IMG/VR virus record: IMGVR_UViG_3300027759_000092 | Span: 1 to 63,132 of that record | DNA length: 63,132 nt | Strand: one strand, 5' to 3' | Source of the DNA: a virus | Taxonomy: Duplodnaviria > Caudoviricetes | Part shown: one piece after another, positions 1-63,132 of the stretch | Numbering within the stretch: the first letter of the stretch is position 1 | Layout of the letters: each line of letters starts with the position of its first letter | Notes under the pieces: model-generated | Database searches by the model: none | What the model was told of the DNA's origin: nothing | The model's input: only the letters and a program-made list of their open reading frames with translations | Program-made: the position numbers and the translations under genes

Positions 1-796
1 GCTCTGCAATAAATTCTGTGTAATACGTTCCAACCGTTGTAGCGTCAGACGTAGCGATTGTCTCAATGATCTCAGCCAGCCATGTAAACAACTGCTGTTC
101 TGAGATAGCCATTGACTCGGTAATGTCACCCAAGAACGTGGCAACAGCCTCTTCAACTGTTGAGATTGGGTTAGTCTCAGTAATAGAGACTGGGAAATTA
201 GCCGTGGCAGACTCAGTTGTGCTTGTGGCTACAGAGTCAGATACTGTAGCCGTGTACGCTGTAGTCGCTGTATTTGAATCCGTTAACGCCGCCGTTTCAG
301 TAATATCTTTGGCAAACGTAGCCGCCACAGATTCTGTAGTTGAAGTTGCCGCAGTCTCAGTTATGGACTTGGCAAATGTTGCCGCCACCGCTTCGGTCGT
401 TGATGTAGCCGATGTCTCTGTGACAGAAACCGTATAGCTGGTTATTGCATCTTCCGTAGTCGATGTAACCGCAGTCTCTGTAATAGCCGCCGCAAATGCC
501 GCCGTAGCCGACTCGGTAGACGTAATAGCCGCTGTTTCAGTGACCGATCCAGTAAACGCAGTGATTGCAGTTTGGCTATCAGATATAGCCGCTGTCTCAG
601 TTATAGACGCATTAGCCGTAAATTGGACGGTCTGGGTTTCTTCAAACGGTACTGTACCGCCCCAAACACCAGACCCCCAAGTGTCTTGACCCCATGCCGT
701 GGCTGTGGTGAGGGACTCGGTGACGCTGACTTCGTAGGTGGTTTCGCCACCCCAGCCTAGATCGCCCCAAGCATTATCACCCCACCCATTAGCCAT
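1..796 (-). CDS. Thr/Ala/Ser-rich virion protein with ~20-aa tandem repeats (5' part; runs off window start)
   Basis: Own translation from ATG at 796: MANGWGDNAWGDLGWGG... then repeats such as ITETAATSTTESVAATFAKD with 60-nt periodicity; open to position 1; absent from ORF track because no stop is in the window. Confidence 0.8.
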   Translation of the reverse strand, partial: MANGWGDNAWGDLGWGGETTYEVSVTESLTTATAWGQDTWGSGVWGGTVPFEETQTVQFTANASITETAAISDSQTAITAFTGSVTETAAITSTESATAAFAAAITETAVTSTTEDAITSYTVSVTETSATSTTEAVAATFAKSITETAATSTTESVAATFAKDITETAALTDSNTATTAYTATVSDSVATSTTESATANFPVSITETNPISTVEEAVATFLGDITESMAISEQQLFTWLAEIIETIATSDATTVGTYYTEFIAE

Positions 797-797
797 A

Positions 798-1361
798 TCA
801 GGTCAATGTAGCAGTGTAAGTGACCGCAATTGTGTCGCCAGAAACAACAGCTTTAGAACTAGAAAAGTCTCCAGCGGAGAACAATGTTCCAGTTGTTGAG
901 TCTTTAGTTGCGCTACCACCAATGTTGATAAAGCAACCTGCGACCGTGCCAGTGCTGGTAATAGAGAACGACACCGCAGAAGATGTAGTCTTGCTACCAG
1001 CAGAAGCCGCGCTAAATGATGGCGTAGGACGGTTACCTGAGTATGTGGGAGCGTTAGCCAAACCAACCTCTAACCAGCTTGCGTGAGAAGCTTGCGTGTC
1101 GGCTACAACCGCTGTACCTGTACCTTTAAGACCCATTACAACTGCGCCGCCAGCGGTATTACCCAGCGTGGTGTCCAGTGTAAAGTTCTTGCCTACAGTC
1201 GTAACCAAGTTCTCAATGTCATCGGCCCACTTAACAAAACCATCTACGCTGTAGCAAACAGCGGTGTAGTGGCCTTGAATAGACATTGTGTCTTCAGGCA
1301 TTGTGTTGTATTTAGTTGTAGCTTGCACCATGTCGGTGGCGGTCATTTTGTCGATAGTCAT
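798..1361 (-). CDS. virion structural protein (tail-associated, beta-rich)
   Basis: 187-aa T/S/G/A-rich ORF with AGGAG RBS, in structural operon. Confidence 0.6.
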   Translation of the reverse strand: MTIDKMTATDMVQATTKYNTMPEDTMSIQGHYTAVCYSVDGFVKWADDIENLVTTVGKNFTLDTTLGNTAGGAVVMGLKGTGTAVVADTQASHASWLEVGLANAPTYSGNRPTPSFSAASAGSKTTSSAVSFSITSTGTVAGCFINIGGSATKDSTTGTLFSAGDFSSSKAVVSGDTIAVTYTATLT

Positions 1362-1370
1362 GGTGACTCC

Positions 1371-1787
1371 TTAGTTAGAAGAACGAATCAATGCCGCCGT
1401 TGCTGTGTTAGCAGGCATTGTGATGGTGAAATTGGATGAAGTTTTGTCAGACCCAAAGTCCAACACGGCAATAGACTTATTACCCTGAGTAACGTTGTAG
1501 ATCAGAGCACAACGAGCCGTCACGGATGCGTTAAACACCACATCGGCAAAATCTACATAAGCCGTATACCCAGAAGAGTTAATGGTTACGCCAGTCAGGG
1601 TTACACCCCCCGCAACGTATCCTGTACCCGTTACCTCTGCGGCGGTCGTGTAAACAGTGGTTGCTTCGTTTAAATCAGCATTAGCCGTATACAGGGCGAT
1701 CTTTAACGTATTGGTAGATAGGTTATGAACGCCTGTATATAGCTCTGTTTTAAAGCTAGTCGTTTGGGTTTGGACAATACTGCTCAT
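1371..1787 (-). CDS. virion structural protein
   Basis: 138-aa ORF with KIALYT...GTGYVAGG...ALIYN...VLDFG pattern typical of phage tail-associated proteins. Confidence 0.6.
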   Translation of the reverse strand: MSSIVQTQTTSFKTELYTGVHNLSTNTLKIALYTANADLNEATTVYTTAAEVTGTGYVAGGVTLTGVTINSSGYTAYVDFADVVFNASVTARCALIYNVTQGNKSIAVLDFGSDKTSSNFTITMPANTATAALIRSSN

Positions 1788-2452
1788 GACACAGGAACCC
1801 TCACCTGACCGTCACGATAAGCATCCATGCGTTGCTTGCCATCACCCAAGTTCTTGAGGAGTGCAATAGCCTGAACGTACCGTTCTTGGTACAGTTTGTA
1901 CATACCGTCTTCTGGTGCGCTCTTCATGTATGTTCCTGCTTCGGCTAACGTGCCATACAGTAACGCAGAGTCAAAGTTATCACCCAACCATGTGGTTGTT
2001 GTGGTGCAGATTGACTCTGGGTAGTAGTAATAATGAAGTTCTGCGTTGTAGTTGGCATCTGGCGTTGGGCCAAGGATGAACGACAACTCATTAACGTTTG
2101 CTGACTGTGGGCCAAAAATGGCGTAATGCTTAGGCTTTCCTGTGGTCGCAGGGTTAGGATATGCATCACGCATGAAGTTCACATCCTTGTTAAGCAAGTA
2201 AAGGTAATCACCCGTGCCTGAGGCTGGGTATATGGCAAGACTATACGTTGACAGAAAGTCTTCTGGACAAGCCAAGTACTTATTACCCGTAGCCAATACG
2301 CCCGTTACGTTCTTACGCAAGTTGGCAATCTGCACCGTGTTATAGATGCGTTGCTCCGCCTGCTTGATCATCGTATTGATGGTCGTCGTATCGAACGTGT
2401 TCTGCGTGTAATCAGTTACAGCGGCAACAAGTTGAGCGTATGTCAGTGCCAT
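1784..2452 (-). CDS. head-tail adaptor / tail tubular-like protein
   Basis: 222 aa; IKQAEQRIYN, GKPKHYA, LGPTPDANY, ALLYGTLAEA pattern of podovirus adaptor proteins. Confidence 0.6.
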   Translation of the reverse strand: MALTYAQLVAAVTDYTQNTFDTTTINTMIKQAEQRIYNTVQIANLRKNVTGVLATGNKYLACPEDFLSTYSLAIYPASGTGDYLYLLNKDVNFMRDAYPNPATTGKPKHYAIFGPQSANVNELSFILGPTPDANYNAELHYYYYPESICTTTTTWLGDNFDSALLYGTLAEAGTYMKSAPEDGMYKLYQERYVQAIALLKNLGDGKQRMDAYRDGQVRVPVS

Positions 2453-2462
2453 TGTTTAAACC

Positions 2463-2729
2463 TTAAGCCATCGGGCCACGAGCCATCAAACCTTTAGTCG
2501 CCGCACCTGTGCCGCGAACTTTGATGCCAGTTGTCTTGGGTTGCTCATCACCAGCAGACTTGCTGAAAGCACCAACGCTCATATCAAGCGTATCAAGCTT
2601 GCTACGATTAGGTTCTTTGCCGGGATTGGTAGAAGCTTTAACTTCTTTACCAGTCATAGTGTGTGGCTTGGCATAGACTGCGGCATCGCCAACTTCTTTG
2701 CCCATCATTTTCTTGCTATATGTAGCCAT
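2463..2729 (-). CDS. small basic protein with RGTGAATKG motif
   Basis: 88-aa Lys-rich ORF, tight operon packing. Confidence 0.6.
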   Translation of the reverse strand: MATYSKKMMGKEVGDAAVYAKPHTMTGKEVKASTNPGKEPNRSKLDTLDMSVGAFSKSAGDEQPKTTGIKVRGTGAATKGLMARGPMA

Positions 2730-2731
2730 GA

Positions 2732-2917
2732 TTAGCCTCGCTTCTGATTCATTGCACGGGCTAAGTTACGACCGACCTTACGCATTTCCATGCCTGTAAC
2801 GCCAGCAGTCTTCTTGCCGCCCATGATTTCTTTTGCGGTCGGGCCACTATTGCCTAAGTTTTTGCCCTCGGTTTTGCCCTTTTTAGCAATGCCGTCGGCT
2901 GATCTTGTGTATGCCAT
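2732..2917 (-). CDS. small basic protein with ADGIAKKGKTEG motif
   Basis: 61 aa, AGGAG RBS; motif shared with ORFs at 5007-6615. Confidence 0.65.
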   Translation of the reverse strand: MAYTRSADGIAKKGKTEGKNLGNSGPTAKEIMGGKKTAGVTGMEMRKVGRNLARAMNQKRG

Positions 2918-2928
2918 GTTTAAACTCC

Positions 2929-3342
2929 TTAAGATACCTGTACTGTACCAACAAATGTGGTTGCCACCAAATAGTTTGGTGTCATACCAGCATCAAAATT
3001 ACTGGCTCCGCCAACCGGATTCCAGCCCCACTGAATGTCCCGAGAACCACCAGTTACAAATCCACCACTTGGACTATCCACAGGATAAAGTTGTAGACCG
3101 TTTGTACCAGCCGTTACATACGTTGTGTCTCTGCGTGGGTTACGCAAAGCCTGAGGATCTTCTACAGGGAATGTTCCCAACATTAACTGAGGTTGATCTG
3201 GATCCCAGCATTCATGGCAAACCAACAATTGATACTTGCGTTGCTTAATGATCTCAGTCTTAAGCGTCTTAAGTAAAAACTGCTGACCACAGCGATCACA
3301 CATTGCAATCGCTTTTTTGCCAGAAGCAAAACGATTACTCAT
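2929..3342 (-). CDS. zinc-finger protein in morphogenesis cluster
   Basis: CDRC...CHEC pairs followed by WDPDQPQ. Confidence 0.6.
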   Translation of the reverse strand: MSNRFASGKKAIAMCDRCGQQFLLKTLKTEIIKQRKYQLLVCHECWDPDQPQLMLGTFPVEDPQALRNPRRDTTYVTAGTNGLQLYPVDSPSGGFVTGGSRDIQWGWNPVGGASNFDAGMTPNYLVATTFVGTVQVS

Positions 3343-4268
3343 TAGGATCCACCGATATACATCTGACGGGGCACAAACCTAGATGGGGCTTTCTCCCTGT
3401 CTTCCCCTGCCGCTATCTCAAATGTCTCATCATAGATTTGCTTAAGCATTTGAATGCGAGGCATTAAATCTGGTGTCTTAATTGCAATGTGGTATGCCAA
3501 TCCAGCAACCAAGCATGGCAAGAAACGGAAGTTCATGTCTGCGGTTTCTACACCAGCGCCAGCATCCTGAACCCGGCGCAGTCTCCAGTACACAAACTGA
3601 TACGGGGTGCTGTTATCTGGCGTAGGCCAGAGAGTTACCGCAGGTAACTGAGGAACATAGATTGCAGTCCCAGTTGTATGAGCGGCGGCAGTTGTATTGT
3701 TCTGACCACGGTACACACCACCAAGGGTATTGCCTGTGACGTAGGTGTAGTAGATATCTTCAGAATCAATACGGATAAAACCAGAGCCTGCTAACCCAAC
3801 CACCGTGTTAAGCGTGATCGTGTCCGCCGTGGAGGTGATGGTTCCAGATAACGTCGAAGACGTTGGGTTAACCTGTCCAGAAAGCCTTTGAATCCAGACT
3901 TGGATAGGTCTTGCTTGTTGGAGCTTGTTTGGGATGGTTGCATAGGTAGAAACACTAATACGGCTGATGGTTAAGTCTGCCTGTGTAGAAGCTGTATTCT
4001 GCCCTGTACGGATAACATGCTCTAACAGGTCAATGGTATCCACTGGCAGGGCGTATGTAGGCAATCCCGCAGTCAGGTTAATAAACCCCTGCTCCATCGT
4101 CCACATGTTAATACCTTTGTTCTGCCACTCAATGGTCATTAGGTTCATTGACCTACGTGCTGTACGCAAGTCATAGCCTGAACGCATTTCCCGGCCAGCC
4201 CTCTCCCACGCTTCCTCGGCAATCTCCGTGAAGTCCATATTGAATAGGGTTGAGCCGGTAGTGGTCAT
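3342..4268 (-). CDS. head-tail adaptor/connector protein with inserted beta domain
   Basis: 308 aa; EEAWERAG, RSMNLM, LWPTPD, FLPCLVAGLAY pattern. Confidence 0.6.
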   Translation of the reverse strand: MTTTGSTLFNMDFTEIAEEAWERAGREMRSGYDLRTARRSMNLMTIEWQNKGINMWTMEQGFINLTAGLPTYALPVDTIDLLEHVIRTGQNTASTQADLTISRISVSTYATIPNKLQQARPIQVWIQRLSGQVNPTSSTLSGTITSTADTITLNTVVGLAGSGFIRIDSEDIYYTYVTGNTLGGVYRGQNNTTAAAHTTGTAIYVPQLPAVTLWPTPDNSTPYQFVYWRLRRVQDAGAGVETADMNFRFLPCLVAGLAYHIAIKTPDLMPRIQMLKQIYDETFEIAAGEDREKAPSRFVPRQMYIGGS

Positions 4269-4498
4269 CTAAATCCTGCCGTTTTCTTTGCTATTGTTTT
4301 GGGTTGGGCTACAAACTGTTTGCCAGATGCTTTACCGGCACGTTTGGCTTTGGTTGTAGCCGCATATTCTTGCGGAGATAAAGACTTAATAGCCGCTTCA
4401 GGCAAATATCTCTCACCCGTCTTGCTAGACGGTTTACCAGACTTGGTGCGCCACTTCTGGTCGCCCCAGTCTTTAAGAGACTTTTGCGGTGCTTTCAT
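4265..4498 (-). CDS. basic protein, C-terminal half of DUF5872-like family
   Basis: SLKDWGDQKWRTKSGKPS...RYLP...GKQFVAQP; family recalled from memory. Confidence 0.6.
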   Translation of the reverse strand: MKAPQKSLKDWGDQKWRTKSGKPSSKTGERYLPEAAIKSLSPQEYAATTKAKRAGKASGKQFVAQPKTIAKKTAGFR

Positions 4499-5004
4499 TT
4501 GTAACCACCGCCTGCGGCTTTGTAGCGTTTAGCCATTAACTGAGCCTTACGAGCCGACCACTGGCCTGCGCCTGTGCCCTGTACTGCGGCGGCTTTAACG
4601 CTGTTAAAGATCCGTTTACGTAACTCAGGCTTGGTGTAGTTGCCAGATTCATTTACTTTGGACTTTACTTTGCCACCTTCAGCAAATCGGTGTGTCAACT
4701 TAACACCACCGCCTTGTACCCCAGCGCCACGTTTATCCATCTTTGCATCTAGATAAGCCTGCAAAGAAGTGTTTTTATCCAATTGTTTTTCGGCAGTTAA
4801 ACGACCAGCCAGTTCTTTTGCATTTTTATCCAAGTTTAAACGTGGATTTTCAACGCCAAACTTAACCGCTTCTTCTTTCTCTTTGTCAGATACAGACCCA
4901 CCCATATCAAACTGAGTAAAGTCAGTGTCATCCCTTCGGGCTTTTTTAGAGCCTTTTGGCATTTTGCTTGGGAGAACGGCTCCCATTCCACGACTTGCCA
5001 TCAT
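4495..5004 (-). CDS. basic protein ending in the N-terminal half of DUF5872-like family
   Basis: NYTKPELRKR...GQWSARKAQLMAKRYKAAGGGYK; FDMGG and FAEGG motifs; ATG start taken at 5004. Confidence 0.65.
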   Translation of the reverse strand: MMASRGMGAVLPSKMPKGSKKARRDDTDFTQFDMGGSVSDKEKEEAVKFGVENPRLNLDKNAKELAGRLTAEKQLDKNTSLQAYLDAKMDKRGAGVQGGGVKLTHRFAEGGKVKSKVNESGNYTKPELRKRIFNSVKAAAVQGTGAGQWSARKAQLMAKRYKAAGGGYK

Positions 5005-5006
5005 GG

Positions 5007-5363
5007 TTAGCACTTCCCGCCGTAGTTCATTTTAATCATTGTGCCCTTGGTTTTACCTTTGGTTGCACAACCATCAGCACGTTTAGACGCAGAAGAAACT
5101 TTGCCACCATTAGCGTAGCCCATGTCGCTAATTTTCTTACGATCTTTAGCGTCTTTAGCCTCTTGGATAGATTCTTGCATTGCGTCAAAGTTAGCTGGCT
5201 TTTCAATACCGCGAGACTCACGCTTCATTTCAGCTTCAGCTTCGCGCTTGTCTTTGCCAGCATTTTTCTTTTTTTCTTCAACTTCAGCCACTCTTTTTAT
5301 ACCGTAAAGACCGGAACCCATCATACCTGCGGCAAGAGCTGGAAAACCAAGTGGAAATGCCAT
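5007..5363 (-). CDS. small virion-module protein with YANGG and RADG-x-A-x-KGKT tag
   Basis: AAGGAG RBS precedes MAFPLGF at 5363; the ORF-track start at 5423 overlaps the upstream gene. Confidence 0.7.
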   Translation of the reverse strand: MAFPLGFPALAAGMMGSGLYGIKRVAEVEEKKKNAGKDKREAEAEMKRESRGIEKPANFDAMQESIQEAKDAKDRKKISDMGYANGGKVSSASKRADGCATKGKTKGTMIKMNYGGKC

Positions 5364-5373
5364 ATTAAACTCC

Positions 5374-6228
5374 TTAACAAATTTTGCCACGGGTCTTGCC
5401 TTTAGTGGCAATACCATCGGCACGACGAGAGGCTGAACTTACAGAACCACCACTAGCATAAGATCCTTTTTCGGCCTTTTCTTTTTGCTCTCTTGCTTTA
5501 CGTTTTGCTGGTGTTTCAAGGTTGCTGAAGTAATCAGCAACAGATGAACCCGCGCCTTTAACTTTTTCAGATGCAGATTTTATATTGGCAATATTTTCCG
5601 GCGTAAAAATCTCTTTAGACTTACCTTTAGGTGCGCTAGGGGGTGGAGCGGCAGGCTTTGCTTTTTCCGCTGGCGCTTTTTCAGCCTTAACGCTTCTTGG
5701 GTTATCCGCTTCCATCATTTCTTCTGTGTAGCGTTGGACATAAGCTGGCGCTTTAGGCGCTGAGTCAATCTTGCTTTCAGTTTTTGATGCAGAAGGTTTA
5801 GGAGCGGTTGGCTTGGGGGCTGTCTTTCTTGGATTGTCAGCTTCCATGATTGCTTCTGGATTACGTGGGCGGTTTGCATAGTCTTCAGCAACACTTGCAT
5901 CACCGGATGGTTGACGCATACCTTGCCTTCTACCCTCTGCAAAAATAGGATTAGGGTATGCAGGTGGGCGAACCACAGGCCTAGGTCTTTCAACTTCGGC
6001 GGGAGTTGCGGCAGGCATTTCTGAGCGTCCACGGCCAGCACCGAAGCGTTTGTATGCCTCAGAGCTAGGATCGTCTATATTGCCCATGCGTAAACGCTGG
6101 AAGAAGCCTACATCATCACCTTTAGATGCCGTAAGGCCAGCCTCTTTGTCGGCGGCCTCTTTAGGATCAACTGCTCCGCTAATTTCGCCGCCACCTTCGT
6201 AGCGTTTAAACTTCATAGGTTTTTTCAT
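5374..6228 (-). CDS. Pro/Ala/Lys-rich protein with YASGG and RADGIATKGKTRG tag
   Basis: 284 aa, low complexity, internal MEADNPR duplicate, AAGGA RBS. Confidence 0.7.
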   Translation of the reverse strand: MKKPMKFKRYEGGGEISGAVDPKEAADKEAGLTASKGDDVGFFQRLRMGNIDDPSSEAYKRFGAGRGRSEMPAATPAEVERPRPVVRPPAYPNPIFAEGRRQGMRQPSGDASVAEDYANRPRNPEAIMEADNPRKTAPKPTAPKPSASKTESKIDSAPKAPAYVQRYTEEMMEADNPRSVKAEKAPAEKAKPAAPPPSAPKGKSKEIFTPENIANIKSASEKVKGAGSSVADYFSNLETPAKRKAREQKEKAEKGSYASGGSVSSASRRADGIATKGKTRGKIC

Positions 6229-6237
6229 GATTAATCC

Positions 6238-6615
6238 TTAGCAGTATCTGCCGCCTTTAGACATCTTAACCATTGCACCTTTGGTTTTACCCTTTGATGC
6301 AACACCATCACGGCTAGGAGCCGCTGTTTTTACTGCGCCCATTTTGGATGGAGCCATGCCGCCTTTAGCAAGCTTGGTCATAGGCTGACCTTTGTGCAAA
6401 CGGCCTTCGTGTTTATTCACAGCCTTTTGCATCATGCCTTTGTCCATTTTTACGTCTGAATGTTTCATATCGCCACCTTTAGAAAATTTACGGCCCTTGT
6501 CAGCCGCTGAAAAATCTTTCCCCACGGACTGTGGGACTCCTGCTTTCTTGGCGAACGATGGGTTATGAGCCACCGCTTCCATGAAATTGTGTTGCTTTTT
6601 ACTTACGCTCGGCAT
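6238..6615 (-). CDS. basic protein (MPSVSKKQHNFM type) with xxKGG motifs and RDGVASKGKTKG tag
   Basis: 125 aa ORF in operon. Confidence 0.7.
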   Translation of the reverse strand: MPSVSKKQHNFMEAVAHNPSFAKKAGVPQSVGKDFSAADKGRKFSKGGDMKHSDVKMDKGMMQKAVNKHEGRLHKGQPMTKLAKGGMAPSKMGAVKTAAPSRDGVASKGKTKGAMVKMSKGGRYC

Positions 6616-6617
6616 CG

Positions 6618-6863
6618 TCAGCCTTTTTGAATAAGCTGGTCAATCTTTGCTTCAAGCTTGTTAAAGCGTTGGTCAATGTGGTTCGTAATTCGATCCACTT
6701 CTGCTTGAGTAACGTTATCACGGGCAACCTCCTCACGGGTTTTGTTCAACAGGATAGTGACACGAGCCAGTTCCCTGAACTTTTCATTCGTCATGTAGCC
6801 AAGCAATCCGATTACAAGAGTAAGGATTGCTGACCATGCGGTGTTTAAATCTAGCATTTCCAC
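6618..6863 (-). CDS. single-TM plus coiled-coil protein (holin/XhlA-like)
   Basis: Hydrophobic AWSAILTLVIGLLGYM then heptad-like RFNKLEAKIDQL. Confidence 0.55.
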   Translation of the reverse strand: MEMLDLNTAWSAILTLVIGLLGYMTNEKFRELARVTILLNKTREEVARDNVTQAEVDRITNHIDQRFNKLEAKIDQLIQKG

Positions 6864-7120
6864 CTCGCAAGAGAAGCCGCCTTACGAGTAGGCCTACCTT
6901 TTTCATCTTTCATAGGCCCGGGCATTCCTGACATCCGAGCACAAAAGGAATCTTTCCTTGCACCACCTTGAGGTTGTGGAGCTTTTAAATTACTGCCTGT
7001 TGCGGCATTGTATTTGGCTCGGCCTTTGGCCGTCAGTCCAGCACCTTTTGATGCTGGTAATTTCTCACCACGGCCAATAGCCAATGATGGGCCTTTTTTC
7101 TTTGGAGTTGCTTTAGCCAT
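6851..7120 (-). CDS. DUF6321-like small basic protein
   Basis: GLTAKGRAKYN...SFCARMSG...DEKGRPTRK...RWKC; family recalled from memory. Confidence 0.6.
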   Translation of the reverse strand: MAKATPKKKGPSLAIGRGEKLPASKGAGLTAKGRAKYNAATGSNLKAPQPQGGARKDSFCARMSGMPGPMKDEKGRPTRKAASLARWKC

Positions 7121-7853
7121 TTACAACTTTCAGTTTGGAATGATAGATATTCTCAAGCATTGGCATTACAACTTCTTCACGGAAGTTGCGCTCAAACACT
7201 TCTTGACCTACGTGAGGTAGGCTAATGTCCACATCTATGTATACGGTAAAGCCCATCTGCGTTGCTCTATCGCAGAACAAGTAGTCTTCACCAACATACT
7301 TACCGTCCACAATGGCAAAGTCAAACACTGCCGACATCTTCTCTGTTGGGGACTTCTCGTAAGTCCATTCTGGATGTGCAAATACCATCTGCTCAATGAC
7401 ATGACGCTGGATTAACATGAACCCCGTAGGTGCACGTTTTAAACGCATCAAAGAGCCTTTGAACTCTAAGTCGCCACTGTCGTCAAAGTAAACATCCGCA
7501 AAGAACTTAGCGTCCTTAGCTCTGCGTGGGTATGCGCCAGCAGTTATATCCATGCCACCACTTTGGGCCATCAAACGCATGATGTCGTCTGGCGTGACGA
7601 TTACATCCGCATCAATAAACAGAAGCTCTGTGCAGTCTGTCTTTAAGAATTCGTGTACCAAGGCATTACGTGCCATGGTAATGATTGAGCAATTAGACAA
7701 ATCAGACAACGTGACGGCCACACCAAGACTCATTGCTTTGGGCATTAACTGCGCCAGAGCAAATGCGGTCTTGATGTTTAGCTTGCCGTCATAGGCTGGA
7801 ATGCCTATAAACAGCTTACGCCCCGTCAATGTTGCCTGTTTTGTTTCAGCCAT
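7113..7853 (-). CDS. GT-A fold (GT2-like) glycosyltransferase
   Basis: IGIPAY, ARNALV, LFIDAD (DxD), TGFMLI, GEDYLFC, and conserved H in LPHVG. Confidence 0.8.
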   Translation of the reverse strand: MAETKQATLTGRKLFIGIPAYDGKLNIKTAFALAQLMPKAMSLGVAVTLSDLSNCSIITMARNALVHEFLKTDCTELLFIDADVIVTPDDIMRLMAQSGGMDITAGAYPRRAKDAKFFADVYFDDSGDLEFKGSLMRLKRAPTGFMLIQRHVIEQMVFAHPEWTYEKSPTEKMSAVFDFAIVDGKYVGEDYLFCDRATQMGFTVYIDVDISLPHVGQEVFERNFREEVVMPMLENIYHSKLKVVNG

Positions 7854-8349
7854 AATAAATATTAGCGGAAAGTAAGTTACTCATGTTTAAGTAGATACCG
7901 TTTCTAACAAGTATCCCTTCTCCGGGAATGAACGCAAAATTACCAAACAAGTCAGCCGCACCAGTGTCGTAGCTGGCAATCCATAGTGATGAATATGTTG
8001 CCGCTGTTCCACCAGCTATAGTTCCAGAGTTAATGTCTGTAACTGTAAAAGTGTCTGCGCCTGTACGTGTGATTGAGTAATTACCGTTTGTGCCGGATGA
8101 TCCACTTGCTGTTGCAAAAGCCAACCCAACTACATCCCCAGTAACCAACCCGTGAGCCACCTTTGTAACTGTAATAACTGCGGCAGTTCTTGCGTATGTA
8201 GCAGAAACAGGTGCAGTAACAGTATCAAAAATGTCCAGCGTTCCAGCCGTAGCCGTGCCAACCATAGATATGGCTCTAAGACGGTTTCGCCCTAACACCG
8301 CAAAACCTGAGTTGTTAAGGTGTCCTGATTTAACGTCTGTTTGCATCAT
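7846..8349 (-). CDS. virion decoration-like protein with inserted beta module
   Basis: QTDVKS...PGEGIL frame with internal VTKVAHGLVTGDVV insert; located downstream of capsid genes. Confidence 0.5.
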   Translation of the reverse strand: MMQTDVKSGHLNNSGFAVLGRNRLRAISMVGTATAGTLDIFDTVTAPVSATYARTAAVITVTKVAHGLVTGDVVGLAFATASGSSGTNGNYSITRTGADTFTVTDINSGTIAGGTAATYSSLWIASYDTGAADLFGNFAFIPGEGILVRNGIYLNMSNLLSANIYYG

Positions 8350-8367
8350 AATTAATCTCCTTGTAAA

Positions 8368-8385
8368 CGGGGGCCGAAGCCCCCT
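8368..8385 (-). terminator. GC hairpin with UUCG loop (weak terminator or processing site)
   Basis: Minus strand GGGGGC-TTCG-GCCCCC followed by GTTTAC. Confidence 0.45.
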
Positions 8386-8392
8386 AGATCAA

Positions 8393-8917
8393 TTAAGCAG
8401 ATGCTGGGAATTGATTGCCGTCAGAGTTGGCAACAGTGTAGATGATTGTGTACTGAACAGTACCAGCAGTCACTGCGGCAACAGTTGGGGTCATTGTGGC
8501 AACAATTTTTACGTCTGTTGCGCCAACACCAGCACCGTTAGGAGAAGCAGTAGTAGCCGCACCAGACCAGTTAGCTAACTTAGTAGAGGCGTTACTAACA
8601 GCGGCACGACCTTGAGATGTAACGTCTGTAGAAGACCAATACAAGTTGGCTGTAGAACCATCACCGATTTGTACGTTAGCGGCTGTAGAGCCGGTAAACG
8701 CAACCAAAGTGTCGATGTGGATGAACTGAATTTGAGCGCCAGCAGGCAACACGCAAATGGTGTCAGTAGTCGCGGAAGCGGCTTGCCCAGCGTAGTTCTT
8801 TTTAAATGTTTGAGAAACCATGGTTGCACCACAGTTTTCAATAGTACCAACAGTAGTGCCGGTTGTGTTACGGACAGTGCCCAAGAGCCAAGGGCCAAGG
8901 TGAGTTGCGAATCCCAT
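8393..8917 (-). CDS. capsid decoration/cement-like protein
   Basis: Beta-rich (LPAGAQI...AFTGS...VQIGD); AAGGA RBS before MGFATHLG at 8917. Confidence 0.55.
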   Translation of the reverse strand: MGFATHLGPWLLGTVRNTTGTTVGTIENCGATMVSQTFKKNYAGQAASATTDTICVLPAGAQIQFIHIDTLVAFTGSTAANVQIGDGSTANLYWSSTDVTSQGRAAVSNASTKLANWSGAATTASPNGAGVGATDVKIVATMTPTVAAVTAGTVQYTIIYTVANSDGNQFPASA

Positions 8918-8927
8918 GATGTTTTCC

Positions 8928-9000
8928 TTCATGCAGTTAAAGGCGTATCAATCTTGCATGTTGTCTGCCGGGACAGTTTGATACACCGGAAAGCCCGGAT
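8928..9000 (-). ncRNA. candidate pseudoknotted 5' leader RNA
   Basis: Pairings GGTGTATCAA/TTGATACGCC, CCGGG/CCCGG and CATGCA/TGCATG between promoter and RBS. Confidence 0.45.
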
Positions 9001-9007
9001 TAATATG

Positions 9008-9036
9008 TTTATACCACTACGTTTAAACCAATGCAA
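9008..9036 (-). promoter_or_regulatory. sigma70-type promoter
   Basis: TTGCAT-17 nt-TATAAA with TG extension; GTTTAAAC lies in the spacer. Confidence 0.6.
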
Positions 9037-9037
9037 C

Positions 9038-9064
9038 AAAAAAGGGAGCCGAAGCTCCCTTTTT
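9038..9064 (-). terminator. rho-independent terminator after major capsid gene
   Basis: AAAAAGGGAGC-TTCG-GCTCCCTTTTTT. Confidence 0.85.
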
Positions 9065-9075
9065 CTTTTCGTCAA

Positions 9076-9987
9076 TTAGGACGAACCGGGTGAACCAAAG
9101 ATACCCAATGGATCTGACACGCCGAAGCTATAACGCTCACGGGCTTTGTAACGAACGTTACCTGTGTCAAAGTCACCGTCCATGCCTGTAGACATGGGGG
9201 TACGCACGAAGTGCTTCAGACCGTTAGGAACGTCAGTTAACAAGAACCAAGCGTTTGTGTCGGTCAAGAAGTGGTTAACGCAATATCCTTCAGGGATAGA
9301 GCCGTTGTTCTTCAATGCATTGATATCGTTGTCGGTTGTGCCAACACGCAATTCAGTCTCAAGGAGACGAGTTGCAACGAACATCAATGAAGGAGGAACC
9401 ACCAATTTCTTGGGTTTAGCGGCAATCAGCAAACTGCGCTCGTCTGTCCAAGCGGCGATCTGAATAACAGCGTTTTCCAACGATGTTTCATTCAAGTCAG
9501 CGCCTGTAGTAGGACGATTGCTGTTAGTACCACCGGAAACCAAGGGGTGAGCAGTAGAGCAAAGCACCACGCCGTCGCCATAAGTAGGGCCACCAGTGAA
9601 AGCGTTGTTCAGGACGTAAGCGGCCTTAACTTGCTTTGTGTAGGACATACCACGGGCCAAAGCCTTGGTGTAACGTGAAGACAAAGAGTCATACAAGTTA
9701 TCTTCCACAGCTTCCTCTGTGATGGAGAAGCCCATCGCAATGGTTTCGTGGGTGTAACGTGCAGTCCAAGCTTCCTGTGCATTGTCATAAGCGATGGCAG
9801 AACCCTCGTTTTTGACAGGAGCGGCAGAGAAACCAGACAGTTTCGTCTCTTCTTCAAAGCTACGCTCAGATGTCTCTGTTTCGTAGATCTCTTTGTGCTC
9901 TTCGCCGTATTTGGCGTACTCCAGACCGAACAATGCGTTCAGACCGGGGAGCAACTCTTTAAGTAGTTGTGCGCGTGAAATAGCCAT
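9076..9987 (-). CDS. major capsid protein (HK97 fold, Mu gpT-like group)
   Basis: 303 aa; follows portal and scaffold genes; strong terminator downstream; motifs LLPGLNALFG, PKKLVVPP, DFDTGNVRYKARERYSFG. Confidence 0.85.
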   Translation of the reverse strand: MAISRAQLLKELLPGLNALFGLEYAKYGEEHKEIYETETSERSFEEETKLSGFSAAPVKNEGSAIAYDNAQEAWTARYTHETIAMGFSITEEAVEDNLYDSLSSRYTKALARGMSYTKQVKAAYVLNNAFTGGPTYGDGVVLCSTAHPLVSGGTNSNRPTTGADLNETSLENAVIQIAAWTDERSLLIAAKPKKLVVPPSLMFVATRLLETELRVGTTDNDINALKNNGSIPEGYCVNHFLTDTNAWFLLTDVPNGLKHFVRTPMSTGMDGDFDTGNVRYKARERYSFGVSDPLGIFGSPGSS

Positions 9988-10000
9988 GGTAAGTTACTCC

Positions 10001-10615
10001 TTAAATGCCGGTAGTACTGTTGTACTGAGCCGTGTTGAATTTAACGAGAAACTCGTAATATGTTGTGGCGGCTACGTTGGCATTGCCAGTCGCAGTATCG
10101 GGCACAACGTCAACAACACGAACGGGAAGCGTATTGGTGGTGTTGGCGGAAGAACCGTCAATACCATAATACGAGTCACCTGTGGTGGTGGAACCAACTG
10201 TTGCAACCAAAGCCACGTTAGAACCAACAATCGCACGGCTATAAGCAGTGGGAGTAGTTCCGGCGGCAACAGTAGCGCAGACCTTGAACAGAGCACTAGG
10301 ATCATCCACAACAAAGGCAAAAGCCATGTTTGTAGACGTAGAGACTGCCGCAGGATAGTACTGCTGGAACGTAGGTTGACTCAACGAATTGATGTAGTTA
10401 CATCCAACTAACACACCAACAATGTTACCTGAGTCAGTTGTACTAGCGGCGACAATGTAGCCGTTAGTGTCAACCTTAACGGTGTCACCGTTCAGGATTG
10501 CTGTTGCGTAAGCAGGCGCGATTGGGATTTGACGGATCGCTCCGGCGTAGGGTAGACCATCCAGTCGGTTGACTGGCTTGAAACCATACGTCTTATCAAT
10601 GGTAGGGTATGCCAT
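10001..10615 (-). CDS. capsid cement/decoration protein
   Basis: 204 aa directly upstream of MCP; YGFKPV, NGDTVK, VDDP motifs. Confidence 0.6.
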   Translation of the reverse strand: MAYPTIDKTYGFKPVNRLDGLPYAGAIRQIPIAPAYATAILNGDTVKVDTNGYIVAASTTDSGNIVGVLVGCNYINSLSQPTFQQYYPAAVSTSTNMAFAFVVDDPSALFKVCATVAAGTTPTAYSRAIVGSNVALVATVGSTTTGDSYYGIDGSSANTTNTLPVRVVDVVPDTATGNANVAATTYYEFLVKFNTAQYNSTTGI

Positions 10616-10632
10616 CTATAGACTCCAAAAAG

Positions 10633-11091
10633 TTAAACACCTTTACCGAAAGTGACCGTGGACTTACGTTCTTTGAACATAGGCATCCTCGGATCGTTCT
10701 CTCGCATGTAAGTATTGTCCACTGACTGCATTTGCGCTTCCGCTTGTTGGCGGTAGTAAGCATCACGCTGTTCAGTAAACTCTACTGGGGTTTTGCAAAG
10801 CAACAAACCTCCCACTTCGATACTGTCCGGGAACCTTGCCGTTGTGGCATTGAACAGACGTATCTCGGGGTGATCGGAAGCCTTAACAGGTTCCCAGCCC
10901 TCGGCAAGCTTTGAGGAATAGTTCGTGGCATCATCTTTTCCTTGCACTGCAATCCGAATCCAGCGAAACGCATAACCATCCTCCGGGTTGGGATCAGGTA
11001 GTAGTTTTGGCGGCATCCATTGCTTTGGACGCTCCGAAACTTCGCGGGTACTCAGGTCACGGCCTGTACGAGCAGATTTTTCCATTTTCAT
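10633..11091 (-). CDS. conserved head-module protein
   Basis: GYAFRWIR...EGWEPV...GGLLLCK; between scaffold and cement genes. Confidence 0.6.
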   Translation of the reverse strand: MKMEKSARTGRDLSTREVSERPKQWMPPKLLPDPNPEDGYAFRWIRIAVQGKDDATNYSSKLAEGWEPVKASDHPEIRLFNATTARFPDSIEVGGLLLCKTPVEFTEQRDAYYRQQAEAQMQSVDNTYMRENDPRMPMFKERKSTVTFGKGV

Positions 11092-12032
11092 TTCCTCATT
11101 TCATTTGCAACCGCACGGGCATACTGTTCATTTGTCAGTCCTAACCGTTTGGCGAGATTCACTTGTGACTGCGTAAGTACGATCTTTTTAGGCGCTGTAC
11201 TACGGGTTGCAGGTGAAACAACATTGGATTTGGTACGTTGAGGTTTCGCATCAACGGACTCCCCGACTCCAATTTGGTCGGGAAATCTTTCGCGGATGTC
11301 AGTGTCTATACGTTTATAGTATTCGTCACTGCCAACCCGTACACCACTCTCCACAAGCTCTTCATGCAACCCTAAGGCGTATGAAGTCATCCGTTTGTTA
11401 CTACCGAACCATCGATTTTGGTCTTGCCATGCAGATAGTTTTTCGTCCACGGGTGCAGGCTGTGGAGCCTGTTGTGTGATTTGTACAGGAGTTTCTTCTT
11501 CCTGTAAAGGGGTAGGCTTAAAATTATTTACTTTATCTGCGCGGATCTTAGCGGTAGTGAGTGCTTCCTGAGCATCCAATAGCTTATCTGCGTCTCCAGA
11601 TTCGTAGGCTTCCTTGTAGAGGCGCTTGGCCTCTTCAATTTCGCCAGTAATAACTTTCTTAGCCTGCTCCAGTAGAACAGTCTGTCCCTGATTAACAGAA
11701 CCTTTGAGCTTTTTGTTCTCCTCAACCATAGATTGGGCGAACTTAATTGCTTCGTCTTTCTCTCGTTGAGCGGCTTCCTTAGCTCTGCGTTCCTCGTGGT
11801 AGCCCTTGGTAAAGTGTTTAAACCTATTCTTTACGCTCTCTGAATAGGTTGCCAACTCTTCCTCCGTGGGATCCTGCGGGGGTTCAGCCATGGGCGTTCT
11901 GTACTTGTCTTCTTCGGGGGTATCGTCTACCACCTCAATTTCAGGTTCAGCCTCTACAACTTTACCGCCCTTACGAGAGTTCTCTTCCTTTTCATCAGGG
12001 AACTCAAATTCGGTCTTTTCAATTTCAGCCAT
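11088..12032 (-). CDS. capsid scaffolding protein
   Basis: Acidic N-terminus, coiled-coil core, C-terminal LTQSQVNLAKRLGLTNEQYA helix motif; position between portal and MCP. Confidence 0.7.
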   Translation of the reverse strand: MAEIEKTEFEFPDEKEENSRKGGKVVEAEPEIEVVDDTPEEDKYRTPMAEPPQDPTEEELATYSESVKNRFKHFTKGYHEERRAKEAAQREKDEAIKFAQSMVEENKKLKGSVNQGQTVLLEQAKKVITGEIEEAKRLYKEAYESGDADKLLDAQEALTTAKIRADKVNNFKPTPLQEEETPVQITQQAPQPAPVDEKLSAWQDQNRWFGSNKRMTSYALGLHEELVESGVRVGSDEYYKRIDTDIRERFPDQIGVGESVDAKPQRTKSNVVSPATRSTAPKKIVLTQSQVNLAKRLGLTNEQYARAVANEMRK

Positions 12033-12041
12033 GATTTCTCC

Positions 12042-12446
12042 TTAAGTTGGACGTTGGATGCCACGGGGGTCTTGAACCACCGCCTGCACTGAGTCGTCAT
12101 TAATGAGTCTCCACTCCGTACCGTGAATCTTCATGCGGGTTCCCGTGTTAGGACGTACTAACACAAAGTCTCCCACCTTACAGGACGGGCCAGAAGGGAA
12201 TCGGGCTTTATCTGCAAAAGCATCGGGGCCAATCTTAGCTACAAATAACACGGGGGAAAGAAGCTCCTCGTGGTAAATCGCAGTTGCAGATTTAAGGATC
12301 CCTGTTTCGCTGAACTCTTCTTCTGCTTTGGGAAGCATACAGAGGAGGTGGTAAGTGGCCGGATCGGGCACTTGTTTAGCTTTCTCTTCGATGGAGGTGT
12401 TAAGCACTCCACTCAGATCCACCGCACTAACATCAAAGTCAGTCAT
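12042..12446 (-). CDS. GroES/Cpn10-like co-chaperonin
   Basis: TGILK, VAKIGPDA, KVGDFVLV, RLINDDSVQAVV pattern; ATG at 12446. Confidence 0.75.
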   Translation of the reverse strand: MTDFDVSAVDLSGVLNTSIEEKAKQVPDPATYHLLCMLPKAEEEFSETGILKSATAIYHEELLSPVLFVAKIGPDAFADKARFPSGPSCKVGDFVLVRPNTGTRMKIHGTEWRLINDDSVQAVVQDPRGIQRPT

Positions 12447-12636
12447 CTTCATACTCTTTCGTTTTTCGCACAAGGTCAGCAATTTCATACTGCGCGGTTT
12501 GCAGACCTCGGATATTGCCGCACAGTTCTTTGTAGTGATCGTGGGATTTAGCACCACCCTCACTGACAATCTGAATCAACTGCTTGAGGTGTTCTTCAAG
12601 CTTCTTGTTTAAACTTTCAAGCAGAGGATTCATCAT
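12439..12636 (-). CDS. small helical hypothetical protein
   Basis: 65 aa, coupled to portal and GroES-like genes. Confidence 0.65.
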   Translation of the reverse strand: MMNPLLESLNKKLEEHLKQLIQIVSEGGAKSHDHYKELCGNIRGLQTAQYEIADLVRKTKEYEDD

Positions 12637-15122
12637 TCACCTTTCGGTTTGTTGTTTGCGTTAAGCATCATTTGAAGAAGTTTTTGTTTAGCTTCAAGAT
12701 CTTGCTTCTGTTGGTTGTGAGCCAACGCTTGCTGGTGTTCTTCTTGCGCTCGGGTCATTTCTGACTGATGCCTCATAGCTTCCATGGCAATCTCCTGTTG
12801 CTGGCGCTGTGCGGCCATGGCAGGGTCTTCGCCTTGTTTGGTTGCCATATCCTGAGCTTTGAGTTGCAGTTCTGCTTGCTTGATAGCAAGCTCTCCCTGA
12901 ACCTTCTGAGCCTTGGTTTGAGCATCTTGTTGCTTGATCTGAAGCTCTGCCTGTTGCATCTGCATGACGGGGTCTTGCATTTGTTGTTGGGCTTGTTTCT
13001 GAGCCGCTTCGTTCTTGTTGATCTGGAGCAACTGAGCCGCCGCCTGAGCAACCAACTTGGACAACTGAACTTCAATGTCCTCTGGCATTTCAATGTTGGG
13101 CTTAGGTAAGGTGACACCCAGACGTTGCTCAATCTTGGAGCGGTACTGGAACGCAATGTGTTCCGCTACGTGCGCCATGATTGCGGCCTGCATCTGTTGA
13201 GCCATGGGGTTTTGCCCCATTTGCCCCATGACCATGGGATCCTGCATCATGGATGTATGTACAGCTATGTGTGCATCATGATCCTGATAGATGAAGGCTT
13301 TGGTTGGTTTACCTGTAAGGAATGCCATGTTCTCGGAGATAGGATCTCTGGGGGTCATGTCATCGTCTATAGGAACTAACTTGTCTGCGTTCTTGATACC
13401 TAGAACCTCAATCATCTGGCGGTGCAAGATGGGCAGGTTGTAGATCTGAGGAGCACCTTGAGCCAACTGAATCACAGCTTGATACTGCATGATCCTTTGA
13501 GCCATCGTTGCGCTGTTAGGATCTGATACGGGAATGACATCCACCATGTCATAGTCAGAGCGTTTAGCCTGTGGCGTTCCTGCAACAGGTGTGTACTCAT
13601 AGGACTCTGGGGTGTAGTCTCTGATGATTGACTTAAGGAGTTTAAACTCTTGTTTCATTGAGTAATGAACACGAGCCTGCACCGCAGACATTGTCTTAAG
13701 CTGGCGCTCAAGCAAAGCCAAAGTCGTACCTACAGGGGCGTTGGCAGACATATCGCTGATGTTCATATCTGCGATTGATCCAAGTCTCCGGCCTTCGTCT
13801 GTGATCTGGTTTAAGAGAGCCAAGAGAACCTGAGAGGGTTCCTTGTATGGCAGAGCCATGATGTTCTCTTTGACTGACCCACTGGGTACGTCCACATCTC
13901 GGAACTCACCGGGATTGATTGGGGTATCGTCATCCTTGATCCTTAGACCACGGGTCTTCAATCCACCGGGCAGATTAGACAGAGTACCTGCGTCTACGAG
14001 TTGACGAATGATAGATGTGCCTGCACGGGCGTAACCACCGATCAGGTGAATTAGACCCAGACCATAAGCACCAAATCCGGGTACATAGGTGTACTGGACA
14101 AAATGCTGGCGCTTTAAACGGTGCTCATCATCTTCATCCCAGTTACGTCGGACAGCAAGAATTTTTGTAGTCCCACGCTCCAAGGTAATGACGTAGGGAA
14201 GAGCAATCCCATCCTCATCCTCATAACCCGGTAAGTCGTAGTCTACGTGGATCTCATAAATCTGGTAGCGGTCATCATCCGATAGGTTGTAGCCTTGGTC
14301 TTCGGCTTTCTTCTTCTCTACGTCCGTGTAGAACTGGAGAGGATCTCCGAGGTCTTCATCCAGATAGAAACCTGAAACCTGAAGCTTGCGGATATCGTTC
14401 TTGGTCTTACGCATGATGTGCGTCACACGCTCGGAGGTCATGGCACTAGAAGCACCGTAGGGGATGATCACATCTTCAGCAGGGATAAAGATGGATGCCT
14501 GACGACCCATAGAAGGATCGTAGTAAACCTTCTTGAATGCCGCTCCGGCCAGACCTAGGGAGTACAGCATTCTTTCATGCTCAGGACGGTACTCAGGCAT
14601 ACCTTCCGTGAGCTTGTAGTTCATGTCGTCTTTGACACGCTCCGCCGCCTCTTCTTTAAGTTTATCAATTGCGCCAATGATCTCTGTCTTAACGGGGCCT
14701 TGAGCCGGGAATGTCTCAATAATAGTCTCACTTTGGAAACGGACAGCGGCTTCTGTAAGGACGGTCGAAAATACGCCACAGGCTCCAAGCCAAGGCTCTG
14801 TCCTTTCTTCATATTTCATCCCCAAAACATCTAGACCTTTGACGTACATATCAACCCAGTCTTTTCTGGAATTAATATCTGCGTCCACCATTTCAATCAG
14901 ATCACTGGCAATCTTCTGAAGTTCCCCTGCGTCCATGTATTCTGCGAGGTTGTCGCTAAAGCCTTCTTCCTCTTCCTCGGGCATCATGTCGATCTCGATG
15001 CCGTCCATGTTTAAACGCACCCCTTCTGGGTTCTCTATTTCAATCTCGATGACTGGTGTGTCGTCAAGCTCTAGGGCGTTTAAACCCATAGGGGCTTGGC
15101 TCAATGATTGTTCAATACTCAT
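12633..15122 (-). CDS. portal protein with long Gln-rich C-terminal barrel
   Basis: 829 aa immediately after TerL; P22-like Gln-rich coiled-coil tail. Confidence 0.85.
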   Translation of the reverse strand: MSIEQSLSQAPMGLNALELDDTPVIEIEIENPEGVRLNMDGIEIDMMPEEEEEGFSDNLAEYMDAGELQKIASDLIEMVDADINSRKDWVDMYVKGLDVLGMKYEERTEPWLGACGVFSTVLTEAAVRFQSETIIETFPAQGPVKTEIIGAIDKLKEEAAERVKDDMNYKLTEGMPEYRPEHERMLYSLGLAGAAFKKVYYDPSMGRQASIFIPAEDVIIPYGASSAMTSERVTHIMRKTKNDIRKLQVSGFYLDEDLGDPLQFYTDVEKKKAEDQGYNLSDDDRYQIYEIHVDYDLPGYEDEDGIALPYVITLERGTTKILAVRRNWDEDDEHRLKRQHFVQYTYVPGFGAYGLGLIHLIGGYARAGTSIIRQLVDAGTLSNLPGGLKTRGLRIKDDDTPINPGEFRDVDVPSGSVKENIMALPYKEPSQVLLALLNQITDEGRRLGSIADMNISDMSANAPVGTTLALLERQLKTMSAVQARVHYSMKQEFKLLKSIIRDYTPESYEYTPVAGTPQAKRSDYDMVDVIPVSDPNSATMAQRIMQYQAVIQLAQGAPQIYNLPILHRQMIEVLGIKNADKLVPIDDDMTPRDPISENMAFLTGKPTKAFIYQDHDAHIAVHTSMMQDPMVMGQMGQNPMAQQMQAAIMAHVAEHIAFQYRSKIEQRLGVTLPKPNIEMPEDIEVQLSKLVAQAAAQLLQINKNEAAQKQAQQQMQDPVMQMQQAELQIKQQDAQTKAQKVQGELAIKQAELQLKAQDMATKQGEDPAMAAQRQQQEIAMEAMRHQSEMTRAQEEHQQALAHNQQKQDLEAKQKLLQMMLNANNKPKGE

Positions 15123-15130
15123 AATGTTCC

Positions 15131-16630
15131 TTAGTAGTAAGCTACTTTTCTGCGGTAGTTAATAGGCTCATCTTCTTCATCTGAGTCGATGGAGATGAAG
15201 CCCCCCAGTCGAAACCGCATCAAAGCCTGACTGCTTGAGTCCACAAGGTCGTCATGATCTCCGTTAGGAAAGGAAGCGAGTTCATCCATCACTTCTTCTG
15301 CCCATCGGGTATCGGGACACCAGACCATGCCGGACTCAAACAAAGCAGAGATTGCGTTTACACGCGATATCTTATCGTTTCCTTTACCCGGCGTATACTC
15401 TGCAATAGGAATTCCCATCTTCCGCATCTCATAGATCAAAGGAGCGCCAGCCGCTCTCTTCTCAATGATCAACGTGTCTGGTTCAAACTCTTTGTATAGA
15501 TCTAAAGCTCTGCGTTTGAGTTCAGGGAACTCCATACGCTCCTTCATTGCGTCCAGAAGAATGATGTTTGGCTTTAGATCACCAGTTTTATTGGGGTGTT
15601 GGAATACACCCCAAGTTGTACAGGCTGAATAGTCGGCTCGGTTGTTCTTTTCAAAGGCAGTGTCCCAAGATTGGATGATGTATTCACATGAAGGAGGGTG
15701 TTTCTCCTCCCAGATCTGCCAATGTTCCCGTTTAACAATCGCACCTTCTTCAGATGTGGGGTTTTGTTGGTACTGAGCTTCCCATTTAGAGACTGGAAGC
15801 TCTGATTTCAGGGCTTCTAAGGCTGTTTTAGACCAAAATCCGGGCCATAAAGGGTTCCCATTGGGCATAATCGCCGGAAAATCAATGATTTCCCACTGAT
15901 CTACGCCATCTTTGCCTGAATTCTTAAGGATTTGGCCTGTTAAGTCCCTCTTAGACCACCGAGTCATCACAATAATAATTGCGCCACCGGGTTGTAAACG
16001 CTGACGAGGGCCAGATGTGTACCACTCATACACATTATCAAAGACTGCGGGGTTACCTTGCTTGGCTTCCTGCTCTGAATGGGGGTCGTCAATGATTAAA
16101 AGATCAGCGCCCTTACCTGTAACAGCGCCGCCAACACCGATAGCAAAGTAATCGCCACCCACATGAGTATTCCAGCGACCAGCGGCCTTTGAATCGCTCG
16201 ACAGCTTAGTCTGAAATACCTTTTGATACTGTTCTGATGAAACAAGATTCCTAACCTTTCGTCCAAAGCCCGTAGCAAGTTCTGCGGTGTGTGCAGTCTG
16301 AATAATCTTCTTATGCGGGAACTTCCCCAAAAACCACGCAGGTAAAAGAAAAGAAGCAAACTCAGACTTGGTATGCCTAGGAGGCATGTTAACGATTAAC
16401 CGCTTAAGTTCTCCACGGGCAACTCTCTCAAAAGCATCTGCCATCACCTTGTGATGGCTTCCAGAGATAAAGATAGGCCACATCTGGGTAACGAAGTACA
16501 GGAATGATTCTTTGGATCTCTCAACCTTGTCCATCTCCAGTAGGGCTTGGATCTTTGCCCTGTTGTCTGGAGAAGCCTTAGGAACCATCTCTAAGTACTT
16601 CTGGATCTCTGCGTGGGTTAAGAGGCTCAT
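15131..16630 (-). CDS. terL: terminase large subunit
   Basis: Walker A-like MPPRHTKS, Walker B LLIIDDP, VMTRW coupling motif, nuclease SWDTA...HDDLVD. Confidence 0.95.
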   Translation of the reverse strand: MSLLTHAEIQKYLEMVPKASPDNRAKIQALLEMDKVERSKESFLYFVTQMWPIFISGSHHKVMADAFERVARGELKRLIVNMPPRHTKSEFASFLLPAWFLGKFPHKKIIQTAHTAELATGFGRKVRNLVSSEQYQKVFQTKLSSDSKAAGRWNTHVGGDYFAIGVGGAVTGKGADLLIIDDPHSEQEAKQGNPAVFDNVYEWYTSGPRQRLQPGGAIIIVMTRWSKRDLTGQILKNSGKDGVDQWEIIDFPAIMPNGNPLWPGFWSKTALEALKSELPVSKWEAQYQQNPTSEEGAIVKREHWQIWEEKHPPSCEYIIQSWDTAFEKNNRADYSACTTWGVFQHPNKTGDLKPNIILLDAMKERMEFPELKRRALDLYKEFEPDTLIIEKRAAGAPLIYEMRKMGIPIAEYTPGKGNDKISRVNAISALFESGMVWCPDTRWAEEVMDELASFPNGDHDDLVDSSSQALMRFRLGGFISIDSDEEDEPINYRRKVAYY

Positions 16631-16857
16631 AGACGTACCACTTCACGTACGCTTGTATCGACCAACTTGATTGAATGAAACTTATATGGACGGACGGTCA
16701 GGTGACCGTCTTCCTTTAGTCTATGGACAATCCTGTGGACATTTGACTTAGAACTCAATCCAATTCCTTTGGCTATAACTTCATAAGACGGAGGTACACC
16801 ATGCAACCTAATGTATGCACGGATGAAGTCTAAAACTAACTGTCTGCGCTTGCTCAT
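16627..16857 (-). CDS. LexA-like DNA-binding domain only (no peptidase domain)
   Basis: LDFIRAYIRLHGVPPSYEVIAKGIGLSSKSNVHRIVHRLKEDGHL matches the LexA winged-helix pattern. Confidence 0.8.
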   Translation of the reverse strand: MSKRRQLVLDFIRAYIRLHGVPPSYEVIAKGIGLSSKSNVHRIVHRLKEDGHLTVRPYKFHSIKLVDTSVREVVRL

Positions 16858-16923
16858 TCATTTCCCGGGAACACATATGAGGGCACACTGCCCAGATCAG
16901 TGACTAGCCGTCCAGTTGGGTTG

Positions 16924-17154
16924 TCATCCACAATGTGCCTTCATATAAGTTCTAAGCTCCTTCAATCCACCTACACGGACATCATCAATAAAAACCTGAG
17001 GTACTTCCTCAGAATGGTTGTACTTAAGCCACAACCTAGCATCATTGTTCTGCGTGATGTCATATTCCAAGAACTCAAGGTTGTTAGACTTAAGCAAGCT
17101 CTCTGCGTTTAAACAGTCTTCACAACCGGGCTTCGTGTAAACAGTGATGTCCAT
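16924..17154 (-). CDS. glutaredoxin-like protein
   Basis: YTKPGCEDC, VPQVFI, VGG motifs; AAGGAG RBS. Confidence 0.85.
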   Translation of the reverse strand: MDITVYTKPGCEDCLNAESLLKSNNLEFLEYDITQNNDARLWLKYNHSEEVPQVFIDDVRVGGLKELRTYMKAHCG

Positions 17155-17172
17155 GATGATCTCCTTAATCTA

Positions 17173-17201
17173 AGTTTAAACGCATATGCGAACGTTCGCA
17201 A
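17173..17201 (-). promoter_or_regulatory. sigma70-type promoter overlapped by palindromes
   Basis: TTGCGA-17 nt-TAAACT; palindromes TGCGAACGTTCGCA (17187-17200) and CGCATATGCG (17181-17190). Confidence 0.6.
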
Positions 17202-17361
17202 GGGGTAATTTAAAAATATATATAGGGGTGGGGGTGGACGATTTGGAAATGAAGGGGGGGTGTTTCCTATATAGAACGTAACCGTTTGTGTGGATTCGAG
17301 CGTAATAGGCGGAGGGGTGTCGCATCGCACCAAGTGGCTCTCGGGGGGCGGTGGGGTCAGC

Positions 17362-18060
17362 CTAATCTGCGTTTACACGCCCCTCATGCACACCTGCATC
17401 TGGCTCTGGTGTACTGTTTAAACGGGTCATGCTCTTGGCATCTACATCTAGCACATTGACCTTGCCCTGCTCTAGTAACTTGATGTGCCCTGCAAGTTCT
17501 CGCTTCAATTGGTCTGCGGTGATCACTGCTTTGTCTGCTACATCTGTAGGTGTAAACAGGCCACAGGCCTTGCCCATCAGTTCCAGTGCTCTCAGTCTTG
17601 ATGACTCTGTTTGAGCGTCCTTGCTTAGTGCAAGCAACCCCTTCAACACATACCTCTTGGACGCTGAGATGTCCTCACTCAGGTGTTCTATGGTTTCAGC
17701 CCATGCATCCTTCAGAGCATGTTTGACCCTTGGGTCATTCATCAGCTTGTTGGCTGATGCACTGATGCTTGCATCTGATCCTGTGTCATTGGCATATGCA
17801 TCCCTATAGGCTTGCCTTAAGCTTTTCCCTCTGATAACTCCCTGAGTGAACATCACTTGCCTTGGACTCAGAGGTTTAGGTCTTGGTGTACCTGATCCTT
17901 TATGTACTCCATCCTTTCTTAGCTTAGGACTCTCTGCGGCATGGGCTAACTGTTCCGCTTCGCTCAGGTCTGCGAGGCCGTCATCACCCTCCCAATCCCC
18001 GTCATGTTGCAGTGCATCATCCAACTCCCGCCTGTACTCATTCACGTTGACCTTGCTCAT
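17362..18060 (-). CDS. terminase small subunit-like protein
   Basis: LSPRQVMF...QAYRDAY...ASANKLM HTH and RLRALELMGK...GLF motif; ATG at 18060. Confidence 0.75.
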   Translation of the reverse strand: MSKVNVNEYRRELDDALQHDGDWEGDDGLADLSEAEQLAHAAESPKLRKDGVHKGSGTPRPKPLSPRQVMFTQGVIRGKSLRQAYRDAYANDTGSDASISASANKLMNDPRVKHALKDAWAETIEHLSEDISASKRYVLKGLLALSKDAQTESSRLRALELMGKACGLFTPTDVADKAVITADQLKRELAGHIKLLEQGKVNVLDVDAKSMTRLNSTPEPDAGVHEGRVNAD

Positions 18061-18141
18061 GTTTAAACACCCCCGAATGTTAGTAACCGCAAACATAACC
18101 ATCCACTCATGTATGGACACCCACTGTTCCCATTATACAGG

Positions 18142-18290
18142 TTATCCACAGGTTATCAACCCCTGTGGATAAGTCCCAAAGTTATCCACAGGTTATTCAT
18201 TTTGGTGCAGTTAGGGTTTACCCACGTTATCCACAGCAGTCGGAAAGTTATCCACACAAAATGTGGACAAAATAGGGGTAGTTATCCACA
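18142..18290. promoter_or_regulatory. DnaA-box cluster
   Basis: TTATCCACA at 18142, 18182, 18227, 18248, 18282; TGTGGATAA at 18164; one-mismatch TGTGGACAA at 18262. Confidence 0.85.
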
Positions 18291-18729
18291 AAATAAGGGT
18301 AAACCCTATGGCCTCTAGAATCGATTTTAAGACCCCTACAAGCGTCCGTTTTGGTTTTAAGCACCCCTACCCTACCCCAACCCGTTTTGAACGATCCTGA
18401 GCCGTTCTGAGCGTTTTTTAATACTTTTGGTCAGAGTATTACTTTGCCCTCAAAGTGAATACTTATCACTACTTAGGGTTTGTCCCTATGAAAATAATTG
18501 TGTTTGCCTGTCAACGAATACTAGTACACTAGCGTTGAACCACTTGTAAGCACTAGTGTTTACACGTTACGGGATTACCGCTTTGATCCACTGACCCGTG
18601 AGGGCAAAGAACAGTGAGTAGTGCAGATCCTCCAACCTAGTAGGTGATCGGACTTGCTAGGGCTAAGAGTTTAGCCTGTAGCCCACAGGGTTACGGGGTG
18701 CGCTTTTGCACTCTATATAGAAAGCTTCT

Positions 18730-18891
18730 ATGCAGAAATTAATCAACGCCTACAAGGCCAACCCCACGTTGGAAAATGCCAAGCGAGTCTTTATGTATGA
18801 ATGGCAACATACCTTTGCTTCCATCTTGCTCAGTCTTGATGATCAAGCACTGCTTCAGCAAATCATTGCCCGTCACAACAAGGGAGAGTAA
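18730..18891 (+). CDS. small early protein (53 aa)
   Basis: Own translation MQKLINAYKANPTLENAKRV...NKGE; below ORF-track cutoff; abuts next gene. Confidence 0.6.
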   Translation: MQKLINAYKANPTLENAKRVFMYEWQHTFASILLSLDDQALLQQIIARHNKGE

Positions 18892-18893
18892 AC

Positions 18894-19085
18894 ATGTATA
18901 CCGCACAAATTGACCGCCATGGCAACATCATTGTTTGCAAGGGTGAAGTAGAACGCTCAGGCTATCAGATCTTTTGTTGGGGCACGTATAACGATTGCCT
19001 TAACCGCAAGGTCAATCCCCCCTCTGACCAACCCGCCCGTTGGCATACCCGTTCCAACGGCCAACCCCTCGACACCGAGGAATGA
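18894..19085 (+). CDS. hypothetical early protein
   Basis: 63 aa, GGGAG RBS. Confidence 0.65.
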   Translation: MYTAQIDRHGNIIVCKGEVERSGYQIFCWGTYNDCLNRKVNPPSDQPARWHTRSNGQPLDTEE

Positions 19086-19154
19086 ACTGTCAGCGTGATG
19101 CACCTTGCACGGGTGCATTGCAGTGCTAGTTCGCACTACCTTAGAAAGGACATC

Positions 19155-19394
19155 ATGAGAGCAAAAATACTTGTGACTTGGCGGGACAACCGCAAGCATT
19201 TTGGGTTTAAGTTGCCGACTGTACGCAACGATTTTTGCGAGATCACTCGCACCATCACCCTAGAGGCTGACCCCTCGGGTGTTTATGAGGATGGCCAATG
19301 GGGCTACATCACGGCCAACGGCAACAAGGTAAGGGTGTATCACTCTGATTTTGATGTCAAGCCCGAGGATGCCACTTGGCAAATTTGGAGTTAA
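19155..19394 (+). CDS. hypothetical early protein
   Basis: AAAGGA RBS before MRAKILVTW. Confidence 0.65.
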   Translation: MRAKILVTWRDNRKHFGFKLPTVRNDFCEITRTITLEADPSGVYEDGQWGYITANGNKVRVYHSDFDVKPEDATWQIWS

Positions 19395-19465
19395 GTTTTG
19401 ACTGTGATGCCCCCTTGCACGGGGGTATTGCAGTAGGAATTTCCCTACTGTTTTGGAGATCAACC

Positions 19466-20080
19466 ATGACCCTTGCTTCTATCCATGCCAACCGAGAGGA
19501 ATGGCTCAATGCCGCAGTCGATGAACTGCGTCCGTTCTTTTCAATGCGTGGTTACACGCTACCCGCTGAGATTCGGGTTGCCTGTGCCTACCCTACCAAT
19601 GCAAAACGCTCAGGCTTCAAGGTGCTTGGCGAAACCATCCCTAATACCAATTCGGCTGATGGTCATTGGGAGATCTACATCTCCCCCATTCTCGATGCCC
19701 CCTCTAAGGTGACCGAGACTCTCATCTCTCAACTGTGCCGCACCGCCAAGGGTGCGTACGCCATCACCAATCAGGCTTACGCCAAGGTTGCCGAGGCCGT
19801 CCACATTGTGCCCAATGGCACTCCCTCTAGCCCGTTCAAAGAGGTGACGCACGGCTCTGCCTTTGACATGAACTATCAGGACATCATCGACTCACTGGGT
19901 GTCTATCCCCATGCCAAGGTTGATGTCTCCATTCACAAGAGCCAAGGCACTCGCATGTTGCTTGCCCGTTGCCCTACGTGCCAATGCAGTATTCGCATGA
20001 CCGCCAAGTGGGTATACAACGCCCATGGTGATGTCGAACTGCCAACGTGCAGATGCGGTGATATGTTCGCCCTTGCCTGA
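19466..20080 (+). CDS. SprT-like zincin with degenerate HExxH and C-terminal Zn ribbon
   Basis: REEWL, SADGHWEIYISP, YPHAK, QGTRML, CPTC...CRC; ISQLCR at the expected HExxH position; GGAG RBS. Confidence 0.65.
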   Translation: MTLASIHANREEWLNAAVDELRPFFSMRGYTLPAEIRVACAYPTNAKRSGFKVLGETIPNTNSADGHWEIYISPILDAPSKVTETLISQLCRTAKGAYAITNQAYAKVAEAVHIVPNGTPSSPFKEVTHGSAFDMNYQDIIDSLGVYPHAKVDVSIHKSQGTRMLLARCPTCQCSIRMTAKWVYNAHGDVELPTCRCGDMFALA

Positions 20081-20105
20081 CCCCCGTTTAAACACATTAG
20101 AGAGA

Positions 20106-21533
20106 ATGAAAATGACTAAATCCTTGACTACAAAAGAACGCCTATTGTCTGTGCCCATAGGCAAAATCGTTGGTGCTACTACCTCCCATGGTGCACCCTC
20201 CCACTTGAACACCAAGCTTGACCGAGTCAATTGGCTTGCTGATCAGATCGACAACGGCCATCTGACCTTTGACCAAGTGCAGAATGCCACGCCTGTGATC
20301 AACGCCCCTGTGACCATTGACACCGCCCGTGTCGATGCCTTGGAGGCCGTTGCCAATCGTGCCCATGGCTACGCCTTGCAAGGCCTTGATGCTACCCGTG
20401 CCCTAGAGGGTTCGGTCATGTCTGTGGCGGGTGACATTGCCAACGTGCGTATCACCCTTGATCAGATCGCCAAGGTTCAAGCGTCCTCGATGGTTGACGA
20501 TTCAAAGGTTGCCGCTGATGTCGCCTCCGCCATTGCCAAGGCCTTCGCCCCGTTTAAACAGGCCGTCATTGATGCGGGTGCACAGGATGCAATTGCCTCT
20601 GCTACAGGTGCTACGGTGATTGACCGCAAGACCGTGCTTGATGCTTTCGGTGTTGATGTACGTGATACCAGTGGCAAGCACCTGTACGTGGACATTTGGA
20701 ATGCCCCCGATACACCCCCCGTTGACCCCAATTTCGTATGGTCAGAGGGCATCTTGCAGTACTTGTTGTTGGCTCAGGACAAGGGTGAGAACCTGTGGTT
20801 TGGAGGCGAAAAGGGTACAGGCAAGAGCGAGACGGCCAAGCAGTTTGCCGCCCGTACAGGCCGTTCATTCACCCGTATCAACTTTCACAAGTACACCACA
20901 ACCGAGGACTACATTGGCTCGGTTGGCCTTGAGGGCGGTGCTACAGTGTTTAAACGTGGTGCGTTCCTGACCGCCTTTACCGCCCCGTCAACTGTGATCT
21001 TGCTCGATGAGATCAGCAACTGTGATGCGGGTGAACTCGCCCCCCTCAACGGCCTGTTGGAAGTGAACAGTGCAGTCAACATCGGAGGCCAACCTCAGCG
21101 CAGAGCGCAAGGTGTCCTAGTGTTTGCCGCTGACAATACCCTGACCAACGGTGACTCCACAGGCCGTTATACGGGTACTAGACAGATGAATTCCTCATTG
21201 GCAGACAGGTTTTCCCATGTCGTCCAGTTTGAATTCCTGTCCCGTGACCAAGAGGTTGAAGCCCTTGTGCGTCATACAGGTTGCCATCAGGCCTTGGCTA
21301 CGCACGTAGTCAGGGCAATCAATGCCGCTAGGGCAAAGGTTGAAACTGGTGACATCATCGATGCCCCATCGATCCGCTCTGCGCTTGCATTCATTCGAGG
21401 CCTGTCTGTCCTCAGTGTTGACCAAGCTTGGCACTCTGCCATTACCGCTCGGCAACCCGCTGAGTCCCGTGCCGCCCTTGATGCAATCAAGGCCGCTTAC
21501 ATCAACAAAACCGATATCGCCTCTTGGCTCTGA
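20106..21533 (+). CDS. MoxR/CobS/CbbQ-type AAA+ ATPase with long N-terminal helical region
   Basis: Walker A GEKGTGKS, Walker B VILLDE, AADNT, SLADRF arginine finger, SIR sensor 2. Confidence 0.85.
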   Translation: MKMTKSLTTKERLLSVPIGKIVGATTSHGAPSHLNTKLDRVNWLADQIDNGHLTFDQVQNATPVINAPVTIDTARVDALEAVANRAHGYALQGLDATRALEGSVMSVAGDIANVRITLDQIAKVQASSMVDDSKVAADVASAIAKAFAPFKQAVIDAGAQDAIASATGATVIDRKTVLDAFGVDVRDTSGKHLYVDIWNAPDTPPVDPNFVWSEGILQYLLLAQDKGENLWFGGEKGTGKSETAKQFAARTGRSFTRINFHKYTTTEDYIGSVGLEGGATVFKRGAFLTAFTAPSTVILLDEISNCDAGELAPLNGLLEVNSAVNIGGQPQRRAQGVLVFAADNTLTNGDSTGRYTGTRQMNSSLADRFSHVVQFEFLSRDQEVEALVRHTGCHQALATHVVRAINAARAKVETGDIIDAPSIRSALAFIRGLSVLSVDQAWHSAITARQPAESRAALDAIKAAYINKTDIASWL

Positions 21534-21543
21534 AAGGATCATC

Positions 21544-22551
21544 ATGATCAAAGCAAAATACTTCGGATGGGAATTCAAACCCGCCCTCACTGCGGCCATC
21601 CACAAGATCGCCTCTGACCTCGGCCTCGGCACTGTCAAGGTGACCTTCCGTGCTGACATCCCCACTGCGGCCATCAACCGCCAAGGTCAGATCTACATCA
21701 CCAACATTGCCGATGATGCAGTGCTGACCCATGCAGATCTAGAGCGGTTCACAGGCTTCGCCCTGCATGAGTTGCTCCACTGGAAGTACACAAACTTCAA
21801 TGCCATCGACACCGCTCAGGTCAGCTACTTGCTCCAACTGCACAATGCCCTTGAAGATGCGTTCATTGAGAACACCGCCATTGAGAATGAATTGACAGGC
21901 AATGTCGAACACTTGCTCACTGTGCTGATCGATGGCATGGCGACTGAGGCACTCGCTGAGGTGACCGATTGGTCTGACCCCCGTCAGTACCCTTTCGTTC
22001 TCGCAGTGTATGCACGTAAGCATGGCATGGTGATCATCCCCTTGGCTAAGGGTTTGAAGCCCATCTTTGATGCGGCTTGTGTACGTTTAAACAGATGCCA
22101 ATCAACCCGTGACACATGGGACTTGGCCGTGTGGTTGTTTGCTCAGTTGTGCAATGAGTTGCCCGTACAACCTCCCGTACAACCTGAGCCTCCCGTTCAG
22201 CCCCCCACTAATCCGACTGATGAGCCTAGTGATCAGCCCGACAACGGCAACCCCTCAGATGATGAGGGCGGTGATCAGGATGGCGATACCCCTACAAAGG
22301 GCGGAAAGCCCCCTACAAGCCCCGCAGATGAGGGGGATGGGGGTGAGGACGTAGGTGATGCCAAGTCGCCTGTAAAGGACGTTAAAGAGAAGCCCAATGG
22401 TGCAAAGCACAAGACCATTGTCAAGCCCCGCTCAACCGAGCCAACCGCTGATGTCGGTGAGTCCTCTAAGTCAGGCGGCTCAACTGGTGAGTGGTCAATC
22501 AAAGAGAACGGCTATCACTTAGGTAACCGCAAGTGGACAGTCACTGTTTAA
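21544..22551 (+). CDS. CobT-N-like zincin metallopeptidase with Pro/Asp/Gly-rich tail
   Basis: HELLH...NALED motif; AAAGGA RBS; low-complexity C-terminus. Confidence 0.75.
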   Translation: MIKAKYFGWEFKPALTAAIHKIASDLGLGTVKVTFRADIPTAAINRQGQIYITNIADDAVLTHADLERFTGFALHELLHWKYTNFNAIDTAQVSYLLQLHNALEDAFIENTAIENELTGNVEHLLTVLIDGMATEALAEVTDWSDPRQYPFVLAVYARKHGMVIIPLAKGLKPIFDAACVRLNRCQSTRDTWDLAVWLFAQLCNELPVQPPVQPEPPVQPPTNPTDEPSDQPDNGNPSDDEGGDQDGDTPTKGGKPPTSPADEGDGGEDVGDAKSPVKDVKEKPNGAKHKTIVKPRSTEPTADVGESSKSGGSTGEWSIKENGYHLGNRKWTVTV

Positions 22552-22559
22552 GGAACAAT

Positions 22560-23213
22560 ATGATCCCCGCAAAACTTCGCTTTGAGATCCGCAAGATGTT
22601 TGAAAACTCAGGCACTGAGGAATTCAACATCAACCGCAAACAGGGTTCACTCAACGTGAACGCCTTAGCCAACATCGGCCATACTGACCGCCTGTTTAAA
22701 CGTAGGGCTGAGGTTGCAGGTACTGACTCAGCGGTGACTGTGGTCATCGACTGCTCAGGCTCTATGGATGGTGAGCGTATGCAGAATGCAGTCAACGTCT
22801 GCTACGCCTTGCTGACCACGCTCTCACAGGCGGGTGTCGCTACCTCTGTGGTGACGTTCTCAGGTATCGTGTCTGTCCTTAAACCATGGAATATGCCCTA
22901 CCAAAAGACCAAGCCACTGCTTGAACATCTTGATGCCTCGGGCGGCACAAACGACTATGCCGCAGTGAACTTCGCCCACGGCCTGTTACACCGCAGATCT
23001 GAGGCACGTAAGGTCTGCTTCGTTCTGACCGATGGCGAGGGTAGCCCTAAGGCAACCCATGACCAGTGCCTGTCAGGTTCACGCCTTGGCATCACGACCA
23101 TCGGCATCGGCATCCAAGAGAACGTGTCCCATGTCTACCCCAATGCAGTACGGGTTGACAAGCTTGAGGACATGGGCACTGTTGCATTCACCAAGCTGAA
23201 GCTTGCCGCCTGA
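22560..23213 (+). CDS. vWA (MIDAS) domain protein, CobT-C-like
   Basis: IDCSGSM, GGTND, VLTDG, IGIGI motifs; AAGGA RBS. Confidence 0.85.
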   Translation: MIPAKLRFEIRKMFENSGTEEFNINRKQGSLNVNALANIGHTDRLFKRRAEVAGTDSAVTVVIDCSGSMDGERMQNAVNVCYALLTTLSQAGVATSVVTFSGIVSVLKPWNMPYQKTKPLLEHLDASGGTNDYAAVNFAHGLLHRRSEARKVCFVLTDGEGSPKATHDQCLSGSRLGITTIGIGIQENVSHVYPNAVRVDKLEDMGTVAFTKLKLAA

Positions 23214-23264
23214 GGGGGGTTACCCCTCACCCTTAAAAAGAAACCAGTTGATTGGAGAGAACAA

Positions 23265-23441
23265 ATGAAAATTGAATTTATTAGCGGCTCTGAAATGCAG
23301 AGTGAAATTATTGAAACCATGCAGACCTTAATGTGGTTGGCGACTAAGGAAATATCTATGCCGCCAAAACAAATTGAGGAACTGAGAGTCAAAGCAGATG
23401 CTTTGATTGAGAAGTTTCAAAGTGACTTTGCCGTCTATTAA
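23265..23441 (+). CDS. hypothetical protein (58 aa)
   Basis: Own translation MKIEFISGSEMQSE...FAVY; GGAG RBS. Confidence 0.6.
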   Translation: MKIEFISGSEMQSEIIETMQTLMWLATKEISMPPKQIEELRVKADALIEKFQSDFAVY

Positions 23442-23463
23442 CACGTTTAAACAGGAGAGAACC

Positions 23464-23709
23464 ATGGTAATTATGCCCAACGATCCCCGTGCCATCCGTG
23501 GCAATTTCAACCGCCCACGCACCAATAAATTGGTCAACGTGGTGACCAAGCAAGTGGACACATGGGGCGAACCCTGTGATCACTATGAGGCGGGTTGCCC
23601 CGTCTGTGAGGCTTGGAAACTATTTGACAAGAACTTTGCCGCCCCGTCAGTCGATGAGGTTATGGCAGTAATTAAAACACTACGTTTAAACACAGGAGAA
23701 ACCAAATGA
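23464..23709 (+). CDS. hypothetical protein with Cys cluster
   Basis: AGGAG RBS; WGEPCDHYEAGCPVCEAW. Confidence 0.65.
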   Translation: MVIMPNDPRAIRGNFNRPRTNKLVNVVTKQVDTWGEPCDHYEAGCPVCEAWKLFDKNFAAPSVDEVMAVIKTLRLNTGETK

Positions 23710-23894
23710 AACAAATGAACCAAATGATTTTGAACATCGGCTTTGATGCGGGAGAAAACTGGCAAGAGGCCTTGGCCGATGCCTTGCTTGGCATTCAAGC
23801 AGTTGTGCGTGAGAGTGAAAAGTTGCGTATTGCTGACACCCTTGACGGCAACAACTTCACCGCCTCATACACCCTATTCGGAGAACTCAAATGA
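23706..23894 (+). CDS. hypothetical protein
   Basis: AGGAG RBS, ATGA overlap. Confidence 0.65.
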   Translation: MKQMNQMILNIGFDAGENWQEALADALLGIQAVVRESEKLRIADTLDGNNFTASYTLFGELK

Positions 23895-24061
23895 ACGAAA
23901 AGATCTACGCATACCTGACCAAGTTACGTGCCAGTGGCCGCATCAACATGATGCACTCAGGCAAGTACTTGGAGCGGGAGTTTGGCCTGACCCGTGCTGA
24001 GGCAAAGACCGCAGTACTTCACTGGATGACTACGTTTAAACGGGAGAAAACAAATGCTTGA
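23891..24061 (+). CDS. small helical phage protein (56 aa)
   Basis: Own translation MNEKIYAYLTKLRASGRINMMHSGKYLEREFGLTRAEAKTAVLHWM...; GGAG RBS. Confidence 0.65.
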   Translation: MNEKIYAYLTKLRASGRINMMHSGKYLEREFGLTRAEAKTAVLHWMTTFKREKTNA

Positions 24062-24413
24062 GATTATCAAAACCAATGACGGGTACATGGTGCAAAAGGA
24101 TGGTGAGGATTACATCTGTGATGCCAATGGTGACAACCTGTGGGACACCTATGAGGCGGCTGAGGCGGTGTTCTACGGCCATGCGTATACGCCATCCAAT
24201 CAGATCATTAGAGATGCAGTGGGCAAGGCACTTAACAAGCCCAAGACCTTCAAGGTATGGGCACGTAGTGTCTCGCACGTATACGCCCTAATTGAGGCGG
24301 CAAGTTATGAGGAGGCATGGGAAAAGGCCAAGGACATGGACGGGTCAGATTTCATCGACTCAGGCCATGGTGATTGGGACTTAGTAAGCACCGAGGAGGT
24401 GACCAATGAATGA
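24054..24413 (+). CDS. hypothetical protein with C-terminal DpnD/PcfM-like motif
   Basis: KTFKV...IEAASYEEAWEKA. Confidence 0.6.
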   Translation: MLEIIKTNDGYMVQKDGEDYICDANGDNLWDTYEAAEAVFYGHAYTPSNQIIRDAVGKALNKPKTFKVWARSVSHVYALIEAASYEEAWEKAKDMDGSDFIDSGHGDWDLVSTEEVTNE

Positions 24414-24618
24414 CCAAGAACGAATTGTCTACCTCACTGCGGCACTTAAGAACCTGACCCTGTCTGCTGATCGATACATCGATGATGGTACGTGGGTTGA
24501 GCATCTCGCACTGGACGTAGAGTTTGCAAAGGGTGTTCTTAAGGCAACACGTTTAAACACAGTAGACCAAGGCATCAGGGATGCCGTAGGCAAATTAATT
24601 ACAGGAGAGAAACAATGA
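24406..24618 (+). CDS. hypothetical protein
   Basis: AGGAGG RBS, overlaps both neighbours. Confidence 0.65.
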   Translation: MNDQERIVYLTAALKNLTLSADRYIDDGTWVEHLALDVEFAKGVLKATRLNTVDQGIRDAVGKLITGEKQ

Positions 24619-24800
24619 AAAAATTTAAAGTCCCATATGTTCGCATTGAACACCAAGTTACTTTTTTTGAAATAGAAGCAGAAGATGAGGAATCCGCTGA
24701 AGAAAAAGCGAGAGAACTTTACAGTGGTAGTGATCAAGAATTTAATTATGAAGTAGTTCATGCGGAAGAATTTATTCAAGACATTGAGGAAATCAAATGA
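24615..24800 (+). CDS. acidic DpnD/PcfM-like small protein
   Basis: MKKFKV...IEAEDEESAEEKA; AGGAG RBS. Confidence 0.6.
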   Translation: MKKFKVPYVRIEHQVTFFEIEAEDEESAEEKARELYSGSDQEFNYEVVHAEEFIQDIEEIK

Positions 24801-24889
24801 ACCACACACTATGGCAAAAACTTGAGCGGGTCTTACTGCTCATCGGCCTGATCGTTTTAATGCTTGACTTGTTTTACTGGAGGCCATAA
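24797..24889 (+). CDS. 30-aa single-TM peptide
   Basis: Own translation MNHTLWQKLERVLLLIGLIVLMLDLFYWRP; coupled to both neighbours by ATGA and TAATG overlaps. Confidence 0.65.
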   Translation: MNHTLWQKLERVLLLIGLIVLMLDLFYWRP

Positions 24890-25155
24890 TGTTTAAACAT
24901 ACAACATCTCACCCTTGGACTTTGGGCGGTTCGGGTCTTACTGTGTGGGGCTACGAGCAACAATATGGTAGACCTTTGGTTGTGAACTGTGACGCAAAGA
25001 ATGAGCGTATATCCATGCCAACCGCAACAAAACGTGCCAACGCCCGTTTGATTAGCATAGCCCCGCAGATGTATGAGATCATTGAGCGACTAGGCACTGA
25101 TGAGGCCAAGGCCTTGGTGCGTTACATGGAAAGGGATGATCATGAGGGTAACTAA
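24889..25155 (+). CDS. hypothetical protein (HT-x-x-PW...ANARLI-x-x-AP family)
   Basis: GGAGG RBS; common phage early-gene motif. Confidence 0.65.
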   Translation: MFKHTTSHPWTLGGSGLTVWGYEQQYGRPLVVNCDAKNERISMPTATKRANARLISIAPQMYEIIERLGTDEAKALVRYMERDDHEGN

Positions 25156-25381
25156 CCTGACCGAGGAGGAAATCGAAAAACTCAGCACGGCCTATCAATC
25201 CCTTATCCGATGGATACATGACAACGCCATTGACGGGGAAAGCACCATGAGTATGTTGTTCAAAGCGGCTATGACCATTGCCGTGTCCAACAACGTGCCT
25301 AGGGATGAGGTTATATCCGTGGCGGGGACGATCTATGACATGGAGAAGTTCTACCATCCAACTGCTGAGGATATCCACTGA
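25142..25381 (+). CDS. hypothetical protein
   Basis: MRVTNLTEEE start, overlaps neighbours. Confidence 0.6.
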   Translation: MRVTNLTEEEIEKLSTAYQSLIRWIHDNAIDGESTMSMLFKAAMTIAVSNNVPRDEVISVAGTIYDMEKFYHPTAEDIH

Positions 25382-25608
25382 TGGGGGTCAAGGCCATCAC
25401 TCAATCAGATCCTACGTTCCTTAAGACAGTCTACAAGCATGACTCACTGGTTGACCTAGTCAACCATGAGCGGTTCGTTGACATTGGGGAAAGGTACATT
25501 GTCTACAACCACAAAATGTGGCGTGTCTACAAGATGGGAAAGGATAGAAACCCACGCCTATGTGGATACTTTACGAACCTACACCTCGCAGTCGCCAACG
25601 CAAATTAA
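25381..25608 (+). CDS. hypothetical protein
   Basis: 75 aa, TGATG overlap, terminator follows. Confidence 0.6.
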   Translation: MGVKAITQSDPTFLKTVYKHDSLVDLVNHERFVDIGERYIVYNHKMWRVYKMGKDRNPRLCGYFTNLHLAVANAN

Positions 25609-25616
25609 AAGGAAAG

Positions 25617-25645
25617 AAAAGGGAAGCTTCGGCTTCCTTTTTTTT
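25617..25645. terminator. bidirectional rho-independent terminator
   Basis: AAAAGGGAAGC-TTCG-GCTTCCTTTTTTTTT between convergent operons. Confidence 0.85.
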
Positions 25646-25790
25646 GGTCTGCTGTGGTGCGTTTAAACGTACCCCAGGTTTGCCTGAAGCCCGCTGTGGC
25701 GTTTAAACATTGCCCGCTGTACGGCGTAAACGTTTAAACAGGTATGCTGGATATAAACTTTTTTATGCTGGGTAAATTTCTTTACCTTGT

Positions 25791-26171
25791 TTAAACAACA
25801 TCCACAAAGATCGGTGTCCGTTCACCTACATACGCACCCATGACATTGAACTCCACATACTCCATGACTTCCATGATGTCATCATTGCCTATCAACTTGG
25901 CTACGGCCTCGCATACCTTGTTGTAGTCGTATGCAATGACATCCTCCTGTCCGATCCTGTGAGCCACCCCGATGATGGCCTCATCGTATTCGGGTTCGCT
26001 GAGGAATAAAAACTCTCTATCGCCATAGTCCTCTGAGATTTCCTCCCGCTTGTTTAAACGTGGGGGTAGCTCGTGTTGTGAGCTAGGTGTTGAGCTTAAG
26101 TCGTTTAAACGGCCCGAGCTTTCAAGCTCGTCCGATGAGCTACCTGTTGGGTTGTTTAAATCAGAATGCAT
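25791..26171 (-). CDS. conserved phage hypothetical protein
   Basis: DEAIIG...YD...EFNVMGAYVGERTPIF; low-complexity N-terminus, start uncertain. Confidence 0.65.
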   Translation of the reverse strand: MHSDLNNPTGSSSDELESSGRLNDLSSTPSSQHELPPRLNKREEISEDYGDREFLFLSEPEYDEAIIGVAHRIGQEDVIAYDYNKVCEAVAKLIGNDDIMEVMEYVEFNVMGAYVGERTPIFVDVV

Positions 26172-27843
26172 CTAGGTTCTCCGAGTAAGTGCCTGAGGTT
26201 TTGTTATACAACATTGATGTTTCACCTTGTGTGCCGACCCATCTGTATCGGCACTTCCATACTGCGATCTCTACGTGGTGATCCCTCCTGTGGACTGTCA
26301 CCCCACAATCGGTCTTTGCCCACCAAGCCATCGACCCTGCTATCGACATCCCATCGGGGCGGGGTTGCTCCGTGCCTTGACGGGTGATCTTAGACGGGTG
26401 AGCAACGAACCATGTATGGACATCATGGGACTTGCAGAACTTCTGTACCCTCGTCAGCATATCGCTGATGGCATTTGTCTCTGTGCCGTCACCCCTTGGC
26501 AGTTCAATGTAGTTGTAAGGGTCAATGACCAACCCCCGTACACCCATCCTCTTGACCGCTACCCGTGCCCGTTCAAGTATTGAATCCAGTGTGCTTGGTT
26601 CTTCGCCATTGGTGTCGATGAACAGGAAATGATCCTTAACGAATTTAAACGCATTGTCCCGCTCCTGCTCGGTCATCCTGTCCCGACCCTCAAAGAATCT
26701 GCGCTTGGTATAGATCTCCATCAACCTACTGATGTGAACCTCAGGTTGATTCTCAAACGAACAGACGGCAAACTTCCAATCATGGGCACGGGCTAGGTTG
26801 ACCATGATCTGATCCACAAAGTTGGACTTACCTGAGGACGGGTAGCCTGTGACCACAGTCAACTGACTCGGTGCTACTGTATAGATCTCATCGACCGACT
26901 GATATCCTGTTGAGAATCCCTTCCCTGTTCCCTTCGAGTAAAGATCGTTTAAACGGTCAAAGAACACCCCAGCATCGCTGATTCCCGAGATCGGGTACGC
27001 CACTGCGGCATCGACCACCGCCTGTACCGCCCCTGTCCGTGACGGGTCATCGAGGTGAACCTCGTTTAAATCCTTCTTGGCAAACTTAGCCAGCCTGCAT
27101 TTCTCTTTACCAATCCTTCGGGCTAACTCTTCGGCTAAGGCTTGCCCCGCAGTGTCCTGATCTGTGGCTAGGACTACGTAAGGAGCGGCATCGAATACCT
27201 CACGGGCATTCCATACATACGCAAATCTTTTGTCTTCTGACGGCAACACCTTCCCGTCTGCCACCTTGATGGGTGCTCCACTTGGAACGCTGACCACGTT
27301 GGTGATGCCTAACTCCATGAGGGTTAGGCAATCTATCTCACCTTCTACGATGATGATAGGTTCTCCCTTGACGACCTGATCGATGCCAAAGAAATCATGT
27401 GCACCGCCTGAGTCTTGGGTAAAGTCTTTCTCAGGGAATGATCGGTACTTGGCGGCAACCAGTGCACCATTGCGGAAGTAAGGAAAGCCTATGGCATCTG
27501 CGTTTCTGCCTAGCTTGCCAAAGAACTTCTCTGCGGCAAACAGTTTCATTTTGTCTGCGGTCTGAGAGGAGATCCCTCGTTGCTCAAGCCATGCGTAATG
27601 CGTAGCTTGTAGCTTGTTTGATATGACTATGGGGTTGGGTACGGCTGACAATTTTCTCTCCTGTTGTGGTTGGACTGAGCCGCTCGTCTGACAGTGATGA
27701 CAGTGAAAGACCACTGCCCCGTCATCTTTACGGGTCAGGGTCATATCTTTCTGATTGGATTTTCTACGCTCGGTAGAACAATACGGGCAAGCTACCCGTG
27801 TAGAGTCATGGAAATGGAACTGATCTACAAACTCAGCATTCAT
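26161..27843 (-). CDS. primase-helicase (T7 gp4/Twinkle-like)
   Basis: Zn finger CPYC...CHHC; TOPRIM VEGEID and DQD; SF4 helicase GYPSSGKS, LVIDP, VAHP, KCR. Confidence 0.92.
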   Translation of the reverse strand: MNAEFVDQFHFHDSTRVACPYCSTERRKSNQKDMTLTRKDDGAVVFHCHHCQTSGSVQPQQERKLSAVPNPIVISNKLQATHYAWLEQRGISSQTADKMKLFAAEKFFGKLGRNADAIGFPYFRNGALVAAKYRSFPEKDFTQDSGGAHDFFGIDQVVKGEPIIIVEGEIDCLTLMELGITNVVSVPSGAPIKVADGKVLPSEDKRFAYVWNAREVFDAAPYVVLATDQDTAGQALAEELARRIGKEKCRLAKFAKKDLNEVHLDDPSRTGAVQAVVDAAVAYPISGISDAGVFFDRLNDLYSKGTGKGFSTGYQSVDEIYTVAPSQLTVVTGYPSSGKSNFVDQIMVNLARAHDWKFAVCSFENQPEVHISRLMEIYTKRRFFEGRDRMTEQERDNAFKFVKDHFLFIDTNGEEPSTLDSILERARVAVKRMGVRGLVIDPYNYIELPRGDGTETNAISDMLTRVQKFCKSHDVHTWFVAHPSKITRQGTEQPRPDGMSIAGSMAWWAKTDCGVTVHRRDHHVEIAVWKCRYRWVGTQGETSMLYNKTSGTYSENLDAF

Positions 27844-28079
27844 TTCATTGCGCCAGAGGACGTTCGTTTAAACGATCTATTCTTCCCCGGGGACTCTAAT
27901 CGCACACCATCTGCGTTTGATCCACCTTTAGACAATGCCTTGACATGGGCAACGTCCTTACCTTGACGGGTCACACCCTTGGCATCAAGCTTACGCCTAG
28001 CCTTCTGACGTTCCATGCGGTTCTCATGTTCGCCTCGTTCTTTTTGGGTTTGGTATTCTTGCTTATAGTTTCGTGTCAT
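27840..28079 (-). CDS. small HNH-like protein
   Basis: KDVAHVKALSKGGSN...RLESPGKNRS. Confidence 0.65.
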   Translation of the reverse strand: MTRNYKQEYQTQKERGEHENRMERQKARRKLDAKGVTRQGKDVAHVKALSKGGSNADGVRLESPGKNRSFKRTSSGAMK

Positions 28080-28392
28080 CTTGTTCCCCTAGGATGTAGA
28101 CGCTTTGATTGCGTCCGGATAGTTTGGATCTGCGCTCTCCGATCTTAACAATCTGCCCCGATCTTCTCAATGGGGCAAACCTAGGTTGGATGCTATGAAC
28201 CCTTCGGTGTGGGAGTAGGGCAACAACCTCATCGTAGATTGCCCCGTCCGGATGTTTGGATATAGCCCACATAACTTCTTGCTCAACCTTGCCGATGTTT
28301 AAATACACTGCGGCGGCGTGACTTGTTGATGGATCCGTGCTACGTGATTTGGGATCATGAGGCTCGGGGAATAGGCTGAACTGATCGTTCAT
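28063..28392 (-). CDS. winged-helix-like protein
   Basis: RSTDPSTSHAAA, PRFAPLRRSGQI, SGRNQSVY; GGAGGG RBS before ATG 28392. Confidence 0.6.
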   Translation of the reverse strand: MNDQFSLFPEPHDPKSRSTDPSTSHAAAVYLNIGKVEQEVMWAISKHPDGAIYDEVVALLPHRRVHSIQPRFAPLRRSGQIVKIGERRSKLSGRNQSVYILGEQDDTKL

Positions 28393-28619
28393 ATCGCCCT
28401 CCATTCCCGCTCGGGTCTTTTGGAATCTGACTTGACTGTGAAGCCAGTTAGTTCTACAAGGTTCATCCTTTGAAGCAAGGGCAATGCCCTTGAACATTGG
28501 TTGACATCCAAGCCTGTTCTTCTGCCTATGCCATCCTTGCCCAGTGGGCCGTTTAGCTTGAGACAGTTATAAATAATTGCATGATGCCCTGTTAGTTCGG
28601 GCGTTTCTTTATTGATCAT
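28389..28619 (-). CDS. winged-helix protein
   Basis: IGRRTGLDVNQCSRALPLLQRMNLVE; AGGAG RBS. Confidence 0.65.
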   Translation of the reverse strand: MINKETPELTGHHAIIYNCLKLNGPLGKDGIGRRTGLDVNQCSRALPLLQRMNLVELTGFTVKSDSKRPEREWRAI

Positions 28620-28637
28620 TCTCTTACTCCTTTTGTT

Positions 28638-28841
28638 TTAAAGTTCTAGTTCAATTTGCTCCGGAGGTGTGTAGCTTTCAATAGGTATTCCTTTGTCTAG
28701 TTGGTTAATAATATCTTCCTGTGTGGCGACTCGTATTGTCATAATCCCTAATGACACATGCGCTATCGCTTGTCTGCGGTTGGATGCACGGATCAGTCTG
28801 ACCTGATCACCTACGCCTATCGTGTAAACACGTTGCTTCAT
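28638..28841 (-). CDS. hypothetical protein
   Basis: GGAG RBS before MKQRVY; VRLIRASNRRQAIAHV. Confidence 0.6.
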   Translation of the reverse strand: MKQRVYTIGVGDQVRLIRASNRRQAIAHVSLGIMTIRVATQEDIINQLDKGIPIESYTPPEQIELEL

Positions 28842-29089
28842 GTGTTGCGCTCCCTGAGTTTTTGTTCTGCCCATTCCACCGCCATTTCCCATACTTGGGC
28901 TTCTGCGGTGTTAAATAACAAACCATTCTCAAGCACACGCTTGCCGTCTCGTTCTTCGGCAGTCAGGCCAACCCATGCGCGTTGTGTATACAAAGGCAAC
29001 ACCTGACCAAGCGGTGTAAACAAAGAGCAGTCTTGATCTGTACTGACCATGCCGTTGGTTGGGTCGTACCATGCTATTGGTTTATCCAT
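28838..29089 (-). CDS. WVGLT-motif protein
   Basis: PIAW...PLYT...WVGLT...EQKLRERN. Confidence 0.65.
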   Translation of the reverse strand: MDKPIAWYDPTNGMVSTDQDCSLFTPLGQVLPLYTQRAWVGLTAEERDGKRVLENGLLFNTAEAQVWEMAVEWAEQKLRERNT

Positions 29090-29279
29090 TGTTCTTCTCC
29101 TTGAGTTTGGCTTCAATGGCGGCGGCAAATTCAAAACGATTTGCGTAGGGCATTGTGTTGCTCAGTGCAAATACTTCATCCTCTGTCAGGCCAACCCAAC
29201 GGCTATTGTCCGGTGCTTTGTACTCACTGAAATGCTTTGAAAATTCTGCAAACATTTCTTTTGTCATTGGATTGCTCAT
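29082..29279 (-). CDS. WVGLT-motif protein
   Basis: WVGLTEDE...FAAAIEAKLKEKN. Confidence 0.65.
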   Translation of the reverse strand: MSNPMTKEMFAEFSKHFSEYKAPDNSRWVGLTEDEVFALSNTMPYANRFEFAAAIEAKLKEKNNG

Positions 29280-29452
29280 GCTTTGCCCCTGTTTAAATAC
29301 CAATGCCATCTGCGTTGTTTTGCAATGATTCGGAGCGTATGCCGGACATATTGCTCAATCGTAATCTCTGCCTTTTCTAGATACCGGATTTCCGTCTGCG
29401 TCAGGATGATCCGACCGACCTTGTTCTGCCCCCTGACTTTCCTTACATACAT
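29276..29452 (-). CDS. small basic protein (58 aa)
   Basis: Own translation MYVRKVRGQNKVGRIILTQTE...RGKA; GGAGAG RBS; ATGA overlap. Confidence 0.6.
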   Translation of the reverse strand: MYVRKVRGQNKVGRIILTQTEIRYLEKAEITIEQYVRHTLRIIAKQRRWHWYLNRGKA

Positions 29453-29737
29453 GTTCTCTCCCTCATAAGCGCCCCTTGTCGGGGCTTTTGATTATTTTCA
29501 CCCAAAGACCCCCCTACCCCACGCATGGAGTACGGAGGAGTTTGGTTTCACCGCCTAACGGCATCTGCATGTCAGCGTTAGCTGAACCCCTATGCTTGCA
29601 GACTCGACCAGCACCGTGGATTGTTCGGGAACTGCCCCCTAGCCTTACGGCATACCACGTAACCCTTTGCTTCCACGCAGGCAGATATCTACCCCTTAGT
29701 AACGTCTGGAGTACGGTTGTGTATTGCGGGGGGAGGA

Positions 29738-29820
29738 GGAACTAGGACTGCTCACATGTAGCAGTGTTTTCAAAACATTTACCGTCACAGTGGCGCTAAC
29801 CCACTGCACAATCCTAGTCC
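29738..29820 (-). ncRNA. candidate cloverleaf (four-way junction) RNA, not a tRNA
   Basis: GGACTAGGA/TCCTAGTTC closing stem; CAGTGG/CCACTG, TGTTTT/AAAACA and CTGCT/AGCAG arms. Confidence 0.5.
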
Positions 29821-29915
29821 CAAAAACAAAAAGCCACTTACAACTGCCCCGTTGCGGTTCCCCAAACGGGGCGAGGCATGTGTAAATGGCTTCCTAGTGT
29901 TGACCGCAACGACAA
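29821..29915 (-). promoter_or_regulatory. candidate attenuator
   Basis: AAGCCATTTACA/TGTAAGTGGCTT stem plus T-tract; internal ACCGCAAC is complementary to upstream GTTGCGGT. Confidence 0.5.
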
Positions 29916-29922
29916 CAATTGC

Positions 29923-29953
29923 ACTGTATCACAACTTATTGGTAGGTTGTCAA
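29923..29953 (-). promoter_or_regulatory. possible sigma70-type promoter
   Basis: TTGACA-19 nt-TACAGT with extended TGn; spacing is long. Confidence 0.45.
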
Positions 29954-30113
29954 GTGTTTAAGTACTTATTGCCGAAAATATTTTAGGTACGTCTCGGCGG
30001 GTTTTGTTTAAACAGTTACGCCGGGTTGGCCAGCAAACCCCGGGAGAATGGTTTAAACTACATGCTGACAGACTACTTTGCAGTTGCCTGTCTCATTCTC
30101 TCTCCTGTTGGAG

Positions 30114-30551
30114 TTAGCCCTTCTGAGTACGCTTGGAGGGGCTTTTTTTTGGGTGCACCTCAGGCATCTTTTCAATGATCATCTCTGTACGGGGCGACTC
30201 AGGATCTAGATGCCAGTAGGTATGCCTCTCTTTAACCTGACGGTCGTTTACATAAACCAATCCTTGAAGCAAGTCTAAAATCAAGCTCTCATCTAAGTCG
30301 GGTCGTCGTGATGCGTAGTAGATATGCATGGTGATCCTTAGATCACCCGTCATCAACACGGCTAATGGTTTGCACTGTTGCCTAAATACATCAGAGTAGC
30401 TTAATGCTTTAGCAGACTTAATGAGCCTAGACATACCACCGTAGTGTACAACTCTACGAGAATTTGCTTTAGAAGCTGGCTCACCAAAAATAATTTGTGA
30501 TAGCACTTGCAATTCTGTGATAACATCACTATCATTGATATTCGTACTCAT
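30114..30551 (-). CDS. RusA-like Holliday junction resolvase
   Basis: GEPASKAN, RRPDLD, LDLLQG, NDRQV, PRTEM pattern; start uncertain (GTG at 30506 possible). Confidence 0.8.
   Translation of the reverse strand: MSTNINDSDVITELQVLSQIIFGEPASKANSRRVVHYGGMSRLIKSAKALSYSDVFRQQCKPLAVLMTGDLRITMHIYYASRRPDLDESLILDLLQGLVYVNDRQVKERHTYWHLDPESPRTEMIIEKMPEVHPKKSPSKRTQKG
30507..30535 (+). promoter_or_regulatory. sigma70-type promoter with TGATA repeats
   Basis: TTGCAA-17 nt-TATCAT; TGTGATAGCA and TGTGATAACA direct repeats plus an inverted TATCA. Confidence 0.6.
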
Positions 30552-30570
30552 AACAACCTTAGGACAAGAG

Positions 30571-31437
30571 ATGAAGATAACCAACAAGCAGAACCTACCC
30601 GCACCGTTAGTAGCTTTGCTCTCTAGGAACTACTACAGTAAGGGTGCATCACAGTATAGCGTAACTGAATTAATGTCACCACCAAAGATTAGAAGGTTAC
30701 GAGAACAGTACGATGCAGACATGGAGATTGATGTTACCAAGATGATTGCTTCTCAGCTAGGCACATTCATGCACGGCAAGCTTGAGGCTAAGGAAGTTGA
30801 GGGCTACACCAACGAGGAGCGCATCTTTACTGAGATTGATGGCGTGGTGATCAGCGGTGCGATTGACCTACAGAAGCACGTAGATGGCGGAGTTGTAATC
30901 ATCGATTACAAGTTTGTTAAGGCGTGGTCAGTCAAGCAAGGCAAGGATGACTGGATGACGCAGTTGAACATTTACAAATGGCTTGTGGAGACTGTCAAGG
31001 GTACGCCTGTGGTAGGCCTACAGATCTGTGCCATCGTCAAGGATTACTCCCCGCACGACACCTCAGAGGGCTATCCACAAGCCGAGGCAATCATGATTGA
31101 CATCCCAATGTGGGACTCAGTCCAAACCGAGACGTATGTCAGGGAGCGTTTAAACATGCACCGCAATGCCAAGGTGCACCATGAGTTTGGTGAGGACTTA
31201 CAACCCTGTACCGATGAAGAACGGTGGATGAGCGAAACCACCTACGCAGTGAAGAGAGAGGGTCGCAAGACTGCGATCCGTGTATTTAAAACTATAGATG
31301 AAGCCACAGAGTTGGCAGAAAAGGAAAAAGGCTATGTCGAAACGAGATCAGGCGAACCCAAGCGATGCACCGGAGACTTCTGCGGGGTCAGCAAGTGGTG
31401 CAGTCAATACCAAGGAGAACTCAATGTCCCCGCATGA
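30571..31437 (+). CDS. PD-(D/E)XK exonuclease (RecB/Cas4-like)
   Basis: GTFMH, ISGAIDL, IIDYK, QLNIY motifs and C-terminal cysteines. Confidence 0.85.
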   Translation: MKITNKQNLPAPLVALLSRNYYSKGASQYSVTELMSPPKIRRLREQYDADMEIDVTKMIASQLGTFMHGKLEAKEVEGYTNEERIFTEIDGVVISGAIDLQKHVDGGVVIIDYKFVKAWSVKQGKDDWMTQLNIYKWLVETVKGTPVVGLQICAIVKDYSPHDTSEGYPQAEAIMIDIPMWDSVQTETYVRERLNMHRNAKVHHEFGEDLQPCTDEERWMSETTYAVKREGRKTAIRVFKTIDEATELAEKEKGYVETRSGEPKRCTGDFCGVSKWCSQYQGELNVPA

Positions 31438-32152
31438 TTTATTAAAGATCAACGTCAATGATCACACCGAGAAGAAGAACGGCTTAACGTACCTGTCGTG
31501 GGCGTGGGCGTGGGCTGAGGCTTTGAAGGCCGATAAGAATGCAACCTTTGATGTGCAGACCTTTGAGGGTAAACCCTATATGGATGTCAATGGCACAGGA
31601 TTGGTATGGGTCACAGTCACCCTGTTCGGTCAGCCCCGCACCTGTATGTTGCCCGTCATGGACTACAAGAACAAACCCATCCTTAACCCCGATGCGTTTG
31701 CCGTTAACACGGCCATCATGCGATGCATGACCAAAGCCCTTGCGCTTCATGGTTTGGGCATTTATATCTATGCGGGTCAGGACTTGCCGGAAGATGATGG
31801 GAAAACGGCTCCTACGCCACAGGCAACGGCTCCAATGGGCGAACTAACCCGCAAGGAAGATGGCCCTAAGTACGAAAAGATTGTGGCTAAGGTTGCGCCT
31901 AAGAACCCACCCCCAGTTTTAAAGACTATTCAGCCCACCGAGTGGGATCCATCGGACGAGAGCCGCAAGTTCTTTGCCGAATCAATGATTGAGTGGACAT
32001 CCCACTGTGACTCAGTAGCAGGTTTAAACAGCTACTGGAAGAGCAATGAGCTTCAGCTTGACTCGCTGAAGGTTACGCACCCTCCCCTGTACGAGGAGGT
32101 TTTATCCCGCTTCAAGACATTGAAGCTTCAACTAACTGAGGAAACAAAATGA
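31424..32152 (+). CDS. sak: Sak (Rad52-like, DUF1071) single-strand annealing protein
   Basis: LTYLSWAWAW, LPVMD, RCMTKALALHGLGIYIYAG; AAGGAG RBS. Confidence 0.85.
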   Translation: MSPHDLLKINVNDHTEKKNGLTYLSWAWAWAEALKADKNATFDVQTFEGKPYMDVNGTGLVWVTVTLFGQPRTCMLPVMDYKNKPILNPDAFAVNTAIMRCMTKALALHGLGIYIYAGQDLPEDDGKTAPTPQATAPMGELTRKEDGPKYEKIVAKVAPKNPPPVLKTIQPTEWDPSDESRKFFAESMIEWTSHCDSVAGLNSYWKSNELQLDSLKVTHPPLYEEVLSRFKTLKLQLTEETK

Positions 32153-32472
32153 CATACCAAAAGAAAGCATATAGCAAGCCCTTTGAGGAGCGACCTGACT
32201 CCGGTAATCTTCATGCCAGTCAGATTAAGAAGACGGCTGAATCCCCCGATTACTGGGGAACGATTGCCATCAATCTTAAAGACTTGACCAACATCAAGAC
32301 TGAGAACGGTTTGACCGTGATTAAGTTATCCGGATGGAAACGTGTCAGCGAAACCAACGGCAAGACTTACTTGTCATTGGCAGTCAACCGTTGGGTTCCT
32401 GAGGAACAGGCCGGAACCCGTCAAGAGAACCAAGCGCAGAGTCACCCTGACGACTCAGACGTACCCTTTTAA
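32149..32472 (+). CDS. single-stranded DNA-binding protein
   Basis: PDYWG...LSGW...YLSL and acidic DDSDVPF C-terminus; follows Sak. Confidence 0.75.
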   Translation: MTYQKKAYSKPFEERPDSGNLHASQIKKTAESPDYWGTIAINLKDLTNIKTENGLTVIKLSGWKRVSETNGKTYLSLAVNRWVPEEQAGTRQENQAQSHPDDSDVPF

Positions 32473-32489
32473 ACCCCAAGGAGAGAGAA

Positions 32490-32861
32490 ATGTTATCTAA
32501 AAAAATTCGTGAGTACAAATTAGCCAACCCTAACGCCAAACCTAAAGAGATTGCCGAGGCAGTGGGATGCAAAGTTCCTTATGTGTATCAAGCACTGAAG
32601 TTTAAATCTGCAAAAGATCCAAAGGTTAAGCCGGAACCCAAGCCAACCGATGGTCAGCAGATACTGCGTAAAGAGATTACCCGTTTAAACGAGGAGATTA
32701 CGAAGTACAAGAACCTGACCAAGTTCCAAGAAGACAGGATTGCTTTCTTGGCAAGCAAGGTAAAGGACTTGAGATTGCACCACGAAGGCCTTGAGTACGT
32801 CATCTCTTACCTTGAGTCACGCCTTGGAATTGCGAGCAAAGATGATGGCGCTACAGTTTGA
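32490..32861 (+). CDS. HTH plus coiled-coil protein
   Basis: PKEIAEAVGCKVPYVYQ; AAGGAG RBS. Confidence 0.65.
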   Translation: MLSKKIREYKLANPNAKPKEIAEAVGCKVPYVYQALKFKSAKDPKVKPEPKPTDGQQILRKEITRLNEEITKYKNLTKFQEDRIAFLASKVKDLRLHHEGLEYVISYLESRLGIASKDDGATV

Positions 32862-33237
32862 AGCCCGTAAGGTTGCGTTAAAGCAAGACCGTACAGGTTT
32901 TGTTTTAACCATCGCTATCCACCCTGACGAAGTTCCCGAGGAGTTAATGCGGGACTTTGTTGGGGCTAGATATGGTTGTGCCTTTGTCCGGATACAGGAC
33001 GATGAATCAGCAACACCATACAGTAACCGAGTAGCTAAAGCGGGGATGCTTTGCCGCAACCCTGACTTCCAAGAGTTTTTGCTGTGCGACAACGAAACAG
33101 ATACCGCGCACATGTTGTGTAAACGGTGCGGGGTTGAGTCACGCACAGAGCTTAATGGAAACGCAGATGCTAAATATAAGTTTGACTTGCTACTCCATGA
33201 GTTTGAGTCCATAAGGAAAAACAATGACCCCTTCTAA
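32845..33237 (+). CDS. conserved hypothetical protein
   Basis: FEARKV...AGMLCRNPDF...CGVESRTEL. Confidence 0.65.
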   Translation: MALQFEARKVALKQDRTGFVLTIAIHPDEVPEELMRDFVGARYGCAFVRIQDDESATPYSNRVAKAGMLCRNPDFQEFLLCDNETDTAHMLCKRCGVESRTELNGNADAKYKFDLLLHEFESIRKNNDPF

Positions 33238-33538
33238 AAAACTAAAACCGTTTATGACTTACATAGACGATGCAGACTACGTAAAACTACGTAAGTTTGC
33301 TAAGACTAAGAAACTAACCATGGCTCAGGTTCTGCGGGAGGGATTGTCTATGCGGGTAGCGGTAGATAACCCCTACCTACAAGGTTTTAATGAGGGGCTA
33401 GATGCTTCCATCAAGATCATTAGCGGTCACCATGCGGCACAGATGAGGTTCCCGTCAGGGCAGTCATTTGCAGACCTGATGACGGACGAGATCATGAAGC
33501 AAAGACTCAGGAGCGAAGATGAAAATCTTAAAAGGTGA
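33224..33538 (+). CDS. ribbon-helix-helix DNA-binding protein
   Basis: KPFMTYID strand followed by KLRKFAK and MAQVLREGL helices. Confidence 0.65.
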   Translation: MTPSKKLKPFMTYIDDADYVKLRKFAKTKKLTMAQVLREGLSMRVAVDNPYLQGFNEGLDASIKIISGHHAAQMRFPSGQSFADLMTDEIMKQRLRSEDENLKR

Positions 33539-33749
33539 CAAGAACCAATGCCAAGGTTGCAAGGAATACTTCAATAGCAACGGAGCATTTGAGAAGCACC
33601 GTACAGGTGTGTATGGTGTAAACAGAAGATGCAGAACCCCGGAAGAAATGCTGGCTCTGGGGTTCAGTGTAAACGCTAAAGGCTTTTGGATAACCAGCAA
33701 ACGTCCGGAGCATTTAAACCTAAGGGAGATCGAAGATGCTAACAACTGA
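33519..33749 (+). CDS. zinc-binding protein (CxxC...FxxHR...C)
   Basis: CQGC...AFEKHR...RRC. Confidence 0.65.
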   Translation: MKILKGDKNQCQGCKEYFNSNGAFEKHRTGVYGVNRRCRTPEEMLALGFSVNAKGFWITSKRPEHLNLREIEDANN

Positions 33750-33915
33750 ACAACTGCGTCGCAAGGCAAGACAGATCTACAACAATGAATTGGCTCCTGA
33801 GCATATCAATCGCCACAACCAACGTAAGTGGGTTCGTGCAGTCCTAAGACTTGGCGATCATTGGTTGATTGCTAAACCACTAAGGAGACTTGATGCAATC
33901 GAAAGTAATACTTGA
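33736..33915 (+). CDS. small basic protein (59 aa)
   Basis: Own translation MLTTEQLRRKARQIY...NRHNQRKWVRAVLRLGDHWL...; GGGAG RBS. Confidence 0.6.
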   Translation: MLTTEQLRRKARQIYNNELAPEHINRHNQRKWVRAVLRLGDHWLIAKPLRRLDAIESNT

Positions 33916-34099
33916 GTTTACATACCCTGATGATGAGGACAGTTTACTGTTCGCCATCAAGGGGCCGGAGATGTACAGGGCACTGACAAACATAAAGATG
34001 GCAGTAACCGGCGGCTTTAGCACCAAGGCTGATTTAAACGCAGTGCTGGAACGAGTACGAGATTTAACTGACCAAATATTTGAGGAGTTAGGAGAATGA
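33893..34099 (+). CDS. hypothetical protein
   Basis: AAGGAG RBS; LEFTYPDD. Confidence 0.6.
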
Positions 34100-34464
34100 C
34101 AAACGAAGAACTGTTAGATACGTTTGCCCTTGAAGCTATGAAGGCATCAATTTTGCGTGGAAGTATAGCTAATGCATTTGCATTGTCTGTAGAGTGTTAC
34201 AACCTTGCGGAGCAAATGCTTATCCGAAGAAAATTAATTCTTGAAGGCAAAAAAGATTCAATATTGTTTAGGCCAATTGATGATTTTGAATTTACGGTTA
34301 GATCAATTAATTGTTTAAAAGCAGAGGGAATTTTTACAATTGATCAATTACTGCAACATTCCTCCAGCGATTTATTAAAAATGCCAAACTTAGGGCTTAA
34401 AAGTCAAAAGGAAATAATTGACGTATTAGCAATGCATGGCTTAGAACTGAGGAAGCTAATATGA
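34096..34464 (+). CDS. RNA polymerase alpha-subunit CTD-like protein
   Basis: [21 protein letters not shown]...[19 protein letters not shown] parallels RpoA RPVDDLELTVRSANCLKAE...LLKTPNLGKKSLTEIKDVL. Confidence 0.9.
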
Positions 34465-34646
34465 CAAACGAAGAGAGAGAGATGGACTTAACACTTGCAG
34501 ACCTACAGGATGAAAACCGTAGGTTGAAGAGAGTTGAGCAAGCGGCACAGGCCGTTGTCAAATCATTCAGTAATAGTATTGATTACCACACTTGGGATGA
34601 AGCCCTTGACAAGCTAGAGGCGGTGCTCAAGGAGAAGAACACATGA
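34461..34646 (+). CDS. coiled-coil hypothetical protein
   Basis: 61 aa, ATGA-coupled. Confidence 0.6.
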
Positions 34647-34885
34647 CAAGCAGAACACATACACCCAAAGATGTAAAAAAGATTGAATCTAACTATGCTT
34701 TAAACGTATGGGAGAAGGCGCTGGGGTGGCGCAAGCGGCAGATGATCATGAAGCAACTTGATCCTATATCTAACAAGATACGGAACGACACTTTAGAAGA
34801 GGTGGCTAAGGAGTTTGAAGCCATGAAGAACGGTGGAGATACAACTGCAAGCTTTGCAGTCTATGTGCGGAGCCTTAAGAAATGA
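34643..34885 (+). CDS. hypothetical protein
   Basis: RNDTLEEVAKE...DTTASFAVYVR; AAGGAG RBS. Confidence 0.65.
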   Translation: MTSRTHTPKDVKKIESNYALNVWEKALGWRKRQMIMKQLDPISNKIRNDTLEEVAKEFEAMKNGGDTTASFAVYVRSLKK

Positions 34886-35067
34886 ATGGGTTTGTTAAAA
34901 GACAACTAAGTCTAAATAACATACAACCCCAGATGCATCAGTTTAAACAATGCGGTAAATGCCAGCAGGACAAGCCCCCGGAAGGAGGCATCCAGATGAG
35001 TTTAAACAAATGGTACTGCGCCGGGTGCTGGGCAAATAGAATTACACGCAAGCCAAAGAATTTCTAG
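34882..35067 (+). CDS. zinc-finger protein
   Basis: CGKC...WYCAGCW. Confidence 0.65.
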   Translation: MNGFVKRQLSLNNIQPQMHQFKQCGKCQQDKPPEGGIQMSLNKWYCAGCWANRITRKPKNF

Positions 35068-44800: not shown

Positions 44801-46516
44801 AAGTCCGGTGGCCGTCTCTACTACCTTGGTAGTTTCCTTAAAACTTAACTCATCCTTACCCACCTCGTCCAACTTGGCGTTTAAACCATCTATGGCCTTG
44901 GTAAGTTGCTCAGGGCTGTACCTTGTAGCATTTGTGCCTTCGGGTAGCTCTTGCTTAGTCTCAAATGTGGGAAGCTTTTGCAGGGCTGTAACCGCAGAAT
45001 GCAACTGGGGTTGAGACATCTGAGCGGGGTCAGAGATGCCAGTTGATCTAAAAAGAAAGTCCCCAAACCCGGGAGCGTTTACATCTACGTTCTTTTCTTC
45101 AGCCAGCTTGGTTAGCTGATCAGGCGTGTAAACCTCGGCTGTGTAGCCGGTCTTCTGGGCAATTAATGCGTTTAAAGCACCTGCTTCTTTGGCTTTATCT
45201 TTGCCCGGTAAGGCATCAACTACATCATCTAAGCTGTACGTAGTTAGCGTAGGTTTACCTGTTGCTGTCCGGTGCTCGTTTACATATGAGGTTAACTCAG
45301 GGCCAAGGTCGGCTTCTGTCAAAGCACCAACGGGGTTCTTAACGACCTCCATCTGCGCGGCAATCTCCGCCCTCTTCTCAGTAGCCCGTTGGATATCCTC
45401 AGCTTTACGCTTCTCAAACTCTGCGTTCTTAACGTCCTCAGGATTGATGGTGGGTTTACCACCAGAGATAGCACCTGCACCACCACCGATAAGGCCTGCG
45501 CCTAGGGCGGCTTGACCTAAGGTCTGACCTAGTCCGGCAGTGAGACTTTGCTCTGGATTGACATCACGCAAGGCAAGGTTCTGGGTAACTTTACCGCCAC
45601 CCTCTTCAACCATTTCCTCAGGAATATTCTTAATAGCGCCAGCGATTGCACCTTTGATACGACCTGTACCAAGTCTTTCGCCTGCAAGGGCACGTTCTAG
45701 GGCTTGTGCACCGGGTAATTTCTGCGCCAAAAGGGAAATGGCCGCACCACTTGCTCCTGCGGCTCTTGCGAGGTTTAAAGCCTCTGCCGCCGCCTGCGCT
45801 TCGGGCATCTTCTTTTCCGTCATCAGGTACTGTTTGATCTCCTCAAAACTACCTGAACCAATGTCTGCGCCCTGTTGGGCGGCTCCAGTGCCAATAGCGG
45901 CAGTTGTGCCACGAGATATCTGAGACTTAAGAGCGGCATCTTGAGTTAACTTCAAGGCGGCTTCTGCGGCCTTTTCTTTTGCGGCAGTACCTACAGCGGC
46001 CTTAGCGGCGGCTTGAGCGGCACGTAACTCTGCGGCGGCGGCAGGGCCAACACCGGGAATTGCGGCGGCAAGAATAGAAGGGATGGCTTGAGGAACTTGC
46101 TCGGCTAGGAATCCAATACCCTGTGTCAAGGGGTTCTTTACAACTTCACCAATCTGAGTGCCTAAGGCCGAAAGAACACCCTTCTTCTCGGCTTCTTCAA
46201 CCTTACGGGCAGTCTCAAGTTCTTCAGCCTTGAGCTTGGCAGACATCTGCTTCTTGGCGTATTCCTGTAGGTTCTCACCCAAGCCTTGCAGGCCTGTGGT
46301 TCCAAAGTCTTTGTCTTTAATAGCTCCCGTAGTCAAGCCATAGATCTGGCCGGGAAACTGGATTAATGAACCAATCCCTGAGGCAAACTTAGCCGCAGGG
46401 TCTATAAAAGCTTCGGCAGTTGTACGCTCAAGGGGCTTACCAATACCTTCTTCAAAGGAGAATGTCTTTTCTTTTGGTGTGCCCAACGCTTCTTCAAGCG
46501 AGAATTCTTTTGCCAT
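35867..46516 (-). CDS. giant polyvalent internal virion/ejection protein (zincin, HhH-glycosylase-like, GNAT-like, HxxxGH zincin-like, 2x ART-like, ParB-like, LPD38-like C-terminus)
   Basis: 3549 aa; motifs RHEALH, GPKLGAFYANL/LTMDLWW, GGRRLDAFD, FRATHDFYGH, two VMYHG, GHEGRHR, RIPIPFEVG; last gene of the virion operon. Confidence 0.85.
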   Translation of the reverse strand: MAKEFSLEEALGTPKEKTFSFEEGIGKPLERTTAEAFIDPAAKFASGIGSLIQFPGQIYGLTTGAIKDKDFGTTGLQGLGENLQEYAKKQMSAKLKAEELETARKVEEAEKKGVLSALGTQIGEVVKNPLTQGIGFLAEQVPQAIPSILAAAIPGVGPAAAAELRAAQAAAKAAVGTAAKEKAAEAALKLTQDAALKSQISRGTTAAIGTGAAQQGADIGSGSFEEIKQYLMTEKKMPEAQAAAEALNLARAAGASGAAISLLAQKLPGAQALERALAGERLGTGRIKGAIAGAIKNIPEEMVEEGGGKVTQNLALRDVNPEQSLTAGLGQTLGQAALGAGLIGGGAGAISGGKPTINPEDVKNAEFEKRKAEDIQRATEKRAEIAAQMEVVKNPVGALTEADLGPELTSYVNEHRTATGKPTLTTYSLDDVVDALPGKDKAKEAGALNALIAQKTGYTAEVYTPDQLTKLAEEKNVDVNAPGFGDFLFRSTGISDPAQMSQPQLHSAVTALQKLPTFETKQELPEGTNATRYSPEQLTKAIDGLNAKLDEVGKDELSFKETTKVVETATGLKGSAVNALLNDATKSGSIVTEGNKVSVPSRSTPSGYDIQEEVGVEEEQAESYDVMSGDQKVRSMDTQEKAEAHAEKLNSFAQAELKKTQEGLKAQDQKIAKSENELHKFELNGLVDTPAYKTAEEAHQAVLDEAMPVIADLKNQEEIYSRPVTVVPVGVKKVTPKTYRVTKGETVKGTKATREEAEQAIFEDLSDKEIQELAKTKSPKLKARVNAEIERRATAPAPQPRTPEQAQKLQAAQATLQSMLGRFGLQDVALKIVDAIEQGAEGSYAAKVIQLAIDASQPVRVMRHEALHALKELGFFTDAQWASLQRQANAEWINKYLKGNQTRLPDGRIVSRYDAYIEVNQTMPAEWNKNNPDKPPRAVMSDAKIKELLEEEAIADAFGDFDVEKAPPGMLNALLNKLRNFFSTLKSYLNGQGYESYKDIFGKIEKGELKPSKPAEANKEVKKSLTSFGAFYGDEKQPVYTPLSTRNFMEQDMTASQQDLGLNTKAKRGIFNNVRDIASALNQYTIDRFGQMDRSNLSEEQSTQLAKAMADEVAFQLGTQATTGTGLGWYSNNYPKAVKRLASRFPELSDNKHARSVFSALVAVTSNGEKVNKNIDNAITLYSKLRDGKPLVAMGNRRATALENNLKMIQDLLNLHGTKFEKVLLEEITVKEMNARLREMGEDTDGSYLKDTTVPAAAVYFGPKLGAFYANLSGSEGYLTMDLWWTRSVNRMRGLLIPQATEASINKFRDMMEMPSATRDEVIAATIPLRNKYEEYGYSTELEYLAKGKEPAKKDKKPAWFKKAKAKAGAAYDQLLFEHNLEKMANTIYKNEFEMLEEAPFTATDRKFMYDAGRKAQTMLRKDGINLTLADIQAALWYYEKRLYEKLSGRKADDIGYEEAIIAQSGKTTGRARPSVVFDTELNRRDESGGAVKDAEELRGKSDYGPKYSLREAVRSYRGRNESEPETHTRRSIEDSEGIRVLGVKPIAEYKPTQGFKDIISDHGYESPVFYEISNEDAETYSDAIQASKNASPYGAAVYIYPLEDYAKMRLFTTKDGKAGFALKNDDIVSVFSSPPHKGSTYSSLQIAVQEGGRRLDAFDTVLPEIYHANGFKSVGRMRWNEDYIPDGWNKQTFTTFNNGEPDVVYMSYDPDDSTTLTQSPGEYYDDPDELVAAQARAVKNYFEEGEGYGSRKQNQRTGKLKASAQELPDQRRVRRDIQLLDDETRAKYPYLEEPVEGLPAKVKVDGVEVTFGPYIPAREAAILYAEKMGIPYRQQASYHKLDKKFSTLLANTYARMLNRPLAADVKEAYDAWAKETIAQYEAMIKTGITIEFMPNNRDPYGNPRNAILDVINNNHLYVFPADGGFGKDAITEKQIRTNPALALTDIIISGRQARVVEVFRATHDFYGHVKEGFGFRAEGEENAFQSHVRMYSPLAARAMTAGTRGQNSDVNFGPNAEFNKTASGEDTIYADQKIGLMPEWATDSNIEPDVTSKPKLSLKSFFRSPEAAERAAYRKAPPTTDAFKRWFGDSVLTEEGRPVVMYHGSPNEFSIFAERRPIFVSPNPNDAEFFAALKRLGRKQGKPYIYPLWVRAEKPFDFENPDHVQQIMDYMANNYTSPENANRIQVYGHGYKTAEELSTRLENGDWTYIESANVQDSLKALGFDSFQVLEGGKKNLAVFDANQVKSATGNTGEFGETKDVRFSLRQAPDTPEFKQWFSNSKIVTKPTVRFEDGKKIVEPGQPKVMYHGTARDISEFRAKQAGAIFLTDDPNFAADFSSASEEYIKKELLYTLPENEQKRLVKEAIKLAFDNQEITQIEFNRLNTSTVNEALTTEAVKNNVGAVLKSRMTTGQNIMPVYVYSEKPFDYDNPAHVQQVVDELNNSTDSYGRRIGNKEEGSIRTGNWERIENRTVQQAIRKLGFDGFYVREGGIKNLAVYSPTQIKSATGNVGTFDRFNPDIRYSLRSADEAFDSKALADASSTGFKSRYKLIDMPINDFLGLAKLGKQDTKLAEATDRIDKGVKFTSIPYLYMDSEGKDLRVTGHEGRHRAMALKKAGYETMPVEIRSDIRWSEQTDPEKFDYQANWPERIYAQEGALRESFSIPFPFTREESPGDYKAPRAKLSFPSIADQIAQTKNGTDINDSILGTTTVREEEGFVERMMSAISPESFSRFRASAVNRYNQMSVNDKKIAQAMGGIELLADASAEAAALQSDTSAGIAAAVMGYGDSKGGVPVYEKGYTTVSDLNGTVKGLTELLMPLAVRGDPYIYRAFQFYSGVKRGTRLDAEGKEKLFDKKDIQFAKDLELLYPEFKQVHADWINYNNGHVDYMVKTGVLTPEKGKIFKKYADYIPFYRQLEGEETFGPNIFQSLANVKAPKKIKGGEAPLADFLETVVRNTQASVQSGMKNIAATRAIDQALFLGTASQLPQISSAPNTVTILRNGIPVSYAVSDRLLFDAMQSLNLPEMPFLGILAGPANLLRNLVTKDPGFMLANMMRDSLSAYATSGANMTPVIDTIRNFGSVMANRSPEFVKLVNAGVIGGYEFSRDVVSSGGELAKDLRKKSKTQTESERALRPITSLWGFLEKGTEASDAATRIAVYKDVMKRTGNEAEAIRQAAEVMNFNRKGSSPIIRIVTAAIPFLNARIQGLDVLYRAGMAPRPAGVSKTDHQRRVQKNFLIRGATMMALSSMYWFMMKDDDEYKKQEQEVRDNNWILPMINARIPIPFEVGVLFKVIPERILAFAFGNDTGEDLANSMERALRSTFGVNYIPQTVLPLVEATTNYSYFTMRPIVSQGLEGIRPGLQVGPNTTQIAETVGKALNVSPIKIDHIIQGYTGTMGMYMVNTIDAIFDAMSDKQKPSLRIEQYPILKRFMIDSEAKGSVSAYFELKKAVDETVRTVNALEAGGQGEELANFIEGKHRLFGLENASLLGARGFITDMDAKMKPLLENARKIRASEMDPDEKREQLSTINEALISMTSNIQEIKKGLSQ
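41107..41271 (-). CDS. nested out-of-frame ORF inside giant gene (54 aa), candidate antidote
   Basis: AAGGAG RBS 7 nt before ATG; MDLENKIKELENSKPQRKNFQTNEEYEETYNYWMMRQGQSIRTLKNRLKDYQQK has natural amphipathic composition. Confidence 0.6.
   Translation of the reverse strand: MDLENKIKELENSKPQRKNFQTNEEYEETYNYWMMRQGQSIRTLKNRLKDYQQK
41890..42159 (-). CDS. nested out-of-frame ORF inside giant gene (89 aa), candidate antidote
   Basis: GGAAGGA RBS 6 nt before ATG; ends DPIEDAMNRNPKLTREEALKIAKEFGF. Confidence 0.6.
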   Translation of the reverse strand: MTSDTKKQSSLSPERLLDEQDPVWSSIQNLTEGMNPEERSRTLRNFVGSLTTGQNTPSEKPYDPIEDAMNRNPKLTREEALKIAKEFGF

Positions 46517-46536
46517 TACAAACTCCTGTTGGGCAA

Positions 46537-47967
46537 TTATTGCTCAAAACCTTTACCGTTCCATTTTGCTGGGCCTTTGGCGGTTTGATAAACAGTACCA
46601 ACAGTTAATTTATCAGGAGTTGGGCTGGGTGGCAATGGAGTGACTCCACTTGAAGCACTAGGTGCTCCTGATGGGGTTAATAAAGCTTGCGGTAAACCGC
46701 CGGAAGCTGGGCCAAGAATTTCTTTTCTTTTTGCTTCAATAGCGGCTTCTTTGTCTAATTTCCACTTGTTGTATTTTTCTACAGACTTAGGATTAGTGGA
46801 ATTTGCAAGCATAGATTCAGGCTTGGCATCCCAAGCTTTTTCTAGTTTTGCCGCAGTGTCTTCAAAATCCTTAATCTTCCGGGCCTCAAGTTGTTGAGAC
46901 TTAAGATCGCCGCCTTGGGCAATTAAGAAACCTTGACGTAAAGCTTCTTCTTTGGTGAGATCCTTGTTAGCAGACATAAGCATGTTGGCAACTTGAATAC
47001 CCACAGCAGGCTGTTTCATGACGGCCAGTTCTTTGAGCTTAAGATCCCTCTCTTGCGCCAGCTTGGCTCTCTTCTCATCATCTCCAGCTACGGCAATCAT
47101 TGCATCGTACTTCTGCTTGATAGCAGATTCAGCGGCAACGTTACCTGTCTGGAACAGGTCTTTCTTGTATTGATAGCCAGTGTCTGCCTTCCTCTGAGCC
47201 AAATCAATCATCTTGTCGGTCAAAGTACTTTGTTCTGTTTCACGAGCTTTTTGCAACGCTTTTTGGCGAGAAGCACCAAGAGCGCCAGATTCAGCAGATG
47301 TGCGTCCACCTCCTATGGCAATCTGTTCCAAGTATTCCATCATTGCGTCATAGCCGGGTTTAGGGGCTACAAGCTTGTCTTTACGTGCTTGGTTCTCAGC
47401 AATTAAGCGGTCAATCTGCGTTGTGTCTGGAGCACCCACTTCAGCCTTTTGACGATCAATAGCCGCCTGACGTTTGGCTTCCTCGCTTACACGCATTTGC
47501 TCACGCAGGAGATCGACTGCGCCTCTTGTGTCTGGAGTCTCCCCGCCTTCAACAAAAGCAACCACGCCTCCGTTGGCATAGGATTCACCTACGTTAGAGG
47601 CAAGGCTATCAATGCCACGCTCTTCAGGTTGGGGTCTAGGTTGGGGGACTCCAAAAGGAACCACTCCGGGTCTGCCATCTTTAGCCATTTGTTTCTGAGC
47701 CTCCTGAACCATACGAGCCTGCAAAGCCTGTTTGGCTTTGGCTTGAACATCTTCTGCAACTGTTGGCATATCGGCAGGTGCGTTTAAAGCGGCCTGAATG
47801 CCAGCGCCTTGGCGCATCTGGTTGATGTCGTTTAAAGCAAGAAGTTGGCGCAGATCCTGTGGAATCCCGCCATTCTGTTTTTTATCTTGATCAACCTTTT
47901 GAGCCAAAGGCGCAGGATTACCTTGATAAGCCTTGGTTATCTGATTGACGGATGGTTGTGTAAACAT
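46537..47967 (-). CDS. internal virion/ejection protein
   Basis: 476 aa, Ala/Gln/Lys helical, YANGG and FVEGG motifs; directly upstream of giant gene. Confidence 0.65.
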   Translation of the reverse strand: MFTQPSVNQITKAYQGNPAPLAQKVDQDKKQNGGIPQDLRQLLALNDINQMRQGAGIQAALNAPADMPTVAEDVQAKAKQALQARMVQEAQKQMAKDGRPGVVPFGVPQPRPQPEERGIDSLASNVGESYANGGVVAFVEGGETPDTRGAVDLLREQMRVSEEAKRQAAIDRQKAEVGAPDTTQIDRLIAENQARKDKLVAPKPGYDAMMEYLEQIAIGGGRTSAESGALGASRQKALQKARETEQSTLTDKMIDLAQRKADTGYQYKKDLFQTGNVAAESAIKQKYDAMIAVAGDDEKRAKLAQERDLKLKELAVMKQPAVGIQVANMLMSANKDLTKEEALRQGFLIAQGGDLKSQQLEARKIKDFEDTAAKLEKAWDAKPESMLANSTNPKSVEKYNKWKLDKEAAIEAKRKEILGPASGGLPQALLTPSGAPSASSGVTPLPPSPTPDKLTVGTVYQTAKGPAKWNGKGFEQ

Positions 47968-47978
47968 TTAAATATCCT

Positions 47979-50714
47979 TCAGATAAGTCCAAGATTCTTT
48001 AACAAAGCATTAACGGTGCTGGCTCCTTGAGAAGCCTTAAGCAACGCAGAAGGCTCAATACCCTGATAGCTTTGAGCCGCCAAAGGCAGGCCTTGCAATA
48101 ACGACTGTTGGTACTGAACCATCTTATAAGGGTTTGCCCTAGCTTCTTCAAACTGGGCTTTGTCTGCGGCAATACCTTCAGACTCAATGCCGCGTTGTTG
48201 AGCGCCAGCGCCAAGTTGTGCGTTGAGGGTATTGAGGCCTGCTTGGCTTTCTTGAGAACCAAGTGCACCTTGAGCTTGAGCGGCTTGTAGGCCTGTCTGT
48301 AGACCCTGCAAACCATAGCCTGCGCCGTACTGTTTAGATTGTTCTGTCGCTTGTTGAGCGGCTGAACCGTACTGAGCGCCCAATTGAGCCTCTTGAATCT
48401 TACGGGCTTGGTCAGCGTTAAACTGATTCATTGCATTGCCGTATGCAGTGTTATATCCCTGACCTGTAATTTCGGCCAAGTTAGTGCCAAGGTTACGCTG
48501 AGTCTCTGCATCAAGAATGGCCTGACGGCCACCACCAAAAGCGCCAGCTTGAGTCATCTTGGCGGCATTCTGGGTTTGAGTAATCTGAGACTGACGGCGA
48601 GCCTCATCCAACTGAGGCTGTAAAGAAGTCTGCAAGTACGGGTTCATGTAGGCCGTAGCTTGCGAGGCATCAAATGAAGAACCAACCGGAGAGGCATACT
48701 GATTGGTAAACGATGTGGGTGAGTAATTCAACCCTTGAGCCGCAGTGCCAATCTTGCCTGCCTCTGTAGCGGCAGTACCAATGCTAGACGGTGTTTGCAA
48801 ATTAGCGGCATTGTTAAATGCTGAAGTCTGCAATGGAGACTCACCCGCAGACAACTGACCCATGTAAGCCTGATAAGGCATGTTAGCCAAAGCTTGGCCT
48901 TGACCAAGCATGTTGGTTACATATGGGCCTGCCCAGTTAGACAGGTTAGATTCAACACCTGTTAAGCCTGCGGCGTAATTCTTTGCGGCTCCGCCCTCTT
49001 CAAAGTGTTGAATTGATCCACCTGAGGCGTAGGCTTGAGCCAAGCCACCGGGCATGAACTTATCAGGGTTGATTTTCTTGCCTTGTTTCTTGTTTCCAGT
49101 ACGTGCCATACGAATTTTGTCCATCATTTGGTAGAGTTTCTTAGCTCCGGCATCAGAGTTACCGTTGCCCATGTGGGAAACTACATCCGCAGGGATAACA
49201 AACTCTCCATGACTTAAAGCGGCAGGTTGGTCTTGCCCAATCCTAGCTGGAAGTTTGTCTGCCATGCCATCCGTTTCGCCTTGGAGGTAACGACCTTTAG
49301 CCATGCCGCCCTCAGCATATCCGGCAGGCAAGTAACCTTGACCACGTAGATAGTCCAGATCTTCAGCTTTAAGGTTAAAGTCTTTAGCCAACTGAGCAGT
49401 AGACAGTCCTGAACTAGCAACCATTCTGGCAATAGCGCCGGGATCGGTATCATTCTTTTCTGCGGCTGTAAAAGCTGTAGAAATGTCTTTTGTAGACGCT
49501 GGAGTTTGACCAGCGGCAATTGCGGCGGCTTTGTTCTGCAAAGGAATTGCTTCAGCTTCTTGCACATCTTGAGCAGTAATTCCATACTTATCCATAGCCG
49601 CCTGCTTTTCAGCTTGTGTTGCGGCAGGCTTACCTTCAGCCTGCCTTATGGCATCCAAGGCAAGGTAGTTATTAATACTGCTGTTTACAGCGGCAGTACC
49701 CTTGTTGTTCATGATGTTCCACTGATCCGCTTTGGATGACAGTTTAGGATTTGCGGCAAAAGCATCCTGAACATCAGCCATAGACATACCAACGCTCTTC
49801 ATAGCGTCTGAGATCTGTTGGGCTGTAGCGTTAGGGAACTTGGCAAGATAGTTGTTAATACTGTCGTTTACACCAGCAGAACCCATGCCGTGCGTCAAAG
49901 CGTATTTCTCTGCGGTTGAGAAACCACTTGCGCCCAGCGCAGTTTGAAGGTCAGCTTGAGAAATCCCCAATTGACTCATTTTTGCTTGAAGTTGAGCGTT
50001 GGTAACGTTAGGGTTTGCACTAAGCCAATCGTTGATGGTTTTTAAATACCCCTGCGGAGTACCGCCACCAGCAATAAACTTTTTGTAAGCATCCGAGCCG
50101 GGAGTAATGACATCGGCTTGTTTGTTTGTAACTGTACTTGAGCCGCTAACCAAGTTTGATATGCCGCCGGGAGTCTTTGTACCGCTTTGAACACTTGTCA
50201 GGTCAGCGCCAGCATTTGTACCTGAATCACCACTTAACTGCCACCAAGGATCTTTTCCGGGGGTGCGGGTATAAGTTACATCACCACCGTAGTCAATTCC
50301 ACCTGAGCCGGGACGGTATCCCTGCGCTCTTGTAGGAGGAGCGGCAATCATTTTGCGGGAAGCACTTAACTCAGGAATACCGCCTTGGTAACCTGTTTTT
50401 TTATCAGCGTTTGTACCGCCGCCAAAAGCACTGGTTAAAGCACCTGCGCCAGCAATCAAACTTTTGTTGTCAGAAATCCATTTAGAAATGCCAGATAGGT
50501 CTGTAGCAATAGGTGTCTGATTGACAAAAACATCACCCTTTTTAAACGGTGAGTTAGCGTCACCCAAAACATTTGGGTTCATGTTTGGATCTGTTGCCGG
50601 ATCAATATACGTACTAGTGTTGGAGTTAAGGTTGCCATAACCGCCGCCAGAAACATCTTCTACGTAGTCACCTTCTTCAAAATAACGAACAGGTTTGCTA
50701 GATTTTTTAAGCAT
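47979..50714 (-). CDS. DNA pilot/ejection protein
   Basis: 911 aa; YAEGG...ALSHGEFVIPADVV module and Gln/Ala/Gly-rich YMNPY...AFGGGRQA region. Confidence 0.7.
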   Translation of the reverse strand: MLKKSSKPVRYFEEGDYVEDVSGGGYGNLNSNTSTYIDPATDPNMNPNVLGDANSPFKKGDVFVNQTPIATDLSGISKWISDNKSLIAGAGALTSAFGGGTNADKKTGYQGGIPELSASRKMIAAPPTRAQGYRPGSGGIDYGGDVTYTRTPGKDPWWQLSGDSGTNAGADLTSVQSGTKTPGGISNLVSGSSTVTNKQADVITPGSDAYKKFIAGGGTPQGYLKTINDWLSANPNVTNAQLQAKMSQLGISQADLQTALGASGFSTAEKYALTHGMGSAGVNDSINNYLAKFPNATAQQISDAMKSVGMSMADVQDAFAANPKLSSKADQWNIMNNKGTAAVNSSINNYLALDAIRQAEGKPAATQAEKQAAMDKYGITAQDVQEAEAIPLQNKAAAIAAGQTPASTKDISTAFTAAEKNDTDPGAIARMVASSGLSTAQLAKDFNLKAEDLDYLRGQGYLPAGYAEGGMAKGRYLQGETDGMADKLPARIGQDQPAALSHGEFVIPADVVSHMGNGNSDAGAKKLYQMMDKIRMARTGNKKQGKKINPDKFMPGGLAQAYASGGSIQHFEEGGAAKNYAAGLTGVESNLSNWAGPYVTNMLGQGQALANMPYQAYMGQLSAGESPLQTSAFNNAANLQTPSSIGTAATEAGKIGTAAQGLNYSPTSFTNQYASPVGSSFDASQATAYMNPYLQTSLQPQLDEARRQSQITQTQNAAKMTQAGAFGGGRQAILDAETQRNLGTNLAEITGQGYNTAYGNAMNQFNADQARKIQEAQLGAQYGSAAQQATEQSKQYGAGYGLQGLQTGLQAAQAQGALGSQESQAGLNTLNAQLGAGAQQRGIESEGIAADKAQFEEARANPYKMVQYQQSLLQGLPLAAQSYQGIEPSALLKASQGASTVNALLKNLGLI

Positions 50715-52578
50715 TTTGATTCCTCAATAAACGAGCAAGAGCATCCATATCAGAGGATGCTAGGTTTTTAGGTGCTCCAAGCGCCCGTAATTTGTAATCG
50801 GTATCGCCACCAAACAACTCTTCCATCAATTTTATATTGGCATATGGATCTTGGCTAGGCATTGGAGCGTTTAAACCAAGATTAGCCATTAGCTCCTCAG
50901 TCGTTTTTTTCTTTGTATCCACTTTAGGAGGAACAACGGTTTTAGGGGGAACAGTTACTTTTGTGTCGTCCAACTTGACGCATTGATTTGTTGCCAAATC
51001 TAAGATGTAGCCTTTTGGGCATCCGTCTTCTTTTACATCATCATCGTCAGGAACGCAGAAACCTGTTCCGTCATCATGGAAACCGGGGCCGCATTTATTG
51101 TCATCATCGTCAACTACAACGTCATCTTTATCTGTTTTGCCAGTAACAAGCACCGTATCATCGCCAACATAGTTGTTGGTAGTGTCGCCAACTATGTCGT
51201 TTAAACTAATAAAGTCATTTAAAGATGTGCCGTTTTTGTTTCCGGTAATGACCAGTTCTTTTAAATCATCGGTGTAATTATTTGAAATGTTGCCAACAGG
51301 ATTGTTTAGGTTTAAGAAATCTTGTGAAGCATCATAATTGTTCTTGCCAGTTACCGTGACAGTGTCATCAGCACCAACGCCAATCATATTTAAAATATCT
51401 TGGTTGCTTAAACCACTGTCTTTAATGTCGTCAATGGTTTTAATGCCAATTGTTTCAAGGAAATCTGCGGTTTCTTTATCCAACCCTACAGAAGACAGGC
51501 TTTTAGTCCCAATATCCGCAGGGATACCCTCGTCTTGGTTGTCAAAAATATCTGTAAGGTTTTCTAGCTTGCCAAAGTAATCTTTAATTTGGTCTTTGCT
51601 GTAGCCAAGTCCTTTTAAACGAGTAATTTCCGTGTCGTCAAAGTTTCCAATAGTTGATTTATCAACGCCGCCAGATGTAGAGCCGCCATAAGTTTTGGCT
51701 AATCCAGTAACAGCATCAAATATTTTCTTCTCGTTGCCGCTACCTAAAGCTTGAGCAGTGCTTAAACCTTTAAGCAAATCGTTGGTTGTAAAACCTGTAT
51801 CGCCAAGATTAAAGTTAGTGTCCAAGTAAGGAGAGGCAATGTTAAGTGCACCGCTTAATGTGGGATCTTTAGCAAAGTTAATTGCCTTGTTAATATCGCC
51901 CAGTTTAAACCCTGTGTCGCCAATCTCCAGTGCGCCAGCACTACCTAATCCACCCTTTAATGCGCCTGTGAGGATGTTTTGGTCATTTACTGCGGCATTA
52001 AAACCACCAGCTAAAGCCCCGCCAGCACCAGCCGCCGCAGTGCCAGTCAAGCCAAACAAACTATTACCAAGCATTCCTGCGCCACCGCCCATGGTGAGAG
52101 CCGCCATAGCAATAGGGCCAAGGTCATTCCACATGGTTTTGAGGGCAGACTCATTCCATTTGCGACGGGCAATAGCATTGCCTTCTAAGTCGTAGTCGGT
52201 GATGTAATCACCTTCTTGCCTAGAAAAACCACCCAATGTTTTGGGAGCATCATCGTAGACTGGCGTGGCATCCATGCCTTGACCAATGTAATCAATGATT
52301 TTTCTATTATCTTTTTCCCCTGCCATCCAACCGCTACCATATTGGACGGGTATGTAATCTATGGTAGTGCCTTGCTCTGTTACGTTCTCTCGGGCTTGCG
52401 TAGCACCCATTTGGTTATACATGGCTTTAAGTTCAGCCAATGTAGGTGTGGCTGATAGCGGTGTAAATTGACGTGTTTCTGCCGCAGGAGCTTGCCTTTG
52501 TTCATCACGTAAAGCGGCGGCGGCTTCCCAACTACCAGTCAGTTGGTACAGTTCTTCATCGCTCATTGGTTCTGCCAT
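50707..52578 (-). CDS. candidate ejection protein with Gly/Ala hydrophobic segment, TonB-box-like repeats and Cys-pair repeats
   Basis: IAMAALTMGGGAGMLG segment; DTVTVTG, ELVITG, DTVLVTG; CGPGF...C and CPKGY...C; ATG at 52578. Confidence 0.65.
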   Translation of the reverse strand: MAEPMSDEELYQLTGSWEAAAALRDEQRQAPAAETRQFTPLSATPTLAELKAMYNQMGATQARENVTEQGTTIDYIPVQYGSGWMAGEKDNRKIIDYIGQGMDATPVYDDAPKTLGGFSRQEGDYITDYDLEGNAIARRKWNESALKTMWNDLGPIAMAALTMGGGAGMLGNSLFGLTGTAAAGAGGALAGGFNAAVNDQNILTGALKGGLGSAGALEIGDTGFKLGDINKAINFAKDPTLSGALNIASPYLDTNFNLGDTGFTTNDLLKGLSTAQALGSGNEKKIFDAVTGLAKTYGGSTSGGVDKSTIGNFDDTEITRLKGLGYSKDQIKDYFGKLENLTDIFDNQDEGIPADIGTKSLSSVGLDKETADFLETIGIKTIDDIKDSGLSNQDILNMIGVGADDTVTVTGKNNYDASQDFLNLNNPVGNISNNYTDDLKELVITGNKNGTSLNDFISLNDIVGDTTNNYVGDDTVLVTGKTDKDDVVVDDDDNKCGPGFHDDGTGFCVPDDDDVKEDGCPKGYILDLATNQCVKLDDTKVTVPPKTVVPPKVDTKKKTTEELMANLGLNAPMPSQDPYANIKLMEELFGGDTDYKLRALGAPKNLASSDMDALARLLRNQNA

Positions 52579-52925
52579 TATCCAACCTTCCAATTCGTTC
52601 CGTCAGAGTACACGGGCACAGCCACTGCACCGCCAGTCACAACTGTAGCTCCAAATGTTGGGCCTAAAGCATCTGTTACAAAAGCCCTTGCACCCTTGCC
52701 TGACGTAACTGCACTAGGTAGCGTAGCTACAGTGTAGTTAGTCAAAGGAGGCACTACGCCAGAAGCCATTAACTGAGTAGTTAACGCATCAAGCCTATTA
52801 AAGTACAGACGCAGAATGTTTAGCATCTGGTCAAAATACTGGCGGTTGTACTCTTCCGGAGGAAGCGGCATATTGGGTGCGGCTACCTTGTTTAAATCAA
52901 AATCAGTGGTGACAATAAAGCTCAT
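52578..52925 (-). CDS. small tail-associated protein
   Basis: APNMPLPP...LRLYFNRL; YTVATLPSA...VYSDGTNWKVG fibre-type motif. Confidence 0.6.
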   Translation of the reverse strand: MSFIVTTDFDLNKVAAPNMPLPPEEYNRQYFDQMLNILRLYFNRLDALTTQLMASGVVPPLTNYTVATLPSAVTSGKGARAFVTDALGPTFGATVVTGGAVAVPVYSDGTNWKVG

Positions 52926-55006
52926 CGTCTGCCGTCCGGTCTAATGTCAATACGGGTAGAACCCAACTGCCATGTTGTTCCAAGGTTAGAGGAACCAACC
53001 TTTAAGATAAGTTGACGACCCCGAACCCGTGTATTAATCTGACCTGTAAAGCCTTCAGTCACTGTGTATTGAGCGCCCGTCAGCTTGTCTACATCACCCG
53101 TTGCAGGCGTACCTGTACCAGAACCTGAGTTCTTCATTGGGTATAAGGTGTAAGTTACTTCAGGCGTAGGAGATGCGTCAGAGCCTGAGAACGTCAGATC
53201 AGGCAACATTCTCCAGACAAAGCCAAAGTGTTCTCCGTCTTCAATGTCAAACTCAGAAGAAGAGATGTAAGAAGTAATGCCTGCGGGTGTACCTGTTTCG
53301 TTGTTGTCTAAGCCATATTCTTGATTAACCAAGTTATAGCTGTATGTAGCGGCTACAGGGTAGTCTCTTAGACCAGAGTCCAGCCATGCTGTTCGTGCCA
53401 TCGTGCCGTAGTACCAGACCTTTTCAAGGTAGTTGTACACCACATAACGATCCACAGTTAAGCTACCCGTTGAGCAGTAGAACCACCAGATTTCGTTAAA
53501 ACCCTCGTTGGTACTAGCAAAGACCTGTTGGTTCTGGTCAAGGTTAATGTCTTGATAAATGTACCTACGCAGGTCGCAACTTAATGTTTGTAAGCGTCCA
53601 TCGTACATATAGAACTTATCTACGCCCATCCAGTACACCACGCCTGAAGCTTGGGCGGCGGCGTTTTGACCCAGAATAGAAATGTTGTCACCCATCAACT
53701 GGCTAGACCAGACCACAGGTGGGCCAATGTACTGCATAGAATAAATAGCAGAATCAGTCCACACCAAAATCTCTTGACGAGTCTGGATGGCGGTCACAAT
53801 GCTGGAGCCGTGGGACAAGGTAACGCTACCAGCTTGATTGGTTGCAGAGGGTGTCCAGTCAACCAAAGACTCCTGATCCGACCAGCGAACCAACATAGGA
53901 CTCTGCACTGTAGAACTATAGTCATTACAGCCAAATGCAAACACAAACCGACTTACATCAGATACGTAGATGAAGTTCTGGATAATCGGAGCATCCGAAG
54001 ACCCGGCCAGACTTGTGATGTTTACACCATTAGGCATGATGTAGTGAATACCAGACTGCGATCCAGAGGTGGTAATAGCCGCACCGCCGGGTGTTAGAGA
54101 CAAGTTAAATGTCGTACCAGTGGTGTTTTTAACATAGTAGACAGTGCCGACCGACAATCCTGTAGGCAAAGCAGACGGATAACCTGAGTTTGTCAAAACA
54201 ACTGGAGTGTTGTTTACCAGTGAAATAGACGTAGTTACTACGGCAGAAGCACCAATCGTGACCGTAAAGGACGCTGGTGATAAACCAAACGAAGCATCCC
54301 AATAGTAAATTGGGCCACCACGGTAGCCATAAATTAAATCTTCGCCAAAGTTATTCTGGCTCCATAGACGCAGAGCGGCGTTACTTGTACCACTAAAGCC
54401 CCAAGTGCCAGAACCCCAAGCGCCTGCGCCCCAGCCTGTTTGTGGTGTTTCGTAAGCTACGCCAGTATTAATCTGGTAGACAGCAGACACTGTAGTGCCG
54501 CCGCCGGTTGCAGTAGATGAAGCCGCAGAAGCCGCTGTGATGTTGTATGTATCTGCATCAATCAGAGTAATCTGATATTCATTGTTTAGGTTTAAACCAC
54601 CCACAGTAGCTACATTGCTGAAGCTCACAAAGTCTCCGTTAGCCGCGCCATGCGCTGAGTCAGTGACTAGAACTGTGGTACTTGTATTGGTGGTAGTAAA
54701 AGGGTTGCTTAATACAGCCGCCGCACGGATAGGCGTGATGTCGTAATACTGACCGCCATTCTCAAGGTAAAACTTTAAGTTAGTACCCACTCCGATTAGG
54801 TTCAAATTCTCAAGCGTGATCCAGTTCCACAAAGAACGGCATACACCTTGGAAATAAGAAACAGAGATACGTGCCCAGCCACCAATCTTTTCAGGCGTAC
54901 CTTGGCGAAACCGCACTTTGTCGGACTCATACCAACCATTCTCGTTGGTATAACGGGTGTTCTCCCGGTTTACTCCCGGCTTCATTGCAAGTTTTTTAAG
55001 TGCCAT
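52922..55006 (-). CDS. tail nozzle / packaged-DNA stabilisation protein (P22 gp10-like)
   Basis: 694 aa beta-rich; KVRFRQG, VRWSDQE, EIWWFY, VVYNYLE; precedes ejection genes. Confidence 0.7.
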   Translation of the reverse strand: MALKKLAMKPGVNRENTRYTNENGWYESDKVRFRQGTPEKIGGWARISVSYFQGVCRSLWNWITLENLNLIGVGTNLKFYLENGGQYYDITPIRAAAVLSNPFTTTNTSTTVLVTDSAHGAANGDFVSFSNVATVGGLNLNNEYQITLIDADTYNITAASAASSTATGGGTTVSAVYQINTGVAYETPQTGWGAGAWGSGTWGFSGTSNAALRLWSQNNFGEDLIYGYRGGPIYYWDASFGLSPASFTVTIGASAVVTTSISLVNNTPVVLTNSGYPSALPTGLSVGTVYYVKNTTGTTFNLSLTPGGAAITTSGSQSGIHYIMPNGVNITSLAGSSDAPIIQNFIYVSDVSRFVFAFGCNDYSSTVQSPMLVRWSDQESLVDWTPSATNQAGSVTLSHGSSIVTAIQTRQEILVWTDSAIYSMQYIGPPVVWSSQLMGDNISILGQNAAAQASGVVYWMGVDKFYMYDGRLQTLSCDLRRYIYQDINLDQNQQVFASTNEGFNEIWWFYCSTGSLTVDRYVVYNYLEKVWYYGTMARTAWLDSGLRDYPVAATYSYNLVNQEYGLDNNETGTPAGITSYISSSEFDIEDGEHFGFVWRMLPDLTFSGSDASPTPEVTYTLYPMKNSGSGTGTPATGDVDKLTGAQYTVTEGFTGQINTRVRGRQLILKVGSSNLGTTWQLGSTRIDIRPDGRR

Positions 55007-55009
55007 CGC

Positions 55010-55453
55010 TTAATCCAACAAAGCGCACTCAGCCGTGCGGCGTTTAAACAGTCCCGGCAGTACCTTACCGCCACCTTTAGTCCAGAGCATCAGTTGTTCT
55101 TTTGCCCCTTCCCAATCATTGGCATTGATTTTCCTCTTTAACGTGCTTGTTTGCAAGCGTCCAGTGCCTAAGTTATAGCAGAAATCTACGATGGCATTGC
55201 ACTTACGAACGTCTGTAATCAGACCGGGACAGTTACGCAGAACACCGGGCAGGTACGTATGCTCAAGCTCAATCATCAAAAGCGCCCGTGCCGTAGGTTC
55301 ATCCATCGGCGCATCTTCCAAAGTGACCTTGCGTTTATCTGCATAGTAAGTAGAACCATAGCCAATCGTGGCTACGCCTGCCGGACATAAATACGGCTTA
55401 GCGCGGTAGCCCTCAAACTGACGGCACAGACTGGCGGCTAACTCTAGGTTCAT
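55010..55453 (-). CDS. endolysin, GH24 lysozyme
   Basis: FEGYRAKPYLCPAGVATIGYG (E-x8-C-x5-T), YNLG, LPGLFKRR. Confidence 0.92.
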   Translation of the reverse strand: MNLELAASLCRQFEGYRAKPYLCPAGVATIGYGSTYYADKRKVTLEDAPMDEPTARALLMIELEHTYLPGVLRNCPGLITDVRKCNAIVDFCYNLGTGRLQTSTLKRKINANDWEGAKEQLMLWTKGGGKVLPGLFKRRTAECALLD

Positions 55454-55635
55454 TGTGTTTCTTCAAAACTGTCAATACAAGTACATCCTCGCTCCATACA
55501 GGCGGGGTCAAGGTCAGGTATGTGCTTGTCGATTGCGTCATATATCTTAGTACGCAACATGGTTGGGCTTCCATGAAACAGTATTGCAATGTTCATTAGC
55601 TCTGTAATAAGCTCTTTAGACTGTAAATATTTCAT
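55450..55635 (-). CDS. hypothetical protein in lysis cassette
   Basis: 61 aa, ATGA-coupled on both sides. Confidence 0.55.
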   Translation of the reverse strand: MKYLQSKELITELMNIAILFHGSPTMLRTKIYDAIDKHIPDLDPACMERGCTCIDSFEETQ

Positions 55636-56126
55636 ATGCCGCGTTGCTTCAAAGTACGGTCAAGGAACCAATAGTTAATTGTCCCAGACAGTAGGGCAGA
55701 GAAGTCGGGTGTCATCATGGTCTTAAACACTTCTACGGCTGGCGCACCGGCAAGCCATGCGTTCCATGCAAACCATACATGGATGAATGACCAAACAAAC
55801 AAGACCCAGTAAGTCACAACCGGGCGTACAGAAGCTGACAGACTAGCTACCCAACCGCCTGCGGCTTTGACCATCTCGGCCTGCTGAGTGATGGCGTTGT
55901 TAAACGCATCCATTACACCTACGTCCATAGCGGCTTCGCGTTGAGCGCCTATCTCAGCCAACTTCTGCTGACCGCGCTGGGCTTCCAAGTCACACTGATG
56001 TTTAAACATAGCCAGTTCATGCAGGCGCTCATTCTTCTTGTCAAAGAACTTCAGCACTTCGGGGGCCATTCGGAACAGCCCACCAAACACAGAACCCAGA
56101 ATACCGCCACTTAATATGTCTAACAT
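55632..56126 (-). CDS. holin-like membrane protein
   Basis: ASVRPVVTY motif, hydrophobic segments, upstream of endolysin. Confidence 0.65.
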   Translation of the reverse strand: MLDILSGGILGSVFGGLFRMAPEVLKFFDKKNERLHELAMFKHQCDLEAQRGQQKLAEIGAQREAAMDVGVMDAFNNAITQQAEMVKAAGGWVASLSASVRPVVTYWVLFVWSFIHVWFAWNAWLAGAPAVEVFKTMMTPDFSALLSGTINYWFLDRTLKQRGI

Positions 56127-56401
56127 TTTTTGTCCTTTGTTTCTTCATTTTGCATGAGTTTGATACCAGACAGGAACCCAATCATGCCGCCGATAAGTGT
56201 AGAAAAAGCGGGTGAAATCATCTTGAATATCTCTGCGTTGTCCACCTCTTTGGCCCAAAGGCCAAGCATAAAGCTGAAGACCATAGCCAAAACAGAGATG
56301 CACAGGGTGAAGCTGACCATCAGCGTGACCCACAAGGTCAACTTGTCCTTGGTGTCCATTGACACTTTCTTCACTGGTCTGGGTATCGGCTTTCTGGTCA
56401 T
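56120..56401 (-). CDS. two-TM membrane protein
   Basis: Two hydrophobic helices; in lysis region. Confidence 0.6.
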   Translation of the reverse strand: MTRKPIPRPVKKVSMDTKDKLTLWVTLMVSFTLCISVLAMVFSFMLGLWAKEVDNAEIFKMISPAFSTLIGGMIGFLSGIKLMQNEETKDKKC

Positions 56402-56637
56402 ACATAAATATCCAGCTTACGGTTGGTAAAAATCTCAAGACTAAGTTGGTTGCGTTCTGCCTTCTTTACATACAACTCAAACTCAAGATCATCAATTTTG
56501 TCTTTCACCTTCTTCATCTTTAAAGCCTGCGCGTATTCTTCTTGCATACGTTCCGCTCTGCGTTCTAGCGCATCTGTTTTAGTTGGTTCGCCTCCCGGCT
56601 GAACCATTGGATACCACTTGTGTATGGGCGGGATCAT
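56398..56637 (-). CDS. hypothetical coiled-coil protein
   Basis: 79 aa, ATGA-coupled. Confidence 0.55.
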   Translation of the reverse strand: MIPPIHKWYPMVQPGGEPTKTDALERRAERMQEEYAQALKMKKVKDKIDDLEFELYVKKAERNQLSLEIFTNRKLDIYV

Positions 56638-56921
56638 TTCTTTTCACGCTCAAGTGCATCTTTGTATCCATGTACAACTTTGTTACGTAGCCATGTGGAA
56701 TCTGCCGTGCCCGCCCACTCTGCTAGGTTGTTCCAGATCACCATGTATTCTGTTGACTTGCAGTAGGGCGCATTCTTGTCGAGCCACGCCATCATTTCTT
56801 TGTGCCGCTGTGTTGGGTCGTGTACTGTGTAGGCAATCCCGTAGAACTCGCGCACATGACAGCCACTCTTGGCTACGGCTCCAACTAGCCCCAACAGCAG
56901 TAACAGAATGAGCCAGCGCAT
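56634..56921 (-). CDS. secreted/periplasmic small protein
   Basis: Signal-peptide-like MRWLILLLLLGLVGAVA; two cysteines. Confidence 0.6.
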   Translation of the reverse strand: MRWLILLLLLGLVGAVAKSGCHVREFYGIAYTVHDPTQRHKEMMAWLDKNAPYCKSTEYMVIWNNLAEWAGTADSTWLRNKVVHGYKDALEREKK

Positions 56922-56926
56922 TCATC

Positions 56927-57871
56927 TTAGAACGTAATAGAACCAGAGGCTGTGAATTTATAAATCCTAAATCCACCTGACGTTGAAATTGTTGGTGAAC
57001 CTGTTGTGCTTGTTGCGGCTATGAATGTGTCTGGATAACGAAGGATGACGATACCTGAACCGCCATTGCCGCCAGTACCACCGCCCGGCCCTGCACTAGC
57101 GCCTCCGCCTCCTCCGCCTGTATTTGCCGTGCCAGATACACCAGAGTTTGACCCCGAAAAACCACTATTACCACCACCTCCTACGCCACCAGCACCAGTC
57201 ACACTAGGTATATATCCACCACCTCCACCGCCACCAGCGTAAGTTACAACAGAGCCTGAAATAGAAGATGCAATGCCAGCGCCGCCTATAGTGCCAGAAG
57301 CATTCCCCCCTGCGCCAAGTATTCCAGCAGTACCCGCTCCCCCACCACTTCCGCAAACATAACCACTACCACCCACATTATTGTTACCGATACTTCCTGC
57401 GTTTCCTTGCCCAGATATACCTGTTGCTGGAATTAAACCACCATAACCAACACCCCCTCCAGAAGCACCAAATTGCCCTGTCAAAGGTGATCCGCCGGGT
57501 GTGTTATACGCTCCAAAACCACCACCAGAAGCCACAATATTTCCTGTGGTAGCACCTGATGAAGAAGCAAGCAATACAGAATTAGCTCCAGCAGACCCGT
57601 TATTGGCCCCCGATGCGCCACCACTTCCGCCAGCCCCGACAGTAATCCAGAGTTGGGTATTAGCAGTTACACCAGAAAAACCCGCAAGTAAGCCCCCTGC
57701 TCCACCACCGCCGCCACCATTTGTAACAGACCCACCATCACCACCTGCGGCTCCGCCACCGCCAGCAACAATTAAATACTCCACATTCTGCGGAGGCAGT
57801 CCTGTCCAGTTGTTGTCCTTAATGGCTTGGCTTGCCTGAGACAGTGTGAAGATGCCGCTATATTGGGCCAC
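56927..57871 (-). CDS. glycine-rich tail fibre/adhesin
   Basis: VEYLIVAGGG...ANTGGGGG...GGSGIVILRY; GTG start after AGGAG. Confidence 0.8.
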   Translation of the reverse strand: MAQYSGIFTLSQASQAIKDNNWTGLPPQNVEYLIVAGGGGAAGGDGGSVTNGGGGGGAGGLLAGFSGVTANTQLWITVGAGGSGGASGANNGSAGANSVLLASSSGATTGNIVASGGGFGAYNTPGGSPLTGQFGASGGGVGYGGLIPATGISGQGNAGSIGNNNVGGSGYVCGSGGGAGTAGILGAGGNASGTIGGAGIASSISGSVVTYAGGGGGGGYIPSVTGAGGVGGGGNSGFSGSNSGVSGTANTGGGGGGASAGPGGGTGGNGGSGIVILRYPDTFIAATSTTGSPTISTSGGFRIYKFTASGSITF

Positions 57872-57872
57872 G

Positions 57873-58223
57873 TTAGGCTCCTTGAGTTACTTCAACCCAT
57901 GACAATGTTGGCTCATCCCATTTAAACATCTTGCCTTCTACAACAGGCATGGGTGTAGGTGCAGACCATTGGTATGTGGCTTCGTCTTTAGTCCAAGAGG
58001 GGTAAGGCTGTGGCGCATAGAAACCTACGCCGTCATACAACATTCCAATACCAGCGTAGTTCTTACGCAATGGTCTGCCTTCAGGGTGTTGACCGCCAGA
58101 AGTGTTGTATGAGGTCTGAACCCACAAAGCTGGGTCGCCCCAGTGACCAAGGTTTAAAACGTCCTGCTCGATAACGATGACTTGCGTCACTACACCGTTT
58201 TCTACTTTTGCGAAATGGCTCAT
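57873..58223 (-). CDS. fibre-associated small protein (possible chaperone)
   Basis: MSHFAKV...WVQTSYN...RKNYAGIG...PQPYPSW, between glycine-rich genes. Confidence 0.65.
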   Translation of the reverse strand: MSHFAKVENGVVTQVIVIEQDVLNLGHWGDPALWVQTSYNTSGGQHPEGRPLRKNYAGIGMLYDGVGFYAPQPYPSWTKDEATYQWSAPTPMPVVEGKMFKWDEPTLSWVEVTQGA

Positions 58224-58232
58224 ATTTGCTCC

Positions 58233-59123
58233 TTAAAAAGTTACTGTGCCAGAAGATGTAAATGTGTAAATTTGATACCCATCAGCGTAGTTTATCTGAG
58301 GGCTTCCTGTTGTGGAAGTGGGTGCTGATTGTGTTGCAGGGTAACGAATGATTACGATGCCAGAACCGCCTGCGCCAACCATCGCAAGAGTTGCATTTAT
58401 TGATGAATTTACACCGCACCCAGCACCGCCTCCTGTATTTGCCCTGCCGTTTCCATTTGTAAGATTTGCGCCATCTATCCCGCCGTCACCTCCACCAGCA
58501 CAACCAATACCAGCAAAAACCGCACCACCGCCACCACCACCGCCTGCGTAAAAAACTCGTGCGCCTGTTATGGTTGAGCAGATGCCAGCACCACCATTAC
58601 CACCAAGACCCGCTGATGTTCCATTTAAACCAACAGAACCAGCACCACCACCGCCACCGCAGGCTCTAGCCCCCGATGAAGAAGCGCTACCATTTCCAGT
58701 CCCACCAGCAAATCCTTGACCAGATGTGCCTGTTCCACCGCTACTTGTTCCATTTATATTTGATGTAGCACCGCCACCTCCAGAACCACCATTTTGTCCG
58801 TTATTAAGAACTCCATTTGAACCAGCACCTCCACCCCCACCTCCAGTAGAAGTAATGGAACTAAAAATAGAGTTACTACCAGAATTTGCGGTTCCTGTTG
58901 CGGCGGCACCTCCAGCACCAACAGTCACAGTCAAAGCAGTGCCAGTAGCAACAACAAAATTAGCCGCCTGTTGAGCGCCCCCACCGCCACCGCCACCGCC
59001 ACCAGATTGAGTAAAGCCGCTTCCACCCCCACCAGCGACCACTAGATATTCAACAGTCGTAGGCGCACCAGACAGTGGGTTAAAGGTTGCGGAAAGGAAT
59101 CCACCTAATAAAGTTTGACTCAT
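58233..59123 (-). CDS. glycine-rich tail fibre/adhesin
   Basis: VEYLVVAGGG...GGSGIVIIRY. Confidence 0.8.
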   Translation of the reverse strand: MSQTLLGGFLSATFNPLSGAPTTVEYLVVAGGGGSGFTQSGGGGGGGGGAQQAANFVVATGTALTVTVGAGGAAATGTANSGSNSIFSSITSTGGGGGGAGSNGVLNNGQNGGSGGGGATSNINGTSSGGTGTSGQGFAGGTGNGSASSSGARACGGGGGAGSVGLNGTSAGLGGNGGAGICSTITGARVFYAGGGGGGGAVFAGIGCAGGGDGGIDGANLTNGNGRANTGGGAGCGVNSSINATLAMVGAGGSGIVIIRYPATQSAPTSTTGSPQINYADGYQIYTFTSSGTVTF

Positions 59124-59124
59124 T

Positions 59125-60816
59125 TCAACTCCATTTAATAATCACAACGCCAGAGCCACCGTTGCCGGGAATGCCGGTATACAGTCCTGAAGCTATGTTG
59201 GTTATTCCGCTTCCGCCGCCACCGCCACCCAAACCACTAGTGCCATTAGATGCGTTAGCAAAACCCCCACCACTACCTGCTCCACCGCCACCAGCACCAC
59301 CTGCGCCGCCAGTGGCAGGTGCGCCAGTAGTATATGTAGCGCCGCCTCCGCCACCAGCATAAGTTATGGATGTACCCGTAATAGAAGATGCTGTACCAGC
59401 ACCGCCAGCACCGCCAGCAGAACTTGTGCCATTAGAGCCAACTGCGCCTGCTCCACCACCGCCACCAGCACCACGATTACCAGCAGTTACTGCGTTTCCG
59501 CCTGAATTTCCTTGGCTTGGGGATGTGCTAGGCGTATTTCCTGCACCGCCAACTCCAGCTACCGTAGCAGTTGCGTAATCGACGCATCCACCGCCGCCAG
59601 AACCACCAGCAACGCCTGTAGTGGTTGAGCTACAAGTTGCTCCACCACCGCCACCAGCGGCAGTTATAGAACTAAAAACTGAGTTCCCGCCACTAACTCC
59701 AGCAACACCAGAACTTCCATTAGGCATACCGCCAGTACCACCAGCGCCTACAGTTACCGTGTATGTTGTACCAGCGGTGACAGATAAACCTGTGGCAGTA
59801 CGGAATCCACCCGCACCACCTCCGCCTGCCGTACCCGCACCGCCACCGCCGCCACCACCAACAACCAAGTACTGCACTTGTGTAGCACCTGCGGGAGCAG
59901 TCCATGACCCAGATGAAAAGAATACAACTACATTAGCCGCAAGCAAATTAGTAGGCGTAGTAGGCGCTAATGTTCCTGAAGATGTAAATGTATGAACAAC
60001 ATTACCTGCCGCATAAGTAACGGTTCCGCCAGTGTAAAACTGCACAGAGCCGGGGTATCTGACTATTACGATGCCTGAACCACCAGAAGCTGTACCAGAA
60101 GCCCAACCAGAGCCTGCCGCCGTACCACCACCGCCGCCACCTGTGTTTGCTGTTCCTGATACTCCAACGTCATAAGCGGCAACTCCCCCGTATCCACCGC
60201 CACCTATGCCACCTTTACCAGCATAAGTACCATTGTAAGAGCCGCCACCACCACCTCCAGCATAAGCTGTAACAGTTCCAGAAATAGCAGACGCAATACC
60301 AGACCCGCCACTTGCCGAAGAACTTGTCGGACTGCTTAATCCTACTGTACCAGCGCCGCCGCCACCTGCCCCACCTGTTCCATTGGTAGCGCTACTAGCG
60401 CCGCCACTATTTCCTTGACCAGACACACCAGCCCCAGAGACACCTGTGTAACCACTAGTAAACCCGCCCCAGCCGCCACCAGAACCACCAGAACTACCGG
60501 GAATTGCGTTGTATGTGCCACCTTTTCCACCGCCAGTTGAAGAAATATTTCCAAATACAGAATTTGATCCATTAGCGCCATTAGGAGCGCCAGAGCCTCC
60601 ACCACCAACAGTCACGGTATAAGAAGTTCCTGCCGTTACTGGATAAATTCCAGTTAATAGACCGCCAGCGCCACCACCTCCGCCAACCTCACCGCCACCA
60701 CAACCGCCGCCAGCAACGCAAAGGTACTCTACCCATTGAGGTGGATTAAATGCTGACCATGCGCCTTGACGAATGGCTTGGTTAACTTGTCTGAGTGTAA
60801 AAAGACCTTGTGCCAT
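59125..60816 (-). CDS. glycine-rich tail fibre/adhesin with two tandem domains
   Basis: VEYLCVAGGG...GGSGIVIVRY then VQYLVVGGGG...GGSGVVIIKW. Confidence 0.8.
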   Translation of the reverse strand: MAQGLFTLRQVNQAIRQGAWSAFNPPQWVEYLCVAGGGCGGGEVGGGGGAGGLLTGIYPVTAGTSYTVTVGGGGSGAPNGANGSNSVFGNISSTGGGKGGTYNAIPGSSGGSGGGWGGFTSGYTGVSGAGVSGQGNSGGASSATNGTGGAGGGGAGTVGLSSPTSSSASGGSGIASAISGTVTAYAGGGGGGSYNGTYAGKGGIGGGGYGGVAAYDVGVSGTANTGGGGGGTAAGSGWASGTASGGSGIVIVRYPGSVQFYTGGTVTYAAGNVVHTFTSSGTLAPTTPTNLLAANVVVFFSSGSWTAPAGATQVQYLVVGGGGGGGAGTAGGGGAGGFRTATGLSVTAGTTYTVTVGAGGTGGMPNGSSGVAGVSGGNSVFSSITAAGGGGGATCSSTTTGVAGGSGGGGCVDYATATVAGVGGAGNTPSTSPSQGNSGGNAVTAGNRGAGGGGGAGAVGSNGTSSAGGAGGAGTASSITGTSITYAGGGGGATYTTGAPATGGAGGAGGGGAGSGGGFANASNGTSGLGGGGGGSGITNIASGLYTGIPGNGGSGVVIIKWS

Positions 60817-60822
60817 ATATCC

Positions 60823-61686
60823 TCAGAATGTAATTGTTCCAGATGCTACGAATTTATACACCCGATACTGACCCGCAATGTATGTTTCTGGTGATCCAGT
60901 TGTTGATGTGGCAGGGGCTAAGTAAGATGGGTAGCGTAGGACTACGATTCCAGAGCCACCTGTACCACCTGCGGCTTGCGGATCATTTGCCCCGCCACCA
61001 CCACCACCGCCTGTATTTGCTAATCCTGAAAATCCATCCTGCCCTGCAACAGAACCTGCATTACCACCTCCAGCAACCCCTAATCCAGCAGAACCTGTAG
61101 CAGATGGGAATTCTCTGCTTCCTCCACCACCGCCTGCATATTGAATTGAAGAGCCTGAAATACTTGAAGCAATACCTGCGCCCCCACTTCCACCATTGTT
61201 TCCGGGAGTTGCAGATACTCCAACAGAACCAGCACCACCGCCACCGCCAGCGGCAACAGGCGAAGAGGTAGTGGCAGTCCCACCGTTATTACCTTGCCCA
61301 GCCGTTCCAGTTCCACTTCCTGATGTTCCGCTACCACTGCCCCCAGCAGAGCCACCATTTCCACCACCTGAAGTAGAGCCACCGCCCCCATATCCACCGC
61401 CTGTGGAAGTAATACTGCTAAAAACACTATTTGAGCCAGCAGTACCACTGCCAGCAGTACCACGAGCGCCACCAGCGCCACCAGCGCCAATAGTAATTGT
61501 CAAGGCAGAACCCGTAGCAACAGCAAACCCAGTCGCAGTCAATAGGCCACCCCCGCCACCTCCGCCAGCACGGTCAGCACCACCACCACCCCCGCCAGCC
61601 ACACATAAGTATTCCACCTCTGTGACAGGGTAGTTAATGCCGTTTAAACCGGCTGATAAGTATCCGCCAACTCTTTCAAGAGACAT
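60823..61686 (-). CDS. glycine-rich tail fibre/adhesin
   Basis: VEYLCVAGGG...GGSGIVVLRY. Confidence 0.8.
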   Translation of the reverse strand: MSLERVGGYLSAGLNGINYPVTEVEYLCVAGGGGGGADRAGGGGGGGLLTATGFAVATGSALTITIGAGGAGGARGTAGSGTAGSNSVFSSITSTGGGYGGGGSTSGGGNGGSAGGSGSGTSGSGTGTAGQGNNGGTATTSSPVAAGGGGGAGSVGVSATPGNNGGSGGAGIASSISGSSIQYAGGGGGSREFPSATGSAGLGVAGGGNAGSVAGQDGFSGLANTGGGGGGGANDPQAAGGTGGSGIVVLRYPSYLAPATSTTGSPETYIAGQYRVYKFVASGTITF

Positions 61687-61698
61687 AGTAGCCTCCGA

Positions 61699-62097
61699 TT
61701 AAGCAATCAGTTCGTAGCTGATAGAGTAAGTAATGCCGCTGGCTGTGCCGGATGTAACAGTAATTGAAGAACCTTCCATCAGGTACAAAGCTGATGTCTT
61801 GTCTACAACAATTAAAGAAGCATTCTGCGGAACAGAAGCCACTGAAACAATTGGATAGGCCGTACCGCCGCTAGGGGCCGAGCCTTGAGCTACTGCACCG
61901 TTGGTGTAGATGCTTACAGTTGTGTTTACTGCCGCAGAACCGCTTACATTTGCCGCCACGATCTGGTTAATCTTCATCACTGTACCGCTAGAAGCGGCGT
62001 TAGGAAGAAGCACTACGGCTGTAGTTGCAGATGGTGTTAGATAGGTAGTTACACCGTAAATTGTGGTTGAACTGCCAGCAATATTTGGATTTGCCAT
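61699..62097 (-). CDS. tail-associated structural protein
   Basis: MANPNI...SISYELI, beta-rich. Confidence 0.6.
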   Translation of the reverse strand: MANPNIAGSSTTIYGVTTYLTPSATTAVVLLPNAASSGTVMKINQIVAANVSGSAAVNTTVSIYTNGAVAQGSAPSGGTAYPIVSVASVPQNASLIVVDKTSALYLMEGSSITVTSGTASGITYSISYELIA

Positions 62098-62106
62098 GAT
62101 GTTTCC

Positions 62107-62928
62107 TTATAGACCGAAGACGAGAGCCATAGCCACTGCTTGACCGCGAGTAGCACCAGTTGCGGGAGCCGCTTGCCAAGTTGGTAACGCTCCTGCGCCA
62201 TTACTTGTCAAAAGATAGCCTGATGTTCCGGGGCCAGCCGAAGCTTGAAAGTTACCAGTAGAAGTTGTGCCCGTAAACACCACGCTATAAGCAGTGGTTG
62301 TAGAAAGACCTGTACCGCCTTGGTCAACGCCAAGAGTTCCAGTAGACACCAAATTTTTACTTGCGTCTGTAAAAACAGGCTTGCTGGCTGTAAGCCCAGA
62401 ATCAAGGATGTTTCCAACAGTCAGTTTAGTGCCATCAAACGTCATGTTTGCAGAAGCACCAAATGCACCAGAACTATTGAACTGAACCTGCGTATTGGAG
62501 CCAGCCGCAGAGCCACCGCCCACATTAACAAAGTTAGTGCCGTCCCAAGCCACGATAGCCCGTGTACCAGCCGCTACAGTAACGCCTGTACCAGTCACAC
62601 CTTGAATGGTAATTGACTGGGTGCTGGATGTTTTGTTAATCACCACATAAGTTTTAGACTGTGCGGGGACTGTGATTGTGCGGGTAACTGTACCGCCAGC
62701 AGTCCATAGGATCACTGCGTACTGAGAGCTATTGGCTGTCAGACCTGTACTTGCGTATGTGCCTTCGGTAACAGTCAGCGTAATATCTGCATCAGCAGAA
62801 ATAGTCTGTGTACCAGCCACCGCAACGTCAATAATCTGCGAGATGGCGTTGTTGATTGTGTCACCCCACTGACCAGACAGTGTGCCTGTGGCCGGGAGGG
62901 TTAGACCTATAAGGGATGTCTTTGCCAT
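62107..62928 (-). CDS. proximal tail fibre protein
   Basis: WGDTIN, GSNTQVQFN, GGTG, LTSNG...PTW, AMALVFG fibre motifs. Confidence 0.7.
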   Translation of the reverse strand: MAKTSLIGLTLPATGTLSGQWGDTINNAISQIIDVAVAGTQTISADADITLTVTEGTYASTGLTANSSQYAVILWTAGGTVTRTITVPAQSKTYVVINKTSSTQSITIQGVTGTGVTVAAGTRAIVAWDGTNFVNVGGGSAAGSNTQVQFNSSGAFGASANMTFDGTKLTVGNILDSGLTASKPVFTDASKNLVSTGTLGVDQGGTGLSTTTAYSVVFTGTTSTGNFQASAGPGTSGYLLTSNGAGALPTWQAAPATGATRGQAVAMALVFGL

Positions 62929-62937
62929 TTATTGCTC

Positions 62938-63132
62938 CTACTGAGTAGAAATTACTGCCCAACCGGGTGATTCTGTATTGTTAACAGCAGTCCAGCCCGG
63001 TGTTTGCGGATTGCTGATATTTTGCCAGTTTGCGACCTCTGTGTCATCTATTACTTCCCACAAATTACGCCCGCTGTTTGTGTCTGTAATAACCATCGTA
63101 TCCGAGGTACTTACATTGTACGCAGTAGCCGC
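62938..63132 (-). CDS. 3' end of a virion protein entering from the window end
   Basis: Own translation AATAYNVSTSDTMVITD...WEVIDD...WQNISN...WTAVNN...WAVISTQ*; continues the repeat style of 1-796. Confidence 0.75.
   Translation of the reverse strand, partial: AATAYNVSTSDTMVITDTNSGRNLWEVIDDTEVANWQNISNPQTPGWTAVNNTESPGWAVISTQ

What the first reader, a model, noticed from the sequence alone, without database searches (positions are those of the whole stretch)
2454..61649. Genome-wide hyper-abundant palindrome GTTTAAAC (HIP1-like)
Seen: I hand-counted about 54 exact copies (e.g. 2454, 2918, 4834, 9021, 15009, 17107, 17174, 18061, 20086, 23445, 23684, 24034, 25661, 25701, 25732, 26052, 30006, 30051, 34941, 35000, 40261, 51199, 61642). 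About 1 is expected for an 8-mer in 63 kb. One-off variants (GTTTACAC/GTGTAAAC, GTTTAAAT, GTTTAAAG) are also common. Copies occur in coding DNA in different frames (RLN/GLN and FKQ/FKR peptides) and in intergenic DNA, so the constraint is at the DNA level. Density is highest at 15-36 kb and lowest in the fibre genes. Phages normally avoid palindromes, and I see no methyltransferase in the window. Inference: binding sites for a nucleoid, packaging or recombination factor, or a methylation/repair-driven ratchet as proposed for cyanobacterial HIP1.
Basis: seen in the sequence. Interest (0 to 1): 0.8.

Follow-up and report, generated by a model that had tools for sequence, protein, structure and literature searches.

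The report
Phage word GTTTAAAC and its reader protein
This freshwater phage keeps 54 copies of the eight-letter palindrome GTTTAAAC by selection on the DNA itself, and comparison with many other phages points to one small phage protein, a zinc-ribbon relative of the Spartan/SprT proteases (here without its catalytic site), as the likely reader of that word.

Summary
The window is a complete 63-kb phage record with 54 exact GTTTAAAC, against about 1.3 expected. The excess survives a codon-preserving shuffle (42 in genes against 3.3). Sites are conserved 3.5 times better than other 8-mers in relatives that are 78% identical.

It is not a host-type HIP1. An unbiased clustering of ORFs around GTTTAAAC clusters in unrelated viral contigs gave one top family. 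Among 42 viral records of 20 kb or more, 16 of 16 with the gene and 0 of 26 without it reach 0.4 sites per kb.

Cultured phages of Actinobacteria and Proteobacteria that carry this zinc ribbon are enriched for the same word or for GTTTACAC. Phages with another tail on the protein are not. Low-copy phages keep one site 13-19 nt upstream of the gene.

In this clade the HExxH protease motif is lost, yet the gene stays under purifying selection and the site count is unchanged. So binding, not proteolysis, is tied to the word.

Binding and function are untested. I found no paper on this pairing. This scan has noted it before on other phages.

The parts
19466..20080 (+). Candidate reader gene, 204 aa. 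It has a SprT-like (Spartan/Wss1-type) N-domain with the catalytic HExxH...H replaced by SQxxR...T, plus a C-terminal 'KQxTR' zinc ribbon.
   Evidence: Top family in the unbiased ORF clustering. Alignment A1: 11 of 16 members hit PF10263, the window copy none. phrog_6361, E 7e-22. AF2 pLDDT 81.9. Best fold matches are Spartan 6mdx_A (Z 7.8, rmsd 4.1, 102 aligned) and 6mdw (Foldseek E 4e-3). dN/dS 0.15.
19892..20077 (+). C-terminal domain of that protein (residues 143-204): YPH, KSQGTR, a C-x2-C...C-x-C zinc ribbon, and R..T.KW. It is the proposed DNA-reading module.
   Evidence: Invariant R, C, R, C and near-invariant H, Q, T in alignment A3. dN/dS 0.028. It occurs alone as a 60-aa protein in enriched contigs L209, L219 and L278. 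Its presence covaries with word enrichment in cultured phages. The fold is a generic zinc ribbon only (Z <= 3.0).
20086..20093 (.).
   Evidence: A site within 50 nt downstream of the gene occurs in 13 of 27 loci, against 2.1 expected from local density.
25661..25796 (.). Intergenic array of four sites (25661, 25701, 25732, 25789). The first three have repeated flanks (GCTGTGG.GC before the word). It lies after a terminator-like hairpin and upstream of the primase/helicase operon.
2454..2461 (.). Site, intergenic, between a stop and the next minus-strand start codon (SD-word-ATG layout)
2918..2925 (.). Site, abuts a minus-strand ATG (AGGA-word-ATG); the ORF call here is doubtful
4834..4841 (.). 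Site in CDS 4495-5013 (-)
6204..6211 (.). Site in CDS 5374-6228 (-)
9021..9028 (.). Site, intergenic, downstream of the major head gene 9076-9987 (-)
11816..11823 (.). Site in CDS 11088-12032 (-)
12607..12614 (.). Site, intergenic, between 12042-12569 and the portal gene
13640..13647 (.). Site in the portal gene 12633-15122 (-)
15009..15016 (.). Site at the 5' end of the portal ORF; abuts an in-frame ATG (GGGG-N3-word-ATG)
15078..15085 (.). Site at the 5' end of the portal ORF, or in the TerL-portal spacer
17107..17114 (.). Site in small ORF 16924-17154 (-)
17174..17181 (.). Site, intergenic
17416..17423 (.). Site in the small terminase gene 17362-18120 (-)
18061..18068 (.). Site in the small terminase ORF; abuts an ATG
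20552..20559 (.). Site in the AAA (CobS/MoxR-like) gene 20025-21533 (+)
20948..20955 (.). Site in the AAA gene
22085..22092 (.). Site in CDS 21544-22551 (+)
22694..22701 (.). Site in the VWA (CobT-like) gene 22533-23213 (+)
23445..23452 (.). Site just upstream of AGGAGA-N5-ATG of a small + gene
23684..23691 (.). Site just upstream of AGGAGA...ATG of the next small + gene
24034..24041 (.). Site, intergenic, just upstream of GGGAGA...ATG of gene 24054-24413 (+)
24551..24558 (.). Site in CDS 24429-24809 (-)
24891..24898 (.). Site, intergenic
26052..26059 (.). Site in CDS 25791-26171 (-)
26103..26110 (.). Site in CDS 25791-26171 (-)
26947..26954 (.). Site in the primase/helicase gene 26161-27843 (-)
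27866..27873 (.). Site in CDS 27840-28079 (-)
30006..30013 (.). Site, intergenic (pair with 30051)
30051..30058 (.). Site, intergenic, beside the RusA-like gene 30114-30512 (-)
31148..31155 (.). Site in the PD-(D/E)XK nuclease gene 30517-31437 (+)
32022..32029 (.). Site in the Sak annealing-protein gene 31424-32152 (+)
32683..32690 (.). Site in a small, doubtful ORF
34941..34948 (.). Site in CDS 34882-35067 (+)
35000..35007 (.). Site in CDS 34882-35067 (+)
35498..35505 (.). Site in ORF 35349-35621 (-)
35786..35793 (.). Site in CDS 35593-35889 (+)
37451..37458 (.). Site in the 3549-aa ORF 35867-46516 (-)
37900..37907 (.). Site in the 3549-aa ORF
39691..39698 (.). Site in the 3549-aa ORF
40261..40268 (.). 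Site in the 3549-aa ORF
43328..43335 (.). Site in the 3549-aa ORF
44879..44886 (.). Site in the 3549-aa ORF
50869..50876 (.). Site in CDS 50707-52593 (-)
51199..51206 (.). Site in CDS 50707-52593 (-)
51903..51910 (.). Site in CDS 50707-52593 (-)
54590..54597 (.). Site in the virion structural gene 52922-55006 (-)
55042..55049 (.). Site in CDS 55010-55453 (-)
56000..56007 (.). Site in CDS 55632-56126 (-)
61642..61649 (.). Site in CDS 60823-61686 (-)

Best explanation
The 54 GTTTAAAC words are most likely docking sites on double-stranded phage DNA for the phage's own 204-aa protein, encoded at 19466-20080.

How the protein is built. It has a Spartan/SprT-type N-domain and a small C-terminal zinc ribbon with an invariant Q-x-T-R and a second invariant Arg. 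I infer that the zinc ribbon reads the word. A predicted symmetric homodimer would put two ribbons on the two halves of the palindrome.

How the sites are kept. Selection holds sites where they exist and makes new ones, down to the choice of synonymous codons and even of tripeptides. The result is about 0.85 sites per kb, densest in the early/replication region. The fibre-type genes have none; my inference is that these genes are often exchanged and have not had time to gain sites.

What the protein does. In most phages it carries an intact HExxH. I infer that it is there a protease tethered to phage DNA at these addresses, and also an autoregulator through a site at its own gene. In this phage's clade the catalytic residues are gone but the zinc ribbon and the sites are kept. 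Here it must therefore act by occupancy alone, for example as a roadblock, a shield, or an organiser of early-region DNA.

Shown: the enrichment, selection on sites, the gene-word co-occurrence, the tail-word covariation, and loss of the catalytic motif under purifying selection. Inferred: physical binding, the dimer, and every statement about function.
For: (1) Selection on the word. 54 observed against 1.26 expected. 42 in CDS against 3.3 after a synonymous shuffle (maximum 9 of 1000). 19 of 23 and 23 of 31 peptide contexts able to hold the word do hold it. Those tripeptide contexts are themselves in excess: 23 against 7.0 and 31 against 13.7 in amino-acid-order shuffles. Site conservation against three relatives about 78% identical is 24/32, 14/20 and 18/26, while only 20.6% of all aligned 8-mers are conserved. 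Relatives have sites of their own where the window has unrelated sequence.

(2) An unbiased link to the gene. I clustered all ORFs from 100 viral stretches that hold three words close together. The family present in most loci (30 loci, 26 of them with >= 1 site/kb) contains window ORF 19376-20080. At whole-record level, among 42 records of >= 20 kb, 16/16 with the gene and 0/26 without reach 0.4 sites/kb. Gene-bearing medians are 1.04/kb against 0.25/kb (80 records). The closest gene-less relatives, DSL-LC04 and 023Pt_psg01 (TerL 58%), have 0 and 3 copies. Relatives G001-G003 with the gene have 52, 49 and 52.

(3) Cultured phages with a homologue. The word or GTTTACAC/GTGTAAAC is the top 8-mer in R5C (17 against 0.04), Mica (7 against 0.1), Tweety19 (27 against 0.09), Zeta1847 (22 against 0.08) and Microdon (43 against 0.05). 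Bacteriophage 4A has 14 (13 GTGTAAAC/GTTTACAC plus 1 GTTTAAAC; its C-terminal type was not examined). Of the ten whose C-terminus I read, the six with KQxTR plus zinc ribbon include all five enriched ones plus ep3 (4 against 0.9). The four with another C-terminus have 0-1 copies: Dismas and Armstrong lack KQxTR, FP1 and Epa5 lack the zinc ribbon.

(4) Operator-like placement. One site lies 13-19 nt upstream of the gene in ep3, Mica, Persinger, Mano and F_TK1718sp, which hold only 2-7 sites each. One site lies within 50 nt after the stop in 13 of 27 loci, against 2.1 expected, the window included.

(5) Separation of function in this clade. The motif reads HExxH in G002, AMxxH in G001 and G003, and SQxxR or AQxx in the window, L203, L224, L208 and L273, yet site counts stay at 46-54 per genome. 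dN/dS is 0.15 overall and 0.028 in the zinc ribbon. Only 3 of the best 150 family representatives lack HExxH.

(6) Dimer. The homodimer model scores 0.77, with best control 0.00. That mark was reached by 20 of 30 proteins solved as pairs of one chain and by 1 of 23 solved as single chains. The runs share at least 66% of contacts and the partner's pLDDT is at least 82. My own alignment was used, so these counts hold only roughly. The model supports binding; it does not show it.
Against: No binding experiment exists and no protein-DNA model could be run, so the link is correlational.

The records compared are not phylogenetically independent; I estimate about ten lineages. All were ascertained through clusters of the word.

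The window has no site within 100 nt upstream of its own gene.

The C-domain model matches only generic zinc ribbons (Z <= 3.0).

The variant GTTTACAC is not a palindrome. It dominates in actinophages, which fits a symmetric dimer poorly.

Other DNA binders in the window were not excluded as readers: an RNA polymerase alpha-CTD-like protein at 34096-34464 and a LexA-type winged helix.

The negative set for the tail-word covariation is only two lineages.

The window protein itself matches no Pfam family.
Confidence: 0.7

Rival explanations
1. Another factor reads the word, and the SprT-like gene only travels with it. Candidates are another phage protein (the alpha-CTD-like protein at 34096-34464 or a LexA-type winged helix) or a host protein such as RNA polymerase or a nucleoid protein.
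For: An alpha-CTD domain (PF03118, E 6e-20) binds AT-rich DNA in bacteria (general knowledge). A LexA_DNA_bind hit exists. The association is correlational.
Against: No other family is shared across the unrelated enriched loci. The next clusters are TerL and portal of the window's own broad clade. Enrichment follows the type of C-terminus on the SprT-like protein. A site sits at the gene's own start in five low-copy phages. No sigma-70-type promoter match overlaps a site in 16500-36000: 11 matches against 23 in shuffles.
Confidence: 0.12
2. A HIP1-like host process. The word is made abundant by a methylation- or repair-driven bias, or by a function of the host chromosome, and the phage merely mirrors its host.
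For: It is an 8-bp palindrome about 40-fold in excess and conserved inside and between ORFs, as reported for HIP1 (abstract of PMC5861425). The host of this phage is unknown.
Against: The same word is enriched in phages with GC 0.34-0.71 and with hosts in Actinobacteria, Alpha- and Betaproteobacteria. Gene-less relatives lack it. No methyltransferase was found. Five bacterial genomes that held local clusters of the word were not enriched genome-wide, at 30-118 copies against 19-98 for the reversed control. No candidate host genome was tested.
Confidence: 0.05
3. An RNA- or translation-level signal. GUUUAAAC appears in transcripts of both strands, serves as an AU-rich spacer between the Shine-Dalgarno sequence and the start codon, and contains the slippery heptamer U UUA AAC.
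For: Four sites abut a start codon (2454, 2918, 15009, 18061). Three sit just upstream of the ribosome-binding sites of consecutive small genes (23445, 23684, 24034). 12 of 54 lie in about 5% non-coding DNA.
Against: 42 sites are inside genes, in two frames and about equally (23 and 19). In Microdon the non-palindromic variant lies in both orientations relative to the gene (10 same, 14 opposite, on partial GC3-based gene calls). The link to a DNA-binding-type protein is not explained by this reading.
Confidence: 0.05
4. Chance, base composition, codon usage or an assembly artefact.
For: None beyond the fact that TTTAAA is a common hexamer here (101 copies).
Confidence: 0.01

Closest known systems
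Stoperator/operator arrays of Cluster A mycobacteriophages (L5 gp71-type repressor). I read passages of PMC6550527.
   Same: There are 20-30 or more cognate sites for one phage-encoded DNA-binding protein, spread through the whole genome. Some are true operators at promoters and most are not. The site motif co-varies with the protein.
   Different: Stoperators are 13-bp asymmetric sites oriented with transcription, bound by the immunity repressor of temperate phages. Here the word is an 8-bp palindrome and mostly inside genes (42 of 54). The protein is a SprT-like/zinc-ribbon protein. The phage has no integrase match. The same word is shared by unrelated phages across phyla.
HIP1 (GCGATCGC) of cyanobacteria. 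I read the abstract of PMC5861425.
   Same: An 8-bp palindrome, tens-fold over-represented, conserved within and between ORFs, with no peptide or RNA role evident and no known reader.
   Different: HIP1 is a property of cellular chromosomes of one phylum. This word is phage-borne, follows one phage gene, and is absent from gene-less relatives.
Spartan/SPRTN and Wss1 DNA-dependent proteases (PDB 6mdw/6mdx, 5xbn) and bacterial SprT (PF10263).
   Same: The N-domain has the same fold and family: Z 7.8 to 6mdx_A, and 11 of 16 relatives hit PF10263. A small zinc-containing DNA-binding part follows the protease domain. The Cluster AZ preprint 10.1101/2025.05.26.655371 (passages) makes the same assignment for Lizalica gp46.
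   Different: From general knowledge, Spartan and Wss1 bind DNA without sequence preference and repair DNA-protein crosslinks. Here a specific 8-bp address is implied, and the window copy has lost HExxH.
ArdC of plasmid R388. I saw only the search listing and the start of the abstract of PMC7213743.
   Same: A mobile-element protein that joins a DNA-binding part to a metalloprotease domain, used to get past host restriction. It is a precedent for a DNA-tethered protease as counter-defence.
   Different: ArdC binds single-stranded DNA without a known address and belongs to another family. No counter-defence role was tested here.

Membership tests
SprT-like / Spartan-Wss1 minigluzincins (PF10263) | Sequence match to the family profile | tested here: inconclusive
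   The window protein alone has no Pfam hit. It aligns over its full length (41-43% identity) with relatives L204 and L299, and 11 of 16 A1 members hit PF10263 (best E 1.2e-6). The profile against the PDB gives Spartan at E 0.16.
SprT-like / Spartan-Wss1 minigluzincins (PF10263) | HExxH zinc-binding catalytic motif with a third His downstream | tested here: not met
   The window has SQLCR...T where relatives have HE(L/M)xH...GH. So it is a member by descent but not an active protease.
SprT-like / Spartan-Wss1 minigluzincins (PF10263) | Fold of the protease domain | tested here: met
   On the AF2 model (pLDDT 81.9), the top four VIA matches are Spartan 6mdx_A (Z 7.8, rmsd 4.1, 102 aligned), abylysin 4jiu (Z 7.0), Wss1 5xbn (Z 7.0) and selecase 4qhf (Z 6.4). 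Foldseek's top hit is 6mdw, E 4e-3. The Z values are middling, but all top rows are one superfamily.
SprT-like / Spartan-Wss1 minigluzincins (PF10263) | DNA-dependent proteolysis | not testable with these tools
   This needs biochemistry.
HIP1-type highly iterated palindrome | 8-bp palindrome, 15- to 300-fold over-represented and conserved between genomes | tested here: met
   37- to 50-fold by Markov order 0-2. Site conservation is 69-75%, against 20.6% for the background.
HIP1-type highly iterated palindrome | A property of the cellular (host) chromosome of a lineage | tested here: inconclusive
   The host is unknown and no host genome was tested. The word follows a phage gene across hosts of several phyla, which argues against this.
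HIP1-type highly iterated palindrome | Proposed link to a cognate DNA methyltransferase (recalled from the HIP literature, not read here) | tested here: not met
   No PF01555, PF02086 or PF00145 match at E <= 1.
Stoperator-type repressor site arrays | Tens of cognate sites dispersed over the phage genome | tested here: met
   54 sites.
Stoperator-type repressor site arrays | [quoted passage not shown] | tested here: not met
   The word is a palindrome. Its non-palindromic variant lies in both orientations in Microdon (10 same, 14 opposite, on partial gene calls).
   No PF00589 or PF00239 integrase match in the window. The candidate reader belongs to a different protein family.
   A site lies 13-19 nt upstream of the gene in five other phages. 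In the window the nearest sites are 5 nt after the stop and 1.4 kb upstream.

The most novel reading that the evidence does not exclude
A portable 'protein plus 8-bp address' system of phages. A Spartan-type DNA-dependent protease is tethered to the phage's own double-stranded DNA at GTTTA(A/C)AC. There it removes host proteins that sit on or travel along that DNA, such as silencers, restriction or defence complexes, or crosslinked proteins, and it regulates itself through a site at its own gene. The address is kept genome-wide by selection in phages of several bacterial phyla. This window's clade would be a natural separation-of-function mutant: the protease is dead, the zinc ribbon and the sites persist, and occupancy alone has a selected role.
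Probability: 0.25. Interest if true: 0.9.

Novelty: new variant of a known kind. Interest (0 to 1): 0.78.

Why it matters
If the pairing holds, one short word would mark phage DNA for a phage protein in thousands of phage lineages. The family has 4542 representatives at 50% identity with E <= 0.001.

That would give:
- a testable example of selection on a DNA word strong enough to shape codon and even amino-acid choice;
- a first function-linked handle on the 'SprT-like protease' genes annotated without function in many actinophages;
- a possible case of a sequence-addressed protease on DNA;
- a simple sequence signature (gene plus word) for grouping uncultured phages.

The protease-dead clade found here shows which half of the protein the word depends on.

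Tried and rejected
Host search by the word. Five genomes with local clusters were not enriched genome-wide; some of these are REP-like repeats, according to earlier notes.

'Relatives' cannot be drawn for a virus record.

A direct search for PF10263 in the window found nothing. The gene was found only through the clustering.

The planned gene-to-word test on IMG/VR was replaced by GenBank phages.

My greedy gene caller is unreliable in high-GC phages, so I discarded the orientation counts. Only the GC3-based counts are used, and only as weak evidence.

The zinc-ribbon domain alone gave no informative fold match (Z <= 3.0, E >= 0.6).

Promoter reading: no sigma-70-like match overlaps a site. 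The host's promoter type is unknown.

Literature: I found no paper on this word as an over-represented motif in phages or on a sequence-specific phage SprT-like protein. Supplementary files could not be read. [quoted passage not shown]

An RNA-labelled run holds related contigs. This does not show transcription.

Full report
WHAT THE WINDOW IS. The window is a whole IMG/VR virus record (63,132 bp, CheckV 100% complete). It holds a tailed-phage gene set: TerL, portal and major head, TerS, and primase/helicase. It also has a Sak/PD-(D/E)XK/RusA recombination module, CobS/CobT-like AAA and VWA genes, and a 3549-aa ORF. Its nearest named relatives by TerL are aquatic phages: DSL-LC04 at 58%, 023Pt_psg01, two Pelagibacter phages and three cyanophages. 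No tyrosine or serine integrase matches. Public runs that hold the sequence are labelled freshwater metagenomes.

There are 54 exact GTTTAAAC, against 1.26 expected from dinucleotide-preserving shuffles (maximum 4) and 1.1-1.5 from Markov orders 0-2. Flanks are unique, so this is a word and not a repeat element.

Shuffling synonymous codons within each gene leaves 3.3 sites (maximum 9 of 1000), against 42 observed in genes. Of the peptide contexts that could carry the word, 19 of 23 and 23 of 31 do so. Those tripeptides are themselves 2-3 times too frequent. So the word has shaped both codon choice and protein sequence.

Density peaks at 15-36 kb (1.57/kb) and is zero over the two blocks of fibre-type genes.

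SELECTION, NOT INHERITANCE ALONE. Eighty contigs with TerL 86-98% identical hold 611 copies in 718,772 bp, the same 0.85/kb as the window. The reversed control word occurs 9 times.

Three near-complete relatives share only about half of the window at blastn level, at about 78% identity. They have 52, 49 and 52 copies. In the aligned part, 69-75% of window sites are intact in the relative, against 20.6% of all 8-mers. Each relative also has sites where the window has unrelated sequence.

So sites are both kept and newly made, and the total is held near 50. This cannot separate selection from a directional drive by itself. The results below favour selection for a reader.

Earlier notes of this scan tie the same word in other phages to a SprT-like zinc-ribbon protein. 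I took that as a lead only, and a direct Pfam search of the window for PF10263 found nothing.

I therefore ran an unbiased test. A scan of IMG/VR for three words within short distances returned 100 stretches with GC 0.19-0.57. I clustered all their ORFs together with the window's. The family present in most loci (30 loci, 26 of them with at least 1 site/kb) includes a window ORF that my gene caller had dropped: 19376-20080, with a likely start at Met 19466.

Most members carry HExxH, and 11 of 16 hit PF10263. The AF2 model of the window protein (pLDDT 81.9) is closest to Spartan, abylysin, Wss1 and selecase (Z 7.8-6.4). All members end in a conserved 'YPH ... KQxTR ... C-x2-C ... R.T.KW ... 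C-P-x-C' zinc ribbon.

HOW TIGHT THE LINK IS. I searched the whole records behind those stretches for the gene and for the word. Eighteen of the 100 stretches could not be searched, or shared a record with another stretch.
- Among the 42 records of at least 20 kb, 16 of 16 with the gene reach 0.4 sites/kb, and 0 of 26 without it do.
- Among records at least 90% complete, the four with the gene have 0.50-0.74/kb and the eleven without have 0.04-0.34/kb.
- Several gene-less ones owe their copies to tandem arrays in terminal repeats.
- The two closest gene-less relatives of the window have 0 and 3 copies.

These records are not independent. I count about ten lineages by GC and protein similarity. 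All were found through the word, so the P value should not be read literally.

CULTURED PHAGES GIVE AN INDEPENDENT LOOK. tblastn finds the protein in 161-164 GenBank phages. I examined 15 of them.
- The word is the top 8-mer in Dinoroseobacter phage R5C (17 against 0.04) and Burkholderia phage Mica (7 against 0.1).
- The one-letter variant GTTTACAC/GTGTAAAC is the top 8-mer in Arthrobacter phage Tweety19 (27 against 0.09), Microbacterium phage Zeta1847 (22 against 0.08) and Streptomyces phage Microdon (43 against 0.05). Bacteriophage 4A has 13 copies of the variant plus one GTTTAAAC (14 in all). This variant is also the most enriched variant in the window.
- No enrichment is seen in Dismas, Quenya, Armstrong, FP1 or Epa5.

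I read the proteins of ten of the fifteen. All enriched phages among them have the KQxTR zinc ribbon. Dismas and Armstrong have a different sequence there, and FP1 and Epa5 have no zinc ribbon. The word thus follows the C-terminal domain and not the protease domain.

Two further facts point the same way. A 60-aa protein made of the zinc ribbon alone is the only family member in enriched contigs L209, L219 and L278 (20 sites in a complete 40-kb record). The ribbon is also the most constrained part of the window gene (dN/dS 0.028).

PLACEMENT AT THE GENE. In phages with only 2-7 copies, one copy sits 13-19 nt upstream of the gene's start: ep3, Mica, Persinger, Mano and F_TK1718sp. Tweety19 has two sites within about 85 nt upstream. 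Microdon has one site 71 nt upstream and one 7 nt after the stop.

In the metagenomic loci a site lies within 50 nt after the stop in 13 of 27, against 2.1 expected, including the window at 5 nt.

WHAT THIS WINDOW ADDS. In the window's clade the catalytic motif has decayed in several ways: HELCH in G002, AMLCH in G001 and G003, SQLCR or AQLCR in the window, L203 and L224, AQLAC in L208, and SQLAH in L273. Only 3 of the best 150 family representatives lack HExxH, and two of those belong to this clade.

The gene nevertheless stays open and under purifying selection (dN/dS 0.15), and the genomes keep 46-54 sites. So whatever keeps the word does not need proteolysis.

A homodimer is predicted with score 0.77, best control 0.00. 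That mark was reached by 20 of 30 proteins solved as pairs of one chain and 1 of 23 solved as single chains. The runs share at least 66% of contacts and the partner's pLDDT is at least 82. My own alignment was used, so the counts hold only roughly. The model supports a dimer but does not show it. A dimer would suit a palindrome, though the non-palindromic variant in actinophages fits it less well.

FUNCTION. This is inference.
- In Tweety19, Microdon and R5C the sites are spaced more evenly than chance (CV 0.54-0.61; at most 3% of random placements are as even). In the window's clade they are clustered (CV 1.1-1.6) in the early/replication region.
- Even spacing suggests genome-wide coverage: a shield, a tether or an organiser. 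Clustering in early genes suggests control of that region.
- The best-supported statement is only that the protein is a sequence-specific DNA binder that also controls itself.
- My preferred fuller reading is that in most phages the protein is a protease tethered to phage DNA, by analogy with Spartan and ArdC, and that here it is reduced to occupancy. I give that about one chance in four.

RIVALS. A host-driven HIP1-like process is unlikely, for the reasons above and for lack of a methyltransferase, but the host is unknown and untested. Another reader is not excluded, for example the alpha-CTD-like protein at 34096-34464 or a LexA-type domain; no such family is shared across the unrelated enriched loci. 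An RNA or translation role could explain the few sites at start codons, but not the 42 sites inside genes in two frames or the link to the protein.

WHAT IS KNOWN. I found no paper on this word in phages. [quoted passage not shown] It reports no site (passages read). Stoperators (passages of PMC6550527) and HIP1 (abstract of PMC5861425) are the nearest known patterns, and both differ in defining features. Within this scan the pairing has been noted several times on other phages. I re-derived it independently. I add the protease-dead clade, the stand-alone zinc ribbon, the tail-word covariation and the site at the gene.

Noticed in passing
window 35867-46516 (-): One ORF of 3549 aa among the structural genes. 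It hits only PHROGs of unknown function (phrog_9854, phrog_18222, in its last 700 residues). Its size recalls the virion RNA polymerases of N4-like phages, but no such match was seen.
   Followed up: no
window 34096-34464 (+): A 122-aa phage protein whose C-terminal half matches the C-terminal domain of the RNA polymerase alpha subunit (PF03118, E 6e-20). It may be a decoy or adaptor for UP-element or activator contacts. It has no PHROG match.
   Followed up: partly
window 25640-25800: After a terminator-like hairpin, three of four clustered sites carry repeated flanks (GCTGTGG.GC before the word). This looks like iterons beside the primase/helicase operon and could be an origin or a control region.
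   Followed up: partly
window 23440-24060: Three consecutive small genes each start with the same layout: (C/T)ACGTTTAAAC, 0-2 nt, (A/G)GGAGA, 4-5 nt, ATG. This resembles the 'start-associated sequences' described for some mycobacteriophages (recalled, not checked).
   Followed up: no
window, whole: CCACCGCC (32 copies) and CCGCCACC (31) are also far above expectation (1.9 each). They probably come from glycine-rich repeats on the minus strand: four proteins hit PF21722 Gly_rich_2.
   Followed up: no
   Followed up: no
GenBank phages Epa5 (L349-L352) and FP1 (L338-L341): These two phages have a SprT-like protein without a zinc ribbon. They are enriched for another word, CCCTGGGC: 42 against 3.8 and 26 against 4.3. 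Zeta1847 has CGAGCTCG 81 against 17. I did not test whether these belong to the variant tails.
   Followed up: no
GenBank phages Tweety19, Microdon and R5C (L324-L326, L335-L337, L342-L345): Their sites are spaced more evenly than random placement (CV 0.54-0.61; P 0.001, 0.000 and 0.03 from 5000 placements). This is the opposite of the clustering in the window's clade.
   Followed up: partly
IMG/VR records G032 and G075 (loci L229/L248, L285): These are phages without the gene that carry tandem arrays of the word, with 22- or 29-bp periods, inside their direct terminal repeats. This is a different use of the same word.
   Followed up: no
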